From: Planctomycetota bacterium
GTDB lineage: Bacteria; Planctomycetota; SZUA-567; H5-PLA8
Length of the DNA: 64,000 bases
Reading direction: 5' to 3'
Assembly: GCA_016200135.1 (NCBI GenBank)
Contig: JACQFI010000115.1
Coordinates: 1 to 64,000, forward strand
Notes under the pieces: generated by a model
What the model saw: the letters and a program-made list of their open reading frames with translations, nothing else
Databases searched by the model: none
What the model was told of the DNA's origin: nothing
Made by a program: the position numbers and the translations under genes
Shown here: piece after piece, positions 1 through 64,000 of the stretch
Numbering within the stretch: position 1 is the stretch's first letter
Layout: each line of letters opens with the position of its first letter

Positions 1-357
1 ATTGAATTTTTAACACCCCCCTGTTATACTCCCATCGTACGCGCACAGGTGCGCAAAACGACACTAGCAAACCCCGAGCAATCGGGGGACGCAAAGCCAC
101 AACTCGCCGAGAACACCCCCCACCCTACCCTCCCCCACAAGGGGGGAGGGGAAAAACGTCAACATGCGTGAGGCACTACACTCGCTTGTATCTGCCGCCA
201 GGTCTCCGAGGGGGGACGAGAAATTGGGGGGAACGCGGAGCGCGCGCTGAAAGCGCGCGCTTCTTTGGCGATTGTGCAACACTCCATTTCCACTATATTT
301 CCACGTGAGCGAACCTGTGCAACCGATTTAAGCGCTTGATCTTAAAGGTGTGAACGC

Positions 358-1455
358 ATGCGCACGCCACGCCCGCGCGGGCGGCCTTCCGGGACGCGTT
401 CCAAGTACCGCGCGGTCGCCGACGATATCGCGAAGAAGATTTCCAGCGGCACGTTCCCTATCGGCAAGCCGCTGCCCACCTGGAGCGCGCTCGCGAAGAG
501 CTACAACGTCGGGCAGATGACCGTCGGGCAGGCCATGAACGTGCTGAAGCGGGAGGGCTTCATCCACGCGGGCCCCCGGCAGCGGCCCGTGGTGCGCCTG
601 GGCCTTTCGTTCGAGGATGTGTTCGAGCAGTCGATCGGGATCGTCACGCACACGTTTCTGGACTGCATCATCCGGCCGCAGGACACTTATTGGATTGCCG
701 CGCTGCTGCGCGGGATCACGCTGGCCGCCATGGAGAGCTCCAGCACGCTCCTCACGCTCCAGGGGCCGCAGTGGCGCAAGGCGTTTCCGGCGGGGCTTGT
801 CCACGTTCCGCTGCAGGGCTTGCTGCTGCTGGCCTGTCCGTTCAAGCCGGAAATGTTCAAGCAATACCAGGCGCTCCAGGCGCGCTATCCCGTGGTGACC
901 CTGGACGAACACTCGGAGTATCTGCATTCGGTGGCGCTGGACAATTACGCCATCGTGCGCGACGCGACGCTGCGGATGATCGCGCTGGGCCATCGCCGGA
1001 TCGCGTTCGTCCGGCCTTATCACGCGTCGCCGGTGGTCCGGAACATCGACGTGAATGCCAAGCAGCGCACCGAGGCCTTCACGGCCGCCTGCCGCGAAGC
1101 GGGTCTGGCGCCGGACGAGCACGCGATCTTCTCGGCCAACGCCAGCATGGAGGTGTCCGGCGGGTCGTTTCGAGATATGGTGCGGGCGGAGCCGCGGTTC
1201 ACGGCCGTGCTCGCCATGGACCACGCCCTGCAGGTCGCGCAGGAAGCGAAGCGGGTGGGCCTGCACGTGCCGCGCGACCTGAGCATCGTCGGGTTCAGCC
1301 AGCACCTGCCTTCGCGCTGGAGCGGCCCCGTGGTCGATTTTGAAGCGTTCGGCGCCAAAGGCGTGGAACTGATCCGGTCCAAGCCGCGCACGCTGCAGCA
1401 CGTCCGCATGCCCGCGGCCTGGAACGAAGGCGAGACCGCTGGGCCGGCGCCGTGA
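358..1455 (+). CDS. AraR-like chimeric transcriptional regulator (GntR-type N-terminal HTH + LacI/GalR-type periplasmic-binding-fold sugar-binding domain)
   Basis: The N-terminal segment KYRAVADDIAKKISSGTFPIGKPLPTWSALAKSYNVGQMTVGQAMNVLKREGFI is a typical GntR winged-helix. The C-terminus has LacI-type motifs (RRIAFV, LSIVGFSQ). The competing minus-frame ORF 328-1479 is Arg-rich low-complexity and was rejected. Confidence 0.7.
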   Translation: MRTPRPRGRPSGTRSKYRAVADDIAKKISSGTFPIGKPLPTWSALAKSYNVGQMTVGQAMNVLKREGFIHAGPRQRPVVRLGLSFEDVFEQSIGIVTHTFLDCIIRPQDTYWIAALLRGITLAAMESSSTLLTLQGPQWRKAFPAGLVHVPLQGLLLLACPFKPEMFKQYQALQARYPVVTLDEHSEYLHSVALDNYAIVRDATLRMIALGHRRIAFVRPYHASPVVRNIDVNAKQRTEAFTAACREAGLAPDEHAIFSANASMEVSGGSFRDMVRAEPRFTAVLAMDHALQVAQEAKRVGLHVPRDLSIVGFSQHLPSRWSGPVVDFEAFGAKGVELIRSKPRTLQHVRMPAAWNEGETAGPAP

Positions 1456-1713
1456 ATCCGAGGAAAGTGGATCCCCCATTCTGTCGATGCTGTGGTAGCC
1501 TTTCGGCGCGGCCGATGACGGAATTCACGTCTCCCGAAAGGATACGGCGCGAGAGGCGTGGAAGGTAGTGTAAGCGGGTATGTGCTGGCTTTGCGAGGTG
1601 GTACTGAAAGCATGGCCTCATGCAACCTGGATGGCTAACCAAGAGTGACGGCCTATGCGTAGTGTGCGGCACTTTTCCATGGGATAGCATGCGCGGCTAA
1701 GGCTTGGCAAACG

Positions 1714-2982
1714 ATGGAAAACAGAGATACCGATTGGGAGCTTAGTGCTGAGAATGGAGACGCGAACGCGCAGTTCCTAATTGGAAAAAGAACGCTCGAG
1801 GCGAGCAAGAATTTCGCTGACGAAAAGGCCGGGGTCCGCGCTTTGGAGGCCGCTGCAGCGCAAGGTCATCTGGAAGCCCAGTATCTTCTAGGAATGTGTC
1901 ATGAGGAAGGTATTGGCGGCGCTAAGAATCCGAGGGAGCGCGACCGCTGGCTGGAGCAGGCGGCGGCCCAGGATCATCCCGCGGCTCTCGCCAGGCTTGG
2001 CTGCATCCGTGAGCGCGAAGCTCTAGAGGACCCGTCGGATATCCGATGGTTTGCCTTGATACAGAAATCCGCGAGATTGGGAGATCCGGTAGGGCAATTT
2101 ATCCTCGGCTATTGCTACGAGCATGGCAGGCAAGTCGAACAGGATTATGAAAGGGCGTTTAAACTGTACCGGGCGTCGGCCGCGAAGAAATCACCCGAAG
2201 CGCTGTACAGGCTTGGCGAATGGCATCTCGACGGGACGCATGTAAAGAAAAATACGGTTGAAGCGCTGCACTATTTTGAGCGCGCTGCAGACCTCGGATA
2301 TGCCGAGGCCCTTTTTCAAGCGGGGCACTGCCACGACCACGGCATCGGAACCGTAAGCAATCTCGCCAAGGCCCTTACCTTCTACAAAAAGGCCGCCGCC
2401 AGGCATGAATTACATGCCTATGCCGCGTTAAAAAGAATTCACCTATTGAGCAAGATTCAATCCGCTTCGTTGCTCCTGCTTTTCATGGCGTCGCTGCTTG
2501 GGTTCTTATTCTCGGACCATCCTGGAAACAGCGGACGTCAAAAGTCTTGGTGCTTGTTTGGAATTGTTCTGACGCAAATGCTCTGCCTTGTGGGCCTGTT
2601 CACCTCGCGAATATGGTTCTCGTTCCGCGCCCTTGGCGGACGGTTCCAATTCAGCCTGTCCGAACTTTTCCAGGCCGTAATTGGACTTTCGGTCCCCATT
2701 CTCATGTTTTATTTTTTTCGTGCGCAGCGCGCGGCCCAAGGCGGATTGACTGAATTCGACGAGCAGCTCGCCGTTTTATTTTTAATCGTTCTTATCGTGG
2801 GCCAATTGTTTGGCGCGGCGACCGGTTACGCTTTTGCTCAAAAACAGCGTCTGACTCTGGTGAAATTCACAGACGAAAAGACCCGCTTTATGCTGGGCGT
2901 GGGCGCCTTGCTGGGGCTCGCCACCGGCCTAACTCTGGAGATTGCCACCGCATCTCTATTCAAGGTAGTCCTGTTCCCTTAG
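1714..2982 (+). CDS. Sel1-repeat (TPR-like) protein with C-terminal multi-pass transmembrane region
   Basis: Repeated AxxYxLGxxYxxGxGVxxNxxxAxxWxxxAAxQGHxxA units (Sel1 signature) across aa 20-240. The C-terminal ~180 aa are strongly hydrophobic in several segments. Confidence 0.65.
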   Translation: MENRDTDWELSAENGDANAQFLIGKRTLEASKNFADEKAGVRALEAAAAQGHLEAQYLLGMCHEEGIGGAKNPRERDRWLEQAAAQDHPAALARLGCIREREALEDPSDIRWFALIQKSARLGDPVGQFILGYCYEHGRQVEQDYERAFKLYRASAAKKSPEALYRLGEWHLDGTHVKKNTVEALHYFERAADLGYAEALFQAGHCHDHGIGTVSNLAKALTFYKKAAARHELHAYAALKRIHLLSKIQSASLLLLFMASLLGFLFSDHPGNSGRQKSWCLFGIVLTQMLCLVGLFTSRIWFSFRALGGRFQFSLSELFQAVIGLSVPILMFYFFRAQRAAQGGLTEFDEQLAVLFLIVLIVGQLFGAATGYAFAQKQRLTLVKFTDEKTRFMLGVGALLGLATGLTLEIATASLFKVVLFP

Positions 2983-3156
2983 AGACCCCATGTGAAACGT
3001 AGGGCTAACTTGCCAGGCAGAGCGCGATTCGTGCTAGGATGGATGAAAGCGGTCAGGAGGTTTGGCCGCGATTGCCTGCGCGCGCGCGCCTCGCTAAGCT
3101 CCGGGCGCGTGATGCCCAAAAGAACGTAGAGCGAAATAACAGCGCGGGGAAGCAGG

Positions 3157-4395
3157 ATGAGCGGCAAGAAATCCGCGAAGACGGGCGGGCGGCGCAAGCC
3201 GCCGGTGGATGAGCGTGGGCGCATCCTGGACGATATCGGCCGGATCGAGGACCCGATCGGGATCGATCTGAACAGCCCCGTGCCGAAATACTACCAGCTC
3301 ATGAAGTGGCTGGAGTTCGACTACAGCCATTCGCCGTTCGGGCGGAAGCTGCCGTCGGAACGGGAACTGGCGCGGCGGAGCGGCGTGACGGTGGCAACGG
3401 TGCGCCAGGCGCTGCGGGAGCTCGAACGGGAAGGCAAGATCCGGCGCGAGCAGGGCCGCGGGACGTTCTCCAAGAACTGCCTCGTGTTGCCCAAGCCGCC
3501 CGGCACGGACCGGCCGCGGGTGGTGCTGGCGTTCTTCGACCTCGGCGGCACGATCGCGGAAGGCTACGGGTACATCGTCTCGGAGCTGATCGCGGGTTGC
3601 GAGGACACGCTGAGCGCCGGAGGCTGCGACTTGCAGGTGCTGGATGTGCGCCCGGGCAAGCGCAAGGAGGCCGGGCACCTGCTCTTCGGCGGCGGCATCG
3701 CGTGGGACGGCCTGGTGCTCACCGACCCGTGGGGCAAGCTGCGCCAGACGTGGGAACAGGCCGCGGCCCAGCACCTGCCGCATGCGGCGATCGGCGAGAA
3801 CGCGCCGCCGGGGCAGGCGGCTCCGCCGGGCGCACAGTGGGTCTGCCTGGACACGGAGCAGGGCGGCGCGCAGGTAGCGGCCGCGTTCCACGAGCGCGGC
3901 CGGCGGCGCATGGCGTATGTGGGCGGCGAGGGCGCGCGGCTGCGGGGCTTCCGCAAGCAGGCCGCGGAGCTGGGTCTGGAGATCTCCGAGGAGTATGTGA
4001 GGATCGACCGCGCGATCAGTCTGGAGGAGTGCGACCGCGCGGGGCATGCGGGCGCGCTGCGGCTGCTGGGGACGTCTCCGCCTCCGGAGGCGATCTTCGC
4101 GGGGAACGACTTTCGCGCGTTCGGCGTGCTGCGGGCGCTGCAGGAACGCGGCGTGCCGGTGCCGCTGGAGCTCGACGTGGTAGGGTTCGACGACGTGGCG
4201 GGCGCGGCGAGCCTTTTGCCGGCGCTGGCGTCGGTGCGCCTGCCGCTGCGCCAGGCCGCGGAACTGGCGGCATGGGCCACGCTCTTCTGGATCGCGCATC
4301 CGCGCGAGCGCACGCCGCGGCTGGACTGCCTGCAACCGCAGTACTGCTGGCGCGAGTCGCTGCGGGCGAAGCCGGTGGACCAGCCCAAAGTCTGA
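3157..4395 (+). CDS. AraR-like chimeric transcriptional regulator (GntR HTH + LacI-type ligand-binding domain), paralog of 358-1455
   Basis: GntR HTH (LPSERELARRSGVTVATVRQALRELEREGKIRREQGRGTFS) followed by a LacI-like domain (RRMAYVGGEG, LDVVGFDD). The alternative Ala/Arg-rich frames 3306-4496 and 3094-4428 were rejected. Confidence 0.7.
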   Translation: MSGKKSAKTGGRRKPPVDERGRILDDIGRIEDPIGIDLNSPVPKYYQLMKWLEFDYSHSPFGRKLPSERELARRSGVTVATVRQALRELEREGKIRREQGRGTFSKNCLVLPKPPGTDRPRVVLAFFDLGGTIAEGYGYIVSELIAGCEDTLSAGGCDLQVLDVRPGKRKEAGHLLFGGGIAWDGLVLTDPWGKLRQTWEQAAAQHLPHAAIGENAPPGQAAPPGAQWVCLDTEQGGAQVAAAFHERGRRRMAYVGGEGARLRGFRKQAAELGLEISEEYVRIDRAISLEECDRAGHAGALRLLGTSPPPEAIFAGNDFRAFGVLRALQERGVPVPLELDVVGFDDVAGAASLLPALASVRLPLRQAAELAAWATLFWIAHPRERTPRLDCLQPQYCWRESLRAKPVDQPKV

Positions 4396-4440
4396 CGACG
4401 GCCGGCCCGAGTTCCTCTTCGAGCGCATGTCCTTCCTTTG

Positions 4441-4560
4441 CTCTGTTGAAATCCCCTCCTTTATGTAAGGAGGGGTTTCAGGAGCGAAGGCGTTAGCCCC
4501 CCCCTGTATCCCCCTTACATAAGGGGAATTTCCTCGCGAGTTCGAAGGTTTTCAACAGAG
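4441..4560. repeat. Nested palindromic element: 11-bp perfect inverted repeat (CTCTGTTGAAA ... TTTCAACAGAG) flanking two internal GC hairpins
   Basis: Read directly: internal hairpins cccctcctt-tatgt-aaggagggg and cccctta-ca-taagggg. The element lies just 3' of the regulator gene and 5' of the next plus-strand gene. Confidence 0.5.
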
Positions 4561-4809
4561 CATCCTTTATTCTATTCCTATCGGTACCTCGGGCAGACTT
4601 TTAAACGCCAAATTCGCGGGCACGGGCCTCCGCTTATCCGCGTCTAGTGTGCAGCCAGAACCGACAAGCGCGGACCTGAACGGGCGCCTCGAATGGACGG
4701 TTGTTTTCAGCGAAAGGAAATGCCGGTTTTTGCTTAAAAGCATGGTTGCTGCATTTCGATATTTGGTTTTGGTGCATAGCCCATCTCGGGTCGGGCGAAA
4801 GGGGTTTTC

Positions 4810-6171
4810 ATGCGCTGGTTCGCATGTGCCATACTGTTGACGGTCTGGGCCGCCGGGCTGCGCGCGGGAGAGTCCGCGAAGCCGGAAGAGAACGAGGTCC
4901 CGGCGCTGATCGAGAAACTGAAAGCGGACGACGGCGAGACGCGCGACCAGGCTCGAAAAAAGCTGGCTTTGCTGGGCGAGCCCGCGCGTGCCAAGCTGCG
5001 CGATGCGCTTAAAGGCGCTTCGAAAGACGCCGATTTCCAGGCGCAACTTCGGGAGACGCTGCGCGACCTGGAGAAGCAGACCATTCTCGGCCGCTATGAG
5101 GCCCCCAAGACGATCGACCTCGAGCTCAAGGATGCGACGGTGAAGGACGCGCTGGAGCGGCTCAAGGCGCATTACGGCTGGTCGGTAAAGGTTACGGACG
5201 AGGCGGGCGCGCACAAGATTAGCCTGGCTGTGAAGGGCGCACGCTACTTCGAGGCGCTGGAGGCGATCCGGACGGCGGGCAAACTGGAGTACGTTCTGGA
5301 CATGGGGGTCATGGTGATGGGCGGTGTTGAGGTCCCCAAAGAGTCCCCGATTCCGCTTTCGCTGAAGGCATCGGAAGGCAAGGGCCTGGCGTGTGCGGGC
5401 GTGAGCGGCCCGTTCATCCTGGTGCTTCAATCAATCAGTCTGACCTCCTCCCGGACGTTGCAAGCGGGCCAGGCACTCGCGCCCGAACAGCGCCAGCTCG
5501 GAATTCAAGGCATGATCATCTCCGAACCCGGGTTGACGGTGAACGGTCTGGAAGCGACCGACCTTGCGGCAACGGACGCGAAGGGAAACGCGGTGGCGCT
5601 TCAGAACCAGGGGATGGGTGGCCGGCAGACCGGCACGAAAGAAGGCTCGAATTGCTTCCAATTCTATGCCTATGCGCTCTTGGGCGAGATGCCCCAGGCG
5701 CCGCTCTGCCTAAAGGCGAACCTGAAGGTCCAAGTGCCGCTCAAGTCTGTCACGCAGCGCGTCAATGACCTGAGCGCGGTCATCAACAAGCCCATCGATC
5801 TGAAGGGAGGCGGGACGATCACCGTCGAGAAAGTCGAGAAGGAAGACAGCGGTTGGAAGGTAAATTACAAGTCAAAGGGCGACGCCAACGAGTTGGCAGG
5901 GGGCGGCGGGATGGGGCTCATGGCCGGCGCGGGCTTTGCCCTGGGCGGGGTGGAGAAGGAGCCATCCGAAGACGAGAACGGCCTGTTCTTCCTGGACGCA
6001 GAGGGACACCTGGTTCCGCACAGCGGCATGAGCTCCGGCGGCGACGGCACTTCGAATGACGTGCGGCTCAGCGGGATGCCGCGCGAGCCCAAGGCGCTGC
6101 TGCTGCGCTGGACCGACGAGAAGGTCGAGCGGAAGTTTTCCCTGGAGCTGAAGGGGATTCCAGTTCCGTAA
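4810..6171 (+). CDS. Secreted hypothetical protein (N-terminal signal peptide)
   Basis: The N-terminus MRWFACAILLTVWAAGLRAGES is signal-peptide-like and the composition is balanced. No recognisable catalytic motif was seen. Confidence 0.5.
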   Translation: MRWFACAILLTVWAAGLRAGESAKPEENEVPALIEKLKADDGETRDQARKKLALLGEPARAKLRDALKGASKDADFQAQLRETLRDLEKQTILGRYEAPKTIDLELKDATVKDALERLKAHYGWSVKVTDEAGAHKISLAVKGARYFEALEAIRTAGKLEYVLDMGVMVMGGVEVPKESPIPLSLKASEGKGLACAGVSGPFILVLQSISLTSSRTLQAGQALAPEQRQLGIQGMIISEPGLTVNGLEATDLAATDAKGNAVALQNQGMGGRQTGTKEGSNCFQFYAYALLGEMPQAPLCLKANLKVQVPLKSVTQRVNDLSAVINKPIDLKGGGTITVEKVEKEDSGWKVNYKSKGDANELAGGGGMGLMAGAGFALGGVEKEPSEDENGLFFLDAEGHLVPHSGMSSGGDGTSNDVRLSGMPREPKALLLRWTDEKVERKFSLELKGIPVP

Positions 6172-6219
6172 GCGCGGCTGCGCTCCGAATACATCCCGCC
6201 TTTACCGCGCCGCGCGGCG

Positions 6220-9078
6220 TTATTTGCCCGCAGACGCCGGGTCGAGGAAGACGCCGCTGGCGATGGCGCAGGTGCCTTCCTGCTGGATCACGCTCGCGAT
6301 GCGCAGCGCGATCTGGCCTTTCACGTTCCAGAGCAGGTACTTGCCTTTCACGAAATCTTTCACGGACTGCGTGTCGAGCACGGCGCCGGTGTCGGCGTCG
6401 ACGGCCTCGACGGTGAGTTCGGTGGCTTTGCCCCAGGAGAGTACGTAGAGCGCGACCTGGTGCTCCTTGCCGTCGGTGATCTCGACGCCGATCTCGAACT
6501 GCTCGGGCGCAGTCCACGACGTAACCGTGCGGTCCTTGGCGGCGCCGGTCTTGACGAGATAGCGCGGGTCCTCGCGGTTGGGCGCCCAGGGAATGCCGTC
6601 GTTCTTGTTCAGCGGCGTAACGTTCGCGCACTTGGGCGCGGCGGAGGTATTCGCGTCGCCGGCGACGACGGCGCCTTCGGAACCGTAGACGGTCTTCCAG
6701 TTGCCCGCGGTGGTCTCGTCGATCTTCACGAACTTGGCCGCGGCGCGCTGCGGTTCGGCGACGGTGGCGGCGATCTTCTCGCGCCGGGCCTCGCCCGAGT
6801 CTGGGCAGTACGCGGCAAAGCTGAGCGCGAGGGCATCGCCGGGCTTCCAAGTTTTGTCGGTGATCAGATTCACGCCGCGGCCCTGCGGGTCGAGGTCGAT
6901 GCGCGTGATCTTGGCGCCGGTAATTTCGTAGGTCTCCGGCTTGTTCCAGAAGCCGTTCTGCTGCAACGGCTGGTCGCCGACGAGCATGAGCGTGTTGTCG
7001 AAGGCCTTGCGGAACTTCAGGCCGCGGGACTCGCTCCAGCCGAAAGCGGGCGAGGCCTGGCCGTTCTTGCCCACGAGCGCGCCCGCGGCGCAGGAGATGG
7101 AGAAGGGCACGGCGGCGTCTCTTACGTCGACGGTGATCTCGTCGCCGGCGATCTGCGCGCGGGCGGGGCGCGTGCCGGCGGTGTCGGCGAGCTGCAGGTC
7201 CTTGAGGCCGGCCGAGGCGTCCTTGGACGCGAGGCCGCCGCCGGTCTGCTTGAAGCGGAAGACGAGCGCATCCTTCTTGGCGGCGACGGCTTCGAGGTAG
7301 ACGCCGTGGTCTTCGAGGTCGTAACAGGCGATGCCGTCGAGCGTGCGGAGGAAGAGCTTGCCGCCGGCGATGGCGGGCGAGGACATCATGCAGATCTTGG
7401 GGTTGAAGCGGCCGAGTTCGACGAACTTGTCGGGCGTAGCCTTGATCATGGCGAACGAATAGGTGAGGTCGCCGAAGTTCTTGGTGAGTTGGTGGGCCTC
7501 GCCCAGGGGCGTGTAGATCTTGCCGTCGGCGAGAATGCTGCCGGAGCATTCGCAGACGCCGCCGGGGACGGGCTTCTTCCAGTTGAACTCGCCGGTCTTG
7601 AGGTCCACGCAGGTGTACATGCCGGCGGGCACGTAGACGTGGTCCTGGTAGACGTGCCCGACGCCGGGGATGGATTTCTTCCAGAGCAGTTCCGCGCCGG
7701 CGGGTGTGATCTTGTAGGCCTTTGTGCCGCTGCCGCCGTACTGCGGGGGCGCGATGAGGATGTCGCCGGCCGCCGTCACCATGCCGCCGATGGGGCTCTT
7801 GAGCGTCCAGAGGCTCTTGCCGGATTCCACGTCGAGGCAGCAGAAGGAGCTGTTGCTCTCTTCCTTGTAATCCGAGGAGACGATGTAGTTCTTGCCGTTC
7901 GCGACCATGACCGTCGGCGACCAGTAGCGCGCGGTCCATTCGTATTTCTTATGTCTGCCGTCCCAGAACGGGTTCTTCCAGAGGAGCTTGCCGGATTCGA
8001 GGTCGTAGGCGCAGCCGACGTGGTAGACGAGGTTGTTGACGACCAGCGGCGAGGCGTGCTCGGGATCGCCTCGCACCATCCACACCTGCGCGCCGTCCTT
8101 GGCGGAGAGGCAGTAGAGGCCCAGCGCGCCCGCGACGTAACACTTGCCTTTGAAGACCGCCGGAGTGGCGCAGACGCCGATGGCCTGCACCGAATTGGCG
8201 CCGCCGGAACCGAAGCACCACCATTGGACGTTCGGGTCCTTCGGCAGGTCTTTCTGTTCGATCGTGAAGGTCTTGCGCCAGAGTTCCTTGCCGGTCGCGA
8301 CGTCGAGGCAGACCACCATGTCCGACCAGGCGTACGCGCGGCCCCACATCGCTCCGGCGAGCCAGCAGGTAATGCCGATCTTTTCGAGCACGTGCTGCCA
8401 TTCGCGGAGATAGGGATGGCGCTCGTCTACTTTGGCGCTGAGCTTGGTGAGGATGTCCCAGGAGAGGCCGTCGGGGATACCCCACTTCTTGACGGGCTGG
8501 TCGATGCAGAGGCGGCGCTTGACGAACGCGCCGTACTTCTTGGCGTCGTCGGGCGTCAACGTGGCGAGGAAGTCTTTGATGAATTTGTCGAGCTCGGGCT
8601 TCTTGGCCAGATGCGCGTCGAGGTCGGAGTCCTTGTGCCCCGCTTCCCACCAAGGAAAGCCGGAGGCCGGGCGTTCCTTGGCGGCCCAGGCGGCCTCGAG
8701 CTTCTTGGCGAGTTCGTCGGGCAGTCCGGTCATCCAGCCGGCATCCGCGAGGACTTCCGGGGTCACGATCGCGTAGGGCTTGCCGGGAACGATGGGCTGC
8801 TTGGCGTTCGAATAGATGAAGACCTTGCCGTCGGAGACGACCGGGCTGCTGCAGCCGCCTTCTTCGCAGCCGGGGATCCACTCGCTCTTCCAGAGCAGCG
8901 GCGGGCCGTCCTTGGGCCAGGCGTCCAGGAGCTTCGGCCCGCCGGGCACGTTGCCGTCTCGGTTCGGGCCGCGGGACTGGGGCCAGTCGGCGCTCGGCGG
9001 CGTCTCCGCGCCGAGAGCGGCGAAGGCCGCGGCCAGAACGAAGGCGAAGAAGAATCGAGTGTACGTGTGAGTGCGCAT
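6220..9078 (-). CDS. Secreted PQQ-like/BamB-like beta-propeller repeat protein, long form with conserved C-terminal extra domain
   Basis: Signal peptide followed by the family-typical N-terminus SADWPQSRGPNRDG. Repeated (K/R)LLW(K/R) ... DG(K/I)(V/L)(Y/F) blade motifs. Member 8 of 8 in the tandem paralog array. Confidence 0.8.
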   Translation of the reverse strand: MRTHTYTRFFFAFVLAAAFAALGAETPPSADWPQSRGPNRDGNVPGGPKLLDAWPKDGPPLLWKSEWIPGCEEGGCSSPVVSDGKVFIYSNAKQPIVPGKPYAIVTPEVLADAGWMTGLPDELAKKLEAAWAAKERPASGFPWWEAGHKDSDLDAHLAKKPELDKFIKDFLATLTPDDAKKYGAFVKRRLCIDQPVKKWGIPDGLSWDILTKLSAKVDERHPYLREWQHVLEKIGITCWLAGAMWGRAYAWSDMVVCLDVATGKELWRKTFTIEQKDLPKDPNVQWWCFGSGGANSVQAIGVCATPAVFKGKCYVAGALGLYCLSAKDGAQVWMVRGDPEHASPLVVNNLVYHVGCAYDLESGKLLWKNPFWDGRHKKYEWTARYWSPTVMVANGKNYIVSSDYKEESNSSFCCLDVESGKSLWTLKSPIGGMVTAAGDILIAPPQYGGSGTKAYKITPAGAELLWKKSIPGVGHVYQDHVYVPAGMYTCVDLKTGEFNWKKPVPGGVCECSGSILADGKIYTPLGEAHQLTKNFGDLTYSFAMIKATPDKFVELGRFNPKICMMSSPAIAGGKLFLRTLDGIACYDLEDHGVYLEAVAAKKDALVFRFKQTGGGLASKDASAGLKDLQLADTAGTRPARAQIAGDEITVDVRDAAVPFSISCAAGALVGKNGQASPAFGWSESRGLKFRKAFDNTLMLVGDQPLQQNGFWNKPETYEITGAKITRIDLDPQGRGVNLITDKTWKPGDALALSFAAYCPDSGEARREKIAATVAEPQRAAAKFVKIDETTAGNWKTVYGSEGAVVAGDANTSAAPKCANVTPLNKNDGIPWAPNREDPRYLVKTGAAKDRTVTSWTAPEQFEIGVEITDGKEHQVALYVLSWGKATELTVEAVDADTGAVLDTQSVKDFVKGKYLLWNVKGQIALRIASVIQQEGTCAIASGVFLDPASAGK

Positions 9079-9093
9079 GTATGTTTCCTCGTT

Positions 9094-11970
9094 CTACTTT
9101 GTGGCCGCACTCACCGGGGCGTCGAAGAACACGCCGCCTGCCGCGGCGGTGGAACCCTCTCCGCCGGTGGTTCTGATGAACCGCAAGATAACAGATCCCT
9201 TGATATTCCAAACCAGATACCTGCCCTTGTTGTCCTTGAACTCGACGGTCTGTGTGTTCAGCACAGCTCCGGTATCGGGATTAAGCACCTCTACAGTCAG
9301 GATTGCGCCCCAGTGAAAACCGTAAACGGCAACCTGATGTTCCTTGCCGTCTGTGAGATCAATAGTGGCCTCGAACTGATCCTCAGAAGTCCATAATCTG
9401 ACGGTACGATCCAGAGCCGCTCCGGATTTTTGCAAGTAGCGCTCATCCTTGGGGTTCGCCGCCCACGGCGTTGCTTCTAACGCTTTCGTCAGCTTCACAG
9501 CCGCATAGGAGGGCGCGGCCGAAGCCTTGTCGCCGGCGATAACCGCGCCATCCTTGCCGTAAATGCCTTTCCAGTTCCCGAGGGTGGCCTCGTCCATCTT
9601 GACGAACGTGGCTGCCGGCCGCTGGGGCTCGACCACCGTATGATTCAACGTCGCCCGCCGGGGCTCGCCTTTTTCCACCGGGAAACAGGTATAAGTCAAA
9701 TTGATCGTATCGCCGGGCTTCCATGCCTTATCCGTGGTCAGGAGGACGTCCTTGAGCTTTGGATCGAGCGTGACGTCGGTGACCTTCGCGCCGGAAACGG
9801 CATAGGTTCCGGCCTTGTTCCAAGCGCCGTCCGGCAACAGGGGCAGGTCGCTGGACAGAATGATAGTGCGGTCCAAGCATATTCGCACCTTCAACTGGCG
9901 TGGCGTGTTCCAAACGAATGCGGGGACCGGTTTGCCGTTCTTGCCGGAAAGCGAATTGGCGGCCGGGAGCGAGACGCTGAACGGCGCCACGGCGTCCTTG
10001 ATATCCACAGCGATCGTGTCGCCGTCCACCTTCGCTTTGGCCGGATTTGAGACCCCTGCGGCATCGACAATCTGGAGGTCGTTCAAGCCGGATTTGACCA
10101 ACAATTCTCCGCCGGTCTGCCTGAACCGAAAGGTGAGCAAGTCCTTAGTCGCTTCCACGCCGCCGAGATAAATGCCGTGTTCCCGCAGATCAAAGCAGGC
10201 CACGCTGTCAAGCAGGCGCGTGAACAACTTCCCGTCCGAAAAGGCCGAGGCGCACATGAGGCACGCCTGCGGATCGAATCGGCCCAGCTCGATGTACTTC
10301 TCGGGCGTGGCCTTGAACATGATGAGCGGAGCGCCGCCGAGATAAATATGGGGACCGGTGCCTCCCATCTGGCCGATGACCTTTCCGTCAGCCAGCAGCG
10401 GTGGGGAGATCGTGTAATCAATGCTGTTCTTCCAGTTCACTTCGCCCGTCTTGAAATCTACACATTGGCGCATCATGTACAGGTGCTCCTGGCAGACGAC
10501 ATCGCCTTCGTAGTGGGCAAACCCCTTCTGCCAGAGCAATTCCGCACCAGTCGTCGACAGCTTATAGGCCTTGGTTCCGCCATACTCTTTGGAAAACCCA
10601 TGGCCGCTCAAACTTGGCCAAGGGACCGGCATGATCAGGGTGTCGCCATCCAGCGACGGAAACCATCCGGTGGGACCTTTCACGCTCCAGAGCTTTTTCC
10701 CGGTCTTCAGTTCGAGACAGGCAAAGTACCGGTCGCCTTCGTGGACGATGAGATGGTTCGTGCCACCGGAGGACCACACAACCGGGAAATTCCAGGCGTT
10801 GTCCCGTTCCCTCGCGCGCTGCGGACGGTCTTTGTTCTTCCAGAGTACAGCGCCGTTCTCGGCACTGTATGCGCACCCGCGGCCGTTGTCATAGACGACG
10901 CCGTCGGCAACCAGCAGCGCGGAGTGCGCGAAATCGCCCGGCACCTGCCACAAAAGCGCGCCGTCCTTCACCGCGAAACAGTACACGCTGAACGCCCCGG
11001 CCACGAAACAGCGGTCGCCGGCCACGGCCGGAGTGCTGCAAGCGCCGAGGAGGGAACAGGCCGCATCTTCCAATGGAATCTTCGTCACCGCGGCCGCATC
11101 GAGGGGAAAATCTTTCCGCCAGAGGGTCTTGCCTGTTGCGGCATCCAGGCAGAAGACGGTGTCCGACCACTTAAAGCAGCGTTTCCAGGACGTGTAGGCG
11201 GGGTACGTCTCGCAGAGGGTAGAGGCGTCGTTGGAAATCTTCCTTAACTCATTCGCCCACTTGTACCGGCTGCGATACCGGGTGTCGCGCAATTTGCTCA
11301 GTTTGCCAAGCGTGTCCCAGGTCTGGCCGGCGGGAACGCCATATCCACCTTTGCACGCGATACAGAGGCGCTTCCGGATGTAATCGCCGTATTTCTTGGC
11401 GTCTTCCGGTTTCAGCGTGGCGACAAAATCCTTGATGTACTTGTCCAACTCCGGCTTCTTGGCGAGAAAAGCATCCAGCGCGCCTTCTTTCTTGGACTGC
11501 GCGAGGTCGTACCACGCCCACCCGGCACTGCTGGGCCGGTCCTTGGAGGCCCACGCTTCTTCTATCTTCTTCGCTAAGTCCTCGGGAATATCCGGCAACC
11601 AACCCGCATCCAGCAGGAGCTCCGTGGTAATGAAACGGTACCCGTCCTGCGGCGCGATGCCCGTCGCAGCGTCGATCCCATCGACGGGCCACTTCGCGCT
11701 GGCGTACACAAACACCCTTCCGTCCGCCATTACAGGATCGCCGCAACCGCCCTCGTCGTAACCGGGTATCCATTCGCTCTTCCACAGGAGCGGCGGGCCT
11801 TCTTTGGGCCAGGTGTCCATCAATTTCGGACTGTTCACGACGATGCCACAGCCGTTCGGCCCGCGCCGCTGGGGCCAGCCGGAGTTCGACGGAGCCTCCG
11901 TGCCGAAGGCCGCGAAGGCTGCCGTAAGGCCAAAGGCCAGGAAGATTCGCGAGAGGACTTGCTTGCGCAT
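9094..11970 (-). CDS. Secreted PQQ-like beta-propeller repeat protein, long form
   Basis: Paralog: signal peptide, GWPQRRGPNG motif, propeller blades, and the conserved C-terminal motif FVKMDEATLGNWKGIYGKDGAVIAGD. Confidence 0.8.
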   Translation of the reverse strand: MRKQVLSRIFLAFGLTAAFAAFGTEAPSNSGWPQRRGPNGCGIVVNSPKLMDTWPKEGPPLLWKSEWIPGYDEGGCGDPVMADGRVFVYASAKWPVDGIDAATGIAPQDGYRFITTELLLDAGWLPDIPEDLAKKIEEAWASKDRPSSAGWAWYDLAQSKKEGALDAFLAKKPELDKYIKDFVATLKPEDAKKYGDYIRKRLCIACKGGYGVPAGQTWDTLGKLSKLRDTRYRSRYKWANELRKISNDASTLCETYPAYTSWKRCFKWSDTVFCLDAATGKTLWRKDFPLDAAAVTKIPLEDAACSLLGACSTPAVAGDRCFVAGAFSVYCFAVKDGALLWQVPGDFAHSALLVADGVVYDNGRGCAYSAENGAVLWKNKDRPQRARERDNAWNFPVVWSSGGTNHLIVHEGDRYFACLELKTGKKLWSVKGPTGWFPSLDGDTLIMPVPWPSLSGHGFSKEYGGTKAYKLSTTGAELLWQKGFAHYEGDVVCQEHLYMMRQCVDFKTGEVNWKNSIDYTISPPLLADGKVIGQMGGTGPHIYLGGAPLIMFKATPEKYIELGRFDPQACLMCASAFSDGKLFTRLLDSVACFDLREHGIYLGGVEATKDLLTFRFRQTGGELLVKSGLNDLQIVDAAGVSNPAKAKVDGDTIAVDIKDAVAPFSVSLPAANSLSGKNGKPVPAFVWNTPRQLKVRICLDRTIILSSDLPLLPDGAWNKAGTYAVSGAKVTDVTLDPKLKDVLLTTDKAWKPGDTINLTYTCFPVEKGEPRRATLNHTVVEPQRPAATFVKMDEATLGNWKGIYGKDGAVIAGDKASAAPSYAAVKLTKALEATPWAANPKDERYLQKSGAALDRTVRLWTSEDQFEATIDLTDGKEHQVAVYGFHWGAILTVEVLNPDTGAVLNTQTVEFKDNKGRYLVWNIKGSVILRFIRTTGGEGSTAAAGGVFFDAPVSAATK

Positions 11971-12096
11971 GTTTCAGGCCCCTTTGCACAGGTGAGGCGC
12001 TCACACCTGCATTGAACGGTGTTACGTCTTCCTTCACATACGCCGCCGGCCGAAGAAGGCGGCCTGGAGAAGTCTTTCCTCGGCCCGATAGTCATT

Positions 12097-12112
12097 TTCT
12101 GTGCTAGAAAAT
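12097..12112 (-). promoter_or_regulatory. Conserved upstream motif TTCTGTGCTAGAAAAT (extended: TCATTTTCTGTGCTAGAAAAT), copy 1, ~127 bp upstream of the 9094-11970 start codon
   Basis: The identical 16-mer recurs at 16905-16920 and 26044-26059, each ~126-129 bp upstream of a long-form propeller paralog. The outer arms TTTTCT/AGAAAA form an inverted repeat. Confidence 0.45.
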
Positions 12113-12179
12113 GCAGCGGACGGCACTGGGCGCCTGCGGGAGGCCGGAACGGCCCGCCATGGTCTTGGAAGCTACGCGA

Positions 12180-13955
12180 TCAAGGCGCGCGGAGATTGTA
12201 GCAGGCGATGACGTCGTTCTGGCGGAGGATGAGCGCGCCGCCGCTTAAGGCAGGAGAGGTCAGCGGGCACAGCTTGGGATCGAACTCGGCCAGGCGGGTG
12301 AATTCCGCGCCGGGCGCAGCGTTGGCGCTGAGCAGTTCGAGGCTGAACGTGTGCCCGCCATGCGGGCGGCTGATGACGTTGATCAGTTTGCCGTCGATGG
12401 TGACGGGACAAGAGGTCCCGCCTTCGCTGTTCTTGTACACTGGGCTGGTCCACTTCTGTTCGCCGGTCTTCAGGTCCAGGCAGTAGAAGGTGGTGGGGCC
12501 GAACTCGCGGATGTTCGAGTACACGTACAGATTATTCTGCGCGACGGTGTAGGTTCCCCAGCCGCCGACGGGTTTCTTCCAGAGCAGTTCCGCCTTGTCC
12601 GGCGACAGCTTGTAGGCGCGCACTTCCGTCGGCGAACCCATGATGGCGGCCAGGATATCGCCGCATACGACGGGAGAACTCCATTCGCTGGGCACGCCCT
12701 CAAACGTCCAGAGGCTCTTGCCGGTTTCCAGATCGAGGCAACACCACGCGTTGTTGCCGTCCGTGGAGATGACGCACGGCCTGCCCTGCGAGACCCACAG
12801 GGCGGGCGAGATGAACTTGCCCTTGGCCCAGACCGCCCACGAGGATTTCCAGGCCGGATTCGTCCAGAGCACCTTGCCGGTATTCGCGCTGTAGGCGGAT
12901 CCGTAGTGATAGACGATGCCATTGGCGGCCAGCGGCGAGGCGTGCGCCGGCTCGGTCTTGGCCTGCCACAGAAGGCTGCCGTCCTTGGCCGAGAGGCAAT
13001 ACAGCCCCGCCATGCCGGCGGCAAAACACATCCCGTCGAGCACGGCCGGCGTGCCGCTCGCGCCGATCTCGAGAAAACCGCCTTGGGGAATGCCGCGCCG
13101 GCCTTTGAGTGCCGTCCAGTCCGCGGGAAAGTCTTTCTTCCAGAGCGTCTTGCCGGTAGCGGCATCCAAGCAAAGAATGGTGTCCATCGGTTTGCATGCG
13201 CGCATCCAGACATTCTTGGAGAACGATCCGAGCACGCCTTGATGGCCGTCCCAGGCGTCCTTCCCGCACAGGAGCGCGGTCTTCTTTGAGTTCCATTCGA
13301 AGATGGACTCGATTTCCGTGTCTCGCAGCGTGCTCATCTTGACCAGTTCATCCCAGGTATACTCGGTCCCGTTCATGCAGAAGCGGCGCTTGATGTACGC
13401 GCCGTACTTTTGGGCATCCTGAGGGGGCAGCGTGCCGATGAAATCCTTCACATACTTGTTCAGCTCCGGGGTCTTCTCGATGAACGCGACGATGTCAGCG
13501 TCTTTGGGGGCTTCGACGTCGTACCAGGCCGGCGCGCCGCGGGTCGCCGGCCGCGCCAATCTCGCGGTCTCGATCTTCTTCGCCAGTTCGTCGGGAAGAT
13601 CGGGCAGCCAGCCGGCGTCGATCAGGGCTTCCGTGGTAATGGGCTTGAATTTCTTGCCACCACCGATGGGTTGCCTGGCATTGAAATAAAGAAACACTTT
13701 CCCATCCGCCACGACGGGACTGCCGCAGCCGGCCTCCTCGTAACCGGGGATCGGCTCGCTCTTCCAAACTAGCGGCGGGCCTTCCTTGGGCCACTCATCG
13801 AGCAGCTTAGGGCTGGCGAGCGCGGCGCCGTCGCGGTTGGGGCCGCGCCACTGGGGCCAGTCGGAGTATTGCGGCGTCTCGGCGCTCAGGAGCGTGGATG
13901 CACTCCACGCACACCATAGAAGAGCCCAAGCTGCACCATTCGACGCGTTGCTCAT
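12180..13955 (-). CDS. Secreted PQQ-like beta-propeller repeat protein, short form (propeller only)
   Basis: Signal peptide followed by YSDWPQWRGPNRDG. 591 aa, lacking the C-terminal extension. Only 16 nt separate it from the upstream paralog. Confidence 0.8.
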   Translation of the reverse strand: MSNASNGAAWALLWCAWSASTLLSAETPQYSDWPQWRGPNRDGAALASPKLLDEWPKEGPPLVWKSEPIPGYEEAGCGSPVVADGKVFLYFNARQPIGGGKKFKPITTEALIDAGWLPDLPDELAKKIETARLARPATRGAPAWYDVEAPKDADIVAFIEKTPELNKYVKDFIGTLPPQDAQKYGAYIKRRFCMNGTEYTWDELVKMSTLRDTEIESIFEWNSKKTALLCGKDAWDGHQGVLGSFSKNVWMRACKPMDTILCLDAATGKTLWKKDFPADWTALKGRRGIPQGGFLEIGASGTPAVLDGMCFAAGMAGLYCLSAKDGSLLWQAKTEPAHASPLAANGIVYHYGSAYSANTGKVLWTNPAWKSSWAVWAKGKFISPALWVSQGRPCVISTDGNNAWCCLDLETGKSLWTFEGVPSEWSSPVVCGDILAAIMGSPTEVRAYKLSPDKAELLWKKPVGGWGTYTVAQNNLYVYSNIREFGPTTFYCLDLKTGEQKWTSPVYKNSEGGTSCPVTIDGKLINVISRPHGGHTFSLELLSANAAPGAEFTRLAEFDPKLCPLTSPALSGGALILRQNDVIACYNLRAP

Positions 13956-13971
13956 GTGCGTGCTTTTTCCA

Positions 13972-16779
13972 CTATTTTGTTACCGTGGTGGGAGAATCGA
14001 AAAAAACGCCGCTCGCTTTAGCGAAGATGGAATGCCAATGGGGTCCATTCTTGCTCGACAGGCGCAGGATCACGCTTCCTTTGACATTCCAGATCAGATA
14101 GCGACTGGTGCTATCGGCGCGATTGACCTCCTGGGTATCCAAAACCGCTTTTGTGTCGGCGTCTTGAACCTCTACCTGCATTCCTTCGAAACTGCAAAAG
14201 CTGATATAAAGCGCCACCTGATGTTCCTTTCCATCCGTGACATCGATATCAATGAACATCTGGTCGAAGGAAACCCAATGCTTGACGGCGCGTCCTTGAG
14301 CGCCGCCCACTTTCTGCAAATAGCGGGGATCCGCGGCATTTACCGCCCAGGGAGTCTCATCGCTCTTTCCCCGAACCGCCACGATTGCGCCCTTAGGCGC
14401 CGCCGTGTCCGGTTCGCCGGCGATCACCGCTCCCTCGGCGCCGTAGACCCCCTTCCAATTTCCGGAAGTGGCCTCATCCACCTTCACGAACTTGGCCGCC
14501 GCGCGTTGGACTTCGGCGACGGTGGCGGTCAGTTTCTCGATTCGCACGTCCCCTGCATCGACTGCGAAGCACGGATACGTTATGCTGATCGCCTCGCCGA
14601 TTTTCCATTTCCTGTCCGTCGTCAGGCTGACGCTCTTGCCCGACGGATCGAGCACGGCGGCGGTGACTTTTGCGCCGTCGATGGAATACGTGCCGGGCTT
14701 GTCCCAATTTCCGACTTGTGGAAGGGGAAGATTGCCCGTCAGCACGAGGGTGTTGTCAAAACACTTCTTGCACTTCAGAAGGCGCGCTTCATTCCATTCG
14801 AACGCCGGCACGGCCAGACCGCTTTTTGCCGCCAACGCGCCGCCCGTGCAGGAGATGTTGAACGGCGCGGCGGCACCCCGGATATCGACCACGATGGTGT
14901 CTCCCGCGATCGTCGCCTGGGCCGGTTTTTCTGCGCCGGCGGCATCGTTGATCTTGAGGCCCGCCGCGTCTTTGACGGACAGCCCCCCGCCCGTCTGCTT
15001 GAAGCGGAAGGTGAGTGCGTCCTTCGCCGCAGTCACGCCTTCGAGATAGACGCCGTGCTCCCGCAAGTCATAGCAGGCGATGCCGTCGAGCAGGCGCGTG
15101 TAGATCTTTCCGTCCGCAAAAGCCGGATAACACATGATGCTGGCCTGCGGATTGAAACTGCCCAGCTCGGCGTACTTCTCGGGGGTGGCTTTGTACATTC
15201 CAAACGGTACTGATTCAGCGCTGACACTATTGTTAAAACCGAAGATCTTCCCGTCGGCCAGGATTTGAGCGTTAAAGATTTCTCTGCCTCTTAATTTCCA
15301 ATTCTCGTTGCCCGTCCTGAAATCCACACAGATGCCCGGAGAATACAGATGGTCCAGGTAAACAACCGAATCAGATAACCCAAGGGATGCTTTCCAGAGC
15401 AACTCGGTTCCGGCCGGCAACATCTTGAACGCCGCAGCACGACCATTCGTGGACGCTTCTATTAGAGTGCCGTCATGAACCGTGGGACTGGAATTTATTT
15501 CGCCTTTCAAGGTCCATTTGACTTCCCCTGTCTTCAGGCTCAGGCACACATAAGCTTCGCGCCCATTGGAGGTGATAACGTATTTCTCGCCGCCCGATGT
15601 CCACAAGAGGGGCGAACTGTATCGTGCGCCGGATTCATCTCTAATATGCTTGCCATCGCCAATCACCCACGCGGAATTTTTCCACAGTAATTTGCCGGTT
15701 TCGGCGTCGTATGCGCACCCGATGTGATAAACGATGCCGTCGGCGATCAGCGGCGAGGCATGCTCCGGACCGCCTTTGACTTGCCACAACAGGGAGCCGT
15801 CTTTAACCGACAGGCAGTACAGTCCCATGGACCCGACCATGTAGCACTTGCCACCCCAGACCGCCGGCGTGGCGCAGGCGCCCAAGGCATCAAACACCCA
15901 CCATTGAACCCCGGGATCTTTCAATACAGCCGGGTCCACCGGGAAAACCTTCCTCCAGAGCTCTTTGCCTGTGGCGGCCTCCAGGCAGATCATGGCATCC
16001 GACCACGTGAAGGCGCGCGTCCAAGCCGCGTAGAAGTTGGATGAAAAAGTAATGTGGTGGGAGAGACCGAACCCGCCCACGTCCTTCAATGCCGCCACCC
16101 ACTCTACGCAGGACTTGTGCCCCACGTCCCGCAGTTTGTTCATCTTCTCCAACTGCTCCCAACTCAGGCCGTCCGGAACGCCAAACTTCCTTTTCGGCGT
16201 ATCAATGCAAAGTCGCCTTTGGATGAAGTCGCCGTATTTCTTGGCGTTCTCCGGACTCAGTGTGGCGATGAAATCCTTGATGTATTTGTCCAGCTCGGGT
16301 TTCTTCGCGAGCAGAGCATCCAAATCTGCCTTCTTAGACTTGTCGGGATCCCACCAGCGCCAGTCCGTGACGGGTCGGTCCTTTGAAGCCCAGGCTTCTT
16401 CTACCTTTTTCGCCAGATCGGCGGGCACATCCGGACACCAGCCCCAGTCGGCCAGAAGCTCCGCGGTTACGAATTTGAACGTGTCTCCGCCAGCGACCGG
16501 CAGTTTGTTGGAATAGACAAAAACTTTTCCGTCCGCCACTACCGGAGCGCCCAGGCCGCCGTCGCGATAGGAGGGAACCAGTCCACTCTTCCAGAGCAGC
16601 GGCGGCCCTTCTTTGGGCCAGGCGTCGAGCAGCTTTGGGCTGTTGACCGCGATGCCGTCGCGATTCGGACCGCGAAACTGCGGCCAGTCGGAACTCGGTT
16701 CCGGCTCCGCTCCGAAGGCGGCGTAGGCCGATACAAGTCCGCAGGCGAGGAGGATTCGCTGGAGCGAGTAGGGGCACAT
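13972..16779 (-). CDS. Secreted PQQ-like beta-propeller repeat protein, long form
   Basis: The ORF extends to 16896, but the start at Met 16779 (MCPYSLQRILLACGLVSAYAAFG-AEPEPSSDWPQFRGPNRDG) gives a canonical ~24-aa signal peptide like the paralogs. The C-terminus carries FVKVDEATSGNWKGVYGAEGAVIAGE. Confidence 0.75.
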   Translation of the reverse strand: MCPYSLQRILLACGLVSAYAAFGAEPEPSSDWPQFRGPNRDGIAVNSPKLLDAWPKEGPPLLWKSGLVPSYRDGGLGAPVVADGKVFVYSNKLPVAGGDTFKFVTAELLADWGWCPDVPADLAKKVEEAWASKDRPVTDWRWWDPDKSKKADLDALLAKKPELDKYIKDFIATLSPENAKKYGDFIQRRLCIDTPKRKFGVPDGLSWEQLEKMNKLRDVGHKSCVEWVAALKDVGGFGLSHHITFSSNFYAAWTRAFTWSDAMICLEAATGKELWRKVFPVDPAVLKDPGVQWWVFDALGACATPAVWGGKCYMVGSMGLYCLSVKDGSLLWQVKGGPEHASPLIADGIVYHIGCAYDAETGKLLWKNSAWVIGDGKHIRDESGARYSSPLLWTSGGEKYVITSNGREAYVCLSLKTGEVKWTLKGEINSSPTVHDGTLIEASTNGRAAAFKMLPAGTELLWKASLGLSDSVVYLDHLYSPGICVDFRTGNENWKLRGREIFNAQILADGKIFGFNNSVSAESVPFGMYKATPEKYAELGSFNPQASIMCYPAFADGKIYTRLLDGIACYDLREHGVYLEGVTAAKDALTFRFKQTGGGLSVKDAAGLKINDAAGAEKPAQATIAGDTIVVDIRGAAAPFNISCTGGALAAKSGLAVPAFEWNEARLLKCKKCFDNTLVLTGNLPLPQVGNWDKPGTYSIDGAKVTAAVLDPSGKSVSLTTDRKWKIGEAISITYPCFAVDAGDVRIEKLTATVAEVQRAAAKFVKVDEATSGNWKGVYGAEGAVIAGEPDTAAPKGAIVAVRGKSDETPWAVNAADPRYLQKVGGAQGRAVKHWVSFDQMFIDIDVTDGKEHQVALYISFCSFEGMQVEVQDADTKAVLDTQEVNRADSTSRYLIWNVKGSVILRLSSKNGPHWHSIFAKASGVFFDSPTTVTK

Positions 16780-16904
16780 GACTTCAGTCCTTTGCATGAG
16801 CGTCAGAATCACATGTGCTTTAATCACCGCTTCGTCCATTGTCGTATACTCCGGCCAAGGTATGCACAGACCTCTAGAAAGAGAGCCGTGGGTCAATAAG
16901 TATA

Positions 16905-16920
16905 TTCTGTGCTAGAAAAT
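16905..16920 (-). promoter_or_regulatory. Conserved upstream motif TTCTGTGCTAGAAAAT, copy 2 (~126 bp upstream of the 16779 start)
   Basis: Exact 16-mer match to copies at 12097 and 26044. An additional half-site-like CTAGAAA lies at 16873-16879. Confidence 0.45.
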
Positions 16921-16976
16921 TACGGTACTGCCCTCTCGGTTCTCCAGACGGCGAAGCGAGGCGCCGGCGCTCCAAA

Positions 16977-19634
16977 CTACTTGGACGGCTCGGGCGGATC
17001 GATGAAGACGCCGCTGACCGCGGCTTCGCTCAGGTAGGTGTTGAGGAAATGCAGCGTCACATGGCCTTTGAGGTTCCAGACGAGGTATTTGCCGTTGCGG
17101 AAGGCTTTTAAGGTCTGCGAATCGAGCACCGCTTTAGTGCCGAAATCCCGCACGTCCACGCGCATCTGGCGTTCGTAGTTCCCGGTGGCATCCAGGCAAT
17201 AGAAGGCGACGCGGTGCTCCTTGCCGTCCGGCAGCGCGACGTCGATCTCGAACATGTCGGCCGCCCAGTAGGCGCCGCTGCGGTCTTTGGAATCGCCCGG
17301 CTTGAGCTGGTTCCGGGGTTCGGCGGGGGGAATCACGGCGTTGGCCCAGGTCCTCCAGACGTCGTCGCGCTTGTTAGACGCGGTCACCACGGCCAGGCTC
17401 GCGGGCGGCGCTTCCTTTTCGAGCGGAATCACGACGCCTTCCGCGCCGTACACGCCCTTCCAGTTGCCCGAGGTCGTCTCGTCGACCTTCACGAACTTCA
17501 CCGACGCGAGCGCGGGATCGGCGGCGGCGGTGAAGGCGAGCTTCTCGCGCGGCGCGTCCCCCGGGCCGTCGAGCACGCCGGCATAGGAGAGCGTTCCCGC
17601 ATCGCCCGGCTTCCAAGCTTTGTCCGTAGTGACGATCACGAACTTGTCGCCGGGGGCGATCTCGACGCGCGCGACGATTGCGCCTTCCACCGCAAAGTTC
17701 GCGGGCGAGTTCCATGCGGTCCTGCGGCCGATGGGCGCGTCGGACTCCAGTACGAGCTGGTTGCCGAAGGAGGTCTTGAACTTCAAATGCACGGGACCTT
17801 TTCCGGCCACGGCGGGCGCCGCGGCGTGGTCCTGTAAGTCGTAGCAGGCAACGCTGTCCAGGAGGCGCACGTACAACTTTCCGCCGGCAAACGCGGGGGA
17901 ACTGAGCGGGCACGCACCGGGATTGAACTGTCCAAGCTGCGCGTAGGGTTCATTGGGCGTCGCGCGAAGCATCTCGACCGCGAAGCCCTTGCCGTCGTGG
18001 TACCAAAGGGTGTGCGCACCGCCAAGCGTGCCGTAGATCTTGCCGTCGGCGAGGAAGGGCCAGCAGATGTTCGATTCGGAGACGAAGGTGGAGACGCGCT
18101 TGGCCCAGGCGATCTCGCCCGACTTCGCGTCCACGCAGCGCCAGATGCCGGCGCTCTCGAGCGCATCGAAGAGGTAGACGTGGTCCCGGTCGACGATGCC
18201 GCCGCCCTGGCCGGTACCGTACGTCTGCTTCCAGAGGAGTTCCGTGCCGGACACGGAGATCTTGTAGCATTGCGCGCCTTTGCCGAACTCCCCGGTATTG
18301 ATCAGCAACACGTCGCCATGAAGCACCGGCGCCGCGAAGTGCGTGGAGACTTTCTCGATGGTCCAGGCCGGCTTTCCGGTTTCGAGATCGAGACAGCACC
18401 AGTTGTTAGGGCTGGTGGTGATGACGTATTTGCGTCCGCCCGAGGTCCACAAGAGCGGCGAACTGTAGGTCTGCAGCATCGTCCAGTTGCCGGGCTTCCA
18501 GAGCGGGTTCTGCCAGAGCGGCTTGCCGGTCTCGGCGTTGTACGCCGCGCCGGCGTGGTAGACGATGCCTTCGGCGACGAGCGGCGAGGCGTGCGAGGGC
18601 TCGCGCGGCGTCTGCCACAGCACCGCGCCGTCCTTGGCCGAGAGGGCATAAAGTCCCGCGGCGCCCGCGGCGTAGACCTTGCCGCTCAAGACCGCCGGCG
18701 TGCTACACGAACCGAAGATGCCGAAGCTGCGGTCGTTGCCGATCTTCTTCACCACCGCCGGATCTTCGGGAAAATCTTTCTTCCAGAGGACCTTGCCCGT
18801 CGCGGCGTCGAGACAGACCACGGTGTCCAAAAGTTTGTAGGAGCGTTCCCAGGCCATGCCGTTGAACGCCGAGGTGCTCGCGGCTTTCTGGTGGAAGCTG
18901 TAATGGAAGCCGTTCTTCCCCAGGGCCTTTACGTATTCGCCGTAGGTGGCGAACTCCAGATCGCGCAGCTTGCTCAGCTTGACGAGGTTCTCCCAGGTCT
19001 CGCCGACCATGGCCACCCAGTCGATCGTCACCTTCTCCTTATTGATGCAGAGACGCCGGCGGACGAACGCGCCGTACTTCTTGGCCTCGTCGGGGCTCAA
19101 CGCAGTGGTGAACTCCTTGATGTACTTGTCCAGTTCGGGATTCTTCGCGAGGAACGCGTCCAGGTCCGCGTCCGCAGGCCGTTCGGCGGACCACCAGCGC
19201 CAGCCGGCGCAACTCGGGCGCTTGGGCGAGGCCCAGGCGTCCTCGATCTTCTTCGCTAAGGGATCCGGCAAATCGGGCAGCCAGCCCGCATCGGCGAGCA
19301 CTTCCAACGTGATGGGCTTGTACTTCGTCCCGCCGGCCACCGGCTGCTTCCAATTCACGTAGAGGAAGACCTTACCGTCGGCCACGACCGGGCTGCCCAT
19401 GCCGCCTTCGTCGCAGCCGGGAATCCACTCGCTCTTCCAGAGCTGCGGGGGGCCTTCCTTGGGCCACGCGTCGAGGAGTTTGGGACTCGCCTGCGCGATG
19501 CCATCCCGATTGGGGCCGCGCCACTGCGGCCAATCGGAGGAATCCGTATTCTTTTCCGCCGCCAAGCCGCCGCCGCACAGCACCAAGATCGTTAAAACCA
19601 GCCAATTCATGTTGTTCTTCAATGTTTTATCCAT
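16977..19634 (-). CDS. Secreted PQQ-like beta-propeller repeat protein, long form
   Basis: The start is refined to Met at 19634 (MDKTLKNNMNWLVLTILVLCGGGLAAEKNTDSSDWPQWRGPNRDG), which removes the overlap with the upstream paralog ending at 19640. Contains FVKVDETTSGNWKGVYGAEGVVI. Confidence 0.75.
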   Translation of the reverse strand: MDKTLKNNMNWLVLTILVLCGGGLAAEKNTDSSDWPQWRGPNRDGIAQASPKLLDAWPKEGPPQLWKSEWIPGCDEGGMGSPVVADGKVFLYVNWKQPVAGGTKYKPITLEVLADAGWLPDLPDPLAKKIEDAWASPKRPSCAGWRWWSAERPADADLDAFLAKNPELDKYIKEFTTALSPDEAKKYGAFVRRRLCINKEKVTIDWVAMVGETWENLVKLSKLRDLEFATYGEYVKALGKNGFHYSFHQKAASTSAFNGMAWERSYKLLDTVVCLDAATGKVLWKKDFPEDPAVVKKIGNDRSFGIFGSCSTPAVLSGKVYAAGAAGLYALSAKDGAVLWQTPREPSHASPLVAEGIVYHAGAAYNAETGKPLWQNPLWKPGNWTMLQTYSSPLLWTSGGRKYVITTSPNNWCCLDLETGKPAWTIEKVSTHFAAPVLHGDVLLINTGEFGKGAQCYKISVSGTELLWKQTYGTGQGGGIVDRDHVYLFDALESAGIWRCVDAKSGEIAWAKRVSTFVSESNICWPFLADGKIYGTLGGAHTLWYHDGKGFAVEMLRATPNEPYAQLGQFNPGACPLSSPAFAGGKLYVRLLDSVACYDLQDHAAAPAVAGKGPVHLKFKTSFGNQLVLESDAPIGRRTAWNSPANFAVEGAIVARVEIAPGDKFVIVTTDKAWKPGDAGTLSYAGVLDGPGDAPREKLAFTAAADPALASVKFVKVDETTSGNWKGVYGAEGVVIPLEKEAPPASLAVVTASNKRDDVWRTWANAVIPPAEPRNQLKPGDSKDRSGAYWAADMFEIDVALPDGKEHRVAFYCLDATGNYERQMRVDVRDFGTKAVLDSQTLKAFRNGKYLVWNLKGHVTLHFLNTYLSEAAVSGVFIDPPEPSK

Positions 19635-19639
19635 GCACT

Positions 19640-21454
19640 CTATTTTGCTCGCAGATCGTAACACGTCACACCGTCTTCGGATCGCACGAACATCAGCCCG
19701 CCCGCCAGCGCCACCGGATTTGACCAGGGGCATATTTTCGGTTTGAACTGCCCGAGGGAGATAAAGTTTTCAGGAGTGGCTCTCACCAAGTCCATCTGGC
19801 AACTTCCCCAGACATCTAGGTCGCCCTTCCCTCTCTTTATCACAATCATTTTCCCATCGGCCAGGAGCCAGGGAACTCCACAACTTTTGTCGGTCCAGTT
19901 CATTTTACCCGTCTTTACATCAAAACAGCATAACCCGGTAAGTTTGCTGGGTTTGATTTCGGTACCGGTGACGTATTCGTATAAGTGGTCTTGGTAGAGA
20001 ATCTGTCCGAGGCAATTGAGGCTTGCCCCCTCGGGACACCCATCCAACCTGGCGAGCGGTTCAACCTTGGCCGGCGATATCCTATAGAGGCCGACCATAA
20101 CCAGAACGTTGCCGGCGATTCCCACGCTGACAGGTTCCGCCTCATCGTTCTTCAGCGTCCAGCAGTTCTCTCCCGTTTTCAGGTCGAGACAGCTGAGAGA
20201 CTCTTTTGCATTTCCGGTGGATGCGAAGACATAGCTCCTGCCGTCCTGCGACCATATGAGCGCCGAGGAGTTGTCGCCGCCTTTCTGCCAGGCAGGAATG
20301 CCCTTCCAGAGAGGATTCTTCCAAAGTAATTTTCCGCTTTCGGCGTCGTAAGCAGATCCGCAATGATAAACAACACCATCCGCCACCAGCACCGAAGGAT
20401 GCACGGGGTCACGCTTAACGTACCATACCAGATTCCCGTCTTTCTCCGACACACAGTACAAGCCCCGGGCTCCGGTGAAATAACACTTGCCGTTCCAGAC
20501 GGCCGGCGAGGAACTGACTCCCAAGACTTCGCCGGCGTCAATGAAGGGGCCATTACACCAGTTGCCCGTTTCCTGTTTTATTTTGGCCAATGCATCGGCA
20601 TCCAGGGGAAAATCCTTCTTCCAGAGCATCTTGCCGGAAGCGGCATCCAGGCAAACCAGGGTATCCGATGCCATCGTGTAACCGTGTTTCCACACCGCTT
20701 CGAAGAACATGGACATGCCCAAGTGGTGCGTCAAATGGCCCCTGCGGGTAGTTTTGCTCAGTTCCCCCGCCCACTTCGTAAGCGACGGATATCCCACGTC
20801 CTGCATTTTGCTCAACGTGACCAACTCTTCCCAGGTAAAGCCGGGATCGTTCCCCCATTTGTTAGACACATGATTGATGCACAGTCGCCGCCGGATGTGC
20901 GCGTCGAATTTCTTAGCCTCGTCCGTACTCAACGTAGCAAGGAAATCCTTGATGTATTTGTCCAGCTCCGGCTTTTTCGCCAGAAACTCGTTCAGCGCAT
21001 TATCGTCCTTCATTTCCCACCACGGCCACCCGACGCTGTTCGGGCGGTTCGGAGATGACCAAGCGGCTTCGATTTTTTTCGCCAGTTCGTCCGGCAAATC
21101 CGGCAACCAGCCCGCGTTCGCCAACACGTCCGTGGTGATGAGTTTGTACAAGTTCCCACCGCCCACGGGTTGTTTCCATTGGACGTAAACGAACACTTTC
21201 CCATCAGCCACGACCGGCCCGCCGCATCCTCCGGAATAAAATCCGGGGATCCACTCGCTATTCCAAAGCACTGGCGGGCCTTCTTTGGGCCAACTGTCGA
21301 GAAGTTTAGGACTGTTGACCGCGATGCCGTCTCGGTTCGGTCCGCGCCATTGGGGCCAGTCGGAATTATTGGCCGGCGGCTCCGCCGCTGAAAGCAAACC
21401 TGCGCCAAGCAACGCCCCTGTCGCAAGGAGCACCGAAATCGCCATGTCTTTCAC
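19640..21454 (-). CDS. Secreted PQQ-like beta-propeller repeat protein, short form
   Basis: Signal peptide followed by NSDWPQWRGPNRDG. 604 aa. Confidence 0.8.
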   Translation of the reverse strand: MKDMAISVLLATGALLGAGLLSAAEPPANNSDWPQWRGPNRDGIAVNSPKLLDSWPKEGPPVLWNSEWIPGFYSGGCGGPVVADGKVFVYVQWKQPVGGGNLYKLITTDVLANAGWLPDLPDELAKKIEAAWSSPNRPNSVGWPWWEMKDDNALNEFLAKKPELDKYIKDFLATLSTDEAKKFDAHIRRRLCINHVSNKWGNDPGFTWEELVTLSKMQDVGYPSLTKWAGELSKTTRRGHLTHHLGMSMFFEAVWKHGYTMASDTLVCLDAASGKMLWKKDFPLDADALAKIKQETGNWCNGPFIDAGEVLGVSSSPAVWNGKCYFTGARGLYCVSEKDGNLVWYVKRDPVHPSVLVADGVVYHCGSAYDAESGKLLWKNPLWKGIPAWQKGGDNSSALIWSQDGRSYVFASTGNAKESLSCLDLKTGENCWTLKNDEAEPVSVGIAGNVLVMVGLYRISPAKVEPLARLDGCPEGASLNCLGQILYQDHLYEYVTGTEIKPSKLTGLCCFDVKTGKMNWTDKSCGVPWLLADGKMIVIKRGKGDLDVWGSCQMDLVRATPENFISLGQFKPKICPWSNPVALAGGLMFVRSEDGVTCYDLRAK

Positions 21455-21496
21455 TTTCTTCTCCTACTACCGCTGGTCCTGTTGCACCCTCCGCCA

Positions 21497-23275
21497 TCAC
21501 CTCGCCGTCAGATCGTAGCAGGCGACACCATCGACAAGACGCAAATACAATTTGTCGGCGGCAATGGCTGGGGAGCTGTACACATTGACTTTCGGGTTGA
21601 AAAGGCCTAGCTGGATATATTTCTCGGGAGTGGCTTTGACCATCTCGACCTGAAAACTGCCGTCATAATGGCCTTTCCCGAAAATATTGACGATCTTGCC
21701 GTCGGCCAGGGCCGTCACATTGCAAAGCGTTTCGCCGGGAAGCGCCTGGGTCCACCGGAGGGCGCCGGTTTTCATATCCAGACAATACCAGACCGCGCCG
21801 CTATCCGAGCAGCCCATCACAAAAAGAGAATCTTGAGCGACGAGATAACTTCCCCTCTCGTTCATTTTCACCGTCTGCTTCCACAGGAGCGTGGCGGCGG
21901 CTGGCGTCACCTTGTAGGCTTCCACTTGGGTCGCGCCGCGCAGAATCAGAGTGTCGCCGCTGAGGACCGGCGTGAAGATACTGGGCGCGCCCGGCACGCT
22001 CCAGACAACCTTTCCAGTATCCAATTCAAGACAGCACCAGGAGCGATTGCCGTCGGTGGTGATGATATAATCTTTGCCTGCCGCAGACCATAGAATCGGA
22101 GAACTGACATTTGCGGCAAATTCCCATTGCCTCAAGTTGGACTTCCATTGAGGGTGTTTCCAGAGCAACTTGCCGTCGGTGGCGTTGTAGGCCGCGCCGC
22201 AGTGATACACCACTCCCTTGGCGACCAGCGGCGAGGCATGCGCCGGTTCATCCTTCACCTGCCACAAGAGAACACCGTCCTTGGCCGACAGGCAATACAA
22301 CCCCATGATCCCGGCAAAGTAGCACTTACCCTCCGAGAGGGTCGGCGTGCCGCTGGCGCCAATGTATCCAAAACCGCCATTGCCCACGTTCAAGTAGCGC
22401 ATCACCCGCTCCCGATCTTCCGGGAAATCTTTTTTCCAGAGTTCTTTTCCCGAGGCGGCATCCAGGCAGACGAGCGTGTCGGACTGCGTACTCGCTCGCA
22501 ACCAGGCGTTGGGTATAAGCCAGCCGGCTTTGTCGTCGAAAACCGCTCTGTCAAAAAACAACTCGCTTCCCGACCTTTTCTGGTAATTCCAGGCAAACTC
22601 CGTCTCCTTGTCGCGCCACGCGCTCATCTTGGTCAATTCGTCCCATGTGAAACCGCCCGTCGGATTCCAACCCTTTTTCGGTCCGGATATGCAGAGCCGC
22701 CGTTTGATATACGTTCCGTATTTTTGGGCGTCTGCCGGAGACAGGGTAGCGACGAAATCCTTGATGTACTTGTCCACTTCCGGCGTTTGCGCGATGAACG
22801 CTTCAAGCTCTGCATCCTTCGGGCCGGTGACGGCATACCAAGGCGGCGCTTTGGCGCAGCTCGGCCGGTTGGGGGAAGCCCAGGATTCTTCGATCTTCTT
22901 CGCCAACGCGTCGGGAAGGTCCGGCAACCAGCCGGCATCCAGCAGCAATTCCGTCGTGACCAGGCGGTATTTGCGTCCTCCACCGACCGGACGCATCCAG
23001 TTGACGTACAGAAAAACTTTTCCATCCGCCACCACCGGACTGCCGGCGCCGCCCTCGCCGCAGCCGGGGATCCATTCGCTCTTCCAGACTTGCGGGGGGC
23101 CTTCCTTGGGCCAGGCGTCGAGCAGTTTGGGGCTATTGAGCGCGATGCCGTCGCGGTTGGGGCCGCGCCACTGCGGCCAGTCGGAACGCGCCGGGGCTTC
23201 CGCGCCTAAAAGCGTGGCGACGCCGCACATAAAGAGGTGCGCAGTGGCGGTCCGAAGATTCAGAGCAAGGGTCAT
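21497..23275 (-). CDS. Secreted PQQ-like beta-propeller repeat protein, short form
   Basis: Signal-like N-terminus followed by RSDWPQWRGPNRDG. 592 aa. Confidence 0.8.
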   Translation of the reverse strand: MTLALNLRTATAHLFMCGVATLLGAEAPARSDWPQWRGPNRDGIALNSPKLLDAWPKEGPPQVWKSEWIPGCGEGGAGSPVVADGKVFLYVNWMRPVGGGRKYRLVTTELLLDAGWLPDLPDALAKKIEESWASPNRPSCAKAPPWYAVTGPKDAELEAFIAQTPEVDKYIKDFVATLSPADAQKYGTYIKRRLCISGPKKGWNPTGGFTWDELTKMSAWRDKETEFAWNYQKRSGSELFFDRAVFDDKAGWLIPNAWLRASTQSDTLVCLDAASGKELWKKDFPEDRERVMRYLNVGNGGFGYIGASGTPTLSEGKCYFAGIMGLYCLSAKDGVLLWQVKDEPAHASPLVAKGVVYHCGAAYNATDGKLLWKHPQWKSNLRQWEFAANVSSPILWSAAGKDYIITTDGNRSWCCLELDTGKVVWSVPGAPSIFTPVLSGDTLILRGATQVEAYKVTPAAATLLWKQTVKMNERGSYLVAQDSLFVMGCSDSGAVWYCLDMKTGALRWTQALPGETLCNVTALADGKIVNIFGKGHYDGSFQVEMVKATPEKYIQLGLFNPKVNVYSSPAIAADKLYLRLVDGVACYDLTAR

Positions 23276-23350
23276 CGTGGGTTGTTCCTATCGGCGCTCC
23301 CGGCGCATGGACTGGCCAGGCGGCGATTGCGTGGTTTTTCTTTCGCGCGG

Positions 23351-25915
23351 CTATTTGGCCGGCGCCGCGGGGGGATCGATGAAGACGCCGCCCACCCAGA
23401 CGGCGTGGCCTTCATCCTGGATGGTGGTGATCACGCGCGCGATCACCTGGCCTTTGAGGTTCCAGACGAGGTACTGCTCCTTCTTGGCATCGGCGAGGGT
23501 CTGGGTGTCCAGGATCGCCTTCGTATCGGCGTCCTGCATCTCCACGGTGATGGCGCCGCCCGCGGGGAGGTAGAGCGCCACCTGATGCTCCTTGCCGTCG
23601 GTGAACTCGAGGTCGACGTCCATCTGTTCGCCGGCGCGCCACCACGTGATCGAACGGCCCGTGGCGTTGCCGGAGAGCTGCAGGTTGCGGGTGTTGGCCT
23701 GCGTGTTCGCCCACGGGACGCTGTCGACCTTGTTGTTCACCGTTACGTTCGCGCACTTGGGGACCGCGCCGGCCTTCTCGGCGCAGATCACGGCGCCTTC
23801 CGTGCCGTAAACGCCCTTCCAGTTTCCGGAAGTGGTCTCGTCGCCCTTCACAAACTTGGCAGCCGCGCGCTGAGGTTCGGCGACGGTGGCGGTCATCTTC
23901 TCGCGGCGGGGCTCGCCCTGGCTCACCGGGAAAGCGGCGTACATCAGCGTCACGGCGTCGCCGGTCTTCCAGGTCTTGTCCGTGATCAGGTTCACGCCCT
24001 TGCCTTCCGGATCGAGATCGACGCGCGTGACCTTCGCGCCGGCGAGTTCGAAGTTCTCGGGCTTGTTCCAGCGCCCGTCCTGCTGGAGCGGCAGGTCGCT
24101 CGTGAGCATGATCGTGTTCTCGAAACCTTTCCGGAATTTCAGCAAGCGCGCTTCGTTCCAGGCGAAGGCCGTCACAGGCTGGCCATTCTTGGCCGCCAGC
24201 GCGCCGCCGCCCGCGTACGAGAGGCTAAACGGGACCGCGGCATTCCGGATGTCGACGACGATCTCGTCGCCGTTGATCTGCGCCGCGGCCGGTCGCGTTC
24301 CGGCGGCGTCGGCGATCTGCAGGCCGTTGGACGGGTCCTTGACCGCCAGGCCGCCGCCGGTCTGCTTGAAGCGGAAAGTGAGCGCGTCCTTGGCGGCCGC
24401 CACGGCGTCGAGGTACGCGGCGTGTTCCTGGAGGTCGTAGCAGGCGATGCCGTCGAGCAGGCGCAGGTACAGCTTCCCGCCGGCGATGGCCGGCGAGGTC
24501 ATCATGCACATCTTCGGATTGAAGACGCCGAGTTCGACGTATTTCTCGGGCGTGGCTTTGATCATCGCGAGGGAGTAGGTGAGGTCGCCGAAGTTCTTGG
24601 TCAACTGGTGGCTCTCGCCCAGCGTCGTGAAGAGTTTCCCATCGGCAAGGACGGTCGCGGAGAACTCGCCGACGCCGCCCCGCATCGACTGCTTCCAGTT
24701 GAACTCCCCCGACTTCAGGTCCAGGCACTTGTAGGCGCCGCCGGGCACGTACAGGTGGTCCTGCCAGACGATGTCACCCAGGCCGTCGCTGAAGGGCTTC
24801 TTCCAGAGGACTTCCGCGCCCGCCGGCGTGATCCTGCACGCCTTGGCGCCGCTCCCGGCGTAACTGGTCGCGACCATCAGGAGGTCCCCGCACAAGGTCG
24901 GGATCGTGTTCATGTCGCCCTTCAGGGACCACTGGACCTTGCCGGTTTCCAGGTCGAGGCAGACGTACGCGGAGTTGTGATCGTCGGCGCAGTTGGAGGT
25001 GACGATGTAGTTCCGGCCGCCGGCGGCGAAGAGGAGCGGCGAACTGTAGCGCGCGTTCGTTTCGTAGCGCTTGTGCTTGGCGTCCCAGAGTGAATTTTTC
25101 CAGAGGACGGCGCCGGACTCGGCGTTATACGCAACGCCCGCGTGGTACACGATGCCGTTGGCGACCAGCGGCGAACAGTGCTCGGGGTCCGCCTTCGCCT
25201 GCCACAGCAGTGCGCCGTCCTTGGCCGAGAGGCAGTACAGCCCCATGGCTCCGGCGGCGTAGCACTTGCCGCTCCAGACCGCCGGCGTGGCGCTGACGAA
25301 ACCGTCTTCAAAGGTCCACCACTGCACCCCGCCCAGCTTTTTCAGTAGGGCGGTATCGACGGGAAAATCCTTCCGCCACAGGGTCTTGCCCGAGGCGGCA
25401 TCCAGGCAGACAACCGTATCGTTCAAGATTGTGGCGTGCCTCCACGCGTAGTATTGAGGATAGCTGGCGAAGGCGCCCAGTTTCACATCCTTGATCTTCC
25501 CCAGCGCTTTTTCCCATTCGCGTTTGCTGGCGATGCCCACATCTTTCAGACTTTCCAGCTTCACCGCGACGTCTGCGGTAATGATGTTGTCCTTGATCGC
25601 GGCGTTGAGGATCTCCGTCGTGACCAGCTTGTACGTCTGCCCGCCGCCCACGGGCAGTTTCGCGTTGGCGTAGACGAACACCTTTCCATCCGCCACGACA
25701 GGACTGGCGACGCCGCCCTCTTCACAGGCGGGGATCCATTCGCTCTTCCAGAGCTGCTGCGGCCCTTCTTTGGGCCAGGCGTCGAGGAGTTTGGGGCTGT
25801 TGAGCGCGATGCCGTCGCGGTTGGGGCCGCGCCACTGGGGCCAGTCGCTGTCCGCGGCGGTGGCGCATGACGCGAAGACCGCCATGCAGAACACTGCTTG
25901 AATGCGCGTGTGCAT
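23351..25915 (-). CDS. Secreted PQQ-like beta-propeller repeat protein, long form (first gene of the array in the direction of transcription)
   Basis: The start is refined to MHTRIQAVFCMAVFASCATAADSDWPQWRGPNRDG (the ORF extends to 25987). Contains FVKGDETTSGNWKGVYGTEGAVICAE. Confidence 0.75.
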   Translation of the reverse strand: MHTRIQAVFCMAVFASCATAADSDWPQWRGPNRDGIALNSPKLLDAWPKEGPQQLWKSEWIPACEEGGVASPVVADGKVFVYANAKLPVGGGQTYKLVTTEILNAAIKDNIITADVAVKLESLKDVGIASKREWEKALGKIKDVKLGAFASYPQYYAWRHATILNDTVVCLDAASGKTLWRKDFPVDTALLKKLGGVQWWTFEDGFVSATPAVWSGKCYAAGAMGLYCLSAKDGALLWQAKADPEHCSPLVANGIVYHAGVAYNAESGAVLWKNSLWDAKHKRYETNARYSSPLLFAAGGRNYIVTSNCADDHNSAYVCLDLETGKVQWSLKGDMNTIPTLCGDLLMVATSYAGSGAKACRITPAGAEVLWKKPFSDGLGDIVWQDHLYVPGGAYKCLDLKSGEFNWKQSMRGGVGEFSATVLADGKLFTTLGESHQLTKNFGDLTYSLAMIKATPEKYVELGVFNPKMCMMTSPAIAGGKLYLRLLDGIACYDLQEHAAYLDAVAAAKDALTFRFKQTGGGLAVKDPSNGLQIADAAGTRPAAAQINGDEIVVDIRNAAVPFSLSYAGGGALAAKNGQPVTAFAWNEARLLKFRKGFENTIMLTSDLPLQQDGRWNKPENFELAGAKVTRVDLDPEGKGVNLITDKTWKTGDAVTLMYAAFPVSQGEPRREKMTATVAEPQRAAAKFVKGDETTSGNWKGVYGTEGAVICAEKAGAVPKCANVTVNNKVDSVPWANTQANTRNLQLSGNATGRSITWWRAGEQMDVDLEFTDGKEHQVALYLPAGGAITVEMQDADTKAILDTQTLADAKKEQYLVWNLKGQVIARVITTIQDEGHAVWVGGVFIDPPAAPAK

Positions 25916-26043
25916 GATGGGTTTTCCTCGTCCGCGTTCATGGTTAGGTGGAAAGAGTTTGCCAAGCCCCTGCATCGTCTTCGACATACGCCACTGTTGG
26001 ACGCCCTGCGGCGAATTCTTGTTGCCTGCTTCTTAAAGTCATT

Positions 26044-26059
26044 TTCTGTGCTAGAAAAT
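26044..26059 (-). promoter_or_regulatory. Conserved upstream motif TTCTGTGCTAGAAAAT, copy 3 (~129 bp upstream of the 25915 start)
   Basis: The extended match TCATTTTCTGTGCTAGAAAAT is identical to copy 1. Confidence 0.45.
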
Positions 26060-26249
26060 AGATGATGGTTAGACGCCTTGAAGCGGGGGAAGCCCGCAGG
26101 CAGAAGGGGCGGACGGAGTTCGTGAGCGCTCTTCTGCATGCGCGGGGTTAAACACCTATCAATTAAAGAAGGCATACATCGTAATTCTTGGTTATCTTGG
26201 CGCTTTGGCGATTCATTTGATGAGACGTTCTAAGGCTTGCCGAGACACG

Positions 26250-26651
26250 TCACGCAGGCTCGGGGAGTTCCCAAACGCGGTGGGTCGCCACTTCCAGATG
26301 ATTGCCGGCGGGGTCGTGGAAGTAGATCGAGTGGCCACCGTTCGGCCAGGCGACTTCGGAGTCGATCGGCACGTCCTTTTCCAAGAGCCACGCGCGCCAT
26401 GCGGACAGGTCTTTCTCGGTAATAGCAAAAGCCGTGTGTCCCGCGCCAAAGGCCCCATGCGCGGACGGGCCTTCCAGGCTCGTGCTGCGCGGGTTGAAAA
26501 GCAGAAACATCTGCGCGCCGCAGCGCAAAAAGAGATGCCGGTCTTCCTTACGCGCGTAGACGGTCATGCCGAGCACCTCGGTGTAGAAGCGCTCGGCTTC
26601 CGCCAGGTCGGCGCAGTACAGACAGGTCTCGAGAACCGCGTCCACTTTCAT
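26250..26651 (-). CDS. VOC-family (glyoxalase/bleomycin-resistance/extradiol dioxygenase fold) protein
   Basis: MKVDAVLETCLYCADLAEAERFYTEVLGM ... GHTAFAI ... HSIYFHDPAGNHLE is typical of the VOC fold. Confidence 0.6.
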   Translation of the reverse strand: MKVDAVLETCLYCADLAEAERFYTEVLGMTVYARKEDRHLFLRCGAQMFLLFNPRSTSLEGPSAHGAFGAGHTAFAITEKDLSAWRAWLLEKDVPIDSEVAWPNGGHSIYFHDPAGNHLEVATHRVWELPEPA

Positions 26652-26705
26652 GCACATTAGCTTCGCGCAAGGTGCCGGGGCAGGCAACGTGAATCTTTAT
26701 GGGCG

Positions 26706-27419
26706 TCAGGCCGGCGCCCGGCCGAGGTCCAGCAGGATCGAGCCGGCGCGGCGGTTCCAGCGCATGCCGACGGGCGGGAGGCCCGTGGCGAAGGCTTCGG
26801 CGTAGGGGCACCAGATCGACTTGCCGAGCGCGGCGTTGTACTCCGTGAGTATCTTCGTCCAGGCTTCCGCGTGCGATTTATGCAGCGCAATCATCTTCAG
26901 CTTCTGTTCGAAAACGGCGCCGATGTTGACGTAGACGTCGGGCTTCGGCACGCAGCGGTCGTCACCGGCCATCAGGCCCATGTAGATCTCGGTGGTCCAG
27001 AACGCATCGGCCAGGTGGAGCGCCTTCCAGGCAATGTTCCAGACGGCGGCGTGGTCGGGCTTTTCGCAGGGCCAGTGCGTGAAGAGCGCGGCGGGCTTGA
27101 GGCGCGCAATGATTTCCGCGGCCTTCTTGCAAACGGTGGAATGCGCGTGGATCTCGCTGTCGGGTTCGTCGAGAAATGTGAGGCTCGCGCCGAACATCTT
27201 GCAGGCGGCGGCTTCTTCCGCGCAACGCGTCGCGGCGACTTCAGGATTGGGCGGCGTGGGCCCCTGGCCTTTCCACTCGTAACCGCGCTCGCCGCGGCTG
27301 GCGACGACGACATGGAATTGGTGCGTCTCCTGGAGCAGCAGCGCGGTGCCGCCCAAGATGAAGGTGACGTCGTCGGGGTGGGCCATGAGGCAGACGATGT
27401 TGGGTTTGGGAGCGGGCAT
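26706..27419 (-). CDS. PIG-L/LmbE-family N-acetylglucosaminyl deacetylase
   Basis: The N-terminal AHPDDVTFILGGT motif (the AHPDDE signature of PIG-L) and conserved His/Asp residues. Confidence 0.7.
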   Translation of the reverse strand: MPAPKPNIVCLMAHPDDVTFILGGTALLLQETHQFHVVVASRGERGYEWKGQGPTPPNPEVAATRCAEEAAACKMFGASLTFLDEPDSEIHAHSTVCKKAAEIIARLKPAALFTHWPCEKPDHAAVWNIAWKALHLADAFWTTEIYMGLMAGDDRCVPKPDVYVNIGAVFEQKLKMIALHKSHAEAWTKILTEYNAALGKSIWCPYAEAFATGLPPVGMRWNRRAGSILLDLGRAPA

Positions 27420-27572
27420 GGGCTATCCTTTCCGGAGAAGGTTTAACGGCTTTCTTTTACCGCGAAGCCGCCCAGAGCGCCAAGCATGCCGCTGCCCGGC
27501 CCTTGGGAATCTGCGATTTGTGCGCGCGCAGCGTGCGCATAGATTGAACGCAAACTTGGGCAAGGATGACGC

Positions 27573-28223
27573 ATGCGCGTTCTGTACCTCGGCAACAGCC
27601 AGATGGTCTGCAACTGCAACCTGCCGGAAATCGTCCGGAAGCTCTCGGATTCGTCCTCCGATCCGAAAGCCAAACTTGAGGCGGACCAAGTGGTGATCGG
27701 CGGCGCGACCATGGATCGGCTCTGGAACGACGGCCGGCCGCTCGCGGCGGTGCAGGCCGCGACGTACGCCTGGGTGCTCTGCCACGAGATCGTCTACAGC
27801 TACGGCGGCAACGGCGAACGGCTGCGTACGTTCGGGCGCAAGTTCTACGCGGAAGCGCGCAAGAAAAATTCGCGCATGCTCTTTTACGCCAGCGGCGACG
27901 TGGAAGGCCAGCGCGGCACGCATGCGGCCATGTATCGCGACGCGGCGGAGCTGGCGCGCGAGTGCGGCGGGCGCGTGGCCGGGGGCGGGATGGCCTGGCT
28001 GCAGGCGTGGGCGCAGCGCCCGGAGCTGGACTTCCATTGTCCGGACCGCGCGCACCCGAGCGCGATGGGCTACTACCTGAACGCGTGCGTGCTCTTCGCC
28101 GCGTTCACGGACTGTGCGCCCGTGGGCCTGGACGCGCATACCTTGAGCACGGCCGACGCGGAGTTCCTGCAGCGGATCGCGTGGGAGCAGTACCACGACG
28201 ACCGCAAGAACGAGAAAGGCTAG
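27573..28223 (+). CDS. SGNH/GDSL-like hydrolase family protein (putative)
   Basis: LYLGNSQ at block I position; DRAHPS near the C-terminus is consistent with the SGNH catalytic Asp-x-x-His block. The call is weak. Confidence 0.45.
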   Translation: MRVLYLGNSQMVCNCNLPEIVRKLSDSSSDPKAKLEADQVVIGGATMDRLWNDGRPLAAVQAATYAWVLCHEIVYSYGGNGERLRTFGRKFYAEARKKNSRMLFYASGDVEGQRGTHAAMYRDAAELARECGGRVAGGGMAWLQAWAQRPELDFHCPDRAHPSAMGYYLNACVLFAAFTDCAPVGLDAHTLSTADAEFLQRIAWEQYHDDRKNEKG

Positions 28224-28353
28224 GCGGCGTCTATCCCGCCGCATGCAGGCTCAAGACCTTTCCGTCCTTTCACTTGGCATAACCGGCGGATTACGCTCGA
28301 ACTCATCATACCTGAACAATTGAAAAGCATCCTATACGTGGGGGTGCCGTCCC

Positions 28354-29046
28354 ATGGCCATTCACTATCAGCGCGAAATCGAGCTGCTTAAGAAACGCGT
28401 GTTGGGCTTGAGCACGATCGTTGAAGAGAGCGTGCACCGCGCCATCGCAGCGCTGGAACGCCACGACGAGCGGAGCGCGCAGAAGGTCGTCCAGGCCGAC
28501 GACGAGATCGACCTGCGCGAAGTAGACCTGGAAGAGGACTGCCTGAAGATCCTGGCGCTGTACAAACCGGTCGCGAACGACCTGCGCTTCATCGTCACGG
28601 TCATGAAGATCAACAGCGACCTGGAACGCATCGGGGATCTGGCGTCGAACATCGCCAAGACCGCGATCTACCTGGCGTACAAGCCCAGGCAAGACTTGCC
28701 GGACGAGTTGATCCGCATGGCCGAGCTGGCCCAGGGGATGCTGCACGGCAGCCTGGACGCGCTGATCGAGCAGGATTCGCAGCGCGCGCGGGAGATCTGG
28801 GCGCGCGACGTGGAAGTGGACGCCCTGAACCGGCACGTGTACGAGCAGATCGTCGCGTCGATCGGCCGGCACCCCGAGCGCGCGGACGCGTACGTGCGGA
28901 TCCTCTCGGTCGCCCGGCGGCTCGAACGCGTGGCCGACCACGCGACGAATATCGCGGAGAACGTCATCTACATGGTGGAAGGCGCCATCGTGCGGCACCG
29001 TTCGGAGCAAGTGCGCGAAGCGCAACCGCGGCAGTTGACGGCGTGA
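28354..29046 (+). CDS. phoU: Phosphate signalling complex protein PhoU
   Basis: Full-length PhoU-like sequence with two repeated helical halves (ERIGDLASNIAKTA / ERVADHATNIAENV). No pstSCAB genes nearby. Confidence 0.85.
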   Translation: MAIHYQREIELLKKRVLGLSTIVEESVHRAIAALERHDERSAQKVVQADDEIDLREVDLEEDCLKILALYKPVANDLRFIVTVMKINSDLERIGDLASNIAKTAIYLAYKPRQDLPDELIRMAELAQGMLHGSLDALIEQDSQRAREIWARDVEVDALNRHVYEQIVASIGRHPERADAYVRILSVARRLERVADHATNIAENVIYMVEGAIVRHRSEQVREAQPRQLTA

Positions 29047-29065
29047 AGGGCAGTGGACAGCGGTT

Positions 29066-29085
29066 AGCTCGTTGGCTGGTTAGCC
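29066..29085. terminator. GC hairpin (CGTTGGCT-ggtt-AGCCAACG) between convergent phoU and the pyruvate-kinase-like gene; candidate bidirectional terminator
   Basis: A perfect 8-9 bp stem read directly. It is followed by a direct repeat AACCAGCCAA x2. Confidence 0.35.
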
Positions 29086-29143
29086 AACGAACTAGTAAAC
29101 CAGCCAATGAGCGAACCAGCCAAACCGGCATATTGAATTGGCG

Positions 29144-30970
29144 TTAGAAATGGAGCGGGCGGAGGAGGGAACTCTTCTTTGCCTGGTGGTCTTCCATGCG
29201 GCGCAGGATGGAGTCGAGCGCGCGGATGGCGGCGACGACGTGCGGGCCCTTGTTGAGCATGACGCACTCGGCCCGCTCGCTCATGGCCGCGTCGGTGATC
29301 TCCGCGCGCGAGGGCAGGCCCTTCTTCGCCATGGTTTCCAGCACCTGCGTGGCCCACACGGAGGGCACGTGGGCGGCCTCGCAGAGCCACAGCACTTCCT
29401 CCTGCACTTCGGCGAGGCGTTCGTAGCCCACTTCCACCGCGAGGTCGCCGCGGGCGATCATGACGCCCGCGCTCGGGCTGCGCATGGCGGCGACGAGCAG
29501 GTCCGGGAGGCGTTCGAACGCGCGGCGGGTCTCGATCTTGAGGACGATGCCCGTGCGCGTGGCGTTCAGCCGTTCGAGGCGCGCTTGCAGCTCGGCGATG
29601 TCCTCGGGCGCGGCCACGAAGGAGAGCCCGACCGTATCGGCGTGCGCGGCGACGAAGGGCAGGTGGCGCAGATCTTCATCGGTGAGGGCCTTGAGGGAGA
29701 AGGCGCTGTCGGGCAGATTGATGCCCTTGTCGCCCAGGAGGCGTTCGCCGCGGGGCCGCGCATGGGTGATGCGCACGCGCACTTCCGCGGCCCCGGCCGA
29801 CTCGATCCGCCCGCCGATCTTGCCGTCGTCGAACCAGATCCGTTCCCCCGCTTTCAGGCTGGCAAAGACCTCCGGCAGCGTGCACGGAATCCGCGCGGGG
29901 CGGAGCACGGCGCCGCCGGGGCCGATCTCGGCGGGCGCACCGGGCGCCTGTTCGGCCGTCAGAACCAGTTCATCGCCGCGATGGAGCAGGAGGGGCTCGA
30001 AGACCTCGGGGAGTTCGCCCACTTGCGCGCTTAAGGCTTTCTCCCGCACGCAGAGTTCGGCGCCCGCGGCCACGTAGGCGGTGCGGTCGGCCTCGGCAAG
30101 CGCCGCCGGCCCTTCGCGGGCGCTCACGCGCAGGCAGCGCCGCGCGCCGCGCTGGTCGGTAAAGTCGATGCGGTCGCCCGCTTCCAGCCGGCCGATGAAC
30201 TCCGCCGGGACGGGCAGGCAGAGATCCTGCGCTCCAGCCGGAGGGCCCGCGTCCGGCGGAACCAGACGCACGCGCGCGGGCCTTACCAGCGCGCCCGCGT
30301 GGTTGCGTGACGGATGCCAGCTCAGGAAGCGGCCCGCGGGGCGCAGCTTGCCCGTGCGCAGTTTGGGGCCGCCCAGGTCCATGTGAACCACGCAGGAGCG
30401 CCCGAGTTCGCGCCGCGCTTGTTTGAGGTTGTCGAGCATGCCCTGCCACGCGGCGGGGTCGTCATGGGCGCAGTTGATGCGCATGCAGTCCATGCCGCCT
30501 TCAAGCATGGAACACATGAGCGGATAATCGGAGGCGGCTTCGGAGGGCATCGTGACCATGATGCGCACGTTCCGCTGGAGCGGCGCGGGGCCGAGCAGAT
30601 CGCACGTGTGGAGGTCGAGCAGCAGGCGGCCTTCCTCGAAGCCTACGCACGCATCCGCGTCGCCGGGCGGATCGTAACTGTGGCCGGCGATGCGGTGGAG
30701 CGCGTCGATGACCGCGTCGAGCGACGCGAGCGCGCAGGCTTCCGAACGGCCCAGCGAAGAGAGCCCCAGGGCGGCCAGGCGGCGCTGCAGGGGGCGGAGG
30801 TCGTGGCGGCGGAGCGCGAGATAATGCGCCAGATTGCGCGCGCTCGGCTGCTTCCGGGCGGGGAGCTCCCGCAGTTTGCCCGACCAGCGCGCCTCTTCTT
30901 CCAAGAGTCCGCGGCGGCAGACCTCCAGCGCCCGCAGGAGCGACTCGATCTCATCCAGATTGATGGGCAT
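29144..30970 (-). CDS. Pyruvate kinase family protein, long form with ~100-aa N-terminal extension
   Basis: PK barrel motifs: MRINCAHD (cf. NFSHG region), KIETRRAFERLPDLL, MIARGDLAVEVGYERLAEVQEEV, ATQVLETMAKKGLPSRAEITDAAMSER. Confidence 0.6.
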   Translation of the reverse strand: MPINLDEIESLLRALEVCRRGLLEEEARWSGKLRELPARKQPSARNLAHYLALRRHDLRPLQRRLAALGLSSLGRSEACALASLDAVIDALHRIAGHSYDPPGDADACVGFEEGRLLLDLHTCDLLGPAPLQRNVRIMVTMPSEAASDYPLMCSMLEGGMDCMRINCAHDDPAAWQGMLDNLKQARRELGRSCVVHMDLGGPKLRTGKLRPAGRFLSWHPSRNHAGALVRPARVRLVPPDAGPPAGAQDLCLPVPAEFIGRLEAGDRIDFTDQRGARRCLRVSAREGPAALAEADRTAYVAAGAELCVREKALSAQVGELPEVFEPLLLHRGDELVLTAEQAPGAPAEIGPGGAVLRPARIPCTLPEVFASLKAGERIWFDDGKIGGRIESAGAAEVRVRITHARPRGERLLGDKGINLPDSAFSLKALTDEDLRHLPFVAAHADTVGLSFVAAPEDIAELQARLERLNATRTGIVLKIETRRAFERLPDLLVAAMRSPSAGVMIARGDLAVEVGYERLAEVQEEVLWLCEAAHVPSVWATQVLETMAKKGLPSRAEITDAAMSERAECVMLNKGPHVVAAIRALDSILRRMEDHQAKKSSLLRPLHF

Positions 30971-31126
30971 AAAGCGAGACTCGGGAAAGACGCACCCGCC
31001 GCTACTATGGCAGCGCTTGATGAAGCCCGGATTTTGTGTGCATTAATTTCAGGTAAGTTCCGGAAACGCGCGCGGCCCGCCAGAGCGCGAACTCGGGCGG
31101 GCCGCGGGGCGTGCGTGCTGCTGGAG

Positions 31127-32776
31127 CTACTTCTTCGTGCCGTCCTTGGGTGGAGCCGGATCGGGGTTCGCGGGCTTTGCCGCGGGAGCGGCCGTTCCGG
31201 TGGCGGCGGGCTCCGGCTTTTTAACGTCTGAGGTCAGCTTGGCGATGTAGTCGGGCATCTGGACGCCGCCGACGTCCTTCATCACTTGCAGCATGGGCGG
31301 GAGGGTGTGCGCGAGGTTCTTGAGGAAGTTCGAGGTCGCGCCGCCCTGGCCGTCGGGGCTGTGGCCGGAGTCCCAGACGACCACCTTGTCGAACTTGATG
31401 TTCGAGATCGCCTTCGCGGAGGTCTCCGCGAGCGTGTCCAGGTGTTCGAGCATCAGGAGCTTGAAGGCCTGTTCGGAGCCGCCGCAGGCCTCGACGATCT
31501 GCTTCAGACCCTCGCCCTTCTTGGCGAGGATCTCATACTGGCCGCGGGCCTCGGCTTCGAGCTTGGCATAGATCGCGGAGGCTTCGCCCTGGGCCTGGAT
31601 GCGGCGCTTCTCGGCGTCGGCCTCGGCGTCCACGATCATCTTGGCCTTCTCGGCCTTGGCGGGCGCTTCGAGCGCGGCGCGGCGTTCGGCCTCGATGCGG
31701 TCGGCCTGCGCGAGGGCGGCCTTGGTCATGGCGCGGTTCTGGGCTTCCTGCACGCCGGCCTCGGCTTCGCGCTTGCGGGTCTCGCCGAGCTGGTAGGCCT
31801 CGGCCTGCTTGACCTGCAGTTCCGCCTGAGACTTGGCGATGGTGGCCTGGGCGGTGTTCTCGCCGGAGACGGCCTTGGCATTCGCGCTGGCGATGGAGAC
31901 GCGCATGGCCTGTTCGGCTTCCTTCACCTGGGCTTCGCGCAGGAAGGCGGCGGACTGTTCGCCGACTTTCTGTTCCTTGTCGAGGTCGGCGACGCGCACG
32001 GCCTGTTCGCGCTGAGCGTGGCGAGTGCCGATGAGGCGGTCCTTGTTGGCGCCGGCAACCGAGATGTCCTTCTCGCGCACGGCTTCGGCGACGCGGATCT
32101 CGCCGAGTTTCTCCTGTTCGGCCACGTCGCCGCGGGCCTGCTGGATGGCGGTGGCGGCGGCCTTCTTGCCGATGGCTTCGATGTAACCGGACTCGTCGGT
32201 GATGTCGGTGACGTTCACGTTGATGAGCGAAAGGCCGACCTTGCCGAGCTCGGATTCGACGTTCTTGCGGATGGCCTCGAGGAAGCGTTCGCGGTCCTGG
32301 TTGATCTGTTCGATAGTAAGCGAGGCGACGGTGAGGCGGAGCTGGCCGAAGATGATCTCGGTGGCCATCTGTTCGATCTGGCGCTGGTCGAGGTCGAGCA
32401 GGCGGATGGCGGCCTGGTTCATGTGCTCTTCGGTGGTGTTGATGGCGATGGTAAAGGTGCTGGGCACGTTCACGCGGATGTTCTGCAGCGAGAGCGCATT
32501 CTTGAGCGGGATGCTGATCGCCATAGGCGTGAGGTCGAGGTACTTGAAGTCCTGGATCAGCGGCCAGACGAACGTGCCGCCGCCGTGCCAGGCCCGCACC
32601 GAGCGCCCGCCGCCGACGCTGCCGTACACGCAGAGAATCTTATTGGAGGGGCAGCGGCGATACCGGCTGGCCAGGAAGGCGCAGAAGACAAAGGCGCCGA
32701 TCACCACCAGGGCGATGGTTACTGCGGCGTAGCTCAGGTCGATCAGCGCCAAGGGCGGAAGTAGCGTGGGCAGCAT
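31127..32776 (-). CDS. Flotillin-like SPFH/band-7 protein (YqiK-like)
   Basis: N-terminal TM segment, an SPFH domain, then a long Ala/Glu/Lys-rich coiled-coil (EAQVKEAEQAMR ...). Confidence 0.8.
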   Translation of the reverse strand: MLPTLLPPLALIDLSYAAVTIALVVIGAFVFCAFLASRYRRCPSNKILCVYGSVGGGRSVRAWHGGGTFVWPLIQDFKYLDLTPMAISIPLKNALSLQNIRVNVPSTFTIAINTTEEHMNQAAIRLLDLDQRQIEQMATEIIFGQLRLTVASLTIEQINQDRERFLEAIRKNVESELGKVGLSLINVNVTDITDESGYIEAIGKKAAATAIQQARGDVAEQEKLGEIRVAEAVREKDISVAGANKDRLIGTRHAQREQAVRVADLDKEQKVGEQSAAFLREAQVKEAEQAMRVSIASANAKAVSGENTAQATIAKSQAELQVKQAEAYQLGETRKREAEAGVQEAQNRAMTKAALAQADRIEAERRAALEAPAKAEKAKMIVDAEADAEKRRIQAQGEASAIYAKLEAEARGQYEILAKKGEGLKQIVEACGGSEQAFKLLMLEHLDTLAETSAKAISNIKFDKVVVWDSGHSPDGQGGATSNFLKNLAHTLPPMLQVMKDVGGVQMPDYIAKLTSDVKKPEPAATGTAAPAAKPANPDPAPPKDGTKK

Positions 32777-32810
32777 GGCGGTCCCTCCTTATATGTTCTC
32801 GGCTAAAAAC

Positions 32811-33395
32811 TCAGGAGGCCCGGGACACCATCACCGTCTGGCCGTCCAGGACCTCCACGACCGTTACCTGCTGAAACGACTCGATCTCTTTCTTGTTCTC
32901 CGCGACGGCGTCGAGTTCGCGGGTGACGCCGTCGAGCACGATCTGGATGCGGCCCTTTCCGCCCGCTGGGATGCGATGGTAGACGGACGCCGACCGGCCC
33001 TTGGCCTGGCCGATGTCGAAGCGCTGGCCCGAACTGTCGAGACGGAGGAAGAGTTTGAGGATGGCCGCGGTGCCGAGCATGCTCGCGAAGCCGGCAGAGA
33101 AAGCTCCGAGGAGCGCGAGCATCGAGCCGAGTTGGAACTGGCGCGAACAGGTGAGGCCGGTCCAGCCGAAGATCATCAGGAAGGCCGTGATGGTGTTGAC
33201 GGTGAGGAGCTTGAAGTCGGTGTCGGTATCGTGGGCATCGGTGGTATGCCCTACGCCCGGGTCGTGCGCGTGGTCGTGGCCGCCGGTGTGGAACATCCAG
33301 AGCACGCGCAGGACGAAGAAGAGCGTGCCGCCGAACGCAATCGCGGCGAAGAAGAGGTCCAGCGAACCGAAGGTATTGAGCGCGTCGTATGGCAT
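32811..33395 (-). CDS. NfeD-like (YqiJ-like) membrane protein, partner of flotillin
   Basis: The start is refined to MPYDALNTFGSLDLFFAAIAFGG (the ORF extends to 33620). Several TM segments, then a C-terminal OB-like soluble domain. Lies immediately upstream of the flotillin gene on the same strand. Confidence 0.6.
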   Translation of the reverse strand: MPYDALNTFGSLDLFFAAIAFGGTLFFVLRVLWMFHTGGHDHAHDPGVGHTTDAHDTDTDFKLLTVNTITAFLMIFGWTGLTCSRQFQLGSMLALLGAFSAGFASMLGTAAILKLFLRLDSSGQRFDIGQAKGRSASVYHRIPAGGKGRIQIVLDGVTRELDAVAENKKEIESFQQVTVVEVLDGQTVMVSRAS

Positions 33396-33744
33396 GGCTT
33401 TTAGCCCTTTCAGGTTACTCGATTTTTCAACTTCGCACTCCTTTCTTCCGCCTTTGTAAGCAGGAATAGACGGGCTTTCTTTTGGGCAATCCAAACCGAT
33501 TCGATGGAACGTGGAAGACGTTGCGGGAGCATGGGCTAGCGCGCTGCGCTCGTGCCGCGTTGCGGGGGCGAATTCGAGGCGCCTAAAACGTGTCCAAGGA
33601 ACCTTTGCACCAGAGCACACGATGGGGTTGAAATAATGGAGGCTACGGGATCGTCAGGTCGTAGCAGCCAATGCCGTCCACCGGACACATTTAGCCTGCC
33701 GCCGGTATGCAATCCGAAAAGGCAGACAATAGCCTTTGTTTGCC

Positions 33745-35724
33745 CTAAACGTTCCAGGTGAGTTCCAGAAAGCTGGGCCGGCCTTCGCGGCCCATGCAGT
33801 TCCGCGCGGCCATCTCGATGCGGTTCGCGCCCGTGTGCAGCTTCCAGAGGAACACCGCATCCTCTTTCCGCCAGCCGCCCCCGTCGAGGTCGACCGCGAA
33901 GCACTCGAAATTCGGCGTGACCGTGCACATCTTCACGCGTACGACGCCGGGTTCGTCCGTGAGTTCCGCGTCGAAGCAGACCTGGTGGAGCGACCAATCC
34001 AGGTCTGCTTTCCGCGAGGTGTAGCGGCGGTACTGGTGAAGTCGCGGGATGCGGGGAGGCTCCCAGACCCAGTAGTCCGTCCAGTCCCACGTGAAGCCCT
34101 GCTCGTACGGAAGCGGGCGCGGCCGGGTGTACCAATCGTTGCGCGGCATGTAGCGAACCTGGAACCAGCGGAACCACGGGGGCCATTGCTCGAGCGGCTC
34201 GTTTTCTTTGCGCGGCTCGAGTGAGAGCCCTTCGCAGGTGCCGATCTCCAGGTCCTGCGGCGGCATCTTGGAAAAGGTGTCCGGTTTGATCTCGCGATCG
34301 GCGTACATCATGCGGACCATGCGCTCCTGGACTTCCATCAAACTTAGGGGCTCGCGAGTGTGTGGATCGACATGATGCAGATTCTCCTTGGCATCCATCA
34401 AGACCCATTTGTTGTACTCGTTCGACCAGACTTCATTGACCTCGTGGCCGCCCGCGTCGGGTCCACCCGGATGCTGGCCGAAGAGGAAACGCGCCTGGTA
34501 TCCCAGCGCCGCGCAACATTGCGCGTAGGTGATGGCGTAATGCACGCAGAAGCCGATCTTGCGTTCCAGGATCTCGTGCGCGTCCCAGCCGGGAAATTTT
34601 CCTTCCACGGGTGGATTGTATTCCCATTGCTTGCTCACCCAGTCGCGCAGCCGGACCAGCGCCTCGAACTCGCTTGCCGTCCCTCGGACGACCTCCTCCA
34701 GTTTGTACTTTGTCCGCAACTCGACCAGTTTGGGATGGCGCGGATCTTCGTAGGCGAAGGGCATCGAGGAGTACCGGACGCGCTCGTTGTGGAAGCGGTC
34801 CACGCGCACGGCCGCGGACCAGGGCGGGGCGGGCTCGGGTCCGGCTTCTTCGCGCACGGTGACCTGGCGCAGAACCGGCGTGCTCGCGGGCTCGGAGGTC
34901 GTGAGCTCGGCCTGCCACTGAAAATAGGCGTGCGCAGGCGGGATCGAATGCTGAGCCGCGGCTGGCGACCAAGCCGACCAGGAACCCTCTTCATAGAGCG
35001 GCGTGGCGCCGGTGCGGACGGAGAAGGCGATGCGCGTACCATTGGGCGCATCCGCGGCGGCTTCGAGCGTGAGCGCGCGAACCTTGCAGCGCCGCACGAG
35101 CGGCTCGCCGGCGTTCGCGGCGGCCAGCTTGAGCACCGGCGAGACCAAGCGGCCGGCGCTCGCGTACTGGATGCGCTGCAAGCGGATGCGGTACTCGCCA
35201 TCGATGGGCTGCCACGTCTTGCCGCCGTCGAGGCTCTTGAAGCTGCGCGGCGGACGGTTCGCGCGGTCCGGCGCGTTGGCGAGGATGTCCGCGCGCGGCG
35301 CCACGATCACGACGCCCTGGCCCGAGAGCACGACCTCGTTGTCGCCGGCTTTGAGCAGTTCCTCGGGAACGATGCGTGCCAGGGGAGCGCCGTCCGCGGG
35401 CACGGGGCGGCCGTTGATCCTGACCTCGGCATCGCGGGAAGTCGGATGCAGGTAGAGGCGCGATTCGAGTGCGGCGGGCCGTTCGAGGCGCAGAATCTTC
35501 TTTACCAGAACGCCCGCGTCGAGCTGCGCGATCTCGGGCAGCGCGAGCTTGTACCAGGGTTCGGTGCTGTAGGCGCGGCTTCCAGGGCCGTCGTCTTCGA
35601 TGAGTTCCCGGTCGTAAAGGACGACGCCTTGGCGGGCCTCGTCCCAGCGGACCTCGCCGGCGTGCATGGCGCGCTCGAAGGCGTCCCGGGCCGATAGCGC
35701 GTGCGTAGGATCGGACACGAGCAC
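33745..35724 (-). CDS. Transglutaminase-like superfamily protein
   Basis: The core GFCVHYAITYAQCCAALG (catalytic Cys) ... HEVNEVW ... VLMDA (His/Asp) fits the transglutaminase-like cysteine protease fold. Confidence 0.65.
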   Translation of the reverse strand: MLVSDPTHALSARDAFERAMHAGEVRWDEARQGVVLYDRELIEDDGPGSRAYSTEPWYKLALPEIAQLDAGVLVKKILRLERPAALESRLYLHPTSRDAEVRINGRPVPADGAPLARIVPEELLKAGDNEVVLSGQGVVIVAPRADILANAPDRANRPPRSFKSLDGGKTWQPIDGEYRIRLQRIQYASAGRLVSPVLKLAAANAGEPLVRRCKVRALTLEAAADAPNGTRIAFSVRTGATPLYEEGSWSAWSPAAAQHSIPPAHAYFQWQAELTTSEPASTPVLRQVTVREEAGPEPAPPWSAAVRVDRFHNERVRYSSMPFAYEDPRHPKLVELRTKYKLEEVVRGTASEFEALVRLRDWVSKQWEYNPPVEGKFPGWDAHEILERKIGFCVHYAITYAQCCAALGYQARFLFGQHPGGPDAGGHEVNEVWSNEYNKWVLMDAKENLHHVDPHTREPLSLMEVQERMVRMMYADREIKPDTFSKMPPQDLEIGTCEGLSLEPRKENEPLEQWPPWFRWFQVRYMPRNDWYTRPRPLPYEQGFTWDWTDYWVWEPPRIPRLHQYRRYTSRKADLDWSLHQVCFDAELTDEPGVVRVKMCTVTPNFECFAVDLDGGGWRKEDAVFLWKLHTGANRIEMAARNCMGREGRPSFLELTWNV

Positions 35725-36036
35725 CTCCGCTGCAGCGGCGCTGCAGCCCGCTATAGCTGTGTAAACCGCGGGTGTATGCCGATTTTCGGGTTATCCGCAA
35801 AAAGTTGCACGATTCTACGCTTACCCTGCTGCGGCTGAGCCCGCCCAGTCATGCTCAACCGTGAAGACCACAAGGGCAGCACGGTCGGCCTGGATTTTGC
35901 TGCCTCGGTTTAGGCCACGGGCAGCAGTCTCATGGTGGACGGCGGCTGGATTTGCATTTATGGTGCGCGGACAAATGACCCACGCGACCATGTGCTTCTT
36001 CTCCCTCACGCGCCGCCGTCCCGGACGAGGCCGGCC

Positions 36037-38202
36037 ATGAGCGATTCGCCCAGTGGCAAGCAACCGCGCTTCGATGGCGAGACCCTCGCCCGCGTGCAGG
36101 GGCTCAACAGCGTTCGCGAAGGCGCGCCGACGTGGCGCGGCTGGGTGCTGGGCTTTTTAAGCGTCGCGTTTCTCTGCAAATTGATCCCGGTCACCGATTA
36201 TGTGCTGCAAGGCACGCGGCTGACCTTGAACGTGCTCCCGTTCACCTCGGTGTTTCTGCTCTTCGTATTGATCCTGTTCTACAACCTCATGCTGAGCACC
36301 CTGCGCGGAACGCTTGGCCTCAAGCGCCAGGATCTCGTGCTCATCTTCTGCATGACCATGGTGGCGAACCACATTCCCGGCCACGGCTTTCTCTCCTACC
36401 TGACGGCCGAGATCTCCGGCGTGCATTACTTTGCGACGCCGGAGAACCGCTGGGCCGAGTGGCTGCATCCGTACGTGAATCCGCATCTCACGCCGCACGA
36501 TCCCGCCGATCCGAACTCACACGCCGCGCGCCCCATCGAGTGGCTATTTACGGGATTGCCCGAGGGCCAGTCAGTGCCGTGGGCCGCGTGGGCCGTGCCG
36601 TACGCGCTCTGGTCGGCCATGATGCTGATGCTCTACGGCATGATGCTCGCCGTCACGCTGCTCCTGCGCCGGCAGTGGGCCGATCACGAGAAACTGCCCT
36701 TTCCGCTGGCGCAGATTCCCGCGGAGATGCTCAGCGGACTCGAGGCCGCTCCGGATGAACAGACGGCCTCGGGCCCGGCCTCGTTCATGCGCGATCCGCG
36801 CGCGTGGCTGGGCATCGGCGTGGTCTTCCTGCTGCACAGTTGGAACGCGATGTCGAACTTCTGGCCGAACTGGCCCGCGATCGAACTGCGCAACATGGGC
36901 TTCGGCGCCAGGTATCTGACGGAAGCTCCGTTGAATCACCTGAATCCGGTCTGGATCGTAATCTATCCTTCCATCATCGGACTCACGTACTTCGTCTCGT
37001 CGGAGATCGGCTTCAGCCTGTGGTTCTTCTATTTGGTTCTTAAGCTCGGCGTGCTGCTCGCGGTGGGCATGGGTCTCGGGTCTTCGGGCGCCGATTTCAT
37101 GTTTCAGTCATCCGGCATGAACGGGATCTTCATCAACCAGGGCGTGGGCGCGCTTCTAGGCATGGTGCTGGCGGGCGTCTGGATGGCCCGCGGGCCGCTC
37201 GCGCACTCGCTCAAGCAGGCGCTGGGCCTCGAGAAGAACCCGCAAGAAGAGAGCGACGAGGGCCTCTCGCCGCGTTCGCTGTGGTCGATGTTGCTGGTCT
37301 GTTTCGCCGGCTTAGTCCTGTGGCTGGCTTGGGCGGGCGTGGGCCTTCTGTACGCGGTGATCGCGGTCTTCCTCGCGCTGCTCATGGCGACGGGCGTAGC
37401 ACGGCTGGTCTCCGAAGGCGGCATCTTCTTCATCGAGATCGACTCTTCGCCGGTGGACCTGACCGTCCTGACGGCGCCGCCGGCCGCGATGGGAATGAGT
37501 TCGTTTATTCCGCTGAGCATGTGGAGCCGCATCGCGGCCTTCGACGGCTACCGCCTCGCGCCCACCATCACGCTGCTGACGACGGTGCAGGCGGGCGCGT
37601 TCTCGGGCTTGCGGCGCAAGCCGCTGGTGCTGGGCCTGGTTGCGGCGACGGTGCTGGCGCTGATCCTCGGCTTCTTCGGATTCTTCGACACGCTGTATCA
37701 CGCGCCCGGCGGAGCGAACAACGCGGGCTGGGTGCTGAAGGCATTCCCGCAGGGCGAGTTCGGGCAGATGGCAGACCGGTCGGCCTCGGTGCATTACTAT
37801 GAAGCGAAGAAGGACGAGCTGGCCGCGGCAGGCAAGCCGATGCCCGAGAGCAGCGTGCCGGCCGCGGCCAAGCGCGACTGGACCTCGATCACCTGGCTGA
37901 GCGTCGGGATGCTCGTCCTGTTTGCATTCGTGCTGCTGCGCTCGCGCATCTTCTGGTGGCCGCATCCCATCGGCTACGTGGTCTGGGCGGGCCAGTGGGC
38001 GCTCTCGCTCATGTGGTTCAGTTTTCTGCTGGGCTGGCTGATCAAGATGGCGATCGTGAAGTTCGGCGGGCTGCGCGTGTACCAGCAGTGGCGGCGCTTC
38101 TTCCTGGGCATGGTGGTGGGCGAGGCCCTCGCGGCGATGTTCTGGATCGCCGTCTGCTGGGCCACCAACCATCCCGGCGGTTACTTCATGCACTTCAATT
38201 AG
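36037..38202 (+). CDS. Large polytopic integral membrane protein of unknown function
   Basis: At least 12 hydrophobic segments. The start was chosen at MSDSPSGKQ (the ORF opens at 35932). Confidence 0.55.
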   Translation: MSDSPSGKQPRFDGETLARVQGLNSVREGAPTWRGWVLGFLSVAFLCKLIPVTDYVLQGTRLTLNVLPFTSVFLLFVLILFYNLMLSTLRGTLGLKRQDLVLIFCMTMVANHIPGHGFLSYLTAEISGVHYFATPENRWAEWLHPYVNPHLTPHDPADPNSHAARPIEWLFTGLPEGQSVPWAAWAVPYALWSAMMLMLYGMMLAVTLLLRRQWADHEKLPFPLAQIPAEMLSGLEAAPDEQTASGPASFMRDPRAWLGIGVVFLLHSWNAMSNFWPNWPAIELRNMGFGARYLTEAPLNHLNPVWIVIYPSIIGLTYFVSSEIGFSLWFFYLVLKLGVLLAVGMGLGSSGADFMFQSSGMNGIFINQGVGALLGMVLAGVWMARGPLAHSLKQALGLEKNPQEESDEGLSPRSLWSMLLVCFAGLVLWLAWAGVGLLYAVIAVFLALLMATGVARLVSEGGIFFIEIDSSPVDLTVLTAPPAAMGMSSFIPLSMWSRIAAFDGYRLAPTITLLTTVQAGAFSGLRRKPLVLGLVAATVLALILGFFGFFDTLYHAPGGANNAGWVLKAFPQGEFGQMADRSASVHYYEAKKDELAAAGKPMPESSVPAAAKRDWTSITWLSVGMLVLFAFVLLRSRIFWWPHPIGYVVWAGQWALSLMWFSFLLGWLIKMAIVKFGGLRVYQQWRRFFLGMVVGEALAAMFWIAVCWATNHPGGYFMHFN

Positions 38203-38284
38203 CACGGTTCGCTCGGTTTGCGGCCGAGTGCGTTAAAGATATGACCGACGCAACGCCTTCGCACAGGCCGGAGTTGCTCGAAAC

Positions 38285-39223
38285 ATGCCGGATACGCTGA
38301 TCTCCATCCTGCGCGAGAAAGTGCTCCCGGCGGCGGAGGCGCTCACGCCCGAGCGGCTGGTGTTGGCGCACGAAGCGGGCAAGAAGCCGCTGGGCGCGTA
38401 TGTGCCGGGAGATGCGCCGCAGGGCGGAACGGATGCCGAAGAAGGCGAAGACCTACCGGGCATGCTCTATCCCTACCAGGGCCATGCGACGCTCGAGATC
38501 GTTTTCGCGGTGCAGGGCCGGGCCGAACTGGCGCTCGCGGGCAGGCGCTACGCGCTGGCGGAAGGCGACGCCGGCATCATCCTGCCGCATGTGCCGCACC
38601 TGGAACGGATCCGGAACCGCAACCAGGGCTATCACCTGCTGTGGCTGCGCGTGGCCCCGGACCATCTCTCGCTGCACTCCTCTTCGTACAGCCGCGGCAC
38701 GCGCTTCCAGCTCGTGCGCGGCGCGTCGATTCCCCGCAGCGGGGCAATCGGGCGATGCTTCGAGTCCGCCGCGGAAGAATCGGCCACCCGTGGCCCGCTG
38801 TGGCTGCAACTTGTGCGCGCGCGCATGGTGGAAGGCCTGGCCCTGGCGATCCGGCATATCGAGACGCACGGGCCCGGGCGCAACCCCGACCAGTCGCGGC
38901 AGGGCAGCGTGGATGTGGCCAAGGCGTTCATCCAGTCGCACTTCAGCCAGGACCTCTCGCTGGAGCTGATCGCCAGCGAAGTTTTCTTAAGCCCCAATTA
39001 TTTCAGCTCGCTCTTTACGCAGGTGGCCGGGAAGACGGTGATCGAGTATCTGCACGAGGTTCGCATCGACGAAGCCAAGCGCCTGCTCGCGGAGACCGAC
39101 CTGCCGATCCGCCAGGTCGCGCGGCGCGTGGGGATTCCCTCGCCGTCGTACTTCTGCCGGCTCTTCCGCCGGACCACCGGGCGCGCCGCGAAAGATTTCC
39201 GGCAGCAAGCGCTCAAGCGTTAG
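38285..39223 (+). CDS. AraC-family transcriptional regulator (cupin-type sensor + C-terminal HTH)
   Basis: C-terminal dual HTH SHFSQDLSLELIASEVFLSPNYFSSLFTQ ... IRQVARRVGIPSPSYFCRLFRRTTG. Confidence 0.8.
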   Translation: MPDTLISILREKVLPAAEALTPERLVLAHEAGKKPLGAYVPGDAPQGGTDAEEGEDLPGMLYPYQGHATLEIVFAVQGRAELALAGRRYALAEGDAGIILPHVPHLERIRNRNQGYHLLWLRVAPDHLSLHSSSYSRGTRFQLVRGASIPRSGAIGRCFESAAEESATRGPLWLQLVRARMVEGLALAIRHIETHGPGRNPDQSRQGSVDVAKAFIQSHFSQDLSLELIASEVFLSPNYFSSLFTQVAGKTVIEYLHEVRIDEAKRLLAETDLPIRQVARRVGIPSPSYFCRLFRRTTGRAAKDFRQQALKR

Positions 39224-39239
39224 GGCGAGGCTGGATTTC

Positions 39240-40271
39240 CTAATCCTTCGATAGTCGTGCGGCTTCGTTCAGGAAGGCGCGGTGGTACTCGGGCAGCAGG
39301 CCCTGGGCGTCGGGCCCCAAGTTGAGCAGCAGGTTGGCGCGATGACTGCGGGCGGTGCGGCGCCAAGCGGCAATGGCCGCGGCCGGCGGATGCGCGTACG
39401 CGTGCGTCGGCGCCCAGAACCAGTCGGGCGTGATGGTCGTTGTGTACTCCAGCGGCAGGAACTGCGCCGCGCCGTCCGGGCCGCGATAGTGCGGTTCGAT
39501 GCGGCCCGGCCAGAGCTTACCGCGCCAGACGAAGTTGAAGTGCTCGCAGGTACGCGCGTCCACGGGCGGATAACGCACTTGGCCGCCGCGGTCGCTCGAG
39601 GAGTTGTTTAGCACGAGGCACGCGGGCTGCAGTTCGTGGATGTGCGCGTAAAGTTCCTTCCAACGCCAGCGTTCGCCGAATTTCAGGCCAGAGTTCGGAT
39701 TCGTCTCCCAGGCCGGGTCGTACATCCATTCGCGGGTGGGAAAGTCCTTGTCCCACGCGCCATCGAACCAGACCTGCAGGATCTCTCCGTAGTTCGTGAG
39801 CAGTTCCTTGAGCTGATCCTGCATGTAGCCGGCATAGCGCTCGTCGTCTTCGTAGCGGGGATAGTTGCGGTCCCAGAGCGAGTAGTAGAAGCCGACCTTC
39901 AGGCCCGCCTTGCGGAACGCGGTGGCGAACTCGCCGACGATATCGCGCCGGCTGGGCGAACGCTTGACGCTGTACTCGGTATGCGCGCTGGGCCAGAGGC
40001 AGAAGCCGTCGTGGTGCTTGGTGGTGAGCACCGCGTACTGCATGCCGGCTTCCGCGGCCATGCCCGCCCACTGTTCCGTGTCGAGGCGCGCGAAGTCGAC
40101 CTTCTCGGCGGGGAACTTGCCGTCGCCCCAGCCGGTTCCGGCAAGCGTGTTCGGACCGAAGTGGAGGAACAGACCGTACTCGAGCGCCATCCAGGCCGAC
40201 TGCGCGGCAGTGGGTGCGGGCAAGGCTTCAGGCATTTCGAGGCCCTTTCTAAGAGGCGAGTCGCGAGCCAT
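39240..40271 (-). CDS. Alpha-L-fucosidase (glycoside hydrolase family 29)
   Basis: GH29 core YAVLTTKHHDGFCLWPS ... VGFYYSLWDRNYP ... WFDGAWD. Confidence 0.7.
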   Translation of the reverse strand: MARDSPLRKGLEMPEALPAPTAAQSAWMALEYGLFLHFGPNTLAGTGWGDGKFPAEKVDFARLDTEQWAGMAAEAGMQYAVLTTKHHDGFCLWPSAHTEYSVKRSPSRRDIVGEFATAFRKAGLKVGFYYSLWDRNYPRYEDDERYAGYMQDQLKELLTNYGEILQVWFDGAWDKDFPTREWMYDPAWETNPNSGLKFGERWRWKELYAHIHELQPACLVLNNSSSDRGGQVRYPPVDARTCEHFNFVWRGKLWPGRIEPHYRGPDGAAQFLPLEYTTTITPDWFWAPTHAYAHPPAAAIAAWRRTARSHRANLLLNLGPDAQGLLPEYHRAFLNEAARLSKD

Positions 40272-40480
40272 CTATAAGGAGGTGTATCCCGCAAGGCGGT
40301 GTATGCGCGCAGCGATGTATGTGCACATAAACTTAAGTTTTACATGACGTTGTATTTTTTAAGCCCAGGACCCTCCACAAGGCGTACGTTGTAGCGCAGA
40401 TATAACCGGCAAATTATAACTGGGCTTGGAGTTGCAAAAAGCTAGACCGCGGGTAGGAAAAACATCTTACACGGTCTTGT

Positions 40481-40503
40481 AACCTTATTATAATTATAAG
40501 GTT
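40481..40503. promoter_or_regulatory. Palindrome AACCTTAT-tataatt-ATAAGGTT in an AT-rich intergenic region upstream of 40661 gene; operator-like
   Basis: Perfect 8-bp inverted arms read directly. Embedded in an AT-rich patch (40272-40660) that contrasts with the ~65% GC background. Confidence 0.35.
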
Positions 40504-40660
40504 GTATCGTATGAGTCCTGGAAAGTGGAACCCGATGAGCGCGGCACATCCTTAATAAAGCGCACATGTAGCCATTGAATTCGGATTATAGACGCATTCT
40601 TACCGTGCTATACAGGAGAGAAGGGAAGTCATTGCGCCTCTCACTAAAAGGAGTGCAAAG

Positions 40661-41647
40661 ATGCCCGCGCTTGAAGCCCGTTCGCAGTCGAAACTCGAAG
40701 CCGTCTTTACGCCCGGACCCATCATCTTGGATTTTGATGACCACGAGTACAATCCCTGCAACGACCTGATTTTCCCCACGATCGTCAAGGCAAAGGGGTA
40801 TCTCGAAAAGCCCCTCAACGCCTACTACATGTACTATGCGCCGCACGATCCACCCGGCGGCATCTGCCTGGCGCATGCGCCTTCCATCGAAGGGCCGTGG
40901 ACCGAGTACCGGCCCAACCCGCGCATCTCGAAGGACTGGCTGCCGCACTACAAGGTCGGCCACGTCTCAGCGCCGCACGCGCTCTGGAACGCGAAGGAGT
41001 CCAAGCTCTTCGTCTACTACCACGGCGATAACGACCAGACCCATTACGCGGTCTCCAAGGACGGCGTGAACTTCGAGTACGGCGGTGTCGCGGTCGACCA
41101 GCGCCATTACGCCGATTTCAAAGAAGGCACGTACGACCGGGTCTTCTACGGGCGTGTCTTCGAGCACAAACTTCCTTCCAAGAACAATACTTACGTCTTC
41201 CTCTTCGCCCGAAGCTGCGGACATCCACCCAATGCCGAGACCGTCGCCAGGAACGGAATTTACCTCTCGTGGTCGAACGACGGGCGCAAATGGAGCACGC
41301 CCGTGCGCATCATCACGAAGGGCGAGGGCATGGGCTTCGTCTGCAGCCCGTGTCTCTTCACTCTGGGCGGTCGGCACTACATTGCGTATCACGCGGACTT
41401 CCAAGGCTACACGGATACCTGGGTGGACGAGTTCGACGTGGAACTCACCACGCGCAAGCCGATCGGTCGGCTCTTCGATCACCGCAATTACGGCGAGAAC
41501 AATCCGCGCGTGAGCGACCCGCTGCTTTACTTCGAGGGCGAGACGGTCTACCTCGTGAACGCCACCGGGAAGGTGTTCAACCAGCGCTTCACGCTGGCGA
41601 AGGCGAAGGTCAAGGACTTGGAGAAAGAACTCGCGGCACGCGGCTGA
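40661..41647 (+). CDS. Putative glycoside hydrolase (5-bladed beta-propeller GH43/GH117-like fold), function uncertain
   Basis: Composition and motifs (YYMYYAPHD, HYIAYHADF, many Tyr/Trp/Asp) resemble beta-propeller GHs. This is not a confident family assignment. Confidence 0.45.
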   Translation: MPALEARSQSKLEAVFTPGPIILDFDDHEYNPCNDLIFPTIVKAKGYLEKPLNAYYMYYAPHDPPGGICLAHAPSIEGPWTEYRPNPRISKDWLPHYKVGHVSAPHALWNAKESKLFVYYHGDNDQTHYAVSKDGVNFEYGGVAVDQRHYADFKEGTYDRVFYGRVFEHKLPSKNNTYVFLFARSCGHPPNAETVARNGIYLSWSNDGRKWSTPVRIITKGEGMGFVCSPCLFTLGGRHYIAYHADFQGYTDTWVDEFDVELTTRKPIGRLFDHRNYGENNPRVSDPLLYFEGETVYLVNATGKVFNQRFTLAKAKVKDLEKELAARG

Positions 41648-41665
41648 CGAACGGGGGAACGTCCC

Positions 41666-42700
41666 ATGTTTCACGACGTGGTCCTGCGGGATACGCGCCC
41701 CGAAGACTGGCCCGAGCAGCGGGCGCGCATCCGCGAGCGGGTGATGCTCTCCATGGGCAAGGCGCCGGACGTTCGCGTCGAGCCTCGCTTCGAGATCCTC
41801 TCCGAGTACGAGGCCTACGGGCTTCGGCACCAGAAGATCCGCTTCTCCGTGCTGCCCGACGAATACGGTCTGGCGGTCCTGGTGCTTCCCAAAGGCACCA
41901 GCCCGGCCAATCCTGCTCCCGCAGTGGTGGTCTGCCACGGCACGTACGGGTGGAAGCACGGCAAGTGGGGGCCGTTGTGCCTCGAACGGCTGATCGACGG
42001 CGGCTGGGGACCGGCGGACTGCGGGTACTCGATCGAGCTGGCCCAGCGTGGGTTCGCGACGGTTACTCCGGACAACTACAAGTGCGGCGAACTGCTCACC
42101 GGCGGCGAGAAGATCTCCGAAGAGGAGTTCCGCACGCGCCGCAAGCAGGTGGTGGAGCAGTTCCACAAGGATTATCCCGAGTGGTCTTTCGACGGCCGGC
42201 GGCTGTTGCATCACCAGCGGCTGCTGGACGTAATGGACCGGATCGAGACGATACAACACGGCAATTACGGCGTGATGGGCCACTCGCTGGGCGGGCGCAC
42301 GGCGATCAATCTCTCCGCGCTCGACGAGCGCATCGCGGTCTCGGTGCCCTCGGCGGGGATCAGCCCGATCTTTCCCAACGTTCCGTCCGCTCTGCGCAAC
42401 CCGTCCAAGAAACCGCCCTTTACCGCCAATGAGACCGCGAGCTGGTTCCCTTACGATTACCAGGATATGTTCGCGCTGAACGCGCCGCGCCCGCTGTTGC
42501 TTCTCGAAGCGTTCAACGACGGCCTGAGTCCCAACATCGAGTCCGGCTTTCAATGCTTCCTGAAAGGGCAGCGCGCGTACGCGCTGCTGGGCAAGCCCGA
42601 GTGTTTCTGCTCGCTGACCCATGGCGACGGCCACGCCACCGAAGGATACGTGCGCCAGTTCGCGTATAGCTGGTTCGAACGCTGGATGCTGAAGCGCTGA
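41666..42700 (+). CDS. Alpha/beta-hydrolase fold esterase (AXE1/dienelactone-hydrolase-like; putative carbohydrate esterase)
   Basis: Nucleophile elbow GHSLGG, plus downstream acidic and His residues. The antisense ORF 40967-42703 was rejected as Arg-rich. Confidence 0.65.
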   Translation: MFHDVVLRDTRPEDWPEQRARIRERVMLSMGKAPDVRVEPRFEILSEYEAYGLRHQKIRFSVLPDEYGLAVLVLPKGTSPANPAPAVVVCHGTYGWKHGKWGPLCLERLIDGGWGPADCGYSIELAQRGFATVTPDNYKCGELLTGGEKISEEEFRTRRKQVVEQFHKDYPEWSFDGRRLLHHQRLLDVMDRIETIQHGNYGVMGHSLGGRTAINLSALDERIAVSVPSAGISPIFPNVPSALRNPSKKPPFTANETASWFPYDYQDMFALNAPRPLLLLEAFNDGLSPNIESGFQCFLKGQRAYALLGKPECFCSLTHGDGHATEGYVRQFAYSWFERWMLKR

Positions 42701-42737
42701 CAAAGCGTCTGGTATGGGTTAGGCTACGGGTGCAGAC

Positions 42738-44174
42738 ATGCGCAACCGACGACCTTTTGCACTCCTCTTGTCGCTGGCATGCCTGGCCGCCGCTATGGGC
42801 CAAGAGGCCGCGCCGCCGGTTCCGCTTGCGCCCTTGCCGGAAGGCGAGACGGGCATCTCCTCCAAGTATCCGGGCGACGCGGGCATCGGGAAAGATCCCC
42901 AGGTTATCTTTGAAGACGATTTCGAGGCCGGCCTGAGCAAGTGGGATACCGACGGCTGGGGCGGAGCGGCCGCGACCAAGCAGGCCGAACATGTCCACCG
43001 CGGCTCCGGCGCGATGGAACTCGAAATGAAACCGCCGAGCCCGGGAAAAGAGACAAGCCTGGGCGTGCAGAACCATTTCAAGACCGGATACGACGTGATC
43101 TTCGTGCGCTGGTATGCGAAGTTCGATAAAGACATGGACATGCTGCACCATAACCACAACAACTGCTGCATCGCCGCGCGCGCCCCCGGCGTGCCCGACG
43201 CCAAGCCGGGCATCCCCGCCGACGGGAAGAACGAGTACACGGTCGCGATGGAGACTTGGCGCTCCGAAGAGAAAGTCAAGCCGCCGGGCGAATGGAACAT
43301 CTACTGCTACCATCCGCAGCAGCGTTCCCAATGGGGCGACCACTTCTTTCCTTCGGGGCTGATCCTGCCGCAGCCGACGGCGAACTCGCCTAAGAATCTC
43401 TTCGGCAAGGATTTTGTCGCGCGGCCGAACGTCGTGCCCGAGCGCGACAAATGGAACTGCTACGAACTGATGGTGAAAGCGAACACGCCGGGGCAACTCG
43501 ACGGCCGCATTGCCTTCTGGATCGACGGCAAGCTGGCCGCGGACTTTCCCAACCTGCGGCTGCGGGACGTGGAGACCCTCAAGGCCAACCGGATCGGCTT
43601 CGGGCTCTCCACGTTGAACAGCAACGCCACGAACGTGAATACGATGTGGTTCGACGACCTTGTGGCCGCCACGTCGTACATCGGGCCCATCGCCTCCGAG
43701 CGCAAGCCCGCGCCGCCGCCGGTGGCGGCGAAACTCGCGCCTCCTCCGGAAAAGCCGCCCGCGGCGCCGGCGGTAAGCGCCCAGGCGCTGGCGGTATGGG
43801 AGGCGAAGCTCGCCGCGCGCGTCACGCAGGGGCTGAAGGACGGCCAGCGGCCCACGGCGCATTTGAAGGTAATGGGCGCGAAGGAAGAACCGGTTAAGGT
43901 AGTGGGCTCGGACGGCAAGACGCTGAAGCTCGAGATCGCCGGCAATACGTTGCCGCTGCCGTGGGCGCAGCTCACCACGGGCGACCGCCTGAACCTCGCG
44001 CGCGCGTTCCTTAAAGAGGACAGCGTGGCCGACCTCGTGCTGGTCGCGGTTTTCGCGCTTGCCGACGGCCGCGCGGAACTCTCCGAGGAATCCTTCGCCA
44101 AAGCGCAAGCCGCCGACGCCAAGGCCGGCGCGGCCAGCGTCGCGGAGGCCCGCAGTTCGCTCGGGTTGAAATAG
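42738..44174 (+). CDS. Secreted hypothetical protein, possibly jelly-roll polysaccharide-lyase/glucanase-like
   Basis: Signal peptide MRNRRPFALLLSLACLAAAMGQEA, then a beta-rich aromatic domain followed by an Ala/Pro-rich linker and a C-terminal domain. The functional assignment is speculative. Confidence 0.45.
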   Translation: MRNRRPFALLLSLACLAAAMGQEAAPPVPLAPLPEGETGISSKYPGDAGIGKDPQVIFEDDFEAGLSKWDTDGWGGAAATKQAEHVHRGSGAMELEMKPPSPGKETSLGVQNHFKTGYDVIFVRWYAKFDKDMDMLHHNHNNCCIAARAPGVPDAKPGIPADGKNEYTVAMETWRSEEKVKPPGEWNIYCYHPQQRSQWGDHFFPSGLILPQPTANSPKNLFGKDFVARPNVVPERDKWNCYELMVKANTPGQLDGRIAFWIDGKLAADFPNLRLRDVETLKANRIGFGLSTLNSNATNVNTMWFDDLVAATSYIGPIASERKPAPPPVAAKLAPPPEKPPAAPAVSAQALAVWEAKLAARVTQGLKDGQRPTAHLKVMGAKEEPVKVVGSDGKTLKLEIAGNTLPLPWAQLTTGDRLNLARAFLKEDSVADLVLVAVFALADGRAELSEESFAKAQAADAKAGAASVAEARSSLGLK

Positions 44175-44479
44175 ATCGTACCTCCGAGCTTGCCTGCGCC
44201 AGCCTGAACCACCGCAAATCCTCGCTGCAATCGTTCGCAACGCGAGCCGATGCTTCGATCAAGAGGCGCGGCAGCCGCGCTCGAATATTTGCCGGTTAAA
44301 TGTGCTCGCGTTGGTTATCGAGTGAAGGTCGCCTGGGAATTGTATTGATAAACCATTCAAAAACATAAAGATGTGTGAACGATAATTCTTCAGACTGCAT
44401 GGGAATCCCGGTTTATTCCGTCTTGGTTCGAATGCGTGCGGTCCGCTCGACGTCGGTGCGAATGGGGAGGGTTGAAGCG

Positions 44480-46339
44480 ATGAAGATGCAACTTTCGGCG
44501 AATGCTTGCGCGTGGCTCTCGGTTTGGACGTTTCTCGCACTCGCGTGGGGGACTCGGACGGCGCAGGCGCAGGACGAGAAACCCTTCACATTGCCCGACG
44601 AACGCAAGATCGACTGGAAGCCCGGTATTCCGGGCGGCATCCCGAACTATCCCGTCTTCGCCAACGCGAAAGACGCGCCCTACAACGCCAAAGGCGACGG
44701 ACAGGCCGACGACACCGCGGCGCTCCAGAAGGCGCTGGACGAATGCCCCGCGGGCAAGGCCGTCCTCGTGCCGCAAGGAACGTACAAGCTCACCGACGAA
44801 CTGCGCATCACCAAAGGCATCGTGCTGCGCGGCGAGGGCCCCGAGAAGACGCGCCTGATCAACGAGGCCACGACGAAACAGATTATCGGCATCTGCAACT
44901 TCGACGAGAAGGAAGTGAAGTCGAAGATCGTCAAGGGCGGCACCAAAGGTTCCACGAGCGTGACGGTGGAAGACGCCGGCGCGTTCAACGTCGGCGACAT
45001 GCTGGTGATCGACGAGAAGAACGATCCGGACCTGGTGGACAGCAAAGGCTGCGGCGGCGCGTGCACCTGGGCCAGCCGGGACGGCGGCGCCCGGGCGCTG
45101 GGGCAGCTCGCGCGCTTGGAGGCCAAGGACGGCAACACGCTTACCTTAAGCCGCCCGCTCTACCACACCTTCAAGGATTCGCTTGAGGCGGAGGTCTTCA
45201 AGACGCGCAAGGCGTACATCGACCACGCGGGCGTGGAAGACCTGTACATCGAGAGTAAGGCGCCCAAGCGGACCGACGAGAAGTCCTCGATCAAGATCTG
45301 GAACAGCATGTACTGCTGGGTGAAGAACGTCGAGTCGTACAAGTGCTGGTTCGGCGGGCACGTGACGTTTCAGCGCAGCCTGGGCTGCGAGGTGCGGGAC
45401 TGCTACTTTCACCACACGAACGCGTTCGGCGCGGGCCACGGGTATGGCGTGTGGCTCTTTGCAGGCACCACGGACACCCTGGTGGAAAACAACATCCTCT
45501 ACTACCTAAACAGCGGCGCGCTGGCCGAGTGCAGCGGGCCGGGGAACGTCGTCGGATACAATTACTGCGGCCGGTTCTTTGGCCGGGACTATCCGGAGAC
45601 GGACTGGGCCTACGCCGGCCTGACCACCCACGGCGCGCACTGCTGGATGAACCTGTTCGAGGGGAATATCGCTCCCGGAATCGGAGGGGATTTCTACTGG
45701 GGCTCCGCCAGTCACAATACCGCTTTCCGCAATTACATTCATATGGACCAACTCATGGCGGACGGGCAGCCGATGCCAACGGCCGTGATCGGCATTCGTT
45801 GGGACCAGCGCAACTACTTCAACTCCGCGATCGGCAACGTGCTCGGGCATGAGGGCCTTCAGGGCGCCCTGGAAGGCGGCGCGGACGTGGGGCTCGATAA
45901 GAAGCAGATCTGGCGCATGGGGTACAACGCGCCGAGCACCGGGGGTGCCCCCAGCGATCCCAAGACCGCGCAGACGCTGCTCCGGCATGGGAACTTCGAT
46001 TACATCAGCGGGAAGACGCAGTGGGCCGAAGGGCTCTCCGAACACGCGCTGCCGAAGTCGCTGTACTTGAGCGCCAAGCCCGCGTTCTTCGGCGAGTTGC
46101 CGTGGCCGGCGATCGGCCCGGACCTTAAGCCGATGACCGGCACGATCCCGGCGCAGGTGCGTTTCCTGAAAGTTCCCAAGGCCGAGCGCGAGGCGCAGGA
46201 CCTGCTCTTCATGGGCGAGTACCTGCTGCACGCGGGCAAGAAGAACGAGGCCAAGGCGGCCCTGCAGCAGATTGTTTCCAAGTACGCCGAGTCGCCCTCG
46301 GCGGAGCAGGCGAAGAAGGACCTGGAGCAGATTAAGTAA
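44480..46339 (+). CDS. Right-handed beta-helix protein of the pectate-lyase superfamily (Pectate_lyase_3-type N-terminal motif), likely glycoside hydrolase/lyase, with C-terminal TPR-like tail
   Basis: Signal peptide MKMQLSANACAWLSVWTFLALAWG. NAKGDGQADDTAALQKALDE is the hallmark start of the pectate-lyase-3 beta-helix domain. Repetitive Gly/Asn-rich beta-helix rungs follow. Confidence 0.6.
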   Translation: MKMQLSANACAWLSVWTFLALAWGTRTAQAQDEKPFTLPDERKIDWKPGIPGGIPNYPVFANAKDAPYNAKGDGQADDTAALQKALDECPAGKAVLVPQGTYKLTDELRITKGIVLRGEGPEKTRLINEATTKQIIGICNFDEKEVKSKIVKGGTKGSTSVTVEDAGAFNVGDMLVIDEKNDPDLVDSKGCGGACTWASRDGGARALGQLARLEAKDGNTLTLSRPLYHTFKDSLEAEVFKTRKAYIDHAGVEDLYIESKAPKRTDEKSSIKIWNSMYCWVKNVESYKCWFGGHVTFQRSLGCEVRDCYFHHTNAFGAGHGYGVWLFAGTTDTLVENNILYYLNSGALAECSGPGNVVGYNYCGRFFGRDYPETDWAYAGLTTHGAHCWMNLFEGNIAPGIGGDFYWGSASHNTAFRNYIHMDQLMADGQPMPTAVIGIRWDQRNYFNSAIGNVLGHEGLQGALEGGADVGLDKKQIWRMGYNAPSTGGAPSDPKTAQTLLRHGNFDYISGKTQWAEGLSEHALPKSLYLSAKPAFFGELPWPAIGPDLKPMTGTIPAQVRFLKVPKAEREAQDLLFMGEYLLHAGKKNEAKAALQQIVSKYAESPSAEQAKKDLEQIK

Positions 46340-46357
46340 GCGAAGCCGCGAGCGCGC

Positions 46358-47047
46358 TCAAAGTTGCTTGATGGAATATTCGCAGACGAGCATGCGTCTG
46401 GCGGTCTCGTCGTGAAGCTCACAGCGGAAGCGCGCCGCGTCGCGCACCGGATGGCCCAAGACCGGAACCGTGCCCGAGTAAACGACCAGGCCATCGCACG
46501 CGGCGGCCTTTCCGTGGGAGAGCACGTGGTCAAGCAAGACGCGCGGCGGCAGGAGCGCGCTTAGTGGCGAACACTGGTAAGGTTCGAAAGCCGCGGCCGG
46601 TTCCGGCGCGACGAAACTCATGAGCATCAACTGGTCCCACCGCAATTTGACTTCCTCGAAGCGCCAGACCCTGCGCGAGGCCACGTTGGGGCAGATCTGC
46701 TTGGACTTCTCGATGCTGAGCGCTTCGAGCTCGCGGTCGGTGTGATCGCTGCCGACGCCGACGAAGATATCCTTTCCACTTAGAAAAAAGACGACTTCGG
46801 CCTCGCCGCTATTCCTACACGGCCAAATCTCAATTTCGCCGTCCAGCGTGATGTTCCGGCTCGCGACGGGAATGCAGAGAGGCACGGACGGCGGCGGGGG
46901 CACACCTTGCTCCGCGAGTTCGTCGATGTGGGCGCGCACCGCGGCCTGGTCTCGGCCCGCATAGCCGACGTTGACCATGCGCCGCACGGCGAATTCCAGC
47001 GGACGAACTGCTCCGCCGGCGTCGAGTTCGAGTTGCAAAGTATTCAT
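46358..47047 (-). CDS. DUF2848-family protein
   Basis: N-terminal MVNVGYAGRDQAAVRAHIDELAEQGVPPP matches my recollection of DUF2848; this was not verified. Confidence 0.45.
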   Translation of the reverse strand: MNTLQLELDAGGAVRPLEFAVRRMVNVGYAGRDQAAVRAHIDELAEQGVPPPPSVPLCIPVASRNITLDGEIEIWPCRNSGEAEVVFFLSGKDIFVGVGSDHTDRELEALSIEKSKQICPNVASRRVWRFEEVKLRWDQLMLMSFVAPEPAAAFEPYQCSPLSALLPPRVLLDHVLSHGKAAACDGLVVYSGTVPVLGHPVRDAARFRCELHDETARRMLVCEYSIKQL

Positions 47048-47409
47048 GCGAAGAAATGGACCTCAAAGAGGAGACAGCCTTCGTCGCTACGGAACGGCCC
47101 GTGAGGCACGTGCGGCGGCCGGCAGGCGTATGTCCAGGGTTTAAAGGTCTGGCCGCCGACCGTGAGCGCGCCGGAGACGAGGAAGACCTCCTCCCAGTAC
47201 TCGTGCTCGAACGGTTCGGTGGTGAACGCGCCGGGCGCGAAGCGTAGCAGGCGCGAGCGCGTGCCCTTGCGCCGGGCTTCGTCGAGGGCGCCTGAGAGAA
47301 CTTTCTGCTGAATCTCCGCGGGATAGCCGGCGGGCACTTCCCAGCCCGCGGACATATCCAGCGTGAAGAACTCGAGGTGTTGCTTGAGCATCATGCGTTC
47401 TCCGTTCAT
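47044..47409 (-). CDS. Cupin-domain protein
   Basis: The start is refined to MNGERMMLKQ. A ~120-aa protein with a beta-rich cupin-like composition. Overlaps the downstream gene by 4 nt. Confidence 0.45.
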   Translation of the reverse strand: MNGERMMLKQHLEFFTLDMSAGWEVPAGYPAEIQQKVLSGALDEARRKGTRSRLLRFAPGAFTTEPFEHEYWEEVFLVSGALTVGGQTFKPWTYACRPPHVPHGPFRSDEGCLLFEVHFFA

Positions 47410-47429
47410 GGCGCCGCGTTTCCCCCGCG

Positions 47430-49148
47430 CTATGCGCGCACTAGCCAGCCGCGCGCGACCGGGTCGTTCTTTAAGAATTTGAAGTACTTTGAGGCGAAGA
47501 TGCGTTCGGCGTGCGGGGCGGGGTGGACGCCGTCGGTGAAGTACGTCTCGTCCCAATGGTTGTCCCAGTGGTACGGGCCCCACTGCAGCCAGGGCAGGAC
47601 GCGCTCGGGGCCTTCGAATGCCGTGCCCTTCTCACCGCGGATCTGGCTCGCAATAAGCCACTTGAGCGCGAAGGCCTCGCGCCAGACGTGGGGCTCGAAG
47701 TTCGTGTAGTGGCGCAGGCCGTCACAGGTGAGGTACGCGAGCTTCAGGTTGGGAAACAGCTTTACGCAATGTGCGAGGACCGTAACCATCGCGCGCTGCA
47801 TCGTTTGCATCTCCGCGGGGAACGCGCCCGGCGGTTGCTTGTCGCGGTTCGAGGCGCCGACCCATGTCGTGTGGAGGAAGAGCGCCTGGATCTGCGATGT
47901 GGCTAGGTTCTGCTGGGCCAGCAGGTCGTTGGTCCTGTCCCAGACCTTGCCTTTCAGTTCCACGATCTGCGGGAGCTGCTGCCCGCCGATGGCGGCGTTT
48001 AAGAGCACGAAAGCGTTGTTCAGCTCGGAGCGCTTCTCGTCTAGGATCCGCCCGACCGCGTTGAAGTATTGGTTGCAGTTAGAGTGGCCGAGCACGAGAG
48101 CTGCGATTTTGCCGGATTCAGGATCGGAACGGCCATCCTTGTCCAGCGGGCGCAGGGAGGCCGCGATGCGGATGCCCGCGGCCTGGTGCGCCTCGGGGAT
48201 CCGGTTCGACGCGCCGGGATAAAGGCCCGTCTCGAACTCGCCGAGGTACGGCGCTCCGTCCGTAAAGCGGCGCAGTGTGGAAACGTCGAAGCCGCTCTCA
48301 TTAGTGGTGGCCGAAGCTTGGGACGACATGGCGCTCCTTTCCGCCGTGAGGCTTCCGCGCGCGGGCTCCGCCGCGACGTGGAAGACACGGTCTCTTTGGA
48401 CGTTGAACTCGCTACGGGTCTTGGCGACTGCAGACGGGTCGATCTCTCCCATAAGCATTTCCTCGCGCTCGCCGGCGGTGGCCAGCGGCTTGCCGATGAC
48501 GTCCACGAACTGGCTGTGCCCCGCGAGGGCGCGGCCTTCCGAGACTCCCGCGCCGTTGCAGGCCAGCACCAGCGCCTGGTTCTCGGCCGCTCGTGCGCGC
48601 AGGAAAAGCTGCCAGCTCTCCAGGCGCGCGAGCGGCCAGGCCGCCGCGATGAGGAAGACCTGTGCGCCCTGGTCGAGCATGCGCCGATAGAGCTCCGGGA
48701 AACGCAGGTCGTAACAGGTCGAGAGTCCCGTGCGGCCCCAGGGCGTATCCACGACCGTGATCTCGCGGCCCGGCGAAAGATGCGCGGGCTCTTCGGAGCC
48801 GCCGTGCCCAAAGAGGTGAATCTTGCGGTAGCGCGCCATGATCGCGCCGCTGCGATCTAAAAGGAGACTGGTGTTGAAGAGCCGCGCGCCGTCGCGCTCG
48901 ACGAAGCTGCCTGTAAAGAGGTGGCATTTCAGCGCCGCGGTGCGGTCGCGGAGCAGCCGGACCGTGGGGCCGTCGAGCGGCTCGGCATCTTGGGCAAAAC
49001 GATCGACAGAGAAGAAGCCGGTCGGCCAGAGCTCGGGCAGCAGCACGAGCTCGCTCCCGCGGGCCTGATCGAGCAGGCCCAGCGCGCGCTCGACGGCCGC
49101 GGACTTGAGCTCGCCGCGCGACTCGAACTGGATCGCAGCGATGCGCAT
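47430..49148 (-). CDS. Carbon-nitrogen hydrolase (nitrilase superfamily) fused to a ~300-aa C-terminal domain of unknown function
   Basis: The start is refined to MRIAAIQFES. C-N hydrolase hallmarks (RIAAIQ, ...LLPELW, and the catalytic Cys in a GLSTCYDLRFPEL context). The C-terminal half has no recognised motif beyond LGHSNC. Confidence 0.65.
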   Translation of the reverse strand: MRIAAIQFESRGELKSAAVERALGLLDQARGSELVLLPELWPTGFFSVDRFAQDAEPLDGPTVRLLRDRTAALKCHLFTGSFVERDGARLFNTSLLLDRSGAIMARYRKIHLFGHGGSEEPAHLSPGREITVVDTPWGRTGLSTCYDLRFPELYRRMLDQGAQVFLIAAAWPLARLESWQLFLRARAAENQALVLACNGAGVSEGRALAGHSQFVDVIGKPLATAGEREEMLMGEIDPSAVAKTRSEFNVQRDRVFHVAAEPARGSLTAERSAMSSQASATTNESGFDVSTLRRFTDGAPYLGEFETGLYPGASNRIPEAHQAAGIRIAASLRPLDKDGRSDPESGKIAALVLGHSNCNQYFNAVGRILDEKRSELNNAFVLLNAAIGGQQLPQIVELKGKVWDRTNDLLAQQNLATSQIQALFLHTTWVGASNRDKQPPGAFPAEMQTMQRAMVTVLAHCVKLFPNLKLAYLTCDGLRHYTNFEPHVWREAFALKWLIASQIRGEKGTAFEGPERVLPWLQWGPYHWDNHWDETYFTDGVHPAPHAERIFASKYFKFLKNDPVARGWLVRA

Positions 49149-49152
49149 TGGC

Positions 49153-49818
49153 TTAGTCCACTCCGCCTTGGTTCGAGAGCAGGTTGCGGCGTGTGGCCTC
49201 AAGATGCGCGTGCATGCCAAGGGCGGCTGCGTCGCCATTGCGTTGGCGCAGGGCCTCGACGATGCGGCGGTGCTCTTCCAGGACCTCGTTCATGCGCCCT
49301 TGCACGGAGAGCGCCTGCCGCCCGAGCAGCGCGATCCGGTCGCGGATATTCTCCATCAGCGAGGCGAGCAGTCCGTTGCCGAGCGTTCGCACGAGATACA
49401 GGTGGAAGGCCGCGTCGGCTTCGATGAAGGCGTTGGGATCGTTCGAGCCCGCGGCGCGCTCCATCCGGACCATGGCCTCGGCGAGCGGCGCTGTATCGAG
49501 ATCGTTCCTTTGCGCGAGGTGCTCGACCACCCAGCGCTCGATGGCCTCGCGCGCCTCGAGGGTGTCCTCGATCTCTTTGCGTGTGAAGCGCCGGACCTGA
49601 AAGCCCTTGCTCCCGAGCGCAGTGAGAAAACCCTCCGAAGAGAGCTGGAGGAGGGCCTCGCGAACGGGTGTGCGGGAGACGCCCAGGCTGTCGGCGAGCT
49701 GGTTCGCGGAGATGATCGTCTCGGCATCCATCTTGCCCGAACGGAGCAACGCCTTGACCTGGCTGTAGGCCATATCTTTCAAAGATTGAGCACGCTTTAG
49801 AGGTCTTATGTTTATCAT
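49153..49818 (-). CDS. GntR-family (FadR/FCD subfamily) transcriptional regulator
   Basis: HTH LADSLGVSRTPVREALLQLSSEGFL followed by an all-helical FCD-type C-domain. The start could be Met 49818 (MINIRPL) or 49773 (MAYSQVKALL); the longer option is reported. Confidence 0.7.
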   Translation of the reverse strand: MINIRPLKRAQSLKDMAYSQVKALLRSGKMDAETIISANQLADSLGVSRTPVREALLQLSSEGFLTALGSKGFQVRRFTRKEIEDTLEAREAIERWVVEHLAQRNDLDTAPLAEAMVRMERAAGSNDPNAFIEADAAFHLYLVRTLGNGLLASLMENIRDRIALLGRQALSVQGRMNEVLEEHRRIVEALRQRNGDAAALGMHAHLEATRRNLLSNQGGVD

Positions 49819-49968
49819 TTCAATACCTTTATGAATTTCATTGACTCGCTCACATACTACATGTAGTATGTAGTATACAAGTGAAGAAGACAAAGGCAAG
49901 CGACATTTGTAGATTTCAGGGGATGGCGCGAGCGAGGCCGGTTTTCCTTTAATAAAGGAGCGTGCGGC

Positions 49969-51420
49969 ATGCGGACGGGACACCAATATCGCGAGGCCCT
50001 GCTAGACGAACGCCGGGTCTATATCGACGGCAAGCGGACGGGACCGGTCGCGGCGCACCCGGCCTTTCGGGGCATTGTGGAGACGCTTGCTTCGCTCTAC
50101 GACTTCGCGGCCGATCCGCAGAATGGGATGACCTACACAGCACCCGAGACCGGCGCGTTCGCGAACAAGGTCTTCATGATCCCGCGCAGCGCGCAGGAAC
50201 TAAAGACGCGGCGCGAGGCGATCGCGGCGTGGGCACGCAAGACGCACGGACTGGTGGGCCGCAGCCCGGACCACGTGGGCTCGTTCCTGGCGGGGTTCGC
50301 GAGCGACCCCGCGTTCTTCGACGCGCCCGGGCGGCCGTTCGGCAAGCACGTCTCCGCGTTCTACAAGAAGACGCTCGAGCAGAGCCTGTACGTCTCGTAC
50401 GTGATCATTCCGCCGCAGATCGACCGCAGCAAGACCGCGCAGTCGCTGGAGGAGAAGTTCCTGCAGGCCGGCGTGGTCCGGGAGACCGACGGCGGGATCA
50501 TCGTACGCGGCGCGCAGATGCTCGGCACGGGCGCGGCGATCTCCGACTACCTCCTGGTCAGTTGCATCGTGCCGCTCAAGCCAGGCGACGAGGAGTACGC
50601 CAACACGTTCGTCGTGCCCGCCGGCGCCAAGGGCCTGAAGCTTTACTGCCGGCCGCCCTATGCGCCGGGCAAGTCGAGCGTCTTCGACTACCCGCTCTCC
50701 ACGCGCTTCGACGAATCCGACGCGCTGGCGGTCTTCGAGGACGTCTTCGTGCCGTGGGAGGACGTCTTCGTGTACCGCGACGTGGAGCGCGTGCGCAACC
50801 AGTTCTTCGCCACGCCCGCGCACACGCTGGGCAACGCGCAGGCTCAGACGCGCCTGACCGCGAAGATGCAGTTCATGTGCGGCCTGGCGCGAAAAATAGC
50901 CGCGATGAACCAAATCGAAGCTGTGCCGTCGGTGATCGAGAAACTGGGCGAGTTGTCCTCGCTGGCCGCCATGGTGGAAGGCATGGTTGTGGCCGCCGAG
51001 GCGGCGTGCGTCCTGGACAAGCACGGCGTCGCGCGGCCGAATGCGCGGTTTCTCTACGGCGCGATGGGCCTGCAGTCCGAGATCGTGCCGCGCGCGCTGG
51101 GGATCCTGCGCGAGCTCTCCGGCGGCGGCGTGCTGCAGGTGCCTTCGAGTTACCACGAACTGCTCGAGGACGAGACGGCCGCGGACATGCGCCGCTACGT
51201 CCGTTCGCCTGGAGTGCCCGCGGAAGAGCGCATCAAGCTCTTCCGGCTCGTCTGGGACCTGGTGGGCAGCGAGTTCGGCGGGCGGCACCACCAGTACGAG
51301 ATGTTCTACGCCGGGGCGCCGTACGTCGCGAAGGGCTACGCCTACCGGAACTACGGCTACGACGAGACAGTCAAGCGGGTCAACGAGTTCCTCGCATCCT
51401 ACGAGTTGCCAAAAATGTGA
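49969..51420 (+). CDS. hpaB: 4-hydroxyphenylacetate 3-monooxygenase oxygenase component family (HpaB-like FADH2-dependent hydroxylase)
   Basis: Strong HpaB-family motifs: VYIDGKRTGPVAAHPAFR, YDYPLSTRFDESDA, GSEFGGRHHQYEMFYAG. Other frames were rejected as Arg-rich. Confidence 0.8.
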   Translation: MRTGHQYREALLDERRVYIDGKRTGPVAAHPAFRGIVETLASLYDFAADPQNGMTYTAPETGAFANKVFMIPRSAQELKTRREAIAAWARKTHGLVGRSPDHVGSFLAGFASDPAFFDAPGRPFGKHVSAFYKKTLEQSLYVSYVIIPPQIDRSKTAQSLEEKFLQAGVVRETDGGIIVRGAQMLGTGAAISDYLLVSCIVPLKPGDEEYANTFVVPAGAKGLKLYCRPPYAPGKSSVFDYPLSTRFDESDALAVFEDVFVPWEDVFVYRDVERVRNQFFATPAHTLGNAQAQTRLTAKMQFMCGLARKIAAMNQIEAVPSVIEKLGELSSLAAMVEGMVVAAEAACVLDKHGVARPNARFLYGAMGLQSEIVPRALGILRELSGGGVLQVPSSYHELLEDETAADMRRYVRSPGVPAEERIKLFRLVWDLVGSEFGGRHHQYEMFYAGAPYVAKGYAYRNYGYDETVKRVNEFLASYELPKM

Positions 51421-51579
51421 AATCAAGCCAGTGAGCACTGGAGTACAACCAAGACGGGCTCGAATTCGCGGCATACGATTTGTTCGGGAATGCAAATCGC
51501 CCGTGTGTTCGAAATCGAACGGTGTGTGTCAGGTGTTCCCCGCCGAACCTGCTGTATGGCCAATAGCTAAGAGAAAGAC

Positions 51580-51609
51580 GGCCCTGCGCGCCCTTCGGGG
51601 CGCGCAGGG
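51580..51609. terminator. Perfect 12-bp GC hairpin (GCCCTGCGCGCC-cttcgg-GGCGCGCAGGGC) between convergent genes; candidate rho-independent terminator
   Basis: Read directly. A T-rich tract (CTTTCTCTT) follows on the minus-strand reading direction. Confidence 0.5.
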
Positions 51610-51677
51610 CGAGACTCTGATAGGCACCGCTGAATGGGCACACCGCGGACAGACGGACTCGCGCAAAGGGCGGATGC

Positions 51678-52205
51678 TTACGGTCGCTGAACCGCCCTCG
51701 TGAGTACGGAGAGGAGATCGGCGCGTTCCCGCAGCGGCACCCAATGGGTCATGCCCGGCGCCCAGACCAGCGAGTTTTCATCGACCTTTCGCGTCCGGCA
51801 CAGTTCTTCCAGTCTTTTGAGATCCATCGGCCCGACCTTTTCGTTTCCAACGGCGACGAACCAGACGGCGCTCCCATCGCCCGGCAACGGCGGGGGCACC
51901 GGAGATTCCTGGACGGTTAGGACCGGAGGGTTCGGGGCCGACAGGGGAGCGGACGGCGGGCCGGCCAGTTTGGCCAACAGCACCGCATGCACCTGTTGCG
52001 CCTGGAGCCGTTCCTGTTTGCGTTCGTCTTCCTCGCGTCTCCGTTCGGCGCGTTCGCGCGCGTCGAGCGTGCGCTGCCGCTGGTAGTGCTGGCGCTTGCG
52101 GTCCGTCTCCTCTTTGAGGTCGGGCATAATGAAAAGAAGAGGGCCGGCCAGGAAAGGGGTAAGGAAGAGGGCGAGGAAGAACCAGGCGATCGCATTCCTG
52201 CCGCG
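51678..52205 (-). CDS. Membrane protein with C-terminal DUF4339 (GYF-like) domain
   Basis: Start chosen at MRGRNAIAWFFLALFL (the ORF extends to 52409). A TM segment and charged coiled-coil precede a C-terminal WFVAVGNEKVGPMDLKRLEELCRTRKVDENSLVWAPGMTHWVPL (DUF4339-like). Confidence 0.5.
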   Translation of the reverse strand, partial: RGRNAIAWFFLALFLTPFLAGPLLFIMPDLKEETDRKRQHYQRQRTLDARERAERRREEDERKQERLQAQQVHAVLLAKLAGPPSAPLSAPNPPVLTVQESPVPPPLPGDGSAVWFVAVGNEKVGPMDLKRLEELCRTRKVDENSLVWAPGMTHWVPLRERADLLSVLTRAVQRP

Positions 52206-52444
52206 CATGCCGGCAAGAACGGCGATGGCGAAATCGCCGGCCAGTAGTGCGAGAACCCAGAATTCTTGCAAGAGGACCTCCTTTCTTAAGCCGCGAGAAG
52301 GGTCAGATAAGCCGTATGGAAGGGGTTCCGGGCAAGGACAGGATAACGGTCCCGTCCGTATGAGCAAATAAGATTCTTGCGATAGCGTAAACGATTCTAT
52401 CGTCCGCATGCTCCCTGGCCGACAACCTATCCGGGGAGCGGCCC

Positions 52445-52846
52445 ATGAGCAATGCAGGCAGGAAGCGCAAAGCGGTCAAGATCGTGCACGACGACGTCAT
52501 ACATGCCTTTGCGACCCGCTTGAAAGAACTTCGCAGCGGGGCGGGCCTGTCCCAGCGGGAGCTGGCGGTGCGGGCGGGCGTGCATCTGACTTATATCAGC
52601 CGCCTCGAACGCGCGGAGGCCGCGCCGGGGCTGGACCTCATGCAGAAGCTATCCAAGGCCCTGGAGGCGCCCTTGTCCGATCTGCTTCCGGCCGAGGCCG
52701 GAAGTTCCTTGTCCATAAAGCAGGCACAGGCACGGCGGCGGCTGGAATCGATCCTGCGCAGGGCGGATGCCGCTACGCTTGGGACGTTGAATGCGCTGCT
52801 GCTCCTGATCGATCAGGAAGTGAGCCGGCACAAGCGCCGTACGTAA
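52445..52846 (+). CDS. XRE-family helix-turn-helix transcriptional regulator
   Basis: LRSGAGLSQRELAVRAGVHLTYISRLERAEAAPGLDLMQKLSKALEAPLSDLL is a canonical Cro/C1-type HTH. Confidence 0.75.
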   Translation: MSNAGRKRKAVKIVHDDVIHAFATRLKELRSGAGLSQRELAVRAGVHLTYISRLERAEAAPGLDLMQKLSKALEAPLSDLLPAEAGSSLSIKQAQARRRLESILRRADAATLGTLNALLLLIDQEVSRHKRRT

Positions 52847-53119
52847 AGGACGCTCCGTGCGACGCGCACGCCTTCCCGATCGCATCCGCCGATCATGCCA
52901 ACCCATGCGTGCCCAAAGGCACGCATGGGCTGGTCCTAGCCGCTACTTGCGCCCAGCTTCGAGCGCGGCTGTGGCGGCTGCCGCCACCGCCACAAGGAGG
53001 ATGCGGACCCAAGGCGCCATAGCTCTTGCTCCTTTCCGGTCCGGCCAGAGGATCGCGCGCGGCCGGCCCGCCGGACCTTCTGTCGGGCCGGCCGGGCGTT
53101 TGGGAACCTTCCTAAGGAG

Positions 53120-53359
53120 CTATAGGCAGGACTCGATCCAGGCGGCTTCGGCGGCGAGGGCTTGCTCGCGGTACTCGTAGGGGCCGAGGACGGCGCCTCC
53201 CAGCGGCGCGAGGTCCACGATCCAGCGGGCATCCGCGGTGGGTTCGACGTGCGAGGCGCGTGAGATCACCGGTGCGCCATGCTCAAGCAACGAGCGCAAG
53301 GCATCGGCGTAAATAAACTGCAGGGATCCGTCCGCACGAAGGAAGATCAGATGTTCCAT
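53120..53359 (-). CDS. Small hypothetical protein (79 aa), last gene of the AAA-DUF1257-DUF2997 unit
   Basis: Good Shine-Dalgarno (AGAGGGAG) 7 nt before the ATG. Starts 14 nt after the DUF2997 stop. Confidence 0.45.
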   Translation of the reverse strand: MEHLIFLRADGSLQFIYADALRSLLEHGAPVISRASHVEPTADARWIVDLAPLGGAVLGPYEYREQALAAEAAWIESCL

Positions 53360-53372
53360 GGCCGCTCCCTCT

Positions 53373-53591
53373 TTAGGGGCCGGCCTGGAGTCGGCGATCC
53401 CGTTCTTCGGTCTGGGTGAACTCGGCGGTCGTGCGGTCCTTCATGGTCTGGCCCAGCGAAGTCTCCAGCCGGCGCGTCAGGTCCCGGCAACCGGGACCCG
53501 CATATCCCTTGACCTGAACCTCAACCGCGCCATCGGCCGAGATCGTGACCTGTATCTGGCATTGCATACGCTTCCTCTCAGCGAAATTCAT
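53373..53591 (-). CDS. DUF2997-family small protein
   Basis: MQCQIQVTISADGAVEVQVKGYAGPGCRDLTRRLETSLG matches the DUF2997 pattern (I-x-V-x-dG-x-v-x-v-x-G-f-x-G-x-x-C). Assigned from memory of the family. Confidence 0.55.
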   Translation of the reverse strand: MNFAERKRMQCQIQVTISADGAVEVQVKGYAGPGCRDLTRRLETSLGQTMKDRTTAEFTQTEERDRRLQAGP

Positions 53592-53599
53592 CGCGCTCT

Positions 53600-53959
53600 C
53601 TAGGCCAGAAGGCGCAGGACGACCGAGCCGTCCTCGCGTTCTTCGCGCCGCACGGCCATGCCCATGCGCTGGGCCTGCCGGACGGCGACGCGCTCGGAAT
53701 AGGTCCTCAAGACCCGGTCCAGCGCTGCTCTCGTGCCCCAGGCGCCGTTGAAGTTGTCGAACTGGACCGTGCCGTCGGCCAGCACGGCCACGGGGTAGCG
53801 CCAGTCCTTGAGCTGAAAAGAGGCCGCGGCCTGGACGCGGCCGGAATAAAGCTTTACTTCCCGGGCGCCGAGGTCGCAGGGCACGCCCAGGTGCCCACAG
53901 ACCTCGGCCAGTATCGGCAGGTCTCTCAGTCGGACCTGCACGGTGGCGATATGACTCAT
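53600..53959 (-). CDS. DUF1257 (Ycf35-like) family protein
   Basis: MSHIATVQVRLRDLPILAEVCGHLG ... FDNFNGAWG resembles cyanobacterial Ycf35/DUF1257. Assigned from memory. Confidence 0.55.
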   Translation of the reverse strand: MSHIATVQVRLRDLPILAEVCGHLGVPCDLGAREVKLYSGRVQAAASFQLKDWRYPVAVLADGTVQFDNFNGAWGTRAALDRVLRTYSERVAVRQAQRMGMAVRREEREDGSVVLRLLA

Positions 53960-53987
53960 GCGGTACGCTCCTTTATGTAGGGACCGT

Positions 53988-55547
53988 TCAAACCTCCACG
54001 GCGACGGGTTGCCGGGACCGGTCGGACTCGAGGCTCAGGCCCGCGGCCACGGCCCGGCCGCTGCGGCACCAGTCGCGCAAGGCCTCGATCTTCTCGGGCA
54101 TCGTCTTGGAGAGCGGCACGGTCTCCCGGAGGGCCTTCAGGACGTCCTGAAGGTCGAGCTTGCGCATCCGGTCGTGGAAGGCCTCGACGAGCGCGTTCTG
54201 GACGGCGGCCTCCAGTTCCGCGCCGGTGAATCCCGCGCAGGCGTGGGCCAGATCGAGCAGGTTGGCCGGCTCGAAGCGCTGCCCGGCGCGTTCCAGGTGA
54301 ATGCGCAGGATCTCCGCGCGGGCCTCGGTTCCCGGGAGGTCCACGGCGAAGATCTCGTCGAATCGGCCTTTGCGCAAGAGTTCCGGCGGCAGCGCGCCGA
54401 TCTCGTTGGCCGTCGCCACGACGAAACACTCGGCCTTCTTGTCGGAGAGCCAGGTCAGCAGGGCCCCGAAGACGCGCTGCGCCGTGCCGCCGTCGTGGCC
54501 GCCGCCGGGACCGAAGGCCTTCTCGACCTCGTCCACGAGGACCACGCAGGGCGCGATCGCCTCGGCGGTCCGAATGGCCTGCCTTAAATTCGACTCGGAC
54601 TCGCCCACCAGGCTCCCGAAGAGCCGCCCGGCGTCGAGCCGGACCAAGGGCAGCCGCCACGCGGCGGCGACGGCCCGCGCTGCGAGGGTCTTGCCCGTCC
54701 CCGGAACGCCGACCAGAAGCACGCCTTTGGGCGGCAGGATGCCGGCGGCCCGCGCCGCGTCGCCGAAGAGACTCGTGCGCTTGGCGATCCAACTTTTAAG
54801 GTTCTCCAGGCCGCCGATATCCGCCATGCCGTGCTCGGGCTCCTCGTATTCGAGCACGCCGGTGCGGCGGACGATCTGGCGCTTCTCGCGGATCGCGAGG
54901 CGGATCGCGTCCGGGCCCAACGCGCGATGATTGACCAGTGAGAGCGCGACGAGGTTGCGCGTCTCGTCCAGGGTGAGCCCCTGGCAGGCGCGCGCGAGAG
55001 CGGGCAGCGTGGCCTCATCGACGGTGACTTTTCCGGCGAGTTGCTCCCGGTAGAGCACGGCGAGGGACTGCACGTACTCGCAGAGTTCGCCTCGGGTCGG
55101 AAGCGGCAGATCGGCGATGAAGAGATCCGACTGCAGCTCCGCGGGAATCCGCCAGTCGCGGCCGACCAGGACCAGGGCCTTGCCCGAGCCGCGGGCATGC
55201 GCGAGAGCTTCCCGAAGCGCGCGCACGAAGATCGGGTTGCTAAGCTCGGCCCAGGGATCGAGCAGGGCCAGGACGACATTCTCCTGGGTCTTCCGAAAGG
55301 CATTCAGCGCCTCGTCCAACCCACACGGATCCTGGAGCGGACGCTCGGGTTCTTCGTCGTCCAGGGACAGGCGCTGCAATCCCGAGGCCGAGGACCAACG
55401 CCACAGTACGCGCGGAACCAGCTGGCCTGACAAGGCCTGGACGGCTTGGCGCAGGGCCACGATGGCCCGGGCCTCTTCGAGGGTGCGCAGATGAACTCCG
55501 GGGAGCCTCGCTTTCAAGGCCGCCAGGAGCGCATGGATCGCTTGCAT
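53988..55547 (-). CDS. Classical AAA+ ATPase (CDC48/FtsH-clade AAA domain; Ycf46-like) with ~250-aa N-terminal domain
   Basis: Walker A GVPGTGKT, Walker B VVLVDEVEK, and the second region of homology. The start was chosen at MQAIHALL (the ORF opens at 55652). A competing Arg-rich frame was rejected. Confidence 0.8.
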   Translation of the reverse strand: MQAIHALLAALKARLPGVHLRTLEEARAIVALRQAVQALSGQLVPRVLWRWSSASGLQRLSLDDEEPERPLQDPCGLDEALNAFRKTQENVVLALLDPWAELSNPIFVRALREALAHARGSGKALVLVGRDWRIPAELQSDLFIADLPLPTRGELCEYVQSLAVLYREQLAGKVTVDEATLPALARACQGLTLDETRNLVALSLVNHRALGPDAIRLAIREKRQIVRRTGVLEYEEPEHGMADIGGLENLKSWIAKRTSLFGDAARAAGILPPKGVLLVGVPGTGKTLAARAVAAAWRLPLVRLDAGRLFGSLVGESESNLRQAIRTAEAIAPCVVLVDEVEKAFGPGGGHDGGTAQRVFGALLTWLSDKKAECFVVATANEIGALPPELLRKGRFDEIFAVDLPGTEARAEILRIHLERAGQRFEPANLLDLAHACAGFTGAELEAAVQNALVEAFHDRMRKLDLQDVLKALRETVPLSKTMPEKIEALRDWCRSGRAVAAGLSLESDRSRQPVAVEV

Positions 55548-55684
55548 ATAAAGGATCTCCTGAGGTTCTGACGTGGGTTGATGGAGGTGCGACGACCGAA
55601 TGGCGATCCGGTTCCTGCGTGGCTTGCCAACACGCGCGGCTTCAGTATTCATTGCCGCATTCCAACCATAAAGGAGGGGGAAAC

Positions 55685-55843
55685 ATGGCGGCCAGACGGG
55701 GCTCTAAGAACGCGGGCAAGAGGCCGTCCAGCGTAAAGCGCGGCCGGAAGGCGATCTTCACGCCGGCACAGAAGAACGTTCTGGAGCGGATGATCCGGTC
55801 CTCGCTTAAGGGGGAACTGAAGACGCTGGTGAAGTCGCTGTAG
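55685..55843 (+). CDS. Small basic protein (52 aa) on the opposite strand, wedged between two minus-strand genes
   Basis: Strong SD AAGGAGGGGG 6 nt upstream of the ATG at 55685. Sequence MAARRGSKNAGKRPSSVKRGRKAIFTPAQKNVLERMIRSSLKGELKTLVKSL. Confidence 0.45.
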   Translation: MAARRGSKNAGKRPSSVKRGRKAIFTPAQKNVLERMIRSSLKGELKTLVKSL

Positions 55844-55897
55844 TCCATTTCTTCGCATGCCTCTCTTCCGAGACCAGCCCGGGCGGCCTTTCACGGC

Positions 55898-56944
55898 CTA
55901 AGCGCTCTTCTGCGTTACCGCCTGCACGTTTTCCTCTACGATGGGGGTCGGCACCGCCTGCGATGTCACCAGCGCCGGAAGCTCGACCAGAGCCTGGTCT
56001 AGAGCCGGCAGGACGGCCTGGACCCTCGGCGAAGAGACGGCCAGCAGGTCGCCGTCAAAAGCCGTGCGCACGATCTGTCCCAAGGCTCCGCCAAGCCTGC
56101 CGGCATGCGCCAGTGTGGCCATCACGTCCAGGTCCGCCTTGGCCACCAGGGCCAGATCAAGCTCCGAGGTGCGGACCTTCGCAAGCAGACCGGCGGCGTC
56201 GGCGGAGAGGCTGCGCGCGAAGACTTTGACCCGATCGAGGTGCTCCGTGAGCGCCTTCCAGCGGTGGCGCGCCTGGCGCTTGGTGAGCCCGTCTTCGGCG
56301 CGTGCTTTTTGCATCTCCTCGAAAAGCCGGACGAGGTCCTCGCGCACGGACTGCACCAGCACCTCCAAGGCCTTCTCGCGGACCAGCTCGTTCTCCAGGC
56401 CCACGGGAACGATTAAGCACTCGCCGCCCAGTTCGCTCACGAACCGGGCCACGCGCTGGAGCAGCCCGCGGTTCTCCCGCGGCACGAAATAGACCGCGCC
56501 GGCATGGCGGAGACTCAACAGGCCTTTCTGGCGTTCGAAGATGCGCCGGACGACCTTCGAGACGTCGCTGGGCAGATAGAGCGCGCCGTAGCGGGCAAAG
56601 AGCGCCTGGACCTTTCCGAACAGCGCCGCGTTGTCGCCGCCCACCGTCTGGGTCTGCTTGTCGAACCAGAACGCGGCCTCGAACTCGTAGCCCAGCCGCT
56701 CCTGCTCGCGGTAGCGGCGCGAGAGCTGCCAGGTCCAGCGCGCCTCGGTCTCCTCGACCTCGTCGATCAGGCCGTCGGCGCGCATGCGGTTTTTGGCCCG
56801 GACGAAGCAGAAACGCTTGGCGAGATCGCGGGCGAACTGCGCGTCCAGGCCGGTGCACTCCAGGGCGCTGCGCACGCGTTCGACGGTCACGGTGGGCAGC
56901 CGGTCCAGGAAGAATATAGAACCCATCGATGGCGAGATTTCCAT
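55898..56944 (-). CDS. Hypothetical protein (~349 aa) in the Ubl-cassette island
   Basis: Balanced composition. Start chosen at MEISPSMGSIFFL. No recognised motif. The alternative frames 56157-56858 and 56302-56919 are Arg/Pro-rich and were rejected. Confidence 0.5.
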   Translation of the reverse strand: MEISPSMGSIFFLDRLPTVTVERVRSALECTGLDAQFARDLAKRFCFVRAKNRMRADGLIDEVEETEARWTWQLSRRYREQERLGYEFEAAFWFDKQTQTVGGDNAALFGKVQALFARYGALYLPSDVSKVVRRIFERQKGLLSLRHAGAVYFVPRENRGLLQRVARFVSELGGECLIVPVGLENELVREKALEVLVQSVREDLVRLFEEMQKARAEDGLTKRQARHRWKALTEHLDRVKVFARSLSADAAGLLAKVRTSELDLALVAKADLDVMATLAHAGRLGGALGQIVRTAFDGDLLAVSSPRVQAVLPALDQALVELPALVTSQAVPTPIVEENVQAVTQKSA

Positions 56945-57058
56945 CTGTTGCACCTCCTTGAGAGACAATCGGGCCGCGTCCATGCCGCCGGATACGGAAG
57001 GACCGAAGAAATGGAATCGTGAGGTGCCGCCAGGGCTTAACGAAGTGACCCCTTGCGA

Positions 57059-57355
57059 CTATTTTGGACTAGATTCTTTTGAAATGTGCTTCCAGACGGC
57101 GTGCTTGACGGATAAACGCCTTTTCAAGATCCCCCATAAGGCAGGCGCCCTCGAACGGTTCTCCACGGTCCAATCCACGCGGCCTCTTCCCGACGGCTCC
57201 AGGATGGCGCCCAGCAGATAGGCCAGGTCCACGCCGATCTCGTCTTCGGCAAAAGACGCGGTCTCAGCGAAGGCAAGTTCGAAGATCTCGCGGGCCAGCC
57301 GTGCCCGTCGAAGAGCACGTACCCTCGAGGCACGTAGGCCATGTGCTGAATTCAT
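57059..57355 (-). CDS. Small hypothetical protein (98 aa)
   Basis: SD AAGGAGAG 9 nt upstream of the ATG at 57355. Confidence 0.4.
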   Translation of the reverse strand: MNSAHGLRASRVRALRRARLAREIFELAFAETASFAEDEIGVDLAYLLGAILEPSGRGRVDWTVENRSRAPALWGILKRRLSVKHAVWKHISKESSPK

Positions 57356-57419
57356 GCGCGAAAGCTCTCCTTCGTTCCTATGATCCCTTGCTACGGAGGC
57401 AGGCGGACGAATGTCCCGT

Positions 57420-58169
57420 TCAGGAACCGCGCCGCGCCAACTCGACGATCAGCGGCGGGAAGTCGCGTTCGCCTTTCTCTTCCAGAAACGCTTCCCACAT
57501 GCGCTCGAGCATGTCCGTGTCCACGGTGACCTCTGCGCGGAAACGCTCGCTTACATAGTCGAGGAAGCCGTCACAGTCCGAGCCGCAGATCCATTCCCGA
57601 TCCACCACCTCGGACTCCGCGTCGTCCCGAGCCTCCTGCCGGCGGTGGCGTTCGGCCTGGCGTGCGGCGTTGCGCCGCTCGCGAGCCTGGCGCACCCGCT
57701 TCGAGAGGCCCGGTGCGTTCGCGTCCTCGTCCGGTTCGACGTCTTCCGCGAGAGGACCGTCGTACGTGCCGTAGGTCTCCTCGTACGCGTCCTCGCATTC
57801 CTCGCAATAGGACCGGCAGTCGTCCCTCACGTAGTCGTAGTCGGGAAGGTCCACGCCGTCGTCCTTCCAGTCGGGATAGACTTGGTTCGTGAACTCGATC
57901 AGAAGCGCGCGGACGTGGGGACTCGGGATCTCGTCGAAGAGGTCGGCATCGAGATGGTAGTCGTCGGAGAACGCGAAGGTCGGCAGCCCGCAGCGCTTGC
58001 GGACGATTCCTTCCATAAATAGGACATACTCGCCGATCCAGGTCCCGTCGGCCTCCTCCGAGCCGTGGTCGTCGCGGGAGTCCACTACCTCCAACTTGGG
58101 GACGTCGACGTGCGGCAAGCCCAGTCGCTGCTTCTTCAGAGCCAGGGCGCTGAGCACGAAACAGGCCAT
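57420..58169 (-). CDS. Highly acidic hypothetical protein (249 aa, Asp/Glu-rich with a Cys-containing segment) immediately downstream of E1-like gene
   Basis: SD AAGGAGG 5 nt upstream of the ATG. DYDYVRDDCRSYCEECEDAYEETYGTYDG; the C-terminal half is basic/acidic mixed. Confidence 0.5.
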   Translation of the reverse strand: MACFVLSALALKKQRLGLPHVDVPKLEVVDSRDDHGSEEADGTWIGEYVLFMEGIVRKRCGLPTFAFSDDYHLDADLFDEIPSPHVRALLIEFTNQVYPDWKDDGVDLPDYDYVRDDCRSYCEECEDAYEETYGTYDGPLAEDVEPDEDANAPGLSKRVRQARERRNAARQAERHRRQEARDDAESEVVDREWICGSDCDGFLDYVSERFRAEVTVDTDMLERMWEAFLEEKGERDFPPLIVELARRGS

Positions 58170-58181
58170 GCGTCCTCCTTG

Positions 58182-58901
58182 TCACGCGTTGACCGGAACG
58201 AGCGCCATCGCGCAGTTCCCGGCGTCGAAATAGACTTCCTGCGGCACTACGGTGTTCTTGCGGCGCCCATGGCGCGCGCCATGGGTCCAGAGCGCGTGAA
58301 AGGCCGCCAGAAGACTGGCCGCGGCCAGAAAATTCGTGACGAGCAACTGCGTCTCGCCTTGTGCGACCCGCTCTTCGCAGCCAGCCTCCGCGCGGTCGCC
58401 TTTCAGGCTGTGGGCGACCTCGGGGTGGCGGGCGAGCAGGGGCACCGTCAGGTCCTTCGCTCCGCGGCGCAACGTGACGTGGACGTTCCCGTCCAGGGTC
58501 TCGTTGCCGGACGACAGGACATAGACCTCGCGCAACTCCGCCGCGCGCCGGGCGATCAGCGCCCGCGCCGGATGATTGTCGACGGCCACCAAGATCAGGG
58601 CACGTTCACACACGGCCGCGTGGACGTTTCCAGATGTGACGTACTCGGCATGAACGCGCAGCCGCAGGGCCGGATAGCGGCCCGTGAAAATCCCCGCCTG
58701 CCCCAGCGCCTTGTTGGCGCCGAGGTGTTCGAAATCAAACTCCTGGCGCGCGGCGTTGCCCGCGCTGTAGCGGTCGCCGTCCCAGAGGTGGATCGCGCCC
58801 TGAAAACGCTCCGCATTCAAGAAGCGCAGCAACGGTCCAAGTAGCCACGACCCGATCCCGCCGCAGCCGATCAGGGCCATACACTCAACGTTTCGAACCA
58901 T
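58182..58901 (-). CDS. ThiF/MoeB-family E1-like adenylyltransferase (minimal ubiquitin-activating-enzyme-like)
   Basis: The start is refined to MVRNVECMALIGCGGIGSWLLGPL (Rossmann GxGxxG), then DGDRYSAGNAARQ (nucleotide-binding Asp/Arg). SD GGGAGGGA precedes the ATG. Overlaps the JAB gene by 17 nt. The long N-terminal ORF extension (to 59381) was rejected as Arg/Ser-rich. Confidence 0.75.
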   Translation of the reverse strand: MVRNVECMALIGCGGIGSWLLGPLLRFLNAERFQGAIHLWDGDRYSAGNAARQEFDFEHLGANKALGQAGIFTGRYPALRLRVHAEYVTSGNVHAAVCERALILVAVDNHPARALIARRAAELREVYVLSSGNETLDGNVHVTLRRGAKDLTVPLLARHPEVAHSLKGDRAEAGCEERVAQGETQLLVTNFLAAASLLAAFHALWTHGARHGRRKNTVVPQEVYFDAGNCAMALVPVNA

Positions 58902-59724
58902 GGGTCCCTCCCTCGAGTTCCAGGTGCTCGGCCGCCCAGAGCCGCTCTTCGATCTCCTCCCGCATCTGCTCCAGGTGTTCGAGGTACTCCTCGCGGCTCG
59001 CGAAGGGTTCTCCGAGCAAATCGCACCAGCGTTCGTCCGTCTCCGTGCCCAAAGGCACGGGGGTGAATAACTCCCGTTCCAGCACAGGGGCGGGGCTGAC
59101 CTGTGCGAGCCACGCCGGGTCAGGCGCCGGCAGGTCTTCCGCTTCCAGGACCTCGGCCAGGTCCGTCTTGAACGCGCGCCCGGCCAACATCCAGCGGCAG
59201 GCATACGAGCGGATGGGCTTGTCCAGATTCCCGACCGTGATGTGCAAACCATCGAAACCGCTCTCGTCGGCATCGTCCGTGCCGGAGTGAAAGGCCTGGA
59301 TGTCCGCGTGCGAATGGATGGAGCCGAAGAGCTGGAATCCGGCCGGTGCGTTGGGCCGCGCGTGCAGGTCGTACTCCACACGCAGTCCGCGCACCTGTTG
59401 CGGCGGAACGATCACGCGCCACGCTTTCACGTTCGGGTTGCAATAGAGCAGGACGACCGCCTCGCTCTGATAACGCCGATAGACCTCGCCAAAAAAGCCC
59501 TCCACCGCGCGAAAGAGCTTTAACGGCAGCAGCGGCACATGCAGCTCCGCTTCTTCCTTGAGATCGGCCAGCGACGGGATGCCGTCGAGCTTCACGCAGG
59601 CGGTATAGAATTCGTTGCGCACGAGCTTGAAGAGGCCGTTCGCGCCGGAAGCGAAACAGACGGGCGCGTCGGGCAACGCGACTTCAGCTCCCGGCAGCGG
59701 CTTGGGTACCGGATATATCTGCAT
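58885..59724 (-). CDS. JAB/MPN (JAMM) metallopeptidase, deubiquitinase-like
   Basis: Intact JAMM motif HSHADIQAFHSGTD (H-x-H-x7-S-x2-D), with upstream acidic residues. Start refined to MQIYPVP. Confidence 0.8.
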   Translation of the reverse strand: MQIYPVPKPLPGAEVALPDAPVCFASGANGLFKLVRNEFYTACVKLDGIPSLADLKEEAELHVPLLPLKLFRAVEGFFGEVYRRYQSEAVVLLYCNPNVKAWRVIVPPQQVRGLRVEYDLHARPNAPAGFQLFGSIHSHADIQAFHSGTDDADESGFDGLHITVGNLDKPIRSYACRWMLAGRAFKTDLAEVLEAEDLPAPDPAWLAQVSPAPVLERELFTPVPLGTETDERWCDLLGEPFASREEYLEHLEQMREEIEERLWAAEHLELEGGTHGSKR

Positions 59725-60025
59725 GGCTGCCCGCCTTTCTCTTTTTTGAGGGCTTTGTTTCGTTCGGGAGGCGCTGCAAAGCATCCTCCAATGCCTGGAA
59801 CCGTTTGCCCTTCCGGCGCACGGACTCCCGCAAGGTCACCGCGCCGCGCGCGTAGTAGGTGAACTGAGCGCAGAGAACTTGCCCAGGCGAGCCGGGAAGT
59901 TGCGCGAGGGTTTCCAGGTCCGCGTCGAGCAGATGGTTCAAAAATTCTTCCAAGGACCTCGTCCCGGCAGCTGGACAACGGCACAGGATGGCGTTCAGGT
60001 CAGGGCTCTTGGCCACGGGATCCAC
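59684..60025 (-). CDS. Candidate small ORF (GTG start, ~113 aa) between the E2-like and JAB genes; unknown, possibly a second small partner protein
   Basis: Open frame with an SD-like GGAAAGGAGG just upstream. It overlaps the JAB start by 40 nt. No recognisable motif. Confidence 0.25.
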   Translation of the reverse strand: MDPVAKSPDLNAILCRCPAAGTRSLEEFLNHLLDADLETLAQLPGSPGQVLCAQFTYYARGAVTLRESVRRKGKRFQALEDALQRLPNETKPSKKRKAGSHADISGTQAAAGS

Positions 60026-60035
60026 CCTCCTTTCC

Positions 60036-60761
60036 TTATCCAGGGTGTTCGGCCAGGAATTTCAGCATCTCGCCCACGTGGGCGCGCAGATGCTGCTTGA
60101 GTTCAAGCTGCGCGTGGAACTCGGGATCTTTTCCAGAGGCCAGCGCCCAGTCTTCCAGGCTCTTGATCGCCAGGCCCTCGAAGGAAGGCAGGAGGTCGCC
60201 GTTCCAGGCCGATTCGAGCACCTGGCGGATCAGGGCCGTGACGCGCACGCCGGCCGGCGCCTTGGTCTCTTCCAGGCTCAGGTTGCCCATGCAGAGGGCG
60301 CCGTTGCCCTCCTCGTAGATATTGGGCATGGGGAGGCGGAAGAGAGGCGTGTCGTGACCGGTTTCGAGAACGGGCGTGCGCGTCGCCGTCAGCCACAAAT
60401 CCTGGATCGCGGCGCACTCCGCACTCGGCGCCTGACTGGTCCGGCAGAACCAGAGCGTGCGCGGCCAGGAGAGCGTGAGTTCGTTGGCCTCGTGGCCGCC
60501 GCGCACCGCGTTGTACTGGACCACCTGAAGGCCCGGCGGGCGTTCGATCAGATAGATCGTGCGCGTGCGTTTATTCTCGTCGCAGGCCCGCGAGAACAGC
60601 ACGCAGCCCTCGGGCAGGAACCCCGAGTCCACGGGCTGCGTGCGCGCGAGTTCGGCCAAGAAGTCCGTCGTCGTGGCTTCCCGTTCCACGACCGTCCGTT
60701 CCAGGCGCACCAAGTCGCCCTCGATCAGGATGCGCTTTCCTTCCGATGTGACCGCGGCCAT
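60036..60761 (-). CDS. UBC-fold E2-like ubiquitin-conjugating-enzyme homolog
   Basis: PMPNIYEEGNGALCMGNL closely mirrors the eukaryotic E2 active-site signature HPN-I-x3-4-G-x-IC-L (catalytic Cys after the HPN-like turn). SD AGGAGG precedes the ATG. Confidence 0.65.
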   Translation of the reverse strand: MAAVTSEGKRILIEGDLVRLERTVVEREATTTDFLAELARTQPVDSGFLPEGCVLFSRACDENKRTRTIYLIERPPGLQVVQYNAVRGGHEANELTLSWPRTLWFCRTSQAPSAECAAIQDLWLTATRTPVLETGHDTPLFRLPMPNIYEEGNGALCMGNLSLEETKAPAGVRVTALIRQVLESAWNGDLLPSFEGLAIKSLEDWALASGKDPEFHAQLELKQHLRAHVGEMLKFLAEHPG

Positions 60762-60847
60762 CCCATTCCTCCTTTGGAAAAAAGGCGCGCCCCGTCTGGC
60801 GGACAGCCGGGGCGCGCCGAGGCTTGCCTTAGGAATGCCGGCGGCGC

Positions 60848-61066
60848 TTACGCGGCGCCTTTCTCGCCGGCCACTTTGACGAACTCGACGCTCGCGCCTT
60901 CGGGCACGCGCGCGTCCTCCGAGACGGGCGCGCCGTTGATGCGCGGTTGCGCGTTGGCCGCTACGCCGAGCAGGTCGCCGACCTCGTCGCGGACCTCACG
61001 AATCGTCTTCCCTGCCAAGCTGTCCAAATTGGTGCTGTTAACGCCACAACGAACGCAGATGCTCAT
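60848..61066 (-). CDS. ThiS/MoaD-like beta-grasp ubiquitin-like protein (72 aa)
   Basis: MSICVRCGVNSTNLDSLAGKTIREVRDEVGDLLGVAANAQPRINGAPVSEDARVPEGASVEFVKVAGEKGAA has the ThiS/MoaD pattern (M-I-V-x-x-G ... TV-x-L-x-x-LG ... V-x-NG-x-V ... L-x-eGD-Ve-f). SD GGAGGG lies 8 nt upstream of the ATG at 61066. The C-terminus is not Gly-Gly and may be processed by the JAB peptidase. Confidence 0.55.
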   Translation of the reverse strand: MSICVRCGVNSTNLDSLAGKTIREVRDEVGDLLGVAANAQPRINGAPVSEDARVPEGASVEFVKVAGEKGAA

Positions 61067-61158
61067 GAGAAATACCCTCCAACACGATGAGAAGAAATAA
61101 TGCGGCCTCCGGCGCCCGTTGCGCCGGCAGGTTAGGAGTCGAAGAACGCGGAAAGCGC

Positions 61159-61443
61159 TCAGCGGGACGAAACGGCCTTCCGCTTGGGACGACGAATAAG
61201 GCGACGCAGCCATTCTCCCGGCGGCAGGCTGAGCGGCTGCGTGCACCCGTCGCAGAGCAGGAGGATCGGCGCCACCGGCTCGAACGCCTTCGGCATCGGT
61301 CGGAAGGCCTTCCAACGCTTCGGGGAGAGCTGCTGCACCGGATGAACGCGTAGCGTGGCGACCAACACCACGAAGCCCGTGCGATTCCCGCATACCGGGC
61401 ACCGGACCGGACCTCGGGCCCTGGGAGCGAACGAATTTTTCAT
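61159..61443 (-). CDS. Small zinc-ribbon protein (94 aa)
   Basis: C-P-V-C ... C-D-G-C gives four Cys in ribbon spacing. SD GGAGAT 7 nt upstream. Confidence 0.4.
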   Translation of the reverse strand: MKNSFAPRARGPVRCPVCGNRTGFVVLVATLRVHPVQQLSPKRWKAFRPMPKAFEPVAPILLLCDGCTQPLSLPPGEWLRRLIRRPKRKAVSSR

Positions 61444-61486
61444 GGTTAGGATCTCCGTGCGAGCGCGCCCAGAAAGCGAACGCGTA

Positions 61487-61705
61487 TCAGGTGGGGACCG
61501 CCAGGCGTCGGCGCGTCCGGGGGCGGGCGAGTTCCTCCGCGAGCAGTTCGACGATCTCTTCCAGGGCCTCGTCCACGGCCAGGCCCTCCCCCACCCCTTC
61601 GAGGGCCCGGTCCACGGCGGCGACCTCGGTGACGATCTGCCGGATCCGGCCGAAGGCCTCGTCGCGGCGGCGGGGTGGCATCTGGAGTACGTTGAGCGTG
61701 CGCAT
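61487..61705 (-). CDS. Small acidic helical hypothetical protein (72 aa)
   Basis: SD AAAGGAG 9 nt upstream of the ATG at 61705. Confidence 0.35.
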   Translation of the reverse strand: MRTLNVLQMPPRRRDEAFGRIRQIVTEVAAVDRALEGVGEGLAVDEALEEIVELLAEELARPRTRRRLAVPT

Positions 61706-61810
61706 GGTTCGAGACTCCTTTCAAGAAAGTTGCCTTGGAAAAACCGGACCGGACACCCGGCCCGGGTACAAAAGAATGACGTCAGCGGATTAGTGTCGGA
61801 TTCCGTGCGA

Positions 61811-62629
61811 TTAGCGGCCCAGACACCGGACCCGGAACGGACAGCTCGTGCAGGGCCAGCCCTCGCGCCTGGGGAAGGCGCGTGCCCGGATCGCCGTCCA
61901 GGTGGCCTGGACCTGTTCCTTCAGGCGCGCGGTCTCCGGCGCGCCGACCGGCGTCTCCAGCACCTGCACCCTGGGCTGGCGGGCCTTGGTGAGCACGACG
62001 AAGCGGGCCCGGACCTCCCGCACGCCCAGCGTCCGCGCCCAGGGCGCGAGACCTTCCACGTAGATCACCAACTGCGAGACCTGCTCGCGCAGCTTGCTCT
62101 CGTTCCAGGCCGCACGGGCGGTCTTCAGATCGGTCAGGAGCAACGTGTCGCCCTCGCGTTCGATCAGGTCCAGCCGCGCGTGGATCGGCGGGGCGTCCGG
62201 CAGGAGCCGGAAGCGTGCCTCCTCCTCTATCCCTAAGACCTCCCGGGCGCAGCATTCGGGCCGTTCCAGATGCTGGCGATAGGCAGCAAGCATCCGGCGG
62301 GCCTGGTCGCTCAGGGACAGCGGGCCTTCGCTCGGCCCGTAGACGATCTGCGGGCGCGCGCGCGCCTGCTCTCCCCAGGCGCCCTCGTAGATCGCGGTCA
62401 GGGCCTCGGCGCTCGGAAGCCCGCGGCCGAGCAGCCGTGCCTCGTGCAGGCGTTCCGTGGCCGTATGGAACGCCGTGCCGAAGAGTAGCGCCGCAGGCGC
62501 GCGTTCCTCCGGTGCGCGTTCGAGATAACGGTAGAAATATTTTTGTGGACACTGCGCGTAGGTTTGCAACGCGGACCACGAAGTATGGTCGACGTCGGCG
62601 GGGGCGTCTCTTGTTTTCGCATTCGACAT
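61811..62629 (-). CDS. PD-(D/E)xK nuclease, Cas4/AddB-like with Fe-S cysteine cluster
   Basis: One N-terminal Cys (YAQCPQKYF) plus a C-terminal CTSCPFRVRC, which is the Cas4/DUF83 4-Cys arrangement. Central acidic/Lys residues (DLIE, DLK) are consistent with a PD-(D/E)xK core. Start refined to MSNAKTRD with SD GGAGAG. Confidence 0.6.
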   Translation of the reverse strand: MSNAKTRDAPADVDHTSWSALQTYAQCPQKYFYRYLERAPEERAPAALLFGTAFHTATERLHEARLLGRGLPSAEALTAIYEGAWGEQARARPQIVYGPSEGPLSLSDQARRMLAAYRQHLERPECCAREVLGIEEEARFRLLPDAPPIHARLDLIEREGDTLLLTDLKTARAAWNESKLREQVSQLVIYVEGLAPWARTLGVREVRARFVVLTKARQPRVQVLETPVGAPETARLKEQVQATWTAIRARAFPRREGWPCTSCPFRVRCLGR

Positions 62630-62684
62630 GCGTGGCTCTCCTTTTTCAGTCGGGTAGGAAAAGACGGCAGGCTTCGGGAAGACT

Positions 62685-63116
62685 TCAGGGGTGGGTGCCG
62701 CAGGCGGCCAGGCGTGACTTGAGATCGTCGATCGCCTTAGAGGCACCGACGATGCTGAGCGGGGCGGCCTCGGTCACGCCCTGCTCGGCCAGGAACGGCT
62801 CGGGCTCAAGCCCCAGGTCCTTGCAGAGGGCCCGGATCGCCCGCAACTGCGCATTGGTCGCCGGCGCGATGCGCCGTGTCCCATGCCCATTGCCGTTGCC
62901 GTTTCGAACGGCGGTGACCGGTGGAGAGCTGTTCTCTGGCAGCGAATGGGCCGCACCCTCGGACGAGATCGTCTCTTGGCGATCGTGATCATGTGCCGGT
63001 TGTTTCGCGAGGACGCTCAATTGCTCTTGGATACATCCGTCCAGGAGCGTGTAGAGTTTGCGCAGCTTCCGTTGTATGGCCGCGGGCTTCGCGGTCCCTG
63101 CGAGTTCCAGTTCCAT
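62685..63116 (-). CDS. Hypothetical protein
   Basis: Open frame. Start chosen at MELELAGTAKPA (the ORF extends to 63197). An AT-rich putative promoter patch lies upstream at 63281-63330. Confidence 0.35.
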   Translation of the reverse strand: MELELAGTAKPAAIQRKLRKLYTLLDGCIQEQLSVLAKQPAHDHDRQETISSEGAAHSLPENSSPPVTAVRNGNGNGHGTRRIAPATNAQLRAIRALCKDLGLEPEPFLAEQGVTEAAPLSIVGASKAIDDLKSRLAACGTHP

Positions 63117-63372
63117 CGTGGCCCCGACCTGCAGGCTGGAATAAGGCACGCCGGGCAGCGGCGTCTTGCGCGAGAGGTTTCCAGAAATGCGAACCATGAG
63201 AGGCTCCTTATTTTTGGGTGAAGGGGGTAGCGGGGCAACGGGCGCCGACAGGCTGGGCCGGCCATTAGGTCATAGGCGACGTCCAATACATACTATAATA
63301 ACACATAAATACATATATTTTAGGAGGCGGGCACAAAGCCGGCCGTTGGCGTGCCTCGGGCCGCCCGAGATC

Positions 63373-64000
63373 TCAGGCGGCGGCCCAGGAAGCGCCCCAG
63401 GCGTGGGAGCTGAGCCGTAATGCGTACGTCAAGGCATGCAGCACGTCGTCCTGGCCGCCACTGGGACAGACGAAGCGATGGCGCCGGGCGGCGTTGTCAT
63501 AAAGCGCGGTCTCGTGCCAGAGCTCTTCGAGGCATTTCCCGCAGTCCGTGAGCCTGGGGAAGCGGATTTTCTTTTTCTTGATCCGCGTAAACACTTCGCC
63601 GATCCATGCAGTGCGATCGACGGTCCAGCGGTACATGCTCCGAGAAAATTGGGGACTCGACTCCGTATCCGCATACATCAGGCCGTAAAGCCCTAGGCTG
63701 CGGTGGGCCTCCTGGCAGTTCATGAGCAGCAGGCGGTTCAGAACGGAGCCGTTGCCGTTCGCGTCGGCGGCCACCAGATCGATCCCGAGTGCGATTATCA
63801 AGTCCTTGGCCCGCGCCAGAGCGTCATCGAAACCGTCGGCGATCGGCATCGACTCCAGATGGAGGACCTGAAAGATCCCCTGGGCGTCGTGGGCGCCCAC
63901 CACGAACGCCGTACGCGAGTTCACGCCGCCGGACCAGTCGATGCCCAGCACCAGGGACTGCAGCATCAGGTTCACACCGCTCAACTTCTGCCGCTCCCGT
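63373..64000 (-). CDS. Partial CDS (3' part; continues beyond window) with RNase-H-like nuclease domain resembling phage terminase large-subunit C-terminal / RuvC-like resolvase
   Basis: LVLGIDWSGGVNSRTAFVVGAHD resembles the first strand and acidic residue of terminase/RuvC nucleases. The frame is still open at the window edge (no stop upstream of 63984). Confidence 0.35.
   Translation of the reverse strand, partial: RERQKLSGVNLMLQSLVLGIDWSGGVNSRTAFVVGAHDAQGIFQVLHLESMPIADGFDDALARAKDLIIALGIDLVAADANGNGSVLNRLLLMNCQEAHRSLGLYGLMYADTESSPQFSRSMYRWTVDRTAWIGEVFTRIKKKKIRFPRLTDCGKCLEELWHETALYDNAARRHRFVCPSGGQDDVLHALTYALRLSSHAWGASWAAA

What the first reader, a model, noticed from the sequence alone, without database searches (positions are those of the whole stretch)
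6220..25987. Tandem array of eight secreted PQQ-like beta-propeller paralogs occupying ~20 kb (31% of the window), alternating long and short architectures
Eight consecutive minus-strand genes all begin with a signal peptide followed by the near-invariant (S/N)DWPQ(W/S/R/F)RGPNRDG motif and multi-blade propeller repeats. Five are long forms (878-974 aa) with a ~330-aa C-terminal extension; three are short forms (591-604 aa) with the propeller only. The transcription order is long-short-short-long | long-short | long-long. Intergenic gaps are 5-75 nt. The size of the local expansion, the mixture of architectures, and the two AraR-like regulators with a Sel1 membrane protein immediately upstream suggest a lineage-specific secreted module (surface binding or polysaccharide/xenobiotic sensing?) rather than classical PQQ dehydrogenases. 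No PQQ-dehydrogenase Trp-docking or catalytic Asp-Tyr-Asp signatures were obvious to me. The function of this family in PVC bacteria is essentially unknown.
Basis: seen in the sequence. Interest (0 to 1): 0.7.

Follow-up and report, generated by a model that had tools for sequence, protein, structure and literature searches.

The report
Sugar-regulated array of secreted propeller proteins
Eight neighbouring genes in an uncultured planctomycete encode old, diverged copies of a secreted BamB-like (not PQQ-enzyme) beta-propeller protein, arranged as three units that share an operator-like palindrome; they most likely bind or sense glycans, but no function has been tested.

Summary
Eight consecutive minus-strand genes (6220-25987) encode paralogs that are 44-62% identical. 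Five are long and three are short, and all have signal-peptide-like N-termini. They are old paralogs, not an assembly artefact.

They are not PQQ dehydrogenases. Only Pfam PQQ_2 (BamB-type) passes its cutoff, and the dehydrogenase and BamB equivalog models fail by a wide margin. The AlphaFold model is an 8-bladed propeller closest to BamB and tetrathionate hydrolase, with a ~150-aa helical insert in one loop of blade 1.

The long forms add two Ig-like domains and a CBM35/CBM6-like jelly roll. That jelly roll has no Pfam or NCBIfam model, yet it matches ~3,960 protein clusters.

New here: a perfect palindrome (ATTTTCT-N5-AGAAAAT) sits ~124 nt upstream of exactly three genes and splits the array into three units. 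The same half-sites precede an orthologous GntR/sugar-binding regulator-propeller pair in another metagenome. Orthologues of the window regulator at 358-1455 flank family members in three other loci.

Best reading: sugar-induced secreted glycan-binding or glycan-sensing proteins (~0.45). The main rival is a new cofactor-free carbohydrate-active enzyme family (~0.27). This is a new variant of a known kind, of moderate interest.

The parts
6220..9078 (-). G1, long form (952 aa). Signal peptide 9007-9078. Propeller with helical insert 7306-8988 (insert 8335-8793). Ig-like domain 1 7021-7305. Ig-like domain 2 6751-7020. Terminal CBM-like jelly roll 6223-6750.
   Evidence: ORF. PQQ_2 65.7 bits. Identical to NCBI MBI3832152.1. 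The C-extension model has pLDDT 92.7 with three beta-sandwich domains. Coordinates.
9094..11970 (-). G2, long form (958 aa); first gene of the third transcription unit. Its N-terminal motif is degenerate (SGWPQRRGPNGCG).
   Evidence: Best hits are the orthologues P0023 and P0021 at 59-60%.
12180..13955 (-). G3, short form (591 aa), propeller with insert only.
   Evidence: Its closest relative is G7 at 52%.
13972..16779 (-). G4, long form (about 935 aa from the ATG at 16779; the maximal ORF reaches 16896). First gene of the second transcription unit.
   Evidence: Start inferred from the alignment of the three upstream regions.
16977..19634 (-). G5, long form lacking the first Ig-like domain (877-885 aa; the maximal ORF reaches 19733 and overlaps G6).
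   Evidence: Orthologues are P0035 (60%) and P0024 (67% over the propeller).
19640..21454 (-). G6, short form (604 aa, GTG start), with the lowest GC3 of the array (0.67).
   Evidence: Orthologue P0053 at 56%.
21497..23275 (-). G7, short form (592 aa). This is the protein that was modelled: an 8-bladed propeller with a ~150-aa helical insert between strands B and C of blade 1.
   Evidence: AlphaFold2 pLDDT 85.6, pTM 0.87. Foldseek best hits are BamB 8orr (8e-16) and tetrathionate hydrolase 6l8a.
23351..25915 (-). G8, long form (854 aa from the ATG at 25915; the maximal ORF reaches 25987). It lacks ~70 aa of the helical insert. First gene of the first transcription unit.
   Evidence: NCBI annotates 854 aa (P0008). 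The ATG at 25987 lies inside the conserved upstream element.
26041..26059 (-). Operator-like perfect palindrome ATTTTCT-AGCAC-AGAAAAT, 126 nt upstream of the G8 start.
   Evidence: One of only 3 matches in 64 kb, against 0 expected in 100 shuffles. Alignment.
16902..16920 (-). The same palindrome with one mismatch (ATTTTCTAGCACAGAATAT), 123 nt upstream of the G4 start.
12094..12112 (-). The same palindrome, perfect, 124 nt upstream of the G2 start.
25984..25992 (-). Second shared upstream element GG[CA]GTAT[GA][TC], 62-63 nt downstream of the palindrome centre and 64-68 nt before the ATG. Possibly a promoter -10-like element. Further copies at 16844-16852 and 12036-12044.
   Evidence: Similar G(C)GTAT(A/G)T strings lie upstream of homologues in L172, L006, L174 and L009 (read by eye).
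358..1455 (+). reg1: an AraR-type regulator (GntR winged helix plus LacI-type sugar-binding domain). Candidate regulator of the array.
   Evidence: Pfam GntR and Peripla_BP_3. It is 41-43% identical over its full length to regulators directly next to family members in L174 and L172, and 33% to the one in L006.
3157..4395 (+). reg2: a second GntR/Peripla_BP_3 regulator, only distantly related to reg1.
   Evidence: Weak similarity to L006_regB. Any link to the array is inferred from position only.

Best explanation
The array is a sugar-responsive regulon of three co-regulated transcription units: G8-G7-G6-G5, G4-G3 and G2-G1. It encodes eight diverged, Sec-exported, non-catalytic beta-propeller proteins that bind or sense glycans in the periplasm or at the cell surface.

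Each protein is a BamB-type 8-bladed propeller. Its structural core, one set of loops (A-B and C-D) and its N-terminal closing strap are conserved. The opposite loops (B-C and D-A) vary between paralogs. By the usual propeller convention those variable loops form the ligand-binding face, and the ~150-aa helical insert is on that face. This would give each copy its own specificity.

The five long forms add two Ig-like spacer domains and a terminal CBM35/CBM6-like jelly roll. This module would tether or target the protein to a polysaccharide.

Expression is probably controlled by an AraR-type GntR/sugar-binding regulator (reg1, 358-1455) acting on the palindrome ATTTTCT-N5-AGAAAAT.

Shown: gene structure, fold class, domain architecture, the non-membership tests, the palindromes, and the recurring regulator and CAZyme neighbourhoods.

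Inferred: export, glycan binding, which regulator binds the palindrome, and the absence of catalysis.
For: 1. Fold and family. Only PQQ_2 passes its cutoff (62-89 bits). The nearest structures are the cofactor-free 8-bladed propellers BamB, tetrathionate hydrolase and YxaL.

2. No conserved catalytic-looking cluster. Across 107 family members, positions at >=85% identity are almost all repeat-motif or strap positions. A-B and C-D loops score 0.71-0.78 and the N-strap 0.74-0.87. B-C and D-A loops score only 0.25-0.49 and carry 100 of the 163 indel columns within the propeller, against 4 in the A-B and C-D loops.

3. The propeller is used as a sensor-type module. P0073 and P0088 are ECF sigma factor - transmembrane segment - propeller with the same insert.

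5. Context of homologues. GH172 x2, GH5 and GH42-like. AraC, GH5-CBM2, SASA, BNR x2 and GH123. GH113 and GH123-like. SASA and GDSL. GH4 and GDSL. In the window itself: PIG-L, GH29, a pectate-lyase-like protein and AraC.

6. Regulation. There are three palindromes, against none expected by chance, at a fixed ~124 nt from the starts of G8, G4 and G2. The same half-sites lie upstream of a reg1 orthologue that precedes a G5 orthologue in L174. reg1 orthologues sit next to family genes in L006, L172 and L174.
Against: - No binding has been measured. The CBM-like similarity is at fold level only (7-13% identity), and such jelly rolls also occur in adhesins, toxins and proteases.
- A signal peptide, then a large domain, then Ig-like linkers, then a CBM is the classic layout of an enzyme rather than a binding protein.
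- Variable B-C and D-A loops are common in propellers generally.
- The top/bottom assignment comes from strand topology, not from coordinates, which I could not inspect.
- Several homologous loci (L173, L008) have no CAZyme neighbours.
- A few conserved polar residues lie outside the blade motif and could be functional: D266, R193, K527 and R579 in G7 numbering.
- The regulator-palindrome link rests on one orthologous locus.
- In the window the regulators are 5-6 kb from the nearest palindrome and none precedes them.
Confidence: 0.45

Rival explanations
1. The propeller with its helical cap is the catalytic module of a new, cofactor-independent carbohydrate-active enzyme family (lyase, hydrolase or esterase-like). 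The long forms are the same enzyme with Ig-like linkers and a CBM attached. The eight paralogs cover different linkages of one complex polysaccharide.
For: - The layout signal peptide - large domain - Ig-like - CBM-like, with C-terminal modules swapped between relatives, is typical of CAZymes.
- Short (catalytic-only) and long (CBM-bearing) versions coexist, as in many GH and PL families.
- The genes sit among GH and CE genes and next to sugar-responsive regulators.
- Tetrathionate hydrolase, a cofactor-free enzyme, is among the closest structures.
- An insert on the variable face could act as a lid.
- D266 is 99% conserved, immediately after the insert at the start of strand C of blade 1.
Against: - There is no constellation of invariant acidic, His or Tyr residues outside the structural repeat across 107 members at 30-60% identity.
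- The loops that would line a central active site are the least conserved part.
- ECF sigma fusions argue for a sensing or binding domain.
- There is no similarity to any propeller GH or PL family in Pfam.
Confidence: 0.27
2. They are protein-protein interaction scaffolds or chaperone-like factors of the cell envelope, in the manner of BamB or YxaL. They would organise or assemble outer-membrane or secreted protein complexes, and the link to carbohydrates would be indirect.
For: BamB is the best sequence and structure match in the PDB. Conservation is concentrated in the N-terminal strap and one face, which could be a common docking surface for a shared partner.
Against: - BamB equivalog models score 17-47 bits against cutoffs of 285 and 423.
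- No lipobox is present in seven of the eight.
- Eight copies with CBM-like modules under an apparent sugar-type regulator do not fit a housekeeping assembly factor.
- No Bam genes lie nearby.
Confidence: 0.12
3. They are genuine PQQ-dependent (Ca or lanthanide) dehydrogenases that oxidise sugars or alcohols in the periplasm.
For: They have an eight-bladed propeller with the PQQ-type blade motif. There are weak local hits to PF01011 and TIGR03075. PQQ-ADH structures appear at ranks 47-50 in Foldseek.
Against: - PF01011 reaches 15-30 bits with no significant stretch, on a 595-position model. TIGR03075 reaches 20-23 bits against a cutoff of 480.
- The propeller core is BamB-sized and lacks the long loops that build the PQQ pocket.
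- A vicinal Cys-Cys occurs in only four of the eight, inside a beta-strand.
- No conserved Glu/Asn/Asp metal-ligand set is present. These hallmarks are as summarised in PMC13088180.
- No cytochrome c domain is present.
Confidence: 0.03
4. The array is an assembly artefact, either a mis-assembled repeat or a chimera of several populations.
For: GC3 differs markedly between neighbouring copies, from 0.67 to 0.90. The source is a metagenome-assembled contig.
Against: - Copies are only 60-83% identical at the DNA level, far too diverged to confuse an assembler.
- All ORFs are intact with regular short spacers.
- Tandem sets with partly conserved order (G5-like, G4-like, G1-like) occur on independent contigs.
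Confidence: 0.01

Closest known systems
BamB (YfgL), lipoprotein of the beta-barrel assembly machine; Pfam PQQ_2 (PF13360)
   Same: Eight-bladed propeller without a cofactor. It has the same blade motif (x-D-x-x-T-G-x-x-x-W) and an N-terminal strand that closes the ring. It is the best PDB match by sequence (E 7e-8) and by structure (8e-16).
   Different: No lipobox. A ~150-aa helical insert in blade 1. C-terminal Ig-like and jelly-roll domains in five of the eight. Eight copies in tandem. Equivalog models are missed by a factor of 6 or more in score. The neighbours are sugar regulators and CAZymes, not envelope-biogenesis genes.
Tetrathionate hydrolase (Acidithiobacillus, PDB 6l8a)
   Same: A cofactor-free, secreted 8-bladed PQQ_2-type propeller, second-best structural match (8.6e-16, TM-score 0.53-0.56 normalised to the target). 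It shows that this fold can be an enzyme without PQQ.
   Different: 16-18% identity. The helical insert and C-terminal modules are not part of the match. No sulfur-metabolism context here. Equivalence of its catalytic Asp was not tested.
PQQ-dependent alcohol/methanol dehydrogenases (PF01011, TIGR03075)
   Same: Eight blades with Trp-containing repeat motifs; periplasmic location.
   Different: The family models fail. There is no conserved vicinal disulfide or metal/PQQ ligand set, and the propeller is much smaller.
Periplasmic beta-propeller sensor domains of Bacteroides hybrid two-component systems, and surface glycan-binding proteins (SGBP-B, SusE/F) of polysaccharide utilisation loci
   Same: Works like: a non-catalytic propeller or an Ig-plus-CBM-like chain that recognises glycans in sugar-regulated loci. 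SGBP-B structures top the Foldseek list for the C-extension (7k44 at 4e-8, 5e7g). Some relatives are fused to ECF sigma factors. The HTCS precedent is from my own knowledge and was not tested here.
   Different: No sequence relationship. TM-scores are low (about 0.2) because only individual domains match. I saw no SusC/SusD pair or lipoprotein anchor. The propeller family is different (PQQ_2, not Reg_prop).
CBM35 / CBM6 / CBM22 family carbohydrate-binding modules
   Different: Identity is 3-13%. There is no Pfam or NCBIfam match. Sugar and Ca sites were not examined. It forms its own large family of ~3,960 clusters, often as 3-12 tandem copies in giant proteins.
AraR of Bacillus subtilis (GntR-type DNA-binding domain fused to a LacI/GalR-type sugar-binding domain)
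   Same: reg1 and reg2 have this chimeric architecture. The target-like site is a short AT-rich palindrome repeated before several operons.
   Different: The operator sequence, the effector and whether it acts as repressor or activator are all unknown. The palindrome centre is ~62 nt upstream of a possible -10-like element, which is unusual for a simple repressor.

Membership tests
PQQ-dependent dehydrogenase (methanol/ethanol/glucose type) | Full-length match to the family models above the curated cutoffs (Pfam PF01011; NCBIfam TIGR03075) | tested here: not met
   PF01011 scores 15-30 bits with 0 significant stretches. Only G1 nominally exceeds 26.7, on an 80-residue fragment of a 595-position model. 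TIGR03075 scores 20-23 bits against a cutoff of 480.
PQQ-dependent dehydrogenase (methanol/ethanol/glucose type) | Conserved vicinal Cys-Cys disulfide over the cofactor, and a Glu/Asn/Asp metal-ligand set with a catalytic Asp (as summarised in PMC13088180 and bioRxiv 10.64898/2026.07.10.737718) | tested here: not met
   CC occurs in 4 of 8 paralogs, within the strand 'CCLD'. No conserved acidic or Asn cluster lies outside the blade motif in 107 members. Positions could not be checked in 3D.
PQQ-dependent dehydrogenase (methanol/ethanol/glucose type) | Eight-bladed propeller with Trp-containing blade motifs | tested here: met
   The model has 8 four-stranded blades. C-x-D-x-x-[TS]-G-x-x-x-W is conserved in blades 1-4 and 6. 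This feature is shared with BamB, so it does not discriminate.
BamB (outer membrane protein assembly factor) | Match to the equivalog models TIGR03300 and NF008351 above cutoff | tested here: not met
   17-47 bits against cutoffs of 285 and 423.
BamB (outer membrane protein assembly factor) | Lipoprotein signal peptide with a lipobox Cys; a single ~390-aa propeller without extra domains | tested here: not met
   N-termini end in A-x-A/E-type sites. Only G8 has a doubtful 'FASC' (by eye). The proteins have a 150-aa insert and 280-360-aa extensions.
Pfam PQQ_2 (PF13360) beta-propeller superfamily | Score above the gathering threshold | tested here: met
   All eight score 62-89 bits against a cutoff of 27.6.
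Carbohydrate-binding module (CBM6/35-like jelly roll) | Beta-jelly-roll fold superposable on characterised CBMs | tested here: met
Carbohydrate-binding module (CBM6/35-like jelly roll) | Sequence membership of a defined CBM family; demonstrated sugar binding | tested here: not met
   No Pfam or NCBIfam hit for the domain and no PDB sequence hit. dbCAN/CAZy models were not available. Binding cannot be tested with these tools.
AraR-type (GntR/LacI-chimera) regulator controlling the array | GntR winged-helix domain plus a Peripla_BP sugar-binding domain | tested here: met
   358-1455 and 3157-4395.
AraR-type (GntR/LacI-chimera) regulator controlling the array | The regulator binds a palindromic operator in front of the regulated operons | tested here: inconclusive
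   Three palindromes lie at the three unit starts. The same half-sites precede an orthologous regulator-propeller pair in L174. Binding itself cannot be tested here.
Bacteroidetes-type polysaccharide utilisation locus (SGBP role) | An adjacent SusC/SusD pair; surface lipoprotein anchoring | tested here: not met
   No SusC/SusD-like families were found among the window genes scanned or in the neighbour tables of the homologous loci.

The most novel reading that the evidence does not exclude
The helix-capped propeller is the catalytic module of a previously unrecognised, cofactor-free family of carbohydrate-active enzymes restricted to uncultured Planctomycetota. Its terminal jelly roll founds a new, very widespread carbohydrate-binding module family: about 3,960 clusters at 50% identity, up to 12 copies per protein, and no Pfam or NCBIfam model. 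The eight paralogs, switched on together through one palindromic operator, would then be a complete toolkit for a single complex glycan.
Probability: 0.25. Interest if true: 0.75.

Novelty: new variant of a known kind. Interest (0 to 1): 0.45.

Why it matters
Planctomycetota are major degraders of complex polysaccharides, yet they lack the SusC/D-type loci that organise glycan capture in Bacteroidota. How they recognise and hold substrates is poorly understood.

A sugar-regulated family of secreted propellers with interchangeable carbohydrate-binding-like tails is a concrete candidate for that missing recognition layer, or for a new enzyme class.

Two by-products can be used at once:
- A defined operator-like palindrome with a candidate regulator, testable by EMSA.
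- A large beta-sandwich domain family with no Pfam or NCBIfam model, which deserves a profile and a binding test.

The result also corrects the database label 'PQQ-binding-like'. That label invites a wrong metabolic inference of quinoprotein dehydrogenases in metagenome annotation.

Tried and rejected
1. A word-index search with the C-extension alone gave only 7 fragment hits and did not even return the known long forms. It was uninformative about other domain contexts, so I replaced it with the exhaustive profile search.

2. A word-index search with a profile of the helical insert returned 3 fragments. I cannot say whether the insert occurs outside the family.

They show that the motif is generic, but they were useless for array statistics.

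4. The sigma-70 promoter and intrinsic-terminator scan gave no more sites than shuffled sequence.

5. Rfam and tRNA scans of the window found nothing.

6. I compared the small unknown genes upstream of homologous arrays (262 aa in L009, 286 aa in L004) with window ORFs. There was no similarity. The window ORFs 27423-28244(-) and 28306-29025(-) look like antisense artefacts of the ORF at 27573-28223(+) and of the PhoU gene at 28354-29046(+).

7. The Nat Commun 2024 fucoidan/Planctomycetota paper (PMC11685898) does not mention PQQ, propeller or BamB. I found no paper describing this family.

8. No exact or near-exact copy of the palindrome was found in L006 or L172. The regulator-operator link therefore rests on L174.

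9. Recent gene conversion was rejected: the maximum is 83% identity over 300 nt between G1 and G8.

Full report
**Observation**

The window carries eight consecutive minus-strand ORFs between 6220 and 25987. Their translations align over their whole length.

Pairwise identity is 44-59% in the propeller part and 40-62% in the C-terminal extension. Five are long (maximal ORFs 878-974 aa) and three are short (591-604 aa).

All begin with a hydrophobic segment ending in small residues, followed within ten residues by DWPQWRGPNRDG or a variant. G1 has ADWPQS and G2 has SGWPQRRGPNGCG.

The window is an NCBI contig of a 'MAG: Planctomycetes bacterium' (67.8 kb). G1 is MBI3832152.1, annotated 'PQQ-binding-like beta-propeller repeat protein'.

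**Not an artefact, not a recent burst**

The best DNA identity between any two copies is 83% over 300 nt, and it is usually 60-75%.

For six of the eight, the best hit is a protein from another metagenome rather than a window paralog:
- G1-P0002, 63%
- G2-P0023, 60%
- G4-P0004, 55%
- G5-P0035, 60%
- G6-P0053, 56%
- G7-P0044, 62%

G8 is nearly tied between P0004 and G1. G3 is closest to G7.

Tandem sets recur elsewhere. There is a G5-like, G4-like, G1-like triple on a 20.9-kb contig. Pairs occur, and four members on one contig.

The paralogs are therefore old orthogroups. The eight-gene array is the largest seen among the eleven contexts I could fetch.

**What the proteins are**

Only Pfam PQQ_2 (PF13360, the BamB-type propeller) passes its cutoff, at 62-89 bits.
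- The dehydrogenase domain model PF01011 gives 15-30 bits with no significant stretch.
- NCBIfam TIGR03075 (PQQ alcohol dehydrogenases) gives 20-23 bits against a cutoff of 480.
- The BamB equivalogs give 17-47 bits against cutoffs of 285 and 423.

A profile of the eight finds BamB first in the PDB, at E 7e-8.

An AlphaFold2 model of G7 was built on 59 sequences (pLDDT 85.6, pTM 0.87). It shows eight four-stranded blades, an N-terminal strap that closes the ring, and a helical insert of ~150 residues between strands B and C of blade 1.

Foldseek puts BamB (8orr, 8e-16), tetrathionate hydrolase (6l8a) and YxaL ahead of PQQ alcohol dehydrogenases, which rank 47-50.

Blades 1-4 and 6 carry the C-x-D-x-x-[TS]-G-x-x-x-W motif in nearly all members, and blades 5 and 7 keep it only partly. 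BamB shares the motif, so it says nothing about PQQ.

The hallmarks that do define quinoproteins are a vicinal disulfide and a metal/PQQ ligand set (PMC13088180; bioRxiv 10.64898/2026.07.10.737718). These are not conserved here.

**The extension**

The 361-residue extension of G1 models confidently (pLDDT 92.7) as three beta-sandwich domains. G5 lacks the first.

Foldseek lists surface glycan-binding proteins (SGBP-B 7k44, 5e7g) and CBM-bearing enzymes first, with low TM-scores because only single domains match.

The terminal domain has no Pfam, NCBIfam or PDB sequence match.

An exhaustive profile search nevertheless finds it in 3,961 cluster representatives, 1,110 of them at E<=1e-30. It often occurs as 3-12 tandem copies in proteins of up to 3,785 aa. 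One example is a 2,548-aa protein of Aquisphaera giovannonii. Partner domains there are Ig-like, PKD, subtilase, GH10 and others.

Relatives of the propeller carry other tails:
- a different C-terminal domain without a Pfam match (P0063 group)
- a Malectin domain (P0110, a distant relative)
- a second propeller (P0011, P0017, P0067, P0068)

**Where the family varies**

In a 107-sequence alignment, positions at >=85% identity are almost entirely the blade motif, glycines and prolines, and the N-terminal strap.

Using the strand assignment of the model, conservation (frequency of the commonest residue) sorts as follows:

| Region | Conservation |
|---|---|
| A-B and C-D loops | 0.71-0.78 |
| N-terminal strap | 0.74-0.87 |
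| Strands | 0.57-0.66 |
| B-C and D-A loops | 0.25-0.49 |

The B-C and D-A loops also hold 100 of the 163 indel columns that fall within the propeller, against 4 in the A-B and C-D loops.

By the usual propeller convention the B-C and D-A loops form the ligand-binding face. The helical insert is itself a B-C loop. I could not inspect coordinates, so this is inferred from topology.

The pattern fits a common scaffold with a diversified recognition face. It argues against a conserved catalytic pocket, though a few conserved polar residues (D266, R193, K527, R579 in G7 numbering) remain unexplained.

**Use as a sensor**

Two relatives (P0073, P0088) are an ECF sigma factor, a transmembrane segment, and then this propeller including the insert. 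That is the layout of an extracytoplasmic sensing domain.

**Context**

Homologues lie among carbohydrate-active genes:
- two GH172, GH5 and GH42-like
- AraC, GH5-CBM2, SASA esterase, two BNR proteins and GH123
- GH113 and a GH123-like protein
- SASA and GDSL
- GH4 and GDSL

Two loci show nothing of the kind.

In the window the array is followed by an unknown secreted protein, two GntR/Peripla_BP_3 regulators and a Sel1 membrane protein. All are on the other strand. It is preceded by a glyoxalase-like gene and a PIG-L deacetylase. A GH29 fucosidase, AraC, a weak PL14-like hit and a pectate-lyase-like protein lie 13-20 kb away.

**Regulation (new)**

The three longer non-coding stretches share a perfect palindrome, ATTTTCT-AGCAC-AGAAAAT, at 26041-26059, 16902-16920 (one mismatch) and 12094-12112. 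These are the only three matches in 64 kb at up to three mismatches. None was seen in 100 shuffles.

Each lies 123-126 nt before the ATG that opens the signal peptide of G8 (25915), G4 (16779) or G2 (11970). A second shared element, GG[CA]GTAT[GA][TC], lies 62-63 nt downstream of the palindrome centre.

It also fixes the likely start codons.

Among the 174 fetched loci, the pattern TTTTCT-N5-AGAAAA occurs once. It is in L174, ~85 nt upstream of a GntR/PBP regulator that directly precedes P0024, a G5 orthologue.

That regulator is 41% identical over its full length to window reg1 (358-1455). Further orthologues of reg1 sit directly beside family members in L172 (43%) and L006 (33%).

Which protein binds the palindrome, and whether it represses or activates, is inferred and not shown.

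**Verdict**

The finding is real, and the negative part of the interpretation (not quinoprotein dehydrogenases) is well supported.

- Most likely, the proteins are sugar-induced, exported glycan-binding or glycan-sensing propellers, some with a CBM-like anchor (0.45).
- The enzyme-like modular layout keeps a new cofactor-free CAZyme family alive as a serious rival (0.27).
- A BamB-like scaffold role (0.12), PQQ dehydrogenases (0.03) and an assembly artefact (0.01) are less likely.

It is a new variant of a known kind, the PQQ_2/BamB-type propeller superfamily. It has three features I found in no annotation or paper (literature searches): the helical insert, the jelly-roll domain without a Pfam or NCBIfam model, and the palindrome-defined regulon.

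Noticed in passing
window 6223-6750 (G1) and the equivalent ends of G2, G4, G5 and G8; also P0127-P0276: The terminal ~170-aa jelly-roll domain has no Pfam or NCBIfam model. It nevertheless matches 3,961 cluster representatives (1,110 at E<=1e-30). It often occurs as 3-12 tandem copies in giant extracellular proteins, for example 12 copies in Aquisphaera giovannonii WP_148596404.1, which is mis-named 'TAP-like/dockerin'.
   Followed up: partly
window 6220-25915: GC3 differs strongly between neighbouring paralogs of the same transcription units. G6 is 0.67, G4 0.70, G7 0.71 and G2 0.75, against G3 0.81, G5 0.86, G8 0.88 and G1 0.90. Most flanking genes are 0.80-0.91. This may reflect different ages or origins of the copies.
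   Followed up: no
P0073 and P0088 (relatives from metagenomes): The same propeller, with its helical insert, is fused behind an ECF sigma factor and a transmembrane segment. This is a one-polypeptide sigma/sensor arrangement.
   Followed up: partly
window 53988-62746: A possible defence-type island: an AAA ATPase with IetA/TRIP13-like hits (53988-55652), a DUF6744 protein (55898-56983), a ThiF/E1-like protein (58182-59381) and a PD-(D/E)XK Cas4-like nuclease (61811-62746), with several unknown genes between them.
   Followed up: partly
window 26250-26650 (-), 27573-28223 (+), 28354-29046 (+): A small glyoxalase/VOC gene lies directly upstream of the G8 control region. A 216-aa ORF with no Pfam hit and a PhoU gene lie on the plus strand. 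The long minus-strand ORFs over those two (27423-28244, 28306-29025) look like antisense artefacts.
   Followed up: partly
window 6460-9396 (+), 10177-11247 (+), 23237-25093 (+): Very long spurious ORFs (up to 978 aa) run antisense to the array genes, as expected in GC-rich DNA. A naive longest-ORF caller would pick the wrong strand for G1, G2 and G6.
   Followed up: yes
window 4810-6171 (+): A 453-aa protein with a signal-peptide-like N-terminus and only a sub-threshold DUF5643 hit converges on the 3' end of G1. No relation to the array was established.
   Followed up: no
L006 and L174: Two loci from different samples share FeeM, a YgaP-like TM protein and an ECF sigma gene next to regulator-propeller units. 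This suggests conserved synteny around this family in a related lineage.
   Followed up: no

What the first reader, a model, noticed from the sequence alone, without database searches (positions are those of the whole stretch)
12097..26059. Identical 16-21 bp motif (TCATTTTCTGTGCTAGAAAAT) at a fixed ~127 bp upstream of three propeller paralogs, partitioning the array into three units
Exact copies of TTCTGTGCTAGAAAAT occur at 12097-12112, 16905-16920 and 26044-26059. Each lies 126-129 bp upstream of the refined start codon of a long-form paralog (genes starting at 11970, 16779 and 25915), and nowhere else in the window. The arms TTTTCT/AGAAAA form an inverted repeat around a GTGCTA core, consistent with a dimeric regulator site or a conserved promoter/5'-UTR element duplicated together with the gene unit. 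The motif occurs only where intergenic space exists, so the eight genes likely form three operons of 4, 2 and 2 genes, each headed by a long form. Candidate binders are the two adjacent AraR-like regulators.
Basis: seen in the sequence. Interest (0 to 1): 0.66.

Follow-up and report, generated by a model that had tools for sequence, protein, structure and literature searches.

The report
Two-box regulatory module before propeller genes
A short AT-rich near-palindrome, paired with a second conserved box exactly 69 bases downstream, precedes three gene groups in a cluster of eight secreted beta-propeller genes of an uncultured planctomycete; it is most likely an ordinary protein-binding control site for transcription, and its binding protein is unknown.

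Summary
TTCTGTGCTAGAAAAT occurs exactly three times (12097, 16905, 26044). No further copy appears at up to 3 mismatches, against 0.14 expected. The genes are on the minus strand, where the motif reads ATTTTCTAGCACAGAA(A/T)AT ("box A"). It lies 126-129 nt before the starts of three long PQQ_2 propeller genes.

New here: a second conserved box, GG(C/A)GTAT(G/A)(C/T) ("box B"), lies 68-69 nt downstream of box A and about 70 nt before each ATG. The DNA between and around the boxes is at random-level identity, although the paralogs are only 38-58% identical. Both boxes, with the same spacing, recur twice on a syntenic metagenomic contig (66% protein identity). A diverged copy exists on a third contig. 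Box B alone is present before 8 of 8 heads of the closest homologs.

There is no Rfam match, no conserved RNA fold and no sigma-70 consensus promoter. The hairpin is stable in only 3 of 5 copies.

Best reading: a lineage-restricted two-site transcriptional control module. Box A is a site for an unidentified, probably dimeric regulator. Box B has a GntR-type GTATAC core and is the better candidate for the AraR-like regulators. The three-operon split is plausible but unproven. This is a new member of a known kind, of low to moderate interest.

The parts
12094..12112 (-). Box A copy 1: ATTTTCTAGCACAGAAAAT. The identity with copy 3 extends to 12090 (23 nt).
12036..12044 (-). Box B copy 1: GGCGTATGT. 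Its GTAT lies 69 nt downstream of the TTTCTAG of box A and 71 nt before the ATG at 11970.
16902..16920 (-). Box A copy 2: ATTTTCTAGCACAGAATAT (imperfect right arm).
16844..16852 (-). Box B copy 2: GGAGTATAC. It lies 69 nt downstream of box A and 70 nt before the ATG at 16779.
26041..26059 (-). Box A copy 3: ATTTTCTAGCACAGAAAAT.
25984..25992 (-). Box B copy 3: GGCGTATGT. It lies 68 nt downstream of box A and 74 nt before the ATG at 25915.
16977..25915 (-). Unit 1, four PQQ_2 propeller genes: g8 23351-25915 (854 aa), g7 21497-23275 (592 aa), g6 19640-21454 (604 aa), g5 16977-19610 (877 aa; the longest ORF runs to 19733). Intergenic gaps are 75, 42 and about 29 nt.
12180..16779 (-). Unit 2: g4 13972-16779 (935 aa, long form) and g3 12180-13955 (591 aa, short form). 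The gap is 16 nt.
6220..11970 (-). Unit 3: g2 9094-11970 (958 aa) and g1 6220-9078 (952 aa), both long forms. The gap is 15 nt.
358..1455 (+). AraR-like regulator 1 (GntR winged HTH plus Peripla_BP_3). A candidate binder only; no link has been shown.
3157..4395 (+). AraR-like regulator 2 (GntR winged HTH plus Peripla_BP_3). A candidate binder only. The fourth CTAGCAC of the window lies at 3031-3037, about 120 nt upstream of its ATG.

Best explanation
Box A is the upstream half of a two-site transcriptional control module that heads three transcription units (or internal promoters) of the propeller-gene array.

Box A has two AT-rich arms, TTTTCT and AGAAAA, whose centres lie 11 bp (one helical turn) apart around AGCAC. 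It is most likely the binding site of a sequence-specific, probably dimeric helix-turn-helix regulator that is not yet identified.

Box B, G-N-GTAT(G/A)(C/T), lies 64-65 bp away centre to centre, about six helical turns and so on roughly the same face of the helix. It is either a second operator of GntR type or part of the core promoter.

Because no sigma-70-like -35/-10 pair is present, the promoters are probably activator-dependent or use another sigma factor. One consistent but weak reading:
- a -35-like ATGAC(T/A) abuts box A;
- a weak -10 lies about 27-32 nt after AGAA;
- this would centre box A near -42 (a class II activator position) and put box B near +20 (a repressor roadblock position).

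Shown: the conservation of both boxes, their fixed spacing, their restriction to gene heads, and their presence in a second genome. Inferred: protein binding, its sign (activation or repression), the position of the promoter, and the identity of the binders.
For: - Exact triple occurrence, far above chance.
- A footprint pattern: box A and box B are invariant, while the 50 nt between them and the flanks are at random-level identity, in paralogs that are only 38-58% identical at protein level.
- A-to-B spacing is 68-70 nt in 5 of 5 complete copies.
- Both boxes recur twice on the syntenic contig L001 (66% aa identity): once exactly, and once as TTTTTCTAATACAGATAAT. Box B recurs on L082, where the contig end cuts off box A.
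- A relaxed 'right half of A plus B' pattern hits only these five copies and one diverged copy on L160 in 1.72 Mb of fetched loci, with no false positives. On L160 the module sits directly downstream of an AraC-family regulator gene.
- Box B lies 62-74 nt before the start codon in 8 of 8 heads of the closest homologs.
- No canonical promoter occurs in the modules, although the genome does use one elsewhere: TTGACT-N17-TAGTAT at 49841-49869.
- GTATAC/GTATGT matches the GntR signature GT-N-AC and resembles the AraR operator ORR3, which contains CGTATAC (PMC1950556, PMC3592433). A GntR/FCD regulator in this window has a palindromic operator with GTATGT half-sites.
Against: - There are no transcription-start or binding data.
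- The symmetry of box A is not maintained by compensatory change. In L160 mainly the right half survives, so a monomeric or tandem binder, or a sigma factor, is not excluded.
- No full box A copy lies upstream of any regulator gene in the window.
- Only six instances from three or four genomes are available.
- The rest of the source genome could not be scanned, so the regulon is unknown.
- The proposed -35/-10 pair is weak and is not seen in all copies.
Confidence: 0.6

Rival explanations
1. One reading: box A is the operator of one or both adjacent AraR-like (GntR HTH plus LacI-type sensor) regulators, which repress the three units until a sugar ligand is bound.
For: - Two such regulators are encoded 2-6 kb from the array.
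- AraR of B. subtilis binds AT-flanked palindromes (ATTTGTACGTACAAAT) and uses pairs of in-phase operators with DNA looping (PMC1950556).
- Box A shares the outer ATTT...AAAT.
- The only other CTAGCAC in 64 kb lies about 120 nt upstream of regulator 2.
- Homologous propeller genes sit in glycoside hydrolase operons elsewhere, which suits sugar-responsive control.
Against: - Box A has no symmetric GT...AC core, and its centre AGCAC is asymmetric.
- The spacing between ATTT and AAAT is 11 nt, against 8 in AraR boxes.
- The 3031-3037 match covers only 7-10 nt and lacks the AT-rich arms. About one CTAGCAC is expected by chance given the 52 strand-wise CTAG counts.
- The regulators are neither divergent from nor in an operon with the array.
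- On L160 the adjacent regulator is of AraC type instead.
- Box B fits GntR-type recognition better.
Confidence: 0.15
2. Box A is itself a core promoter element, recognised directly by an alternative sigma factor or by a lineage-specific feature of RNA polymerase. Transcription would start just downstream, and box B would lie in the transcribed leader or act as an operator.
For: - No sigma-70 consensus promoter lies elsewhere in the modules.
- The right half contains -10-like hexamers (GAAAAT, GATAAT, GAATAT).
- The left half and core are more conserved than a symmetric site requires.
- The distance to the start codon is constant.
- Some family members are fused to or adjacent to ECF sigma factors (P0084, P0103).
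Against: - The two conserved blocks are 10-11 nt apart, not the 16-18 nt of -35/-10 pairs.
- The sigma-54 GG-N10-GC doublets are absent.
- No conserved -35 lies 17 nt upstream of the -10-like hexamer.
- ECF-type AAC/CGT motifs are absent.
Confidence: 0.17
3. Box A acts as RNA: a small hairpin in a leader or intercistronic transcript, serving as a processing, stability or attenuation signal.
For: - The inverted repeat can fold into an 8-bp hairpin of -4.4 to -6.3 kcal/mol in three copies.
- No terminators were found between the units, so read-through transcripts may contain it.
- The distance to the start codon is fixed.
Against: - The hairpin is lost in 2 of 5 copies (-0.3 and 0 kcal/mol).
- The substitutions break pairs and none is compensatory.
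- No consensus structure is found from box B to the ATG in 8 sequences.
- There is no Rfam hit at gathering or permissive thresholds.
- The stem is all A-U and weak.
Confidence: 0.05
4. The motif has no function: it is a leftover of the tandem duplications that made the array, or the end of a small repeat or mobile element.
For: The genes are tandem paralogs, so their upstream regions share ancestry.
Against: - The flanks have diverged to random identity while 18 of 19 box A positions and box B stay identical.
- Both boxes and their spacing are kept in another genome at 66% protein identity.
- There are only three copies, always at gene heads, and none elsewhere in the window or in 1.7 Mb of related loci.
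- There are no terminal repeats or target duplications.
Confidence: 0.03

Closest known systems
AraR operators of the Bacillus subtilis arabinose regulon (ORA1/ORA2, ORE1/ORE2, ORR3)
   Same: - Short AT-flanked palindromic boxes upstream of carbohydrate-related operons.
- Pairs of sites on the same helical face that are used cooperatively.
- A regulator architecture (GntR HTH plus LacI-type sensor) that is encoded nearby.
- Box B (CGTATAC) resembles the core of ORR3, AAATTTGTCCGTATACATTTT (PMC3592433).
   Different: - Box A lacks the GT...AC core and has a different arm spacing.
- The two boxes here are unlike each other, whereas AraR boxes share one consensus.
- The inter-site distance is about 64 bp.
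- No binding has been shown, and the organism is a planctomycete.
Class II activator-dependent promoters (for example CRP/FNR sites centred at -41.5, or AraC/XylS-family sites abutting -35)
   Same: - A conserved 18-19 bp site with two blocks one helical turn apart.
- No recognisable -35 hexamer.
- A weak candidate -10 at the right distance in some copies.
- An AraC-family gene directly upstream of the diverged module on L160.
   Different: - The sequence is unrelated to the CRP, FNR or MarA consensus.
- The spacer is odd (5 nt).
- The transcription start is unknown, so the position relative to the promoter is only inferred.
GntR/FadR-type operator in the same window (ACATACTACATGTAGTATGT, 49852-49871)
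   Same: It uses GTATGT/ACATAC half-sites like box B, and lies in the intergenic region next to its GntR/FCD regulator gene and overlaps a promoter.
   Different: That site is a perfect 20-bp palindrome overlapping a canonical TTGACT-N17-TAGTAT promoter. Box B is a single 6-9 bp core with GC-rich flanks, and no canonical promoter is present.

Membership tests
AraR/GntR-family operator (claim for box A) | Symmetric GT-N(0-15)-AC signature within a palindrome (PMC1950556). | tested here: not met
   The arms of box A are TTTTCT and AGAAAA. The centre AGCAC is asymmetric and there is no symmetric GT/AC pair.
AraR/GntR-family operator (claim for box A) | Similarity to the 16-bp AraR consensus ATTTGTACGTACAAAT. 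| tested here: not met
   Only the outer ATTT and AAAT are shared. They are 11 nt apart here, against 8 in the consensus.
AraR/GntR-family operator (claim for box B) | A GT...AC core. | tested here: met
   GTATAC is present in win_g4, both L001 copies and L082. The half-site GTATG(T/C) is present in win_g2, win_g8, L160 and L002.
AraR/GntR-family operator (either box) | Specific binding by the neighbouring GntR-type regulators, relieved by a sugar effector. | not testable with these tools
   This needs EMSA, DAP-seq or reporter assays.
Sigma-70 housekeeping promoter | TTGACA-like and TATAAT-like hexamers 16-18 nt apart. | tested here: not met
   There are no consensus sites in the three modules. 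The best position-weight-matrix pairs are weak and inconsistent in position.
Sigma-54 promoter | GG at -24 and GC at -12 (TGGCAC-N5-TTGC). | tested here: not met
   Box A reads TAGCAC-N5-ATGA, ATAC or ATGT. Both invariant doublets are missing (inspection).
Structured RNA element (riboswitch, leader or known Rfam family) | A conserved secondary structure with compensatory changes, or a match to a curated model. | tested here: not met
   There is no Rfam match. The alignment fold finds no pairs from box B to the ATG, and no compensatory pairs in the box A stem. The hairpin is lost in 2 of 5 copies.
Intrinsic terminator | A GC-rich stem-loop followed by a T run. | tested here: not met
   The only hit uses box A's own TTTT after a 5-bp stem, in one copy only. 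The regions between each stop codon and box A fold no better than shuffled sequence (z about +0.7).
Repetitive extragenic palindrome / MITE | Many dispersed copies at varied intergenic positions, often with terminal repeats. | tested here: not met
   There are three copies in 64 kb, all at the same position relative to paralogous genes. None occurs in unrelated contexts in related loci. Metagenome hits were chance matches in AT-rich DNA.
CIRCE (HrcA operator) | TTAGCACTC-N9-GAGTGCTAA inverted repeat. | tested here: not met
   Only TAGCAC is shared. The second arm is absent.

The most novel reading that the evidence does not exclude
The A-69 nt-B module is a self-contained, lineage-specific promoter cassette read by a regulator or sigma factor of a specificity not yet described in Planctomycetota. 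It has been placed in front of different members of a large family of secreted propeller proteins of unknown function, turning what is a single operon in relatives (L160) into separately controlled units. This would make it a handle on how an uncharacterised, glycan-associated protein family is controlled.
Probability: 0.12. Interest if true: 0.5.

Novelty: new member of a known kind. Interest (0 to 1): 0.3.

Why it matters
Almost nothing is known experimentally about promoters and regulator sites in Planctomycetota. A clean two-box footprint with fixed spacing, conserved across genomes, gives defined probes for binding assays and for mapping transcription starts. It also marks a set of eight secreted BamB/PQQ-like propeller paralogs as co-regulated. 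Their relatives sit in glycoside hydrolase operons, which may help to assign them a substrate. In kind it is an ordinary cis-regulatory site, so the value is practical rather than conceptual.

Tried and rejected
- **Genome-collection scan with a protein profile.** Only one related MAG (La1_metabat2.451) was found. Its four loci lack box A at up to 4 mismatches.
- **Metagenome scan with TTTTCTAGCACAGAAWAT.** It gave 71 hits, almost all chance matches in 23-48% GC contigs. The two higher-GC hits (L115, L141) have no propeller gene and no box B.
- **All 12 contig look-ups.** Many relatives have the gene inside hydrolase operons with no upstream module. Two JGI contigs had no DNA available.
- **RNA readings.** Rfam at gathering and permissive thresholds and alignment folds were negative.
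- **Known site types.** Sigma-70, sigma-54, ECF, SigB-like, CIRCE, Pho-box, Fur, CRP/FNR and MarA-box readings were considered by eye or by matrix. None fits all copies.
- **Window AraC regulator (38285-39223) as ortholog of the L160 AraC.** It is only 25% identical, so it was rejected.
- **Literature search for the sequence string.** It returned only unrelated PCR primers. A search for planctomycete promoter or transcription-start studies found nothing usable.
- **Matches inside genes.** TTTCTCGCCAAGAA (11456) and its L001 counterpart (5799) encode the conserved peptide FLAKK. They are coding coincidences.
- **L163.** TTTTCTTTGCACTG lies near a GTATAA word but in a different arrangement, so it was not counted as an instance.
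Full report
**Observation**

The 16-mer TTCTGTGCTAGAAAAT is present exactly at 12097, 16905 and 26044. Allowing up to three mismatches on both strands adds no further match; 0.14 matches are expected and no shuffle out of 100 reached three. Looser patterns add only isolated hits inside genes.

All eight large genes between 6220 and 25915 are on the minus strand, and all contain a PQQ_2 beta-propeller domain. On the gene strand the element reads ATTTTCTAGCACAGAA(A/T)AT ("box A"), at 12094-12112, 16902-16920 and 26041-26059. Copies 1 and 3 are identical over 23 nt. Copy 2 has an imperfect right arm.

The motif lies 126-129 nt before the ATGs at 11970, 16779 and 25915. Two of these starts match the database protein lengths. 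The third is supported by the aligned signal peptides and by a shared GCAAAGG ribosome-binding region.

The source is a metagenome-assembled planctomycete genome, on a 67.8-kb contig of 63% GC.

**What else is there**

Aligning the three upstream regions shows a second conserved block, GG(C/A)GTAT(G/A)(C/T) ("box B").
- Its GTAT lies 69, 69 and 68 nt downstream of the TTTCTAG of box A.
- It lies 71, 70 and 74 nt before the start codons.
- In an ungapped comparison, 18 of 19 box A columns are identical in the three copies. Only 10 of 78 flanking columns are identical, against about 6 expected at random.
- The proteins downstream are only 38-58% identical to each other, and each has closer orthologs in other genomes.

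The duplications are therefore old, and the two boxes have been kept by selection while everything around them drifted.

**Related sequences**

*L001.* This contig comes from a different sample. It is syntenic with the window (pyruvate kinase, PhoU, PIG-L, glyoxalase, then propeller genes) and its proteins are 66% identical. It carries box A twice.
- One copy is exact, before its second propeller gene.
- The other reads TTTTTCTAATACAGATAAT, before its first propeller gene.
- In both, box B (GGCGTATAC) follows at 69-70 nt.

*L082.* This contig (65% identity) begins 77 nt before the gene. It still shows GGAGTATAC at -66, but box A is cut off by the contig end.

*L160.* Orthologs of g5, g4 and g1 form one tight operon behind a 262-aa gene and an AraC-family regulator gene. 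The single upstream region carries a diverged module: GGTATTTATTTAAACAGAAATGAC followed by GGTGTATGCG. The spacing is the same to within about 2 nt; the right-half-to-box-B span is 66 nt, against 66-68 nt in the other five copies.

*Specificity of the pattern.* A relaxed pattern, right half of A plus box B, finds exactly these six modules and nothing else in 1.72 Mb of fetched loci.

*Box B alone.* It lies 62-74 nt before the start codon in 8 of 8 heads of the closest homologs. These include L002, which has a second GCGTATGTC 71 nt upstream in place of box A.

*More distant relatives.* The La1 MAG (37-47% identity) and L084 lack box A. Many other relatives have the gene embedded in GH2, GH123 or GH172 hydrolase operons with no promoter region of its own.

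*Metagenome scan.* A scan for the 18-mer returned 71 hits. Nearly all were chance matches in AT-rich contigs, and none stood before a propeller gene.

The module is therefore real but confined to a narrow clade.

**What it is not**

- *Not a known RNA family.* No Rfam family matches at gathering or permissive thresholds.
- *Not a conserved RNA structure.* The box A hairpin is stable in three copies (-4.4 to -6.3 kcal/mol) but is lost in copy 2 and in the L001 variant. The substitutions break pairs rather than compensate. No shared structure exists between box B and the ATG.
- *Not a sigma-70 consensus promoter.* None lies in the modules. The genome does use one elsewhere: TTGACT-N17-TAGTAT before the HpaB-like gene.
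- *Not a sigma-54 promoter or a CIRCE operator.* The defining bases of both are missing.
- *Not a terminator.* The stretches between each upstream stop codon and box A fold no better than shuffled sequence. The three units may therefore be internal promoters in a cluster with read-through, rather than cleanly separated operons.

**Most likely mechanism**

The anatomy is two conserved blocks one helical turn apart, invariant in sequence rather than in pairing. They sit at a fixed distance from a second conserved box, always at gene heads, in promoters that lack a -35 element. This is the anatomy of a protein-binding transcriptional control site.

I read box A as the site of an unidentified, probably dimeric regulator. 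I read box B as either a second operator or part of the promoter. Centre to centre they are 64-65 bp apart, about six helical turns, so proteins bound to them would face the same side of the helix.

A weak, partly consistent promoter candidate exists: -35-like ATGAC(T/A) abutting box A, with a -10-like hexamer 16-17 nt further on, seen in win_g8, L001_g2 and L160. It would centre box A near -42 and place box B near +20. That is the layout of an activator plus a repressor. This last step is inference only.

**The binder**

The two regulators at 358-1455 and 3157-4395 do have the AraR architecture. AraR boxes follow ATTTGTACGTACAAAT, with the GntR signature GT-N-AC, and they work in in-phase pairs (PMC1950556). 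One of them, ORR3, contains CGTATAC (PMC3592433).

Box A does not carry that signature, whereas box B does. A GntR/FCD regulator elsewhere in this window sits next to a perfect palindrome with GTATGT half-sites.

Two weak leads connect the AraR-like genes to the system:
- The only other CTAGCAC in the window lies about 120 nt upstream of regulator 2.
- Four of the eight GG(C/A)GTAT words outside the modules lie in or next to the two regulator genes.

Both observations were made after the fact, and either could be chance. I therefore rate 'AraR-like regulators bind box A' at about 0.15, and consider box B the better candidate site for them.

**The regulated genes**

An AlphaFold model of g2 (pLDDT 82) shows four parts: a signal peptide, an eight-bladed BamB/PQQ-type propeller, a helical insert, and C-terminal beta domains. 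The only structural matches are to generic propellers, and no solved relative is found by sequence. The glycoside hydrolase neighbours of the homologs suggest a role in glycan use.

**Verdict**

The general interpretation as a regulatory element is supported, and is extended here by a second box and by conservation across genomes. The proposed binder and the strict palindrome are not supported. The finding is a new, lineage-restricted member of a familiar kind of element.

Noticed in passing
window 49841-49871: A perfect 20-bp palindrome, ACATACTACATGTAGTATGT (49852-49871), overlaps a canonical promoter: TTGACT (49841-49846), N17, TAGTAT (49864-49869). It lies between a divergent GntR/FCD regulator gene (about 49153-49810, minus strand) and an HpaB-like 4-hydroxyphenylacetate 3-hydroxylase gene (49969-51420). 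It is a textbook autoregulated operator.
   Followed up: partly
window 40272-40660: An unusually AT-rich divergent intergenic region lies between an alpha-L-fucosidase gene (39240-40271, minus strand) and a GH43-like gene (40661-41647). It contains the 12-bp palindrome TATGTGCACATA (40318-40329) and a box-B-like GGTGTATGCG (40298-40307). An AraC-family regulator gene lies at 38285-39223.
   Followed up: partly
window 4439-4562: Nested inverted repeats (arms 4439-4454/4547-4562 at 94% complementarity, and 4458-4473/4510-4525) form a palindromic element of about 124 nt just downstream of regulator 2. A related C-rich word, CCCCCCTGT(T)AT, also occurs at 15-30. It may be a repeat element or a bidirectional terminator.
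   Followed up: no
window 32, 915, 3912, 3990: Four of the eight GG(C/A)GTAT words outside the three modules lie in or just upstream of the two AraR-like regulator genes. Two GG(C/A)GTATGTG copies lie 78 nt apart inside regulator 2. These may be internal or autoregulatory sites, or chance.
   Followed up: partly
window 3031-3037: CTAGCAC, the core of box A, occurs only four times in the window. The fourth copy lies about 120 nt upstream of the ATG of AraR-like regulator 2, without the AT-rich arms.
   Followed up: partly
L160 2619-12850; L002; L087; L084: In relatives the long-form propeller genes sit beside or inside operons with GH123, GH2, GH172, an FGE-sulfatase enzyme and sialate O-acetylesterase. 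On L160 they follow an AraC regulator gene and a 262-aa protein with no family match. Some homologs are fused to ECF sigma factor domains (P0084, P0103).
   Followed up: partly
window 16977-19733: The longest ORF of g5 (918 aa) overlaps g6. Alignment to the paralogs and the 877-aa database form place its start at 19610, which leaves a gap of about 29 nt after g6.
   Followed up: yes
window 52400-64000: This stretch encodes an XRE-type HTH protein, an AAA ATPase, a JAB-domain protein, a PD-(D/E)XK nuclease and several proteins with no family match. It looks like a mobile, prophage or defence region.
   Followed up: no
L141 (reverse complement, about 3040-3095): An exact box A 18-mer sits at the centre of a longer inverted repeat, GGTATTTACGGTGG-TTTTCTAGCACAGAAAA-TACCACAGTAAATACC. 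It lies about 55 nt upstream of a small divergent gene in an unrelated 57% GC soil contig. It is probably an unrelated operator.
   Followed up: no

What the first reader, a model, noticed from the sequence alone, without database searches (positions are those of the whole stretch)
52445..64000. 11.5-kb accessory island with XRE regulator, Cas4-like Fe-S nuclease, partial terminase-like RNase-H ORF and many small SD-bearing ORFs around the Ubl cassette
Left of the XRE HTH gene the content is ordinary metabolism (HpaB, GntR, nitrilase). Right of it essentially every gene is hypothetical, small, or conflict-associated: the Ubl/E1/E2/JAB cassette, the AAA triad, a Cas4-like PD-(D/E)xK nuclease with the 1+3 Cys cluster, a zinc ribbon, a 249-aa poly-acidic protein, and an opposite-strand 52-aa basic protein. 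At the window edge lies an open frame with an N-terminal LGIDWSGG RNase-H-like strand typical of phage terminase large-subunit nuclease domains or RuvC resolvases. An unusually AT-rich patch (63281-63330: catactataataacacataaatacatatatttta) in a ~65% GC background looks like a foreign promoter. Together this suggests a horizontally acquired defence or phage-derived island whose boundary is near the XRE gene, though no integrase or att repeat is visible in the window.
Basis: partly seen in the sequence, partly recalled or inferred. Interest (0 to 1): 0.6.

Follow-up and report, generated by a model that had tools for sequence, protein, structure and literature searches.

The report
Mobile-element arm carrying ubiquitin-like tagging system
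The last 11 kb of this Planctomycete contig is one arm of an integrated, phage-related mobile element whose single long operon carries a divergent ubiquitin-like protein-tagging cassette next to an AAA+ ATPase module. The same operon sits beside integrase genes in other Planctomycetes.

Summary
They include an XRE regulator, a Cas4/RecB-type Fe-S nuclease, Ubl, E2, JAB and E1 genes, an AAA+ ATPase with a DUF2997 and a weakly DUF1257-like partner, and an edge ORF. The edge ORF is the nuclease half of a phage large terminase.

From 63197 down to 53120 they form one co-directional operon. Collinear copies occur in other Planctomycete contigs with unrelated flanks. One ends in excisionase, tyrosine integrase and tRNA-Leu just past the p79 homologue. 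Two start right after a large serine recombinase. This supports a mobile element whose left border lies between 51.4 and 53.1 kb.

Codon usage, GC3 and tetranucleotides are host-like. The AT-rich patch is ordinary for intergenic DNA here. Strong Shine-Dalgarno use, however, is island-specific.

The operon is modular. A backbone (nuclease, DUF6744 protein, AAA+ triad, p79) exists without the Ubl cassette in one relative, so the roughly 4-kb cassette is an insert.

The E1, JAB and E2 are nearest to the mobile-element PRTRC system and to CBASS Cap2, but far below family thresholds. They fail a defining feature of Bil. I read this as a new variant of a known kind; whether it defends the host or serves the element is untested.

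The parts
63373..64000 (-). C-terminal nuclease (RNase-H-like) domain of a large terminase subunit. The ORF is open at the window edge; about 310 N-terminal codons lie outside.
   Evidence: No stop before the window end. phrog_675 TerL 8.8e-9, profile positions 360-543 of 576. An exhaustive search gave 109 relatives, and the full-length ones (505-526 aa) match at about 316-500. Their N-termini hit Pfam GpA_ATPase above threshold. D21, D79 and D185 are invariant. Relatives occur in 14 IMG/VR contigs.
63198..63372 (.). TerL-p170 spacer containing the AT-rich patch (63260-63343). It is the candidate promoter region of the p170->p79 operon.
   Evidence: Sequence read. GC is 0.30 over 63281-63330, but about 19 similar patches occur in the window. 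The sigma-70 consensus scan found nothing.
62685..63197 (-). p170, the first gene of the operon. It has a conserved N-domain, a G/N-rich linker and a C-terminal helical 'ATAAQVRAIRA...DASRLIDDLKAR' domain. Function unknown.
   Evidence: The gene call agrees with Logan contigs. Homologues sit in the same position in L103 and L105 at 34-35% identity. No Pfam, PHROG or NCBIfam hit.
61811..62629 (-). Cas4/RecB-type PD-(D/E)xK nuclease with four Cys ligands for an Fe-S cluster.
   Evidence: PDDEXK_1 6e-32; phrog_69 exonuclease 1.8e-18; cas4 1.5e-7, sub-threshold; invariant C27, C260, C263, C269, D154, D167, K169, Q186, Y190.
61487..61705 (-). p72, a small acidic protein found in all copies of the module where this part of the contig is available.
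   Evidence: tblastn hits in L087, L088, L090, L094-L097, L101, L103 and L106.
61159..61443 (-). 94-aa zinc-ribbon protein (CPVC...CDGC). Present only in the window-type lineage.
   Evidence: Homologues in L090, L103, L105 and L106. No family hit.
60848..61066 (-). 72-aa ubiquitin-like protein precursor, with Gly70 followed by a two-residue tail.
   Evidence: Invariant EFVKVAGEKG followed by 1-6 variable residues in seven homologues. The best PDB profile hits are the ubiquitin-like FUBI, but not significant (E 0.08). The beta-grasp fold is inferred, not modelled.
60036..60761 (-). E2-like conjugating enzyme; candidate catalytic Cys157.
59684..60016 (-). p110, a cassette protein of unknown function. 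In the distant clade it is fused with the p98 homologue into one 213-aa protein.
58885..59724 (-). JAB/JAMM metallopeptidase. Candidate to trim the Ubl tail and to remove conjugates.
   Evidence: Prok-JAB 9.9e-6. PRTRC_A 9.8e-8, sub-threshold. Invariant E88, H137-S-H139, S147 and D150.
58182..58901 (-). Single-domain ThiF-type E1 (239 aa); candidate Cys175.
   Evidence: ThiF 4.6e-14. PRTRC_ThiF 3.3e-13, sub-threshold. PADLOC CBASS E1-E2 models 4e-9. Invariant GxGGxGS, R52, D108 and C175. PDB profile hits to ThiF, MoeB, TcdA, UBA2 and UBA5.
57420..58169 (-). 249-aa acidic protein with invariant Cys118-x3-Cys122-x2-Cys125 and Cys195-x3-Cys199. It always follows the E1 gene.
   Evidence: No family hit.
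57059..57355 (-). p98, a cassette protein fused to p110 in the distant clade.
55898..56944 (-). DUF6744-family protein (348 aa from Met14). It is a backbone gene, present in all copies where this part of the contig is available.
55685..55843 (+). 52-aa basic ORF on the opposite strand, inside a 350-nt gap. Reality uncertain.
   Evidence: Strong SD. No homologue in any locus; the same gap is 65 nt in L103.
53988..55547 (-). Classic-clade AAA+ ATPase (519 aa from Met36; the ORF extends to 55652) with an N-terminal domain of about 290 aa.
   Evidence: AAA 1.1e-31 plus AAA_lid_3. phrog_8638 1.2e-133 over the full length. 33% identity to mycobacteriophage AAA-ATPases. Partial CDC48, PAN and FtsH matches. 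The start follows the homologues and the SD.
53600..53959 (-). 119-aa protein, weakly DUF1257-like.
   Evidence: DUF1257 E 0.037. 60-66% identical homologues in L103 and L106, and a 105-aa counterpart in the distant clade.
53373..53591 (-). DUF2997 protein.
   Evidence: DUF2997 4.7e-14. Counterparts in L103 and L106. The 70-aa protein of L087 aligns at 30% identity, pairwise E 2e-5.
53120..53359 (-). p79, the last gene of the operon.
   Evidence: Homologues end the operon in L103 (followed by xis and int) and in L106.
52847..53119 (.). Convergent spacer with two hairpins (52898-52933 and 53056-53098). Most likely end of the conserved block.
   Evidence: Inverted repeats I15 and I10. Collinearity with L103 and L106 stops here.
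52445..52846 (+). XRE-family HTH regulator, convergent with the operon. Whether it belongs to the element is unresolved.
   Evidence: HTH_3 1.1e-13. No homologue in any related locus.
51678..52409 (-). GYF_2-domain protein. It lies between the HpaB operon and XRE; host or element origin is unresolved.
   Evidence: GYF_2 1.4e-13. Absent next to HpaB in the closest genome L002.

Best explanation
The stretch from about 53.1 kb to the window end is the visible arm of an integrated, phage-related mobile element in a Planctomycete chromosome.

**Layout.** At the edge lies the 3' half of a large-terminase gene. After a 175-nt spacer, one operon runs on the minus strand from p170 (63197) to p79 (53120). 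The operon is a mosaic of two parts:
- A backbone: p170, a Cas4/RecB-type Fe-S nuclease, p72, a zinc ribbon, a DUF6744 protein, a classic-clade AAA+ ATPase, a DUF1257-like protein, DUF2997 and p79.
- An inserted cassette of about 4 kb (57059-61066): Ubl, E2, p110, JAB, E1, an acidic Cys-rich protein and p98.

**Proposed chemistry (inferred from conserved residues and from established E1/E2/JAB enzymology).**
1. JAB trims the two residues after Gly70 of the Ubl.
2. The single-domain E1 adenylates Gly70. It may carry the Ubl on Cys175.
3. The Ubl passes to Cys157 of the E2 and then onto target proteins. JAB can reverse the conjugation.

**Coupling.** In this family the cassette is only seen together with the DUF6744 protein, and with the AAA+ genes wherever the contig reaches them. 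It therefore probably acts with or on that machine.

**Likely role.** I consider an accessory conflict function most likely, for example exclusion of other phages or elements. This is the weakest step.
For: **Gene identities and catalytic residues:**

**Terminase:**

**Tight, overlapping, co-directional genes with SD sites:**

**Collinear copies**
- L103/L104 has the full series from p170 to p79 at 35-76% amino-acid identity. It ends in an AlpA-like xis, a tyrosine integrase (14922-16178), tRNA-Leu (16266-16354) and nuoA-F.
- L106 has a serine recombinase followed by the backbone, without the Ubl cassette.
- L097 has tRNA-Ser, a serine recombinase and then the module.

**Distant clade** (E2 45-48% identical; L087, L088, L089, L094-L097)
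- It keeps p72, Ubl, E2, a p98-p110 fusion, JAB, E1, the acidic protein, DUF2997-like and DUF1257-like genes, DUF6744 and AAA, despite rearrangement.
- The flanks are unrelated and conflict-type in L088 and L089: NERD-kinase, MAD7 and a TrwB-like giant in L088; a reverse transcriptase, Imm33 and trypsin in L089. L087 carries RuvB-like, DUF2201, ParB_N and a recombinase.

**Other support**
- A second, 67%-identical E2 gene lies on another contig of the same MAG.
- Host synteny with the nearest genome stops at the end of HpaB.
- Strong SD motifs precede 12 of 17 island genes. They precede at most 7 of 28 host ORFs even under a generous test.
Against: - No integrase, att repeat or tRNA lies in the window.
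- Codon usage, GC3 and tetranucleotides cannot be told apart from the host part.
- No relative has a terminase gene next to the operon, so the terminase may belong to a separate or decayed element.
- The TerL ORF has no self-hit in the protein database, although E2 and DUF6744 do. It may be annotated as a pseudogene.
- Outside one distant E2-JAB-E1 locus, the module is absent from IMG/VR and from sequenced phages.
- No known defence family is matched in PADLOC beyond generic AAA and E1 similarity.
- The backbone functions without the Ubl cassette in L106, so the coupling is not obligatory in that direction.
- No experiment or expression data is available.
Confidence: 0.62

Rival explanations
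1. The Ubl cassette and the AAA+ module serve the element itself rather than defending the host. They could control replication, recombination, partition, lysogeny or counter-defence by tagging element or host proteins.
For: - They sit in one operon with a RecB/Cas4-type exonuclease and p170, downstream of a terminase gene.
- A DNA ligase is inserted in the same operon in L103, and one lies about 5 kb upstream of the module in L091.
- In the IMG/VR contig L092, a distant E2-JAB-E1 set lies next to a PDDEXK_1 nuclease and a Prim-Pol primase.
- The only plasmid relative of the E1 lies among Rad52, helicase and SSB genes.
- The nearest curated families are those of PRTRC, which is catalogued as a system of mobile elements.
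- Full-length relatives of the AAA+ protein are phage genes.
Against: - The Ubl cassette is dispensable for the backbone (L106), as expected of cargo.
- The distant clade lacks the nuclease and sits among conflict-type genes.
- The characterised relatives Bil and CBASS Cap2/Cap3 are anti-phage systems (PMC11601603, PMC10557695).
Confidence: 0.3
2. Two unrelated things are adjacent. One is a decayed prophage remnant, of which only the terminase gene is visible. The other is a separate integrative island that starts at the AT-rich spacer.
For: - No relative has a terminase next to p170; what lies upstream differs in every locus.
- The TerL ORF has no self-hit in the protein database.
- The operon has its own spacer and SD-led first gene.
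- Logan unitigs from two samples end at 63224 and 63241.
Against: - A third sample spans the junction without a break (L086, 62521-63482).
- TerL and the operon share strand and codon usage.
- The nuclease-domain catalytic residues are intact.
Confidence: 0.25
3. The block is an ordinary, vertically inherited Planctomycete operon and not a mobile or acquired island.
For: - Composition is host-like.
- The window has no integrase, att site or tRNA.
- All named homologues come from Planctomycetes.
Against: - The flanks differ in every locus.
- Recombinase genes and tRNAs abut the block in L103, L097 and L106.
- The Ubl cassette shows presence/absence polymorphism.
- A second diverged copy exists in the same MAG.
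- The block is absent beside the HpaB operon of the closest genome.
- Strong SD usage is island-specific.
Confidence: 0.07

Closest known systems
PRTRC system (ParB-related, ThiF-related cassette; NCBIfam TIGR03734-TIGR03742), found on ICEs, plasmids and genomic islands
   Same: - The best curated-family matches of three core proteins are PRTRC_ThiF (E1), PRTRC_A (JAB) and PRTRC_B (E2).
- Protein sizes are similar: a single-domain E1 of about 240 aa and an E2-like protein of about 230 aa.
- Both are located on mobile elements (PMC3318190).
   Different: - All scores are far below the curated cut-offs: 49.5 against 144.75, 31.8 against 101.8, and 12.2 against 131.45 bits.
- The Ubl, p110, p98 and p72 do not match PRTRC proteins C to F.
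- The window has no ParB.
- Extra conserved partners are present: the acidic Cys protein, DUF6744, AAA+, DUF1257-like and DUF2997.
- The host is a Planctomycete and the element is phage-related.
Type I and II Bil (BilABCD) anti-phage ubiquitination-like operons
   Same: - The gene order is Ubl-E2-JAB-E1.
- The Ubl has a conserved Gly followed by a short non-conserved tail.
- A JAB/JAMM peptidase is present (PMC10557695, PMC11601603).
   Different: - The Bil E1 has tandem inactive and active adenylation domains plus a mobile Cys domain (Cys417). Here the E1 is 239 aa with one domain.
- An extra gene, p110, sits between E2 and JAB.
- PADLOC gave no hit at all for the Ubl, E2 or JAB, and only CBASS-type E1-E2 models for the E1.
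- Seven or more further conserved genes are present.
Type II CBASS Cap2 (E2-E1 fusion) and Cap3 (JAB)
   Same: - The E1 hits PADLOC CBASS E1-E2 models (4e-9).
- The E2 family weakly matches Prok-E2_D.
- Both have a single adenylation domain.
   Different: - E2 and E1 are separate proteins.
- A free 72-aa Ubl replaces the CD-NTase C-terminus.
- There is no cyclase or effector gene.
Integrated tailed-phage or satellite-type elements (terminase, RecB/Cas4-type exonuclease, xis-int next to a tRNA)
   Same: - A large-terminase nuclease domain.
- A phage-type exonuclease (phrog_69).
- A phage-family AAA-ATPase (phrog_8638).
- In the relative L103, AlpA-like xis, tyrosine integrase and tRNA-Leu at the end of the block.
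   Different: - The window has no structural, lysis or integration genes.
- The terminase is followed by non-structural genes.
- No relative has the terminase next to the operon.
- There is no compositional contrast with the host.
AAA+ / DUF1257 / DUF2997 gene triads (from memory: Ycf46/Ycf35-type genes of cyanobacteria and plastids)
   Same: An AAA+ ATPase occurs with a DUF2997 and a DUF1257-like gene, and the trio is kept together through rearrangement.
   Different: - Orthology to Ycf46 or Ycf35 was not tested.
- The DUF1257 match is weak (E 0.037).
- Here the triad is embedded in a mobile-element operon and linked to a Ubl cassette.

Membership tests
PRTRC system | ThiF-family E1 reaching the TIGR03736 cut-off | tested here: not met
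   49.5 bits against a cut-off of 144.75. It is still the best NCBIfam hit.
PRTRC system | Protein A (JAB-like) and protein B (E2-like) reaching their cut-offs | tested here: not met
   PRTRC_A scores 31.8 against 101.8. PRTRC_B scores 12.2 against 131.45 for the window protein, and 5 of 16 family members match weakly.
PRTRC system | Proteins C, D, E and F and a ParB homologue in the cassette | tested here: not met
   The Ubl, p110, p98 and p72 give no PRTRC match at E<=1. The acidic protein and the DUF6744 protein give none at E<=0.01. The window has no ParB; a weak ParB_N gene lies upstream only in L087.
Bil (BilABCD) | Gene order Ubl-E2-DUB-E1 | tested here: met
   The order is Ubl, E2, p110, JAB, E1, with one extra gene.
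Bil (BilABCD) | Ubl with a conserved C-terminal Gly followed by a short removable tail | tested here: met
   Gly70 is invariant and is followed by 1-6 variable residues. Cleavage itself is not testable here.
Bil (BilABCD) | E1 with tandem inactive and active adenylation domains and an inserted Cys domain | tested here: not met
   The protein is 239 aa with a single ThiF domain, and its only invariant Cys is Cys175 (feature taken from PMC10557695).
Bil (BilABCD) | Sequence match to known Bil / ISG15-like system models | tested here: inconclusive
   PADLOC gave no hit for the Ubl, E2 or JAB, and only CBASS-type E1-E2 models for the E1. I did not verify that this PADLOC release contains Bil models.
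Type II CBASS (Cap2/Cap3) | E2-E1 fusion protein with a CD-NTase and an effector in the operon | tested here: not met
   E2 and E1 are separate genes, and no cyclase or effector family was found.
E2/UBC superfamily | UBC fold with a catalytic Cys after an HPN-like motif | tested here: inconclusive
JAB/JAMM metallopeptidase | E...HxHx7Sx2D motif | tested here: met
   E88, H137-S-H139, S147 and D150 are invariant. Prok-JAB scores 25.9 bits against a cut-off of 25.
Large terminase subunit (TerL) | C-terminal RNase-H-like nuclease with three acidic residues, joined to an N-terminal packaging ATPase | tested here: inconclusive
   The nuclease half is met. The ATPase half lies outside the window; it is seen only in full-length homologues, as GpA_ATPase at 40-70 bits against a cut-off of 25.6.
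Cas4/RecB-type nuclease | PD-(D/E)xK core with QxxxY and a 1+3 Cys Fe-S cluster | tested here: met
   PDDEXK_1 scores 112 bits against a cut-off of 22. The residues are invariant. There is no CRISPR context, so it is not a CRISPR Cas4.
Integrated prophage or integrative element | Site-specific recombinase and att repeats at the borders | tested here: not met
   None is present in the window. They are present beside collinear copies in L103, L097 and L106. The other end of the element is outside the window.
Recently acquired genomic island | Deviant GC, codon usage or oligonucleotide signature | tested here: not met
   RSCU correlation is 0.977 against 0.982 +/- 0.010. GC3 is 0.816 against 0.840. 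Tetranucleotide usage is within range. Only SD usage differs.

The most novel reading that the evidence does not exclude
The module is a bacterial, mobile-element-borne analogue of the ubiquitin-to-unfoldase logic. A minimal Ubl/E1/E2/JAB cassette marks proteins, and a Cdc48/PAN-like AAA+ ATPase, with DUF1257-like, DUF2997 and DUF6744 partners as adaptors, then recognises and unfolds or extracts them.

The evidence that permits this reading is genomic. In this family the Ubl cassette is found only together with the DUF6744 protein, and with the AAA+ genes wherever the contig reaches them, even after gene-order rearrangement and in unrelated flanks. The AAA+ set, by contrast, can exist alone.
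Probability: 0.2. Interest if true: 0.85.

Novelty: new variant of a known kind. Interest (0 to 1): 0.55.

Why it matters
- Bacterial ubiquitin-like conjugation systems (Bil, Bub, CBASS Cap2/3) have only recently been shown to work, and what happens to the tagged proteins is an open question.
- The PRTRC-type cassettes of mobile elements remain uncharacterised.
- This locus and a dozen or so related loci define a compact, conserved 12-13-gene module. In it a minimal Ubl/E1/E2/JAB set is tied to a classic-clade AAA+ ATPase.
- A natural 'minus-cassette' version (L106) exists for comparison.
- That gives a concrete, testable candidate for a link between tagging and unfolding in bacteria.
- It also adds an integrative, phage-related element family for Planctomycetes; within the collections searched here, almost no related phage or viral sequences were found.

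Tried and rejected
**Extending past 64000 failed**
- The terminase fragment found nothing in genome contigs or metagenome contigs.
- Exact-protein look-ups returned only Logan unitigs of 5.9 kb or less, all 100% identical to the window.
- The source is an NCBI Planctomycete MAG contig of 67,801 bp (locus tags HY291_21880 to HY291_21910). It could not be fetched.

**Readings rejected**
- RuvC resolvase for the edge ORF: full-length homologues carry a terminase ATPase domain.
- 'Foreign promoter': comparable AT patches occur elsewhere in the window, including between genes of the host part, and the sigma-70 scan found no site.
- Membership of Bil, CBASS or PRTRC: a defining feature or cut-off is not met in each case.

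**Searches that found nothing**
- att repeats and tRNA in the window.
- Remnants of the relatives' integrases in the window.
- Rfam families.

**Searches that were uninformative**
- Sequence searches of the PDB for TerL, E2 and JAB gave nothing.
- Foldseek on the E2 model gave nothing significant.
- IMG/VR scans for DUF6744 and p170 found nothing. The nuclease scan found only distant hits.
- The E1 has no relative in sequenced phages and one in plasmids.
- The literature holds nothing on DUF6744. The five papers that mention DUF2997 or DUF1257 do so only once or twice in passing and were not read.

Full report

Yes. Between 52.4 kb and the window end, every gene except the XRE regulator lies on the minus strand.
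- Family scans confirm XRE (HTH_3), DUF2997, an AAA+ ATPase, a ThiF-type E1, a JAB peptidase and a PD-(D/E)xK nuclease.
- Gene calls on independent Logan unitigs, 100% identical to the window, give the same reading frames and sizes.
- The small and 'hypothetical' ORFs are real genes. They recur at 35-77% amino-acid identity in other contigs.
- Left of 51.4 kb lie HpaB, GntR-FCD, a CN-hydrolase and DUF2848.
- Three details need correction. The DUF1257 assignment is weak (E 0.037). The 52-aa antisense ORF has an SD but no homologue anywhere. The AT-rich patch is not exceptional.

**2. Where the window comes from**

- The E2 and DUF6744 proteins have exact matches annotated in an NCBI MAG, 'Planctomycetes bacterium' (HY291_21910 and HY291_21880), on a 67,801-bp contig.
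- The nearest species-representative genome is Planctomycota MAG TGS_PLA7 (HpaB 86% identical).
- It is syntenic with the window only from 46.36 to 51.41 kb. Nothing to the right of HpaB is shared.

**3. The edge ORF**

- It has no stop codon before the window end and matches a PHROG large-terminase family over profile positions 360-543 of 576.
- An exhaustive HMMER search found 109 relatives. The full-length ones are 505-526 aa and align at about residues 316-500.
- Their N-termini pass Pfam's threshold for the gpA terminase ATPase.
- Three acidic residues (D21, D79, D185) are invariant, and relatives occur in 14 IMG/VR contigs.
- It is therefore the nuclease half of a large terminase, not a RuvC-type resolvase.
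- Unlike E2 and DUF6744, it has no self-hit in the protein database. This hints that it is annotated as a pseudogene or as a partial gene.

**4. Anatomy of the operon**

After a 175-nt spacer, nineteen genes run from p170 (63197) to p79 (53120). Gaps are short and some genes overlap. SD motifs precede most of them. The SD sites and the homologues favour Met36 as the AAA+ start and Met14 as the DUF6744 start.

Conserved residues support activity in each enzyme:
- Nuclease: a 1+3 Cys set plus D, DxK and QxxxY.
- Ubl: the invariant ending EFVKVAGEKG followed by 1-6 variable residues.
- E1: GxGGxGS, R52, D108 and C175.
- JAB: E88, HSH, S147 and D150.
- E2: MPNxY..GxGxxC, where Cys157 is the proposed catalytic residue.

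The acidic 249-aa protein keeps five invariant Cys.

**5. Comparative genomics**

*The window-type lineage.*
- L103/L104 comes from a 582-kb ENA contig. Its DUF6744 protein is also annotated in a Planctomycete MAG, HS116, on a contig of up to 3.26 Mb.
  - It has the whole series from p170 to p79 in the same order, at 35-76% identity. A DNA ligase and an opposite-strand NYN gene are inserted.
  - Immediately after the p79 homologue come an AlpA/HTH_17-like ORF, a tyrosine integrase, tRNA-Leu(CAA) and the nuoA-F operon.
- L106 has a large serine recombinase followed by nuclease, p72, zinc ribbon, DUF6744, AAA+, p119, DUF2997 and p79. It has no Ubl, E2, p110, JAB, E1 or acidic protein.
- L105 keeps only p170, the nuclease, the zinc ribbon and DUF6744.

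*A more distant clade* (E2 45-48% identical, GC 54-58%; L087-L089, L094-L097).
- It keeps p72, Ubl, E2, a p98-p110 fusion, JAB, E1, the acidic protein, a DUF2997-like and a DUF1257-like gene, DUF6744 and AAA+, in a rearranged order and without the nuclease.
- Its flanks are all different:
  - L088: NERD-kinase, MAD7 and a TrwB-like giant.
  - L089: a reverse transcriptase, Imm33 and trypsin.
  - L087: RuvB-like, DUF2201, ParB_N and a recombinase.
  - L097: tRNA-Ser and a serine recombinase.

*Further points.*
- The same MAG holds a second, 67%-identical E2 gene on another contig.
- A distant E2-JAB-E1 set lies beside a PDDEXK_1 nuclease and a Prim-Pol primase on an IMG/VR contig.

*Conclusions.*
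- The block is carried by integrative mobile elements.
- Its end in the window lies just left of p79. The border is between 51.42 and 53.12 kb, and whether XRE and the GYF gene belong to it is unresolved.
- The operon is modular, and the Ubl cassette (57059-61066) is an insert into a backbone.

**6. Composition**

RSCU correlation with 28 host ORFs is 0.977, against 0.982 +/- 0.010 for host subsets of equal size. GC3 is 0.816 against 0.840. Tetranucleotide distance is within the window's range. The element is therefore long resident or comes from a pool adapted to this host.
- One signal does differ. Strong SD motifs (AGGAG or GGAGG) precede 12 of 17 island genes. They precede at most 7 of 28 host ORFs, even when any in-frame start in the first 35% of the ORF is allowed. 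Motif density is 2.18 per kb against 0.62 per kb. Operon-internal genes may need SD sites more, so this is suggestive only.

**7. How it most likely works**

- *Shown:* the gene set, the conserved catalytic residues and the neighbourhood conservation.
- *Inferred from established E1/E2/JAB enzymology:* JAB trims the tail after Gly70. E1 adenylates the Ubl and may form a thioester on Cys175. The Ubl moves to E2 Cys157 and then to targets. JAB reverses the conjugation.
- *Inferred from co-occurrence:*
  - In every locus where the sequence downstream of the cassette is visible (window, L087, L088, L089, L096, L097, L100, L103), the DUF6744 gene follows.
  - The AAA+ gene follows it wherever the contig reaches that far; L088 and L100 end within or just after DUF6744.
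  - The reverse is not true (L106).
  - The cassette therefore looks like an add-on that acts with or on the DUF6744/AAA+/DUF1257-like/DUF2997 machine.
- The AAA+ protein is of the classic clade, with partial CDC48, PAN and FtsH matches. It has full-length phage relatives (phrog_8638 at 1e-133; 33% identity to mycobacteriophage AAA-ATPases).
- Defence or exclusion is favoured by the cargo-like polymorphism, the position next to recombinases, the conflict-type neighbours in the distant clade, and the anti-phage roles of Bil and CBASS. An element-intrinsic role remains a serious rival.

**8. Comparison with known systems**

- The best curated matches of E1, JAB and E2 are the PRTRC ThiF, A and B families. 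All are far below their cut-offs, and none of the other PRTRC proteins is detected. PRTRC is catalogued as a system of mobile elements (PMC3318190).
- Bil shares the gene order and the Ubl tail, but its E1 has two adenylation domains and a Cys domain. That feature is not met here.
- CBASS Cap2 shares weak E1 and E2 similarity but is a fusion that acts on a cyclase.
- The locus is therefore a new variant of the Ubl-conjugation kind on a mobile element. It is not a member of any of these families.

**9. What led nowhere**

- Extension beyond the window failed.
- Sequence searches of the PDB gave nothing for TerL, E2 and JAB.
- IMG/VR scans for DUF6744 and p170 found nothing.
- The E1 has no relative in the phage collection.
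- Rfam gave no match, and the promoter scan found no site.

**10. Verdict**

- It is unsupported on compositional foreignness and on the 'foreign promoter', and unproven on defence.
- The most interesting content is the conserved pairing of a minimal Ubl cassette with an AAA+ module.

Noticed in passing
P0007 (NCBI HY291_11485, partial; contig of 44,863 bp in the same MAG): A second E2 homologue, 67% identical to the window's, lies at the end of another contig of the same MAG. The genome (or the bin) therefore holds two diverged copies of the cassette.
   Followed up: partly
window 55548-55897: There is a 350-nt gap between DUF6744 and the AAA+ gene, where L103 has 65 nt. It contains a 52-aa basic ORF on the opposite strand (55685-55843) with a strong AGGAGG SD but no homologue in any related locus.
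   Followed up: partly
window 63224-63241: Logan unitigs from two samples end inside the TerL-p170 spacer, while a third sample spans it. This could reflect low coverage at the AT patch or a population variant at this junction.
   Followed up: no
window 63373-64000: The terminase ORF has no 100% self-hit in the protein collections, although neighbouring genes of the same MAG do. It may be annotated as a pseudogene or partial gene.
   Followed up: no
L087 2156-5549; L097 18750-20652; L106 1-2884: A RuvB-like AAA, an AAA_5 (MoxR-like) ATPase and a DUF2201 protein recur near the module in three loci, in different positions and orientations. L097 shows only the first two within the fetched locus. 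They may be another part of the same element family.
   Followed up: partly
L103 4775-5851; L091 2222-3181: A WGR-domain ATP-dependent DNA ligase (52% identical between the two loci) lies inside the module in L103 and about 5 kb upstream of it in L091. In L091 a group II intron reverse transcriptase follows it.
   Followed up: no
L098, L099 (8896-10932): A degenerate variant. The E2 match starts at residue 33, and no E1, acidic protein, DUF6744 or AAA+ gene follows JAB.
   Followed up: no
window 57420-58169: The acidic protein carries an invariant CxxxCxxC plus CxxxC. This spacing is reminiscent of metal or Fe-S binding sites. Its role (adaptor, E3-like or target) is unknown.
   Followed up: partly
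L121 (Butyrivibrio hungatei plasmid pNP144, 71529-72260): The only plasmid relative of the E1 (29% identity) sits among Rad52, helicase, Pol III delta and SSB genes. This is another E1-like gene inside a replication and recombination module of a mobile replicon.
   Followed up: no
window 52410-52444: The XRE gene and the GYF_2-domain gene are divergent with only 35 nt between the listed starts. Either the GYF start lies further in, or the two genes share a very compact control region.
   Followed up: no
window 14000-23300 and 2000-3000: These stretches have lower GC (0.53-0.60) than the 0.62-0.71 typical of the window. They include large ORFs with GC3 of only 0.71-0.75 (9094-11970, 21497-23275) and a gap of about 1.5 kb without a high-GC3 ORF (1456-2978). 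They were not examined.
   Followed up: no
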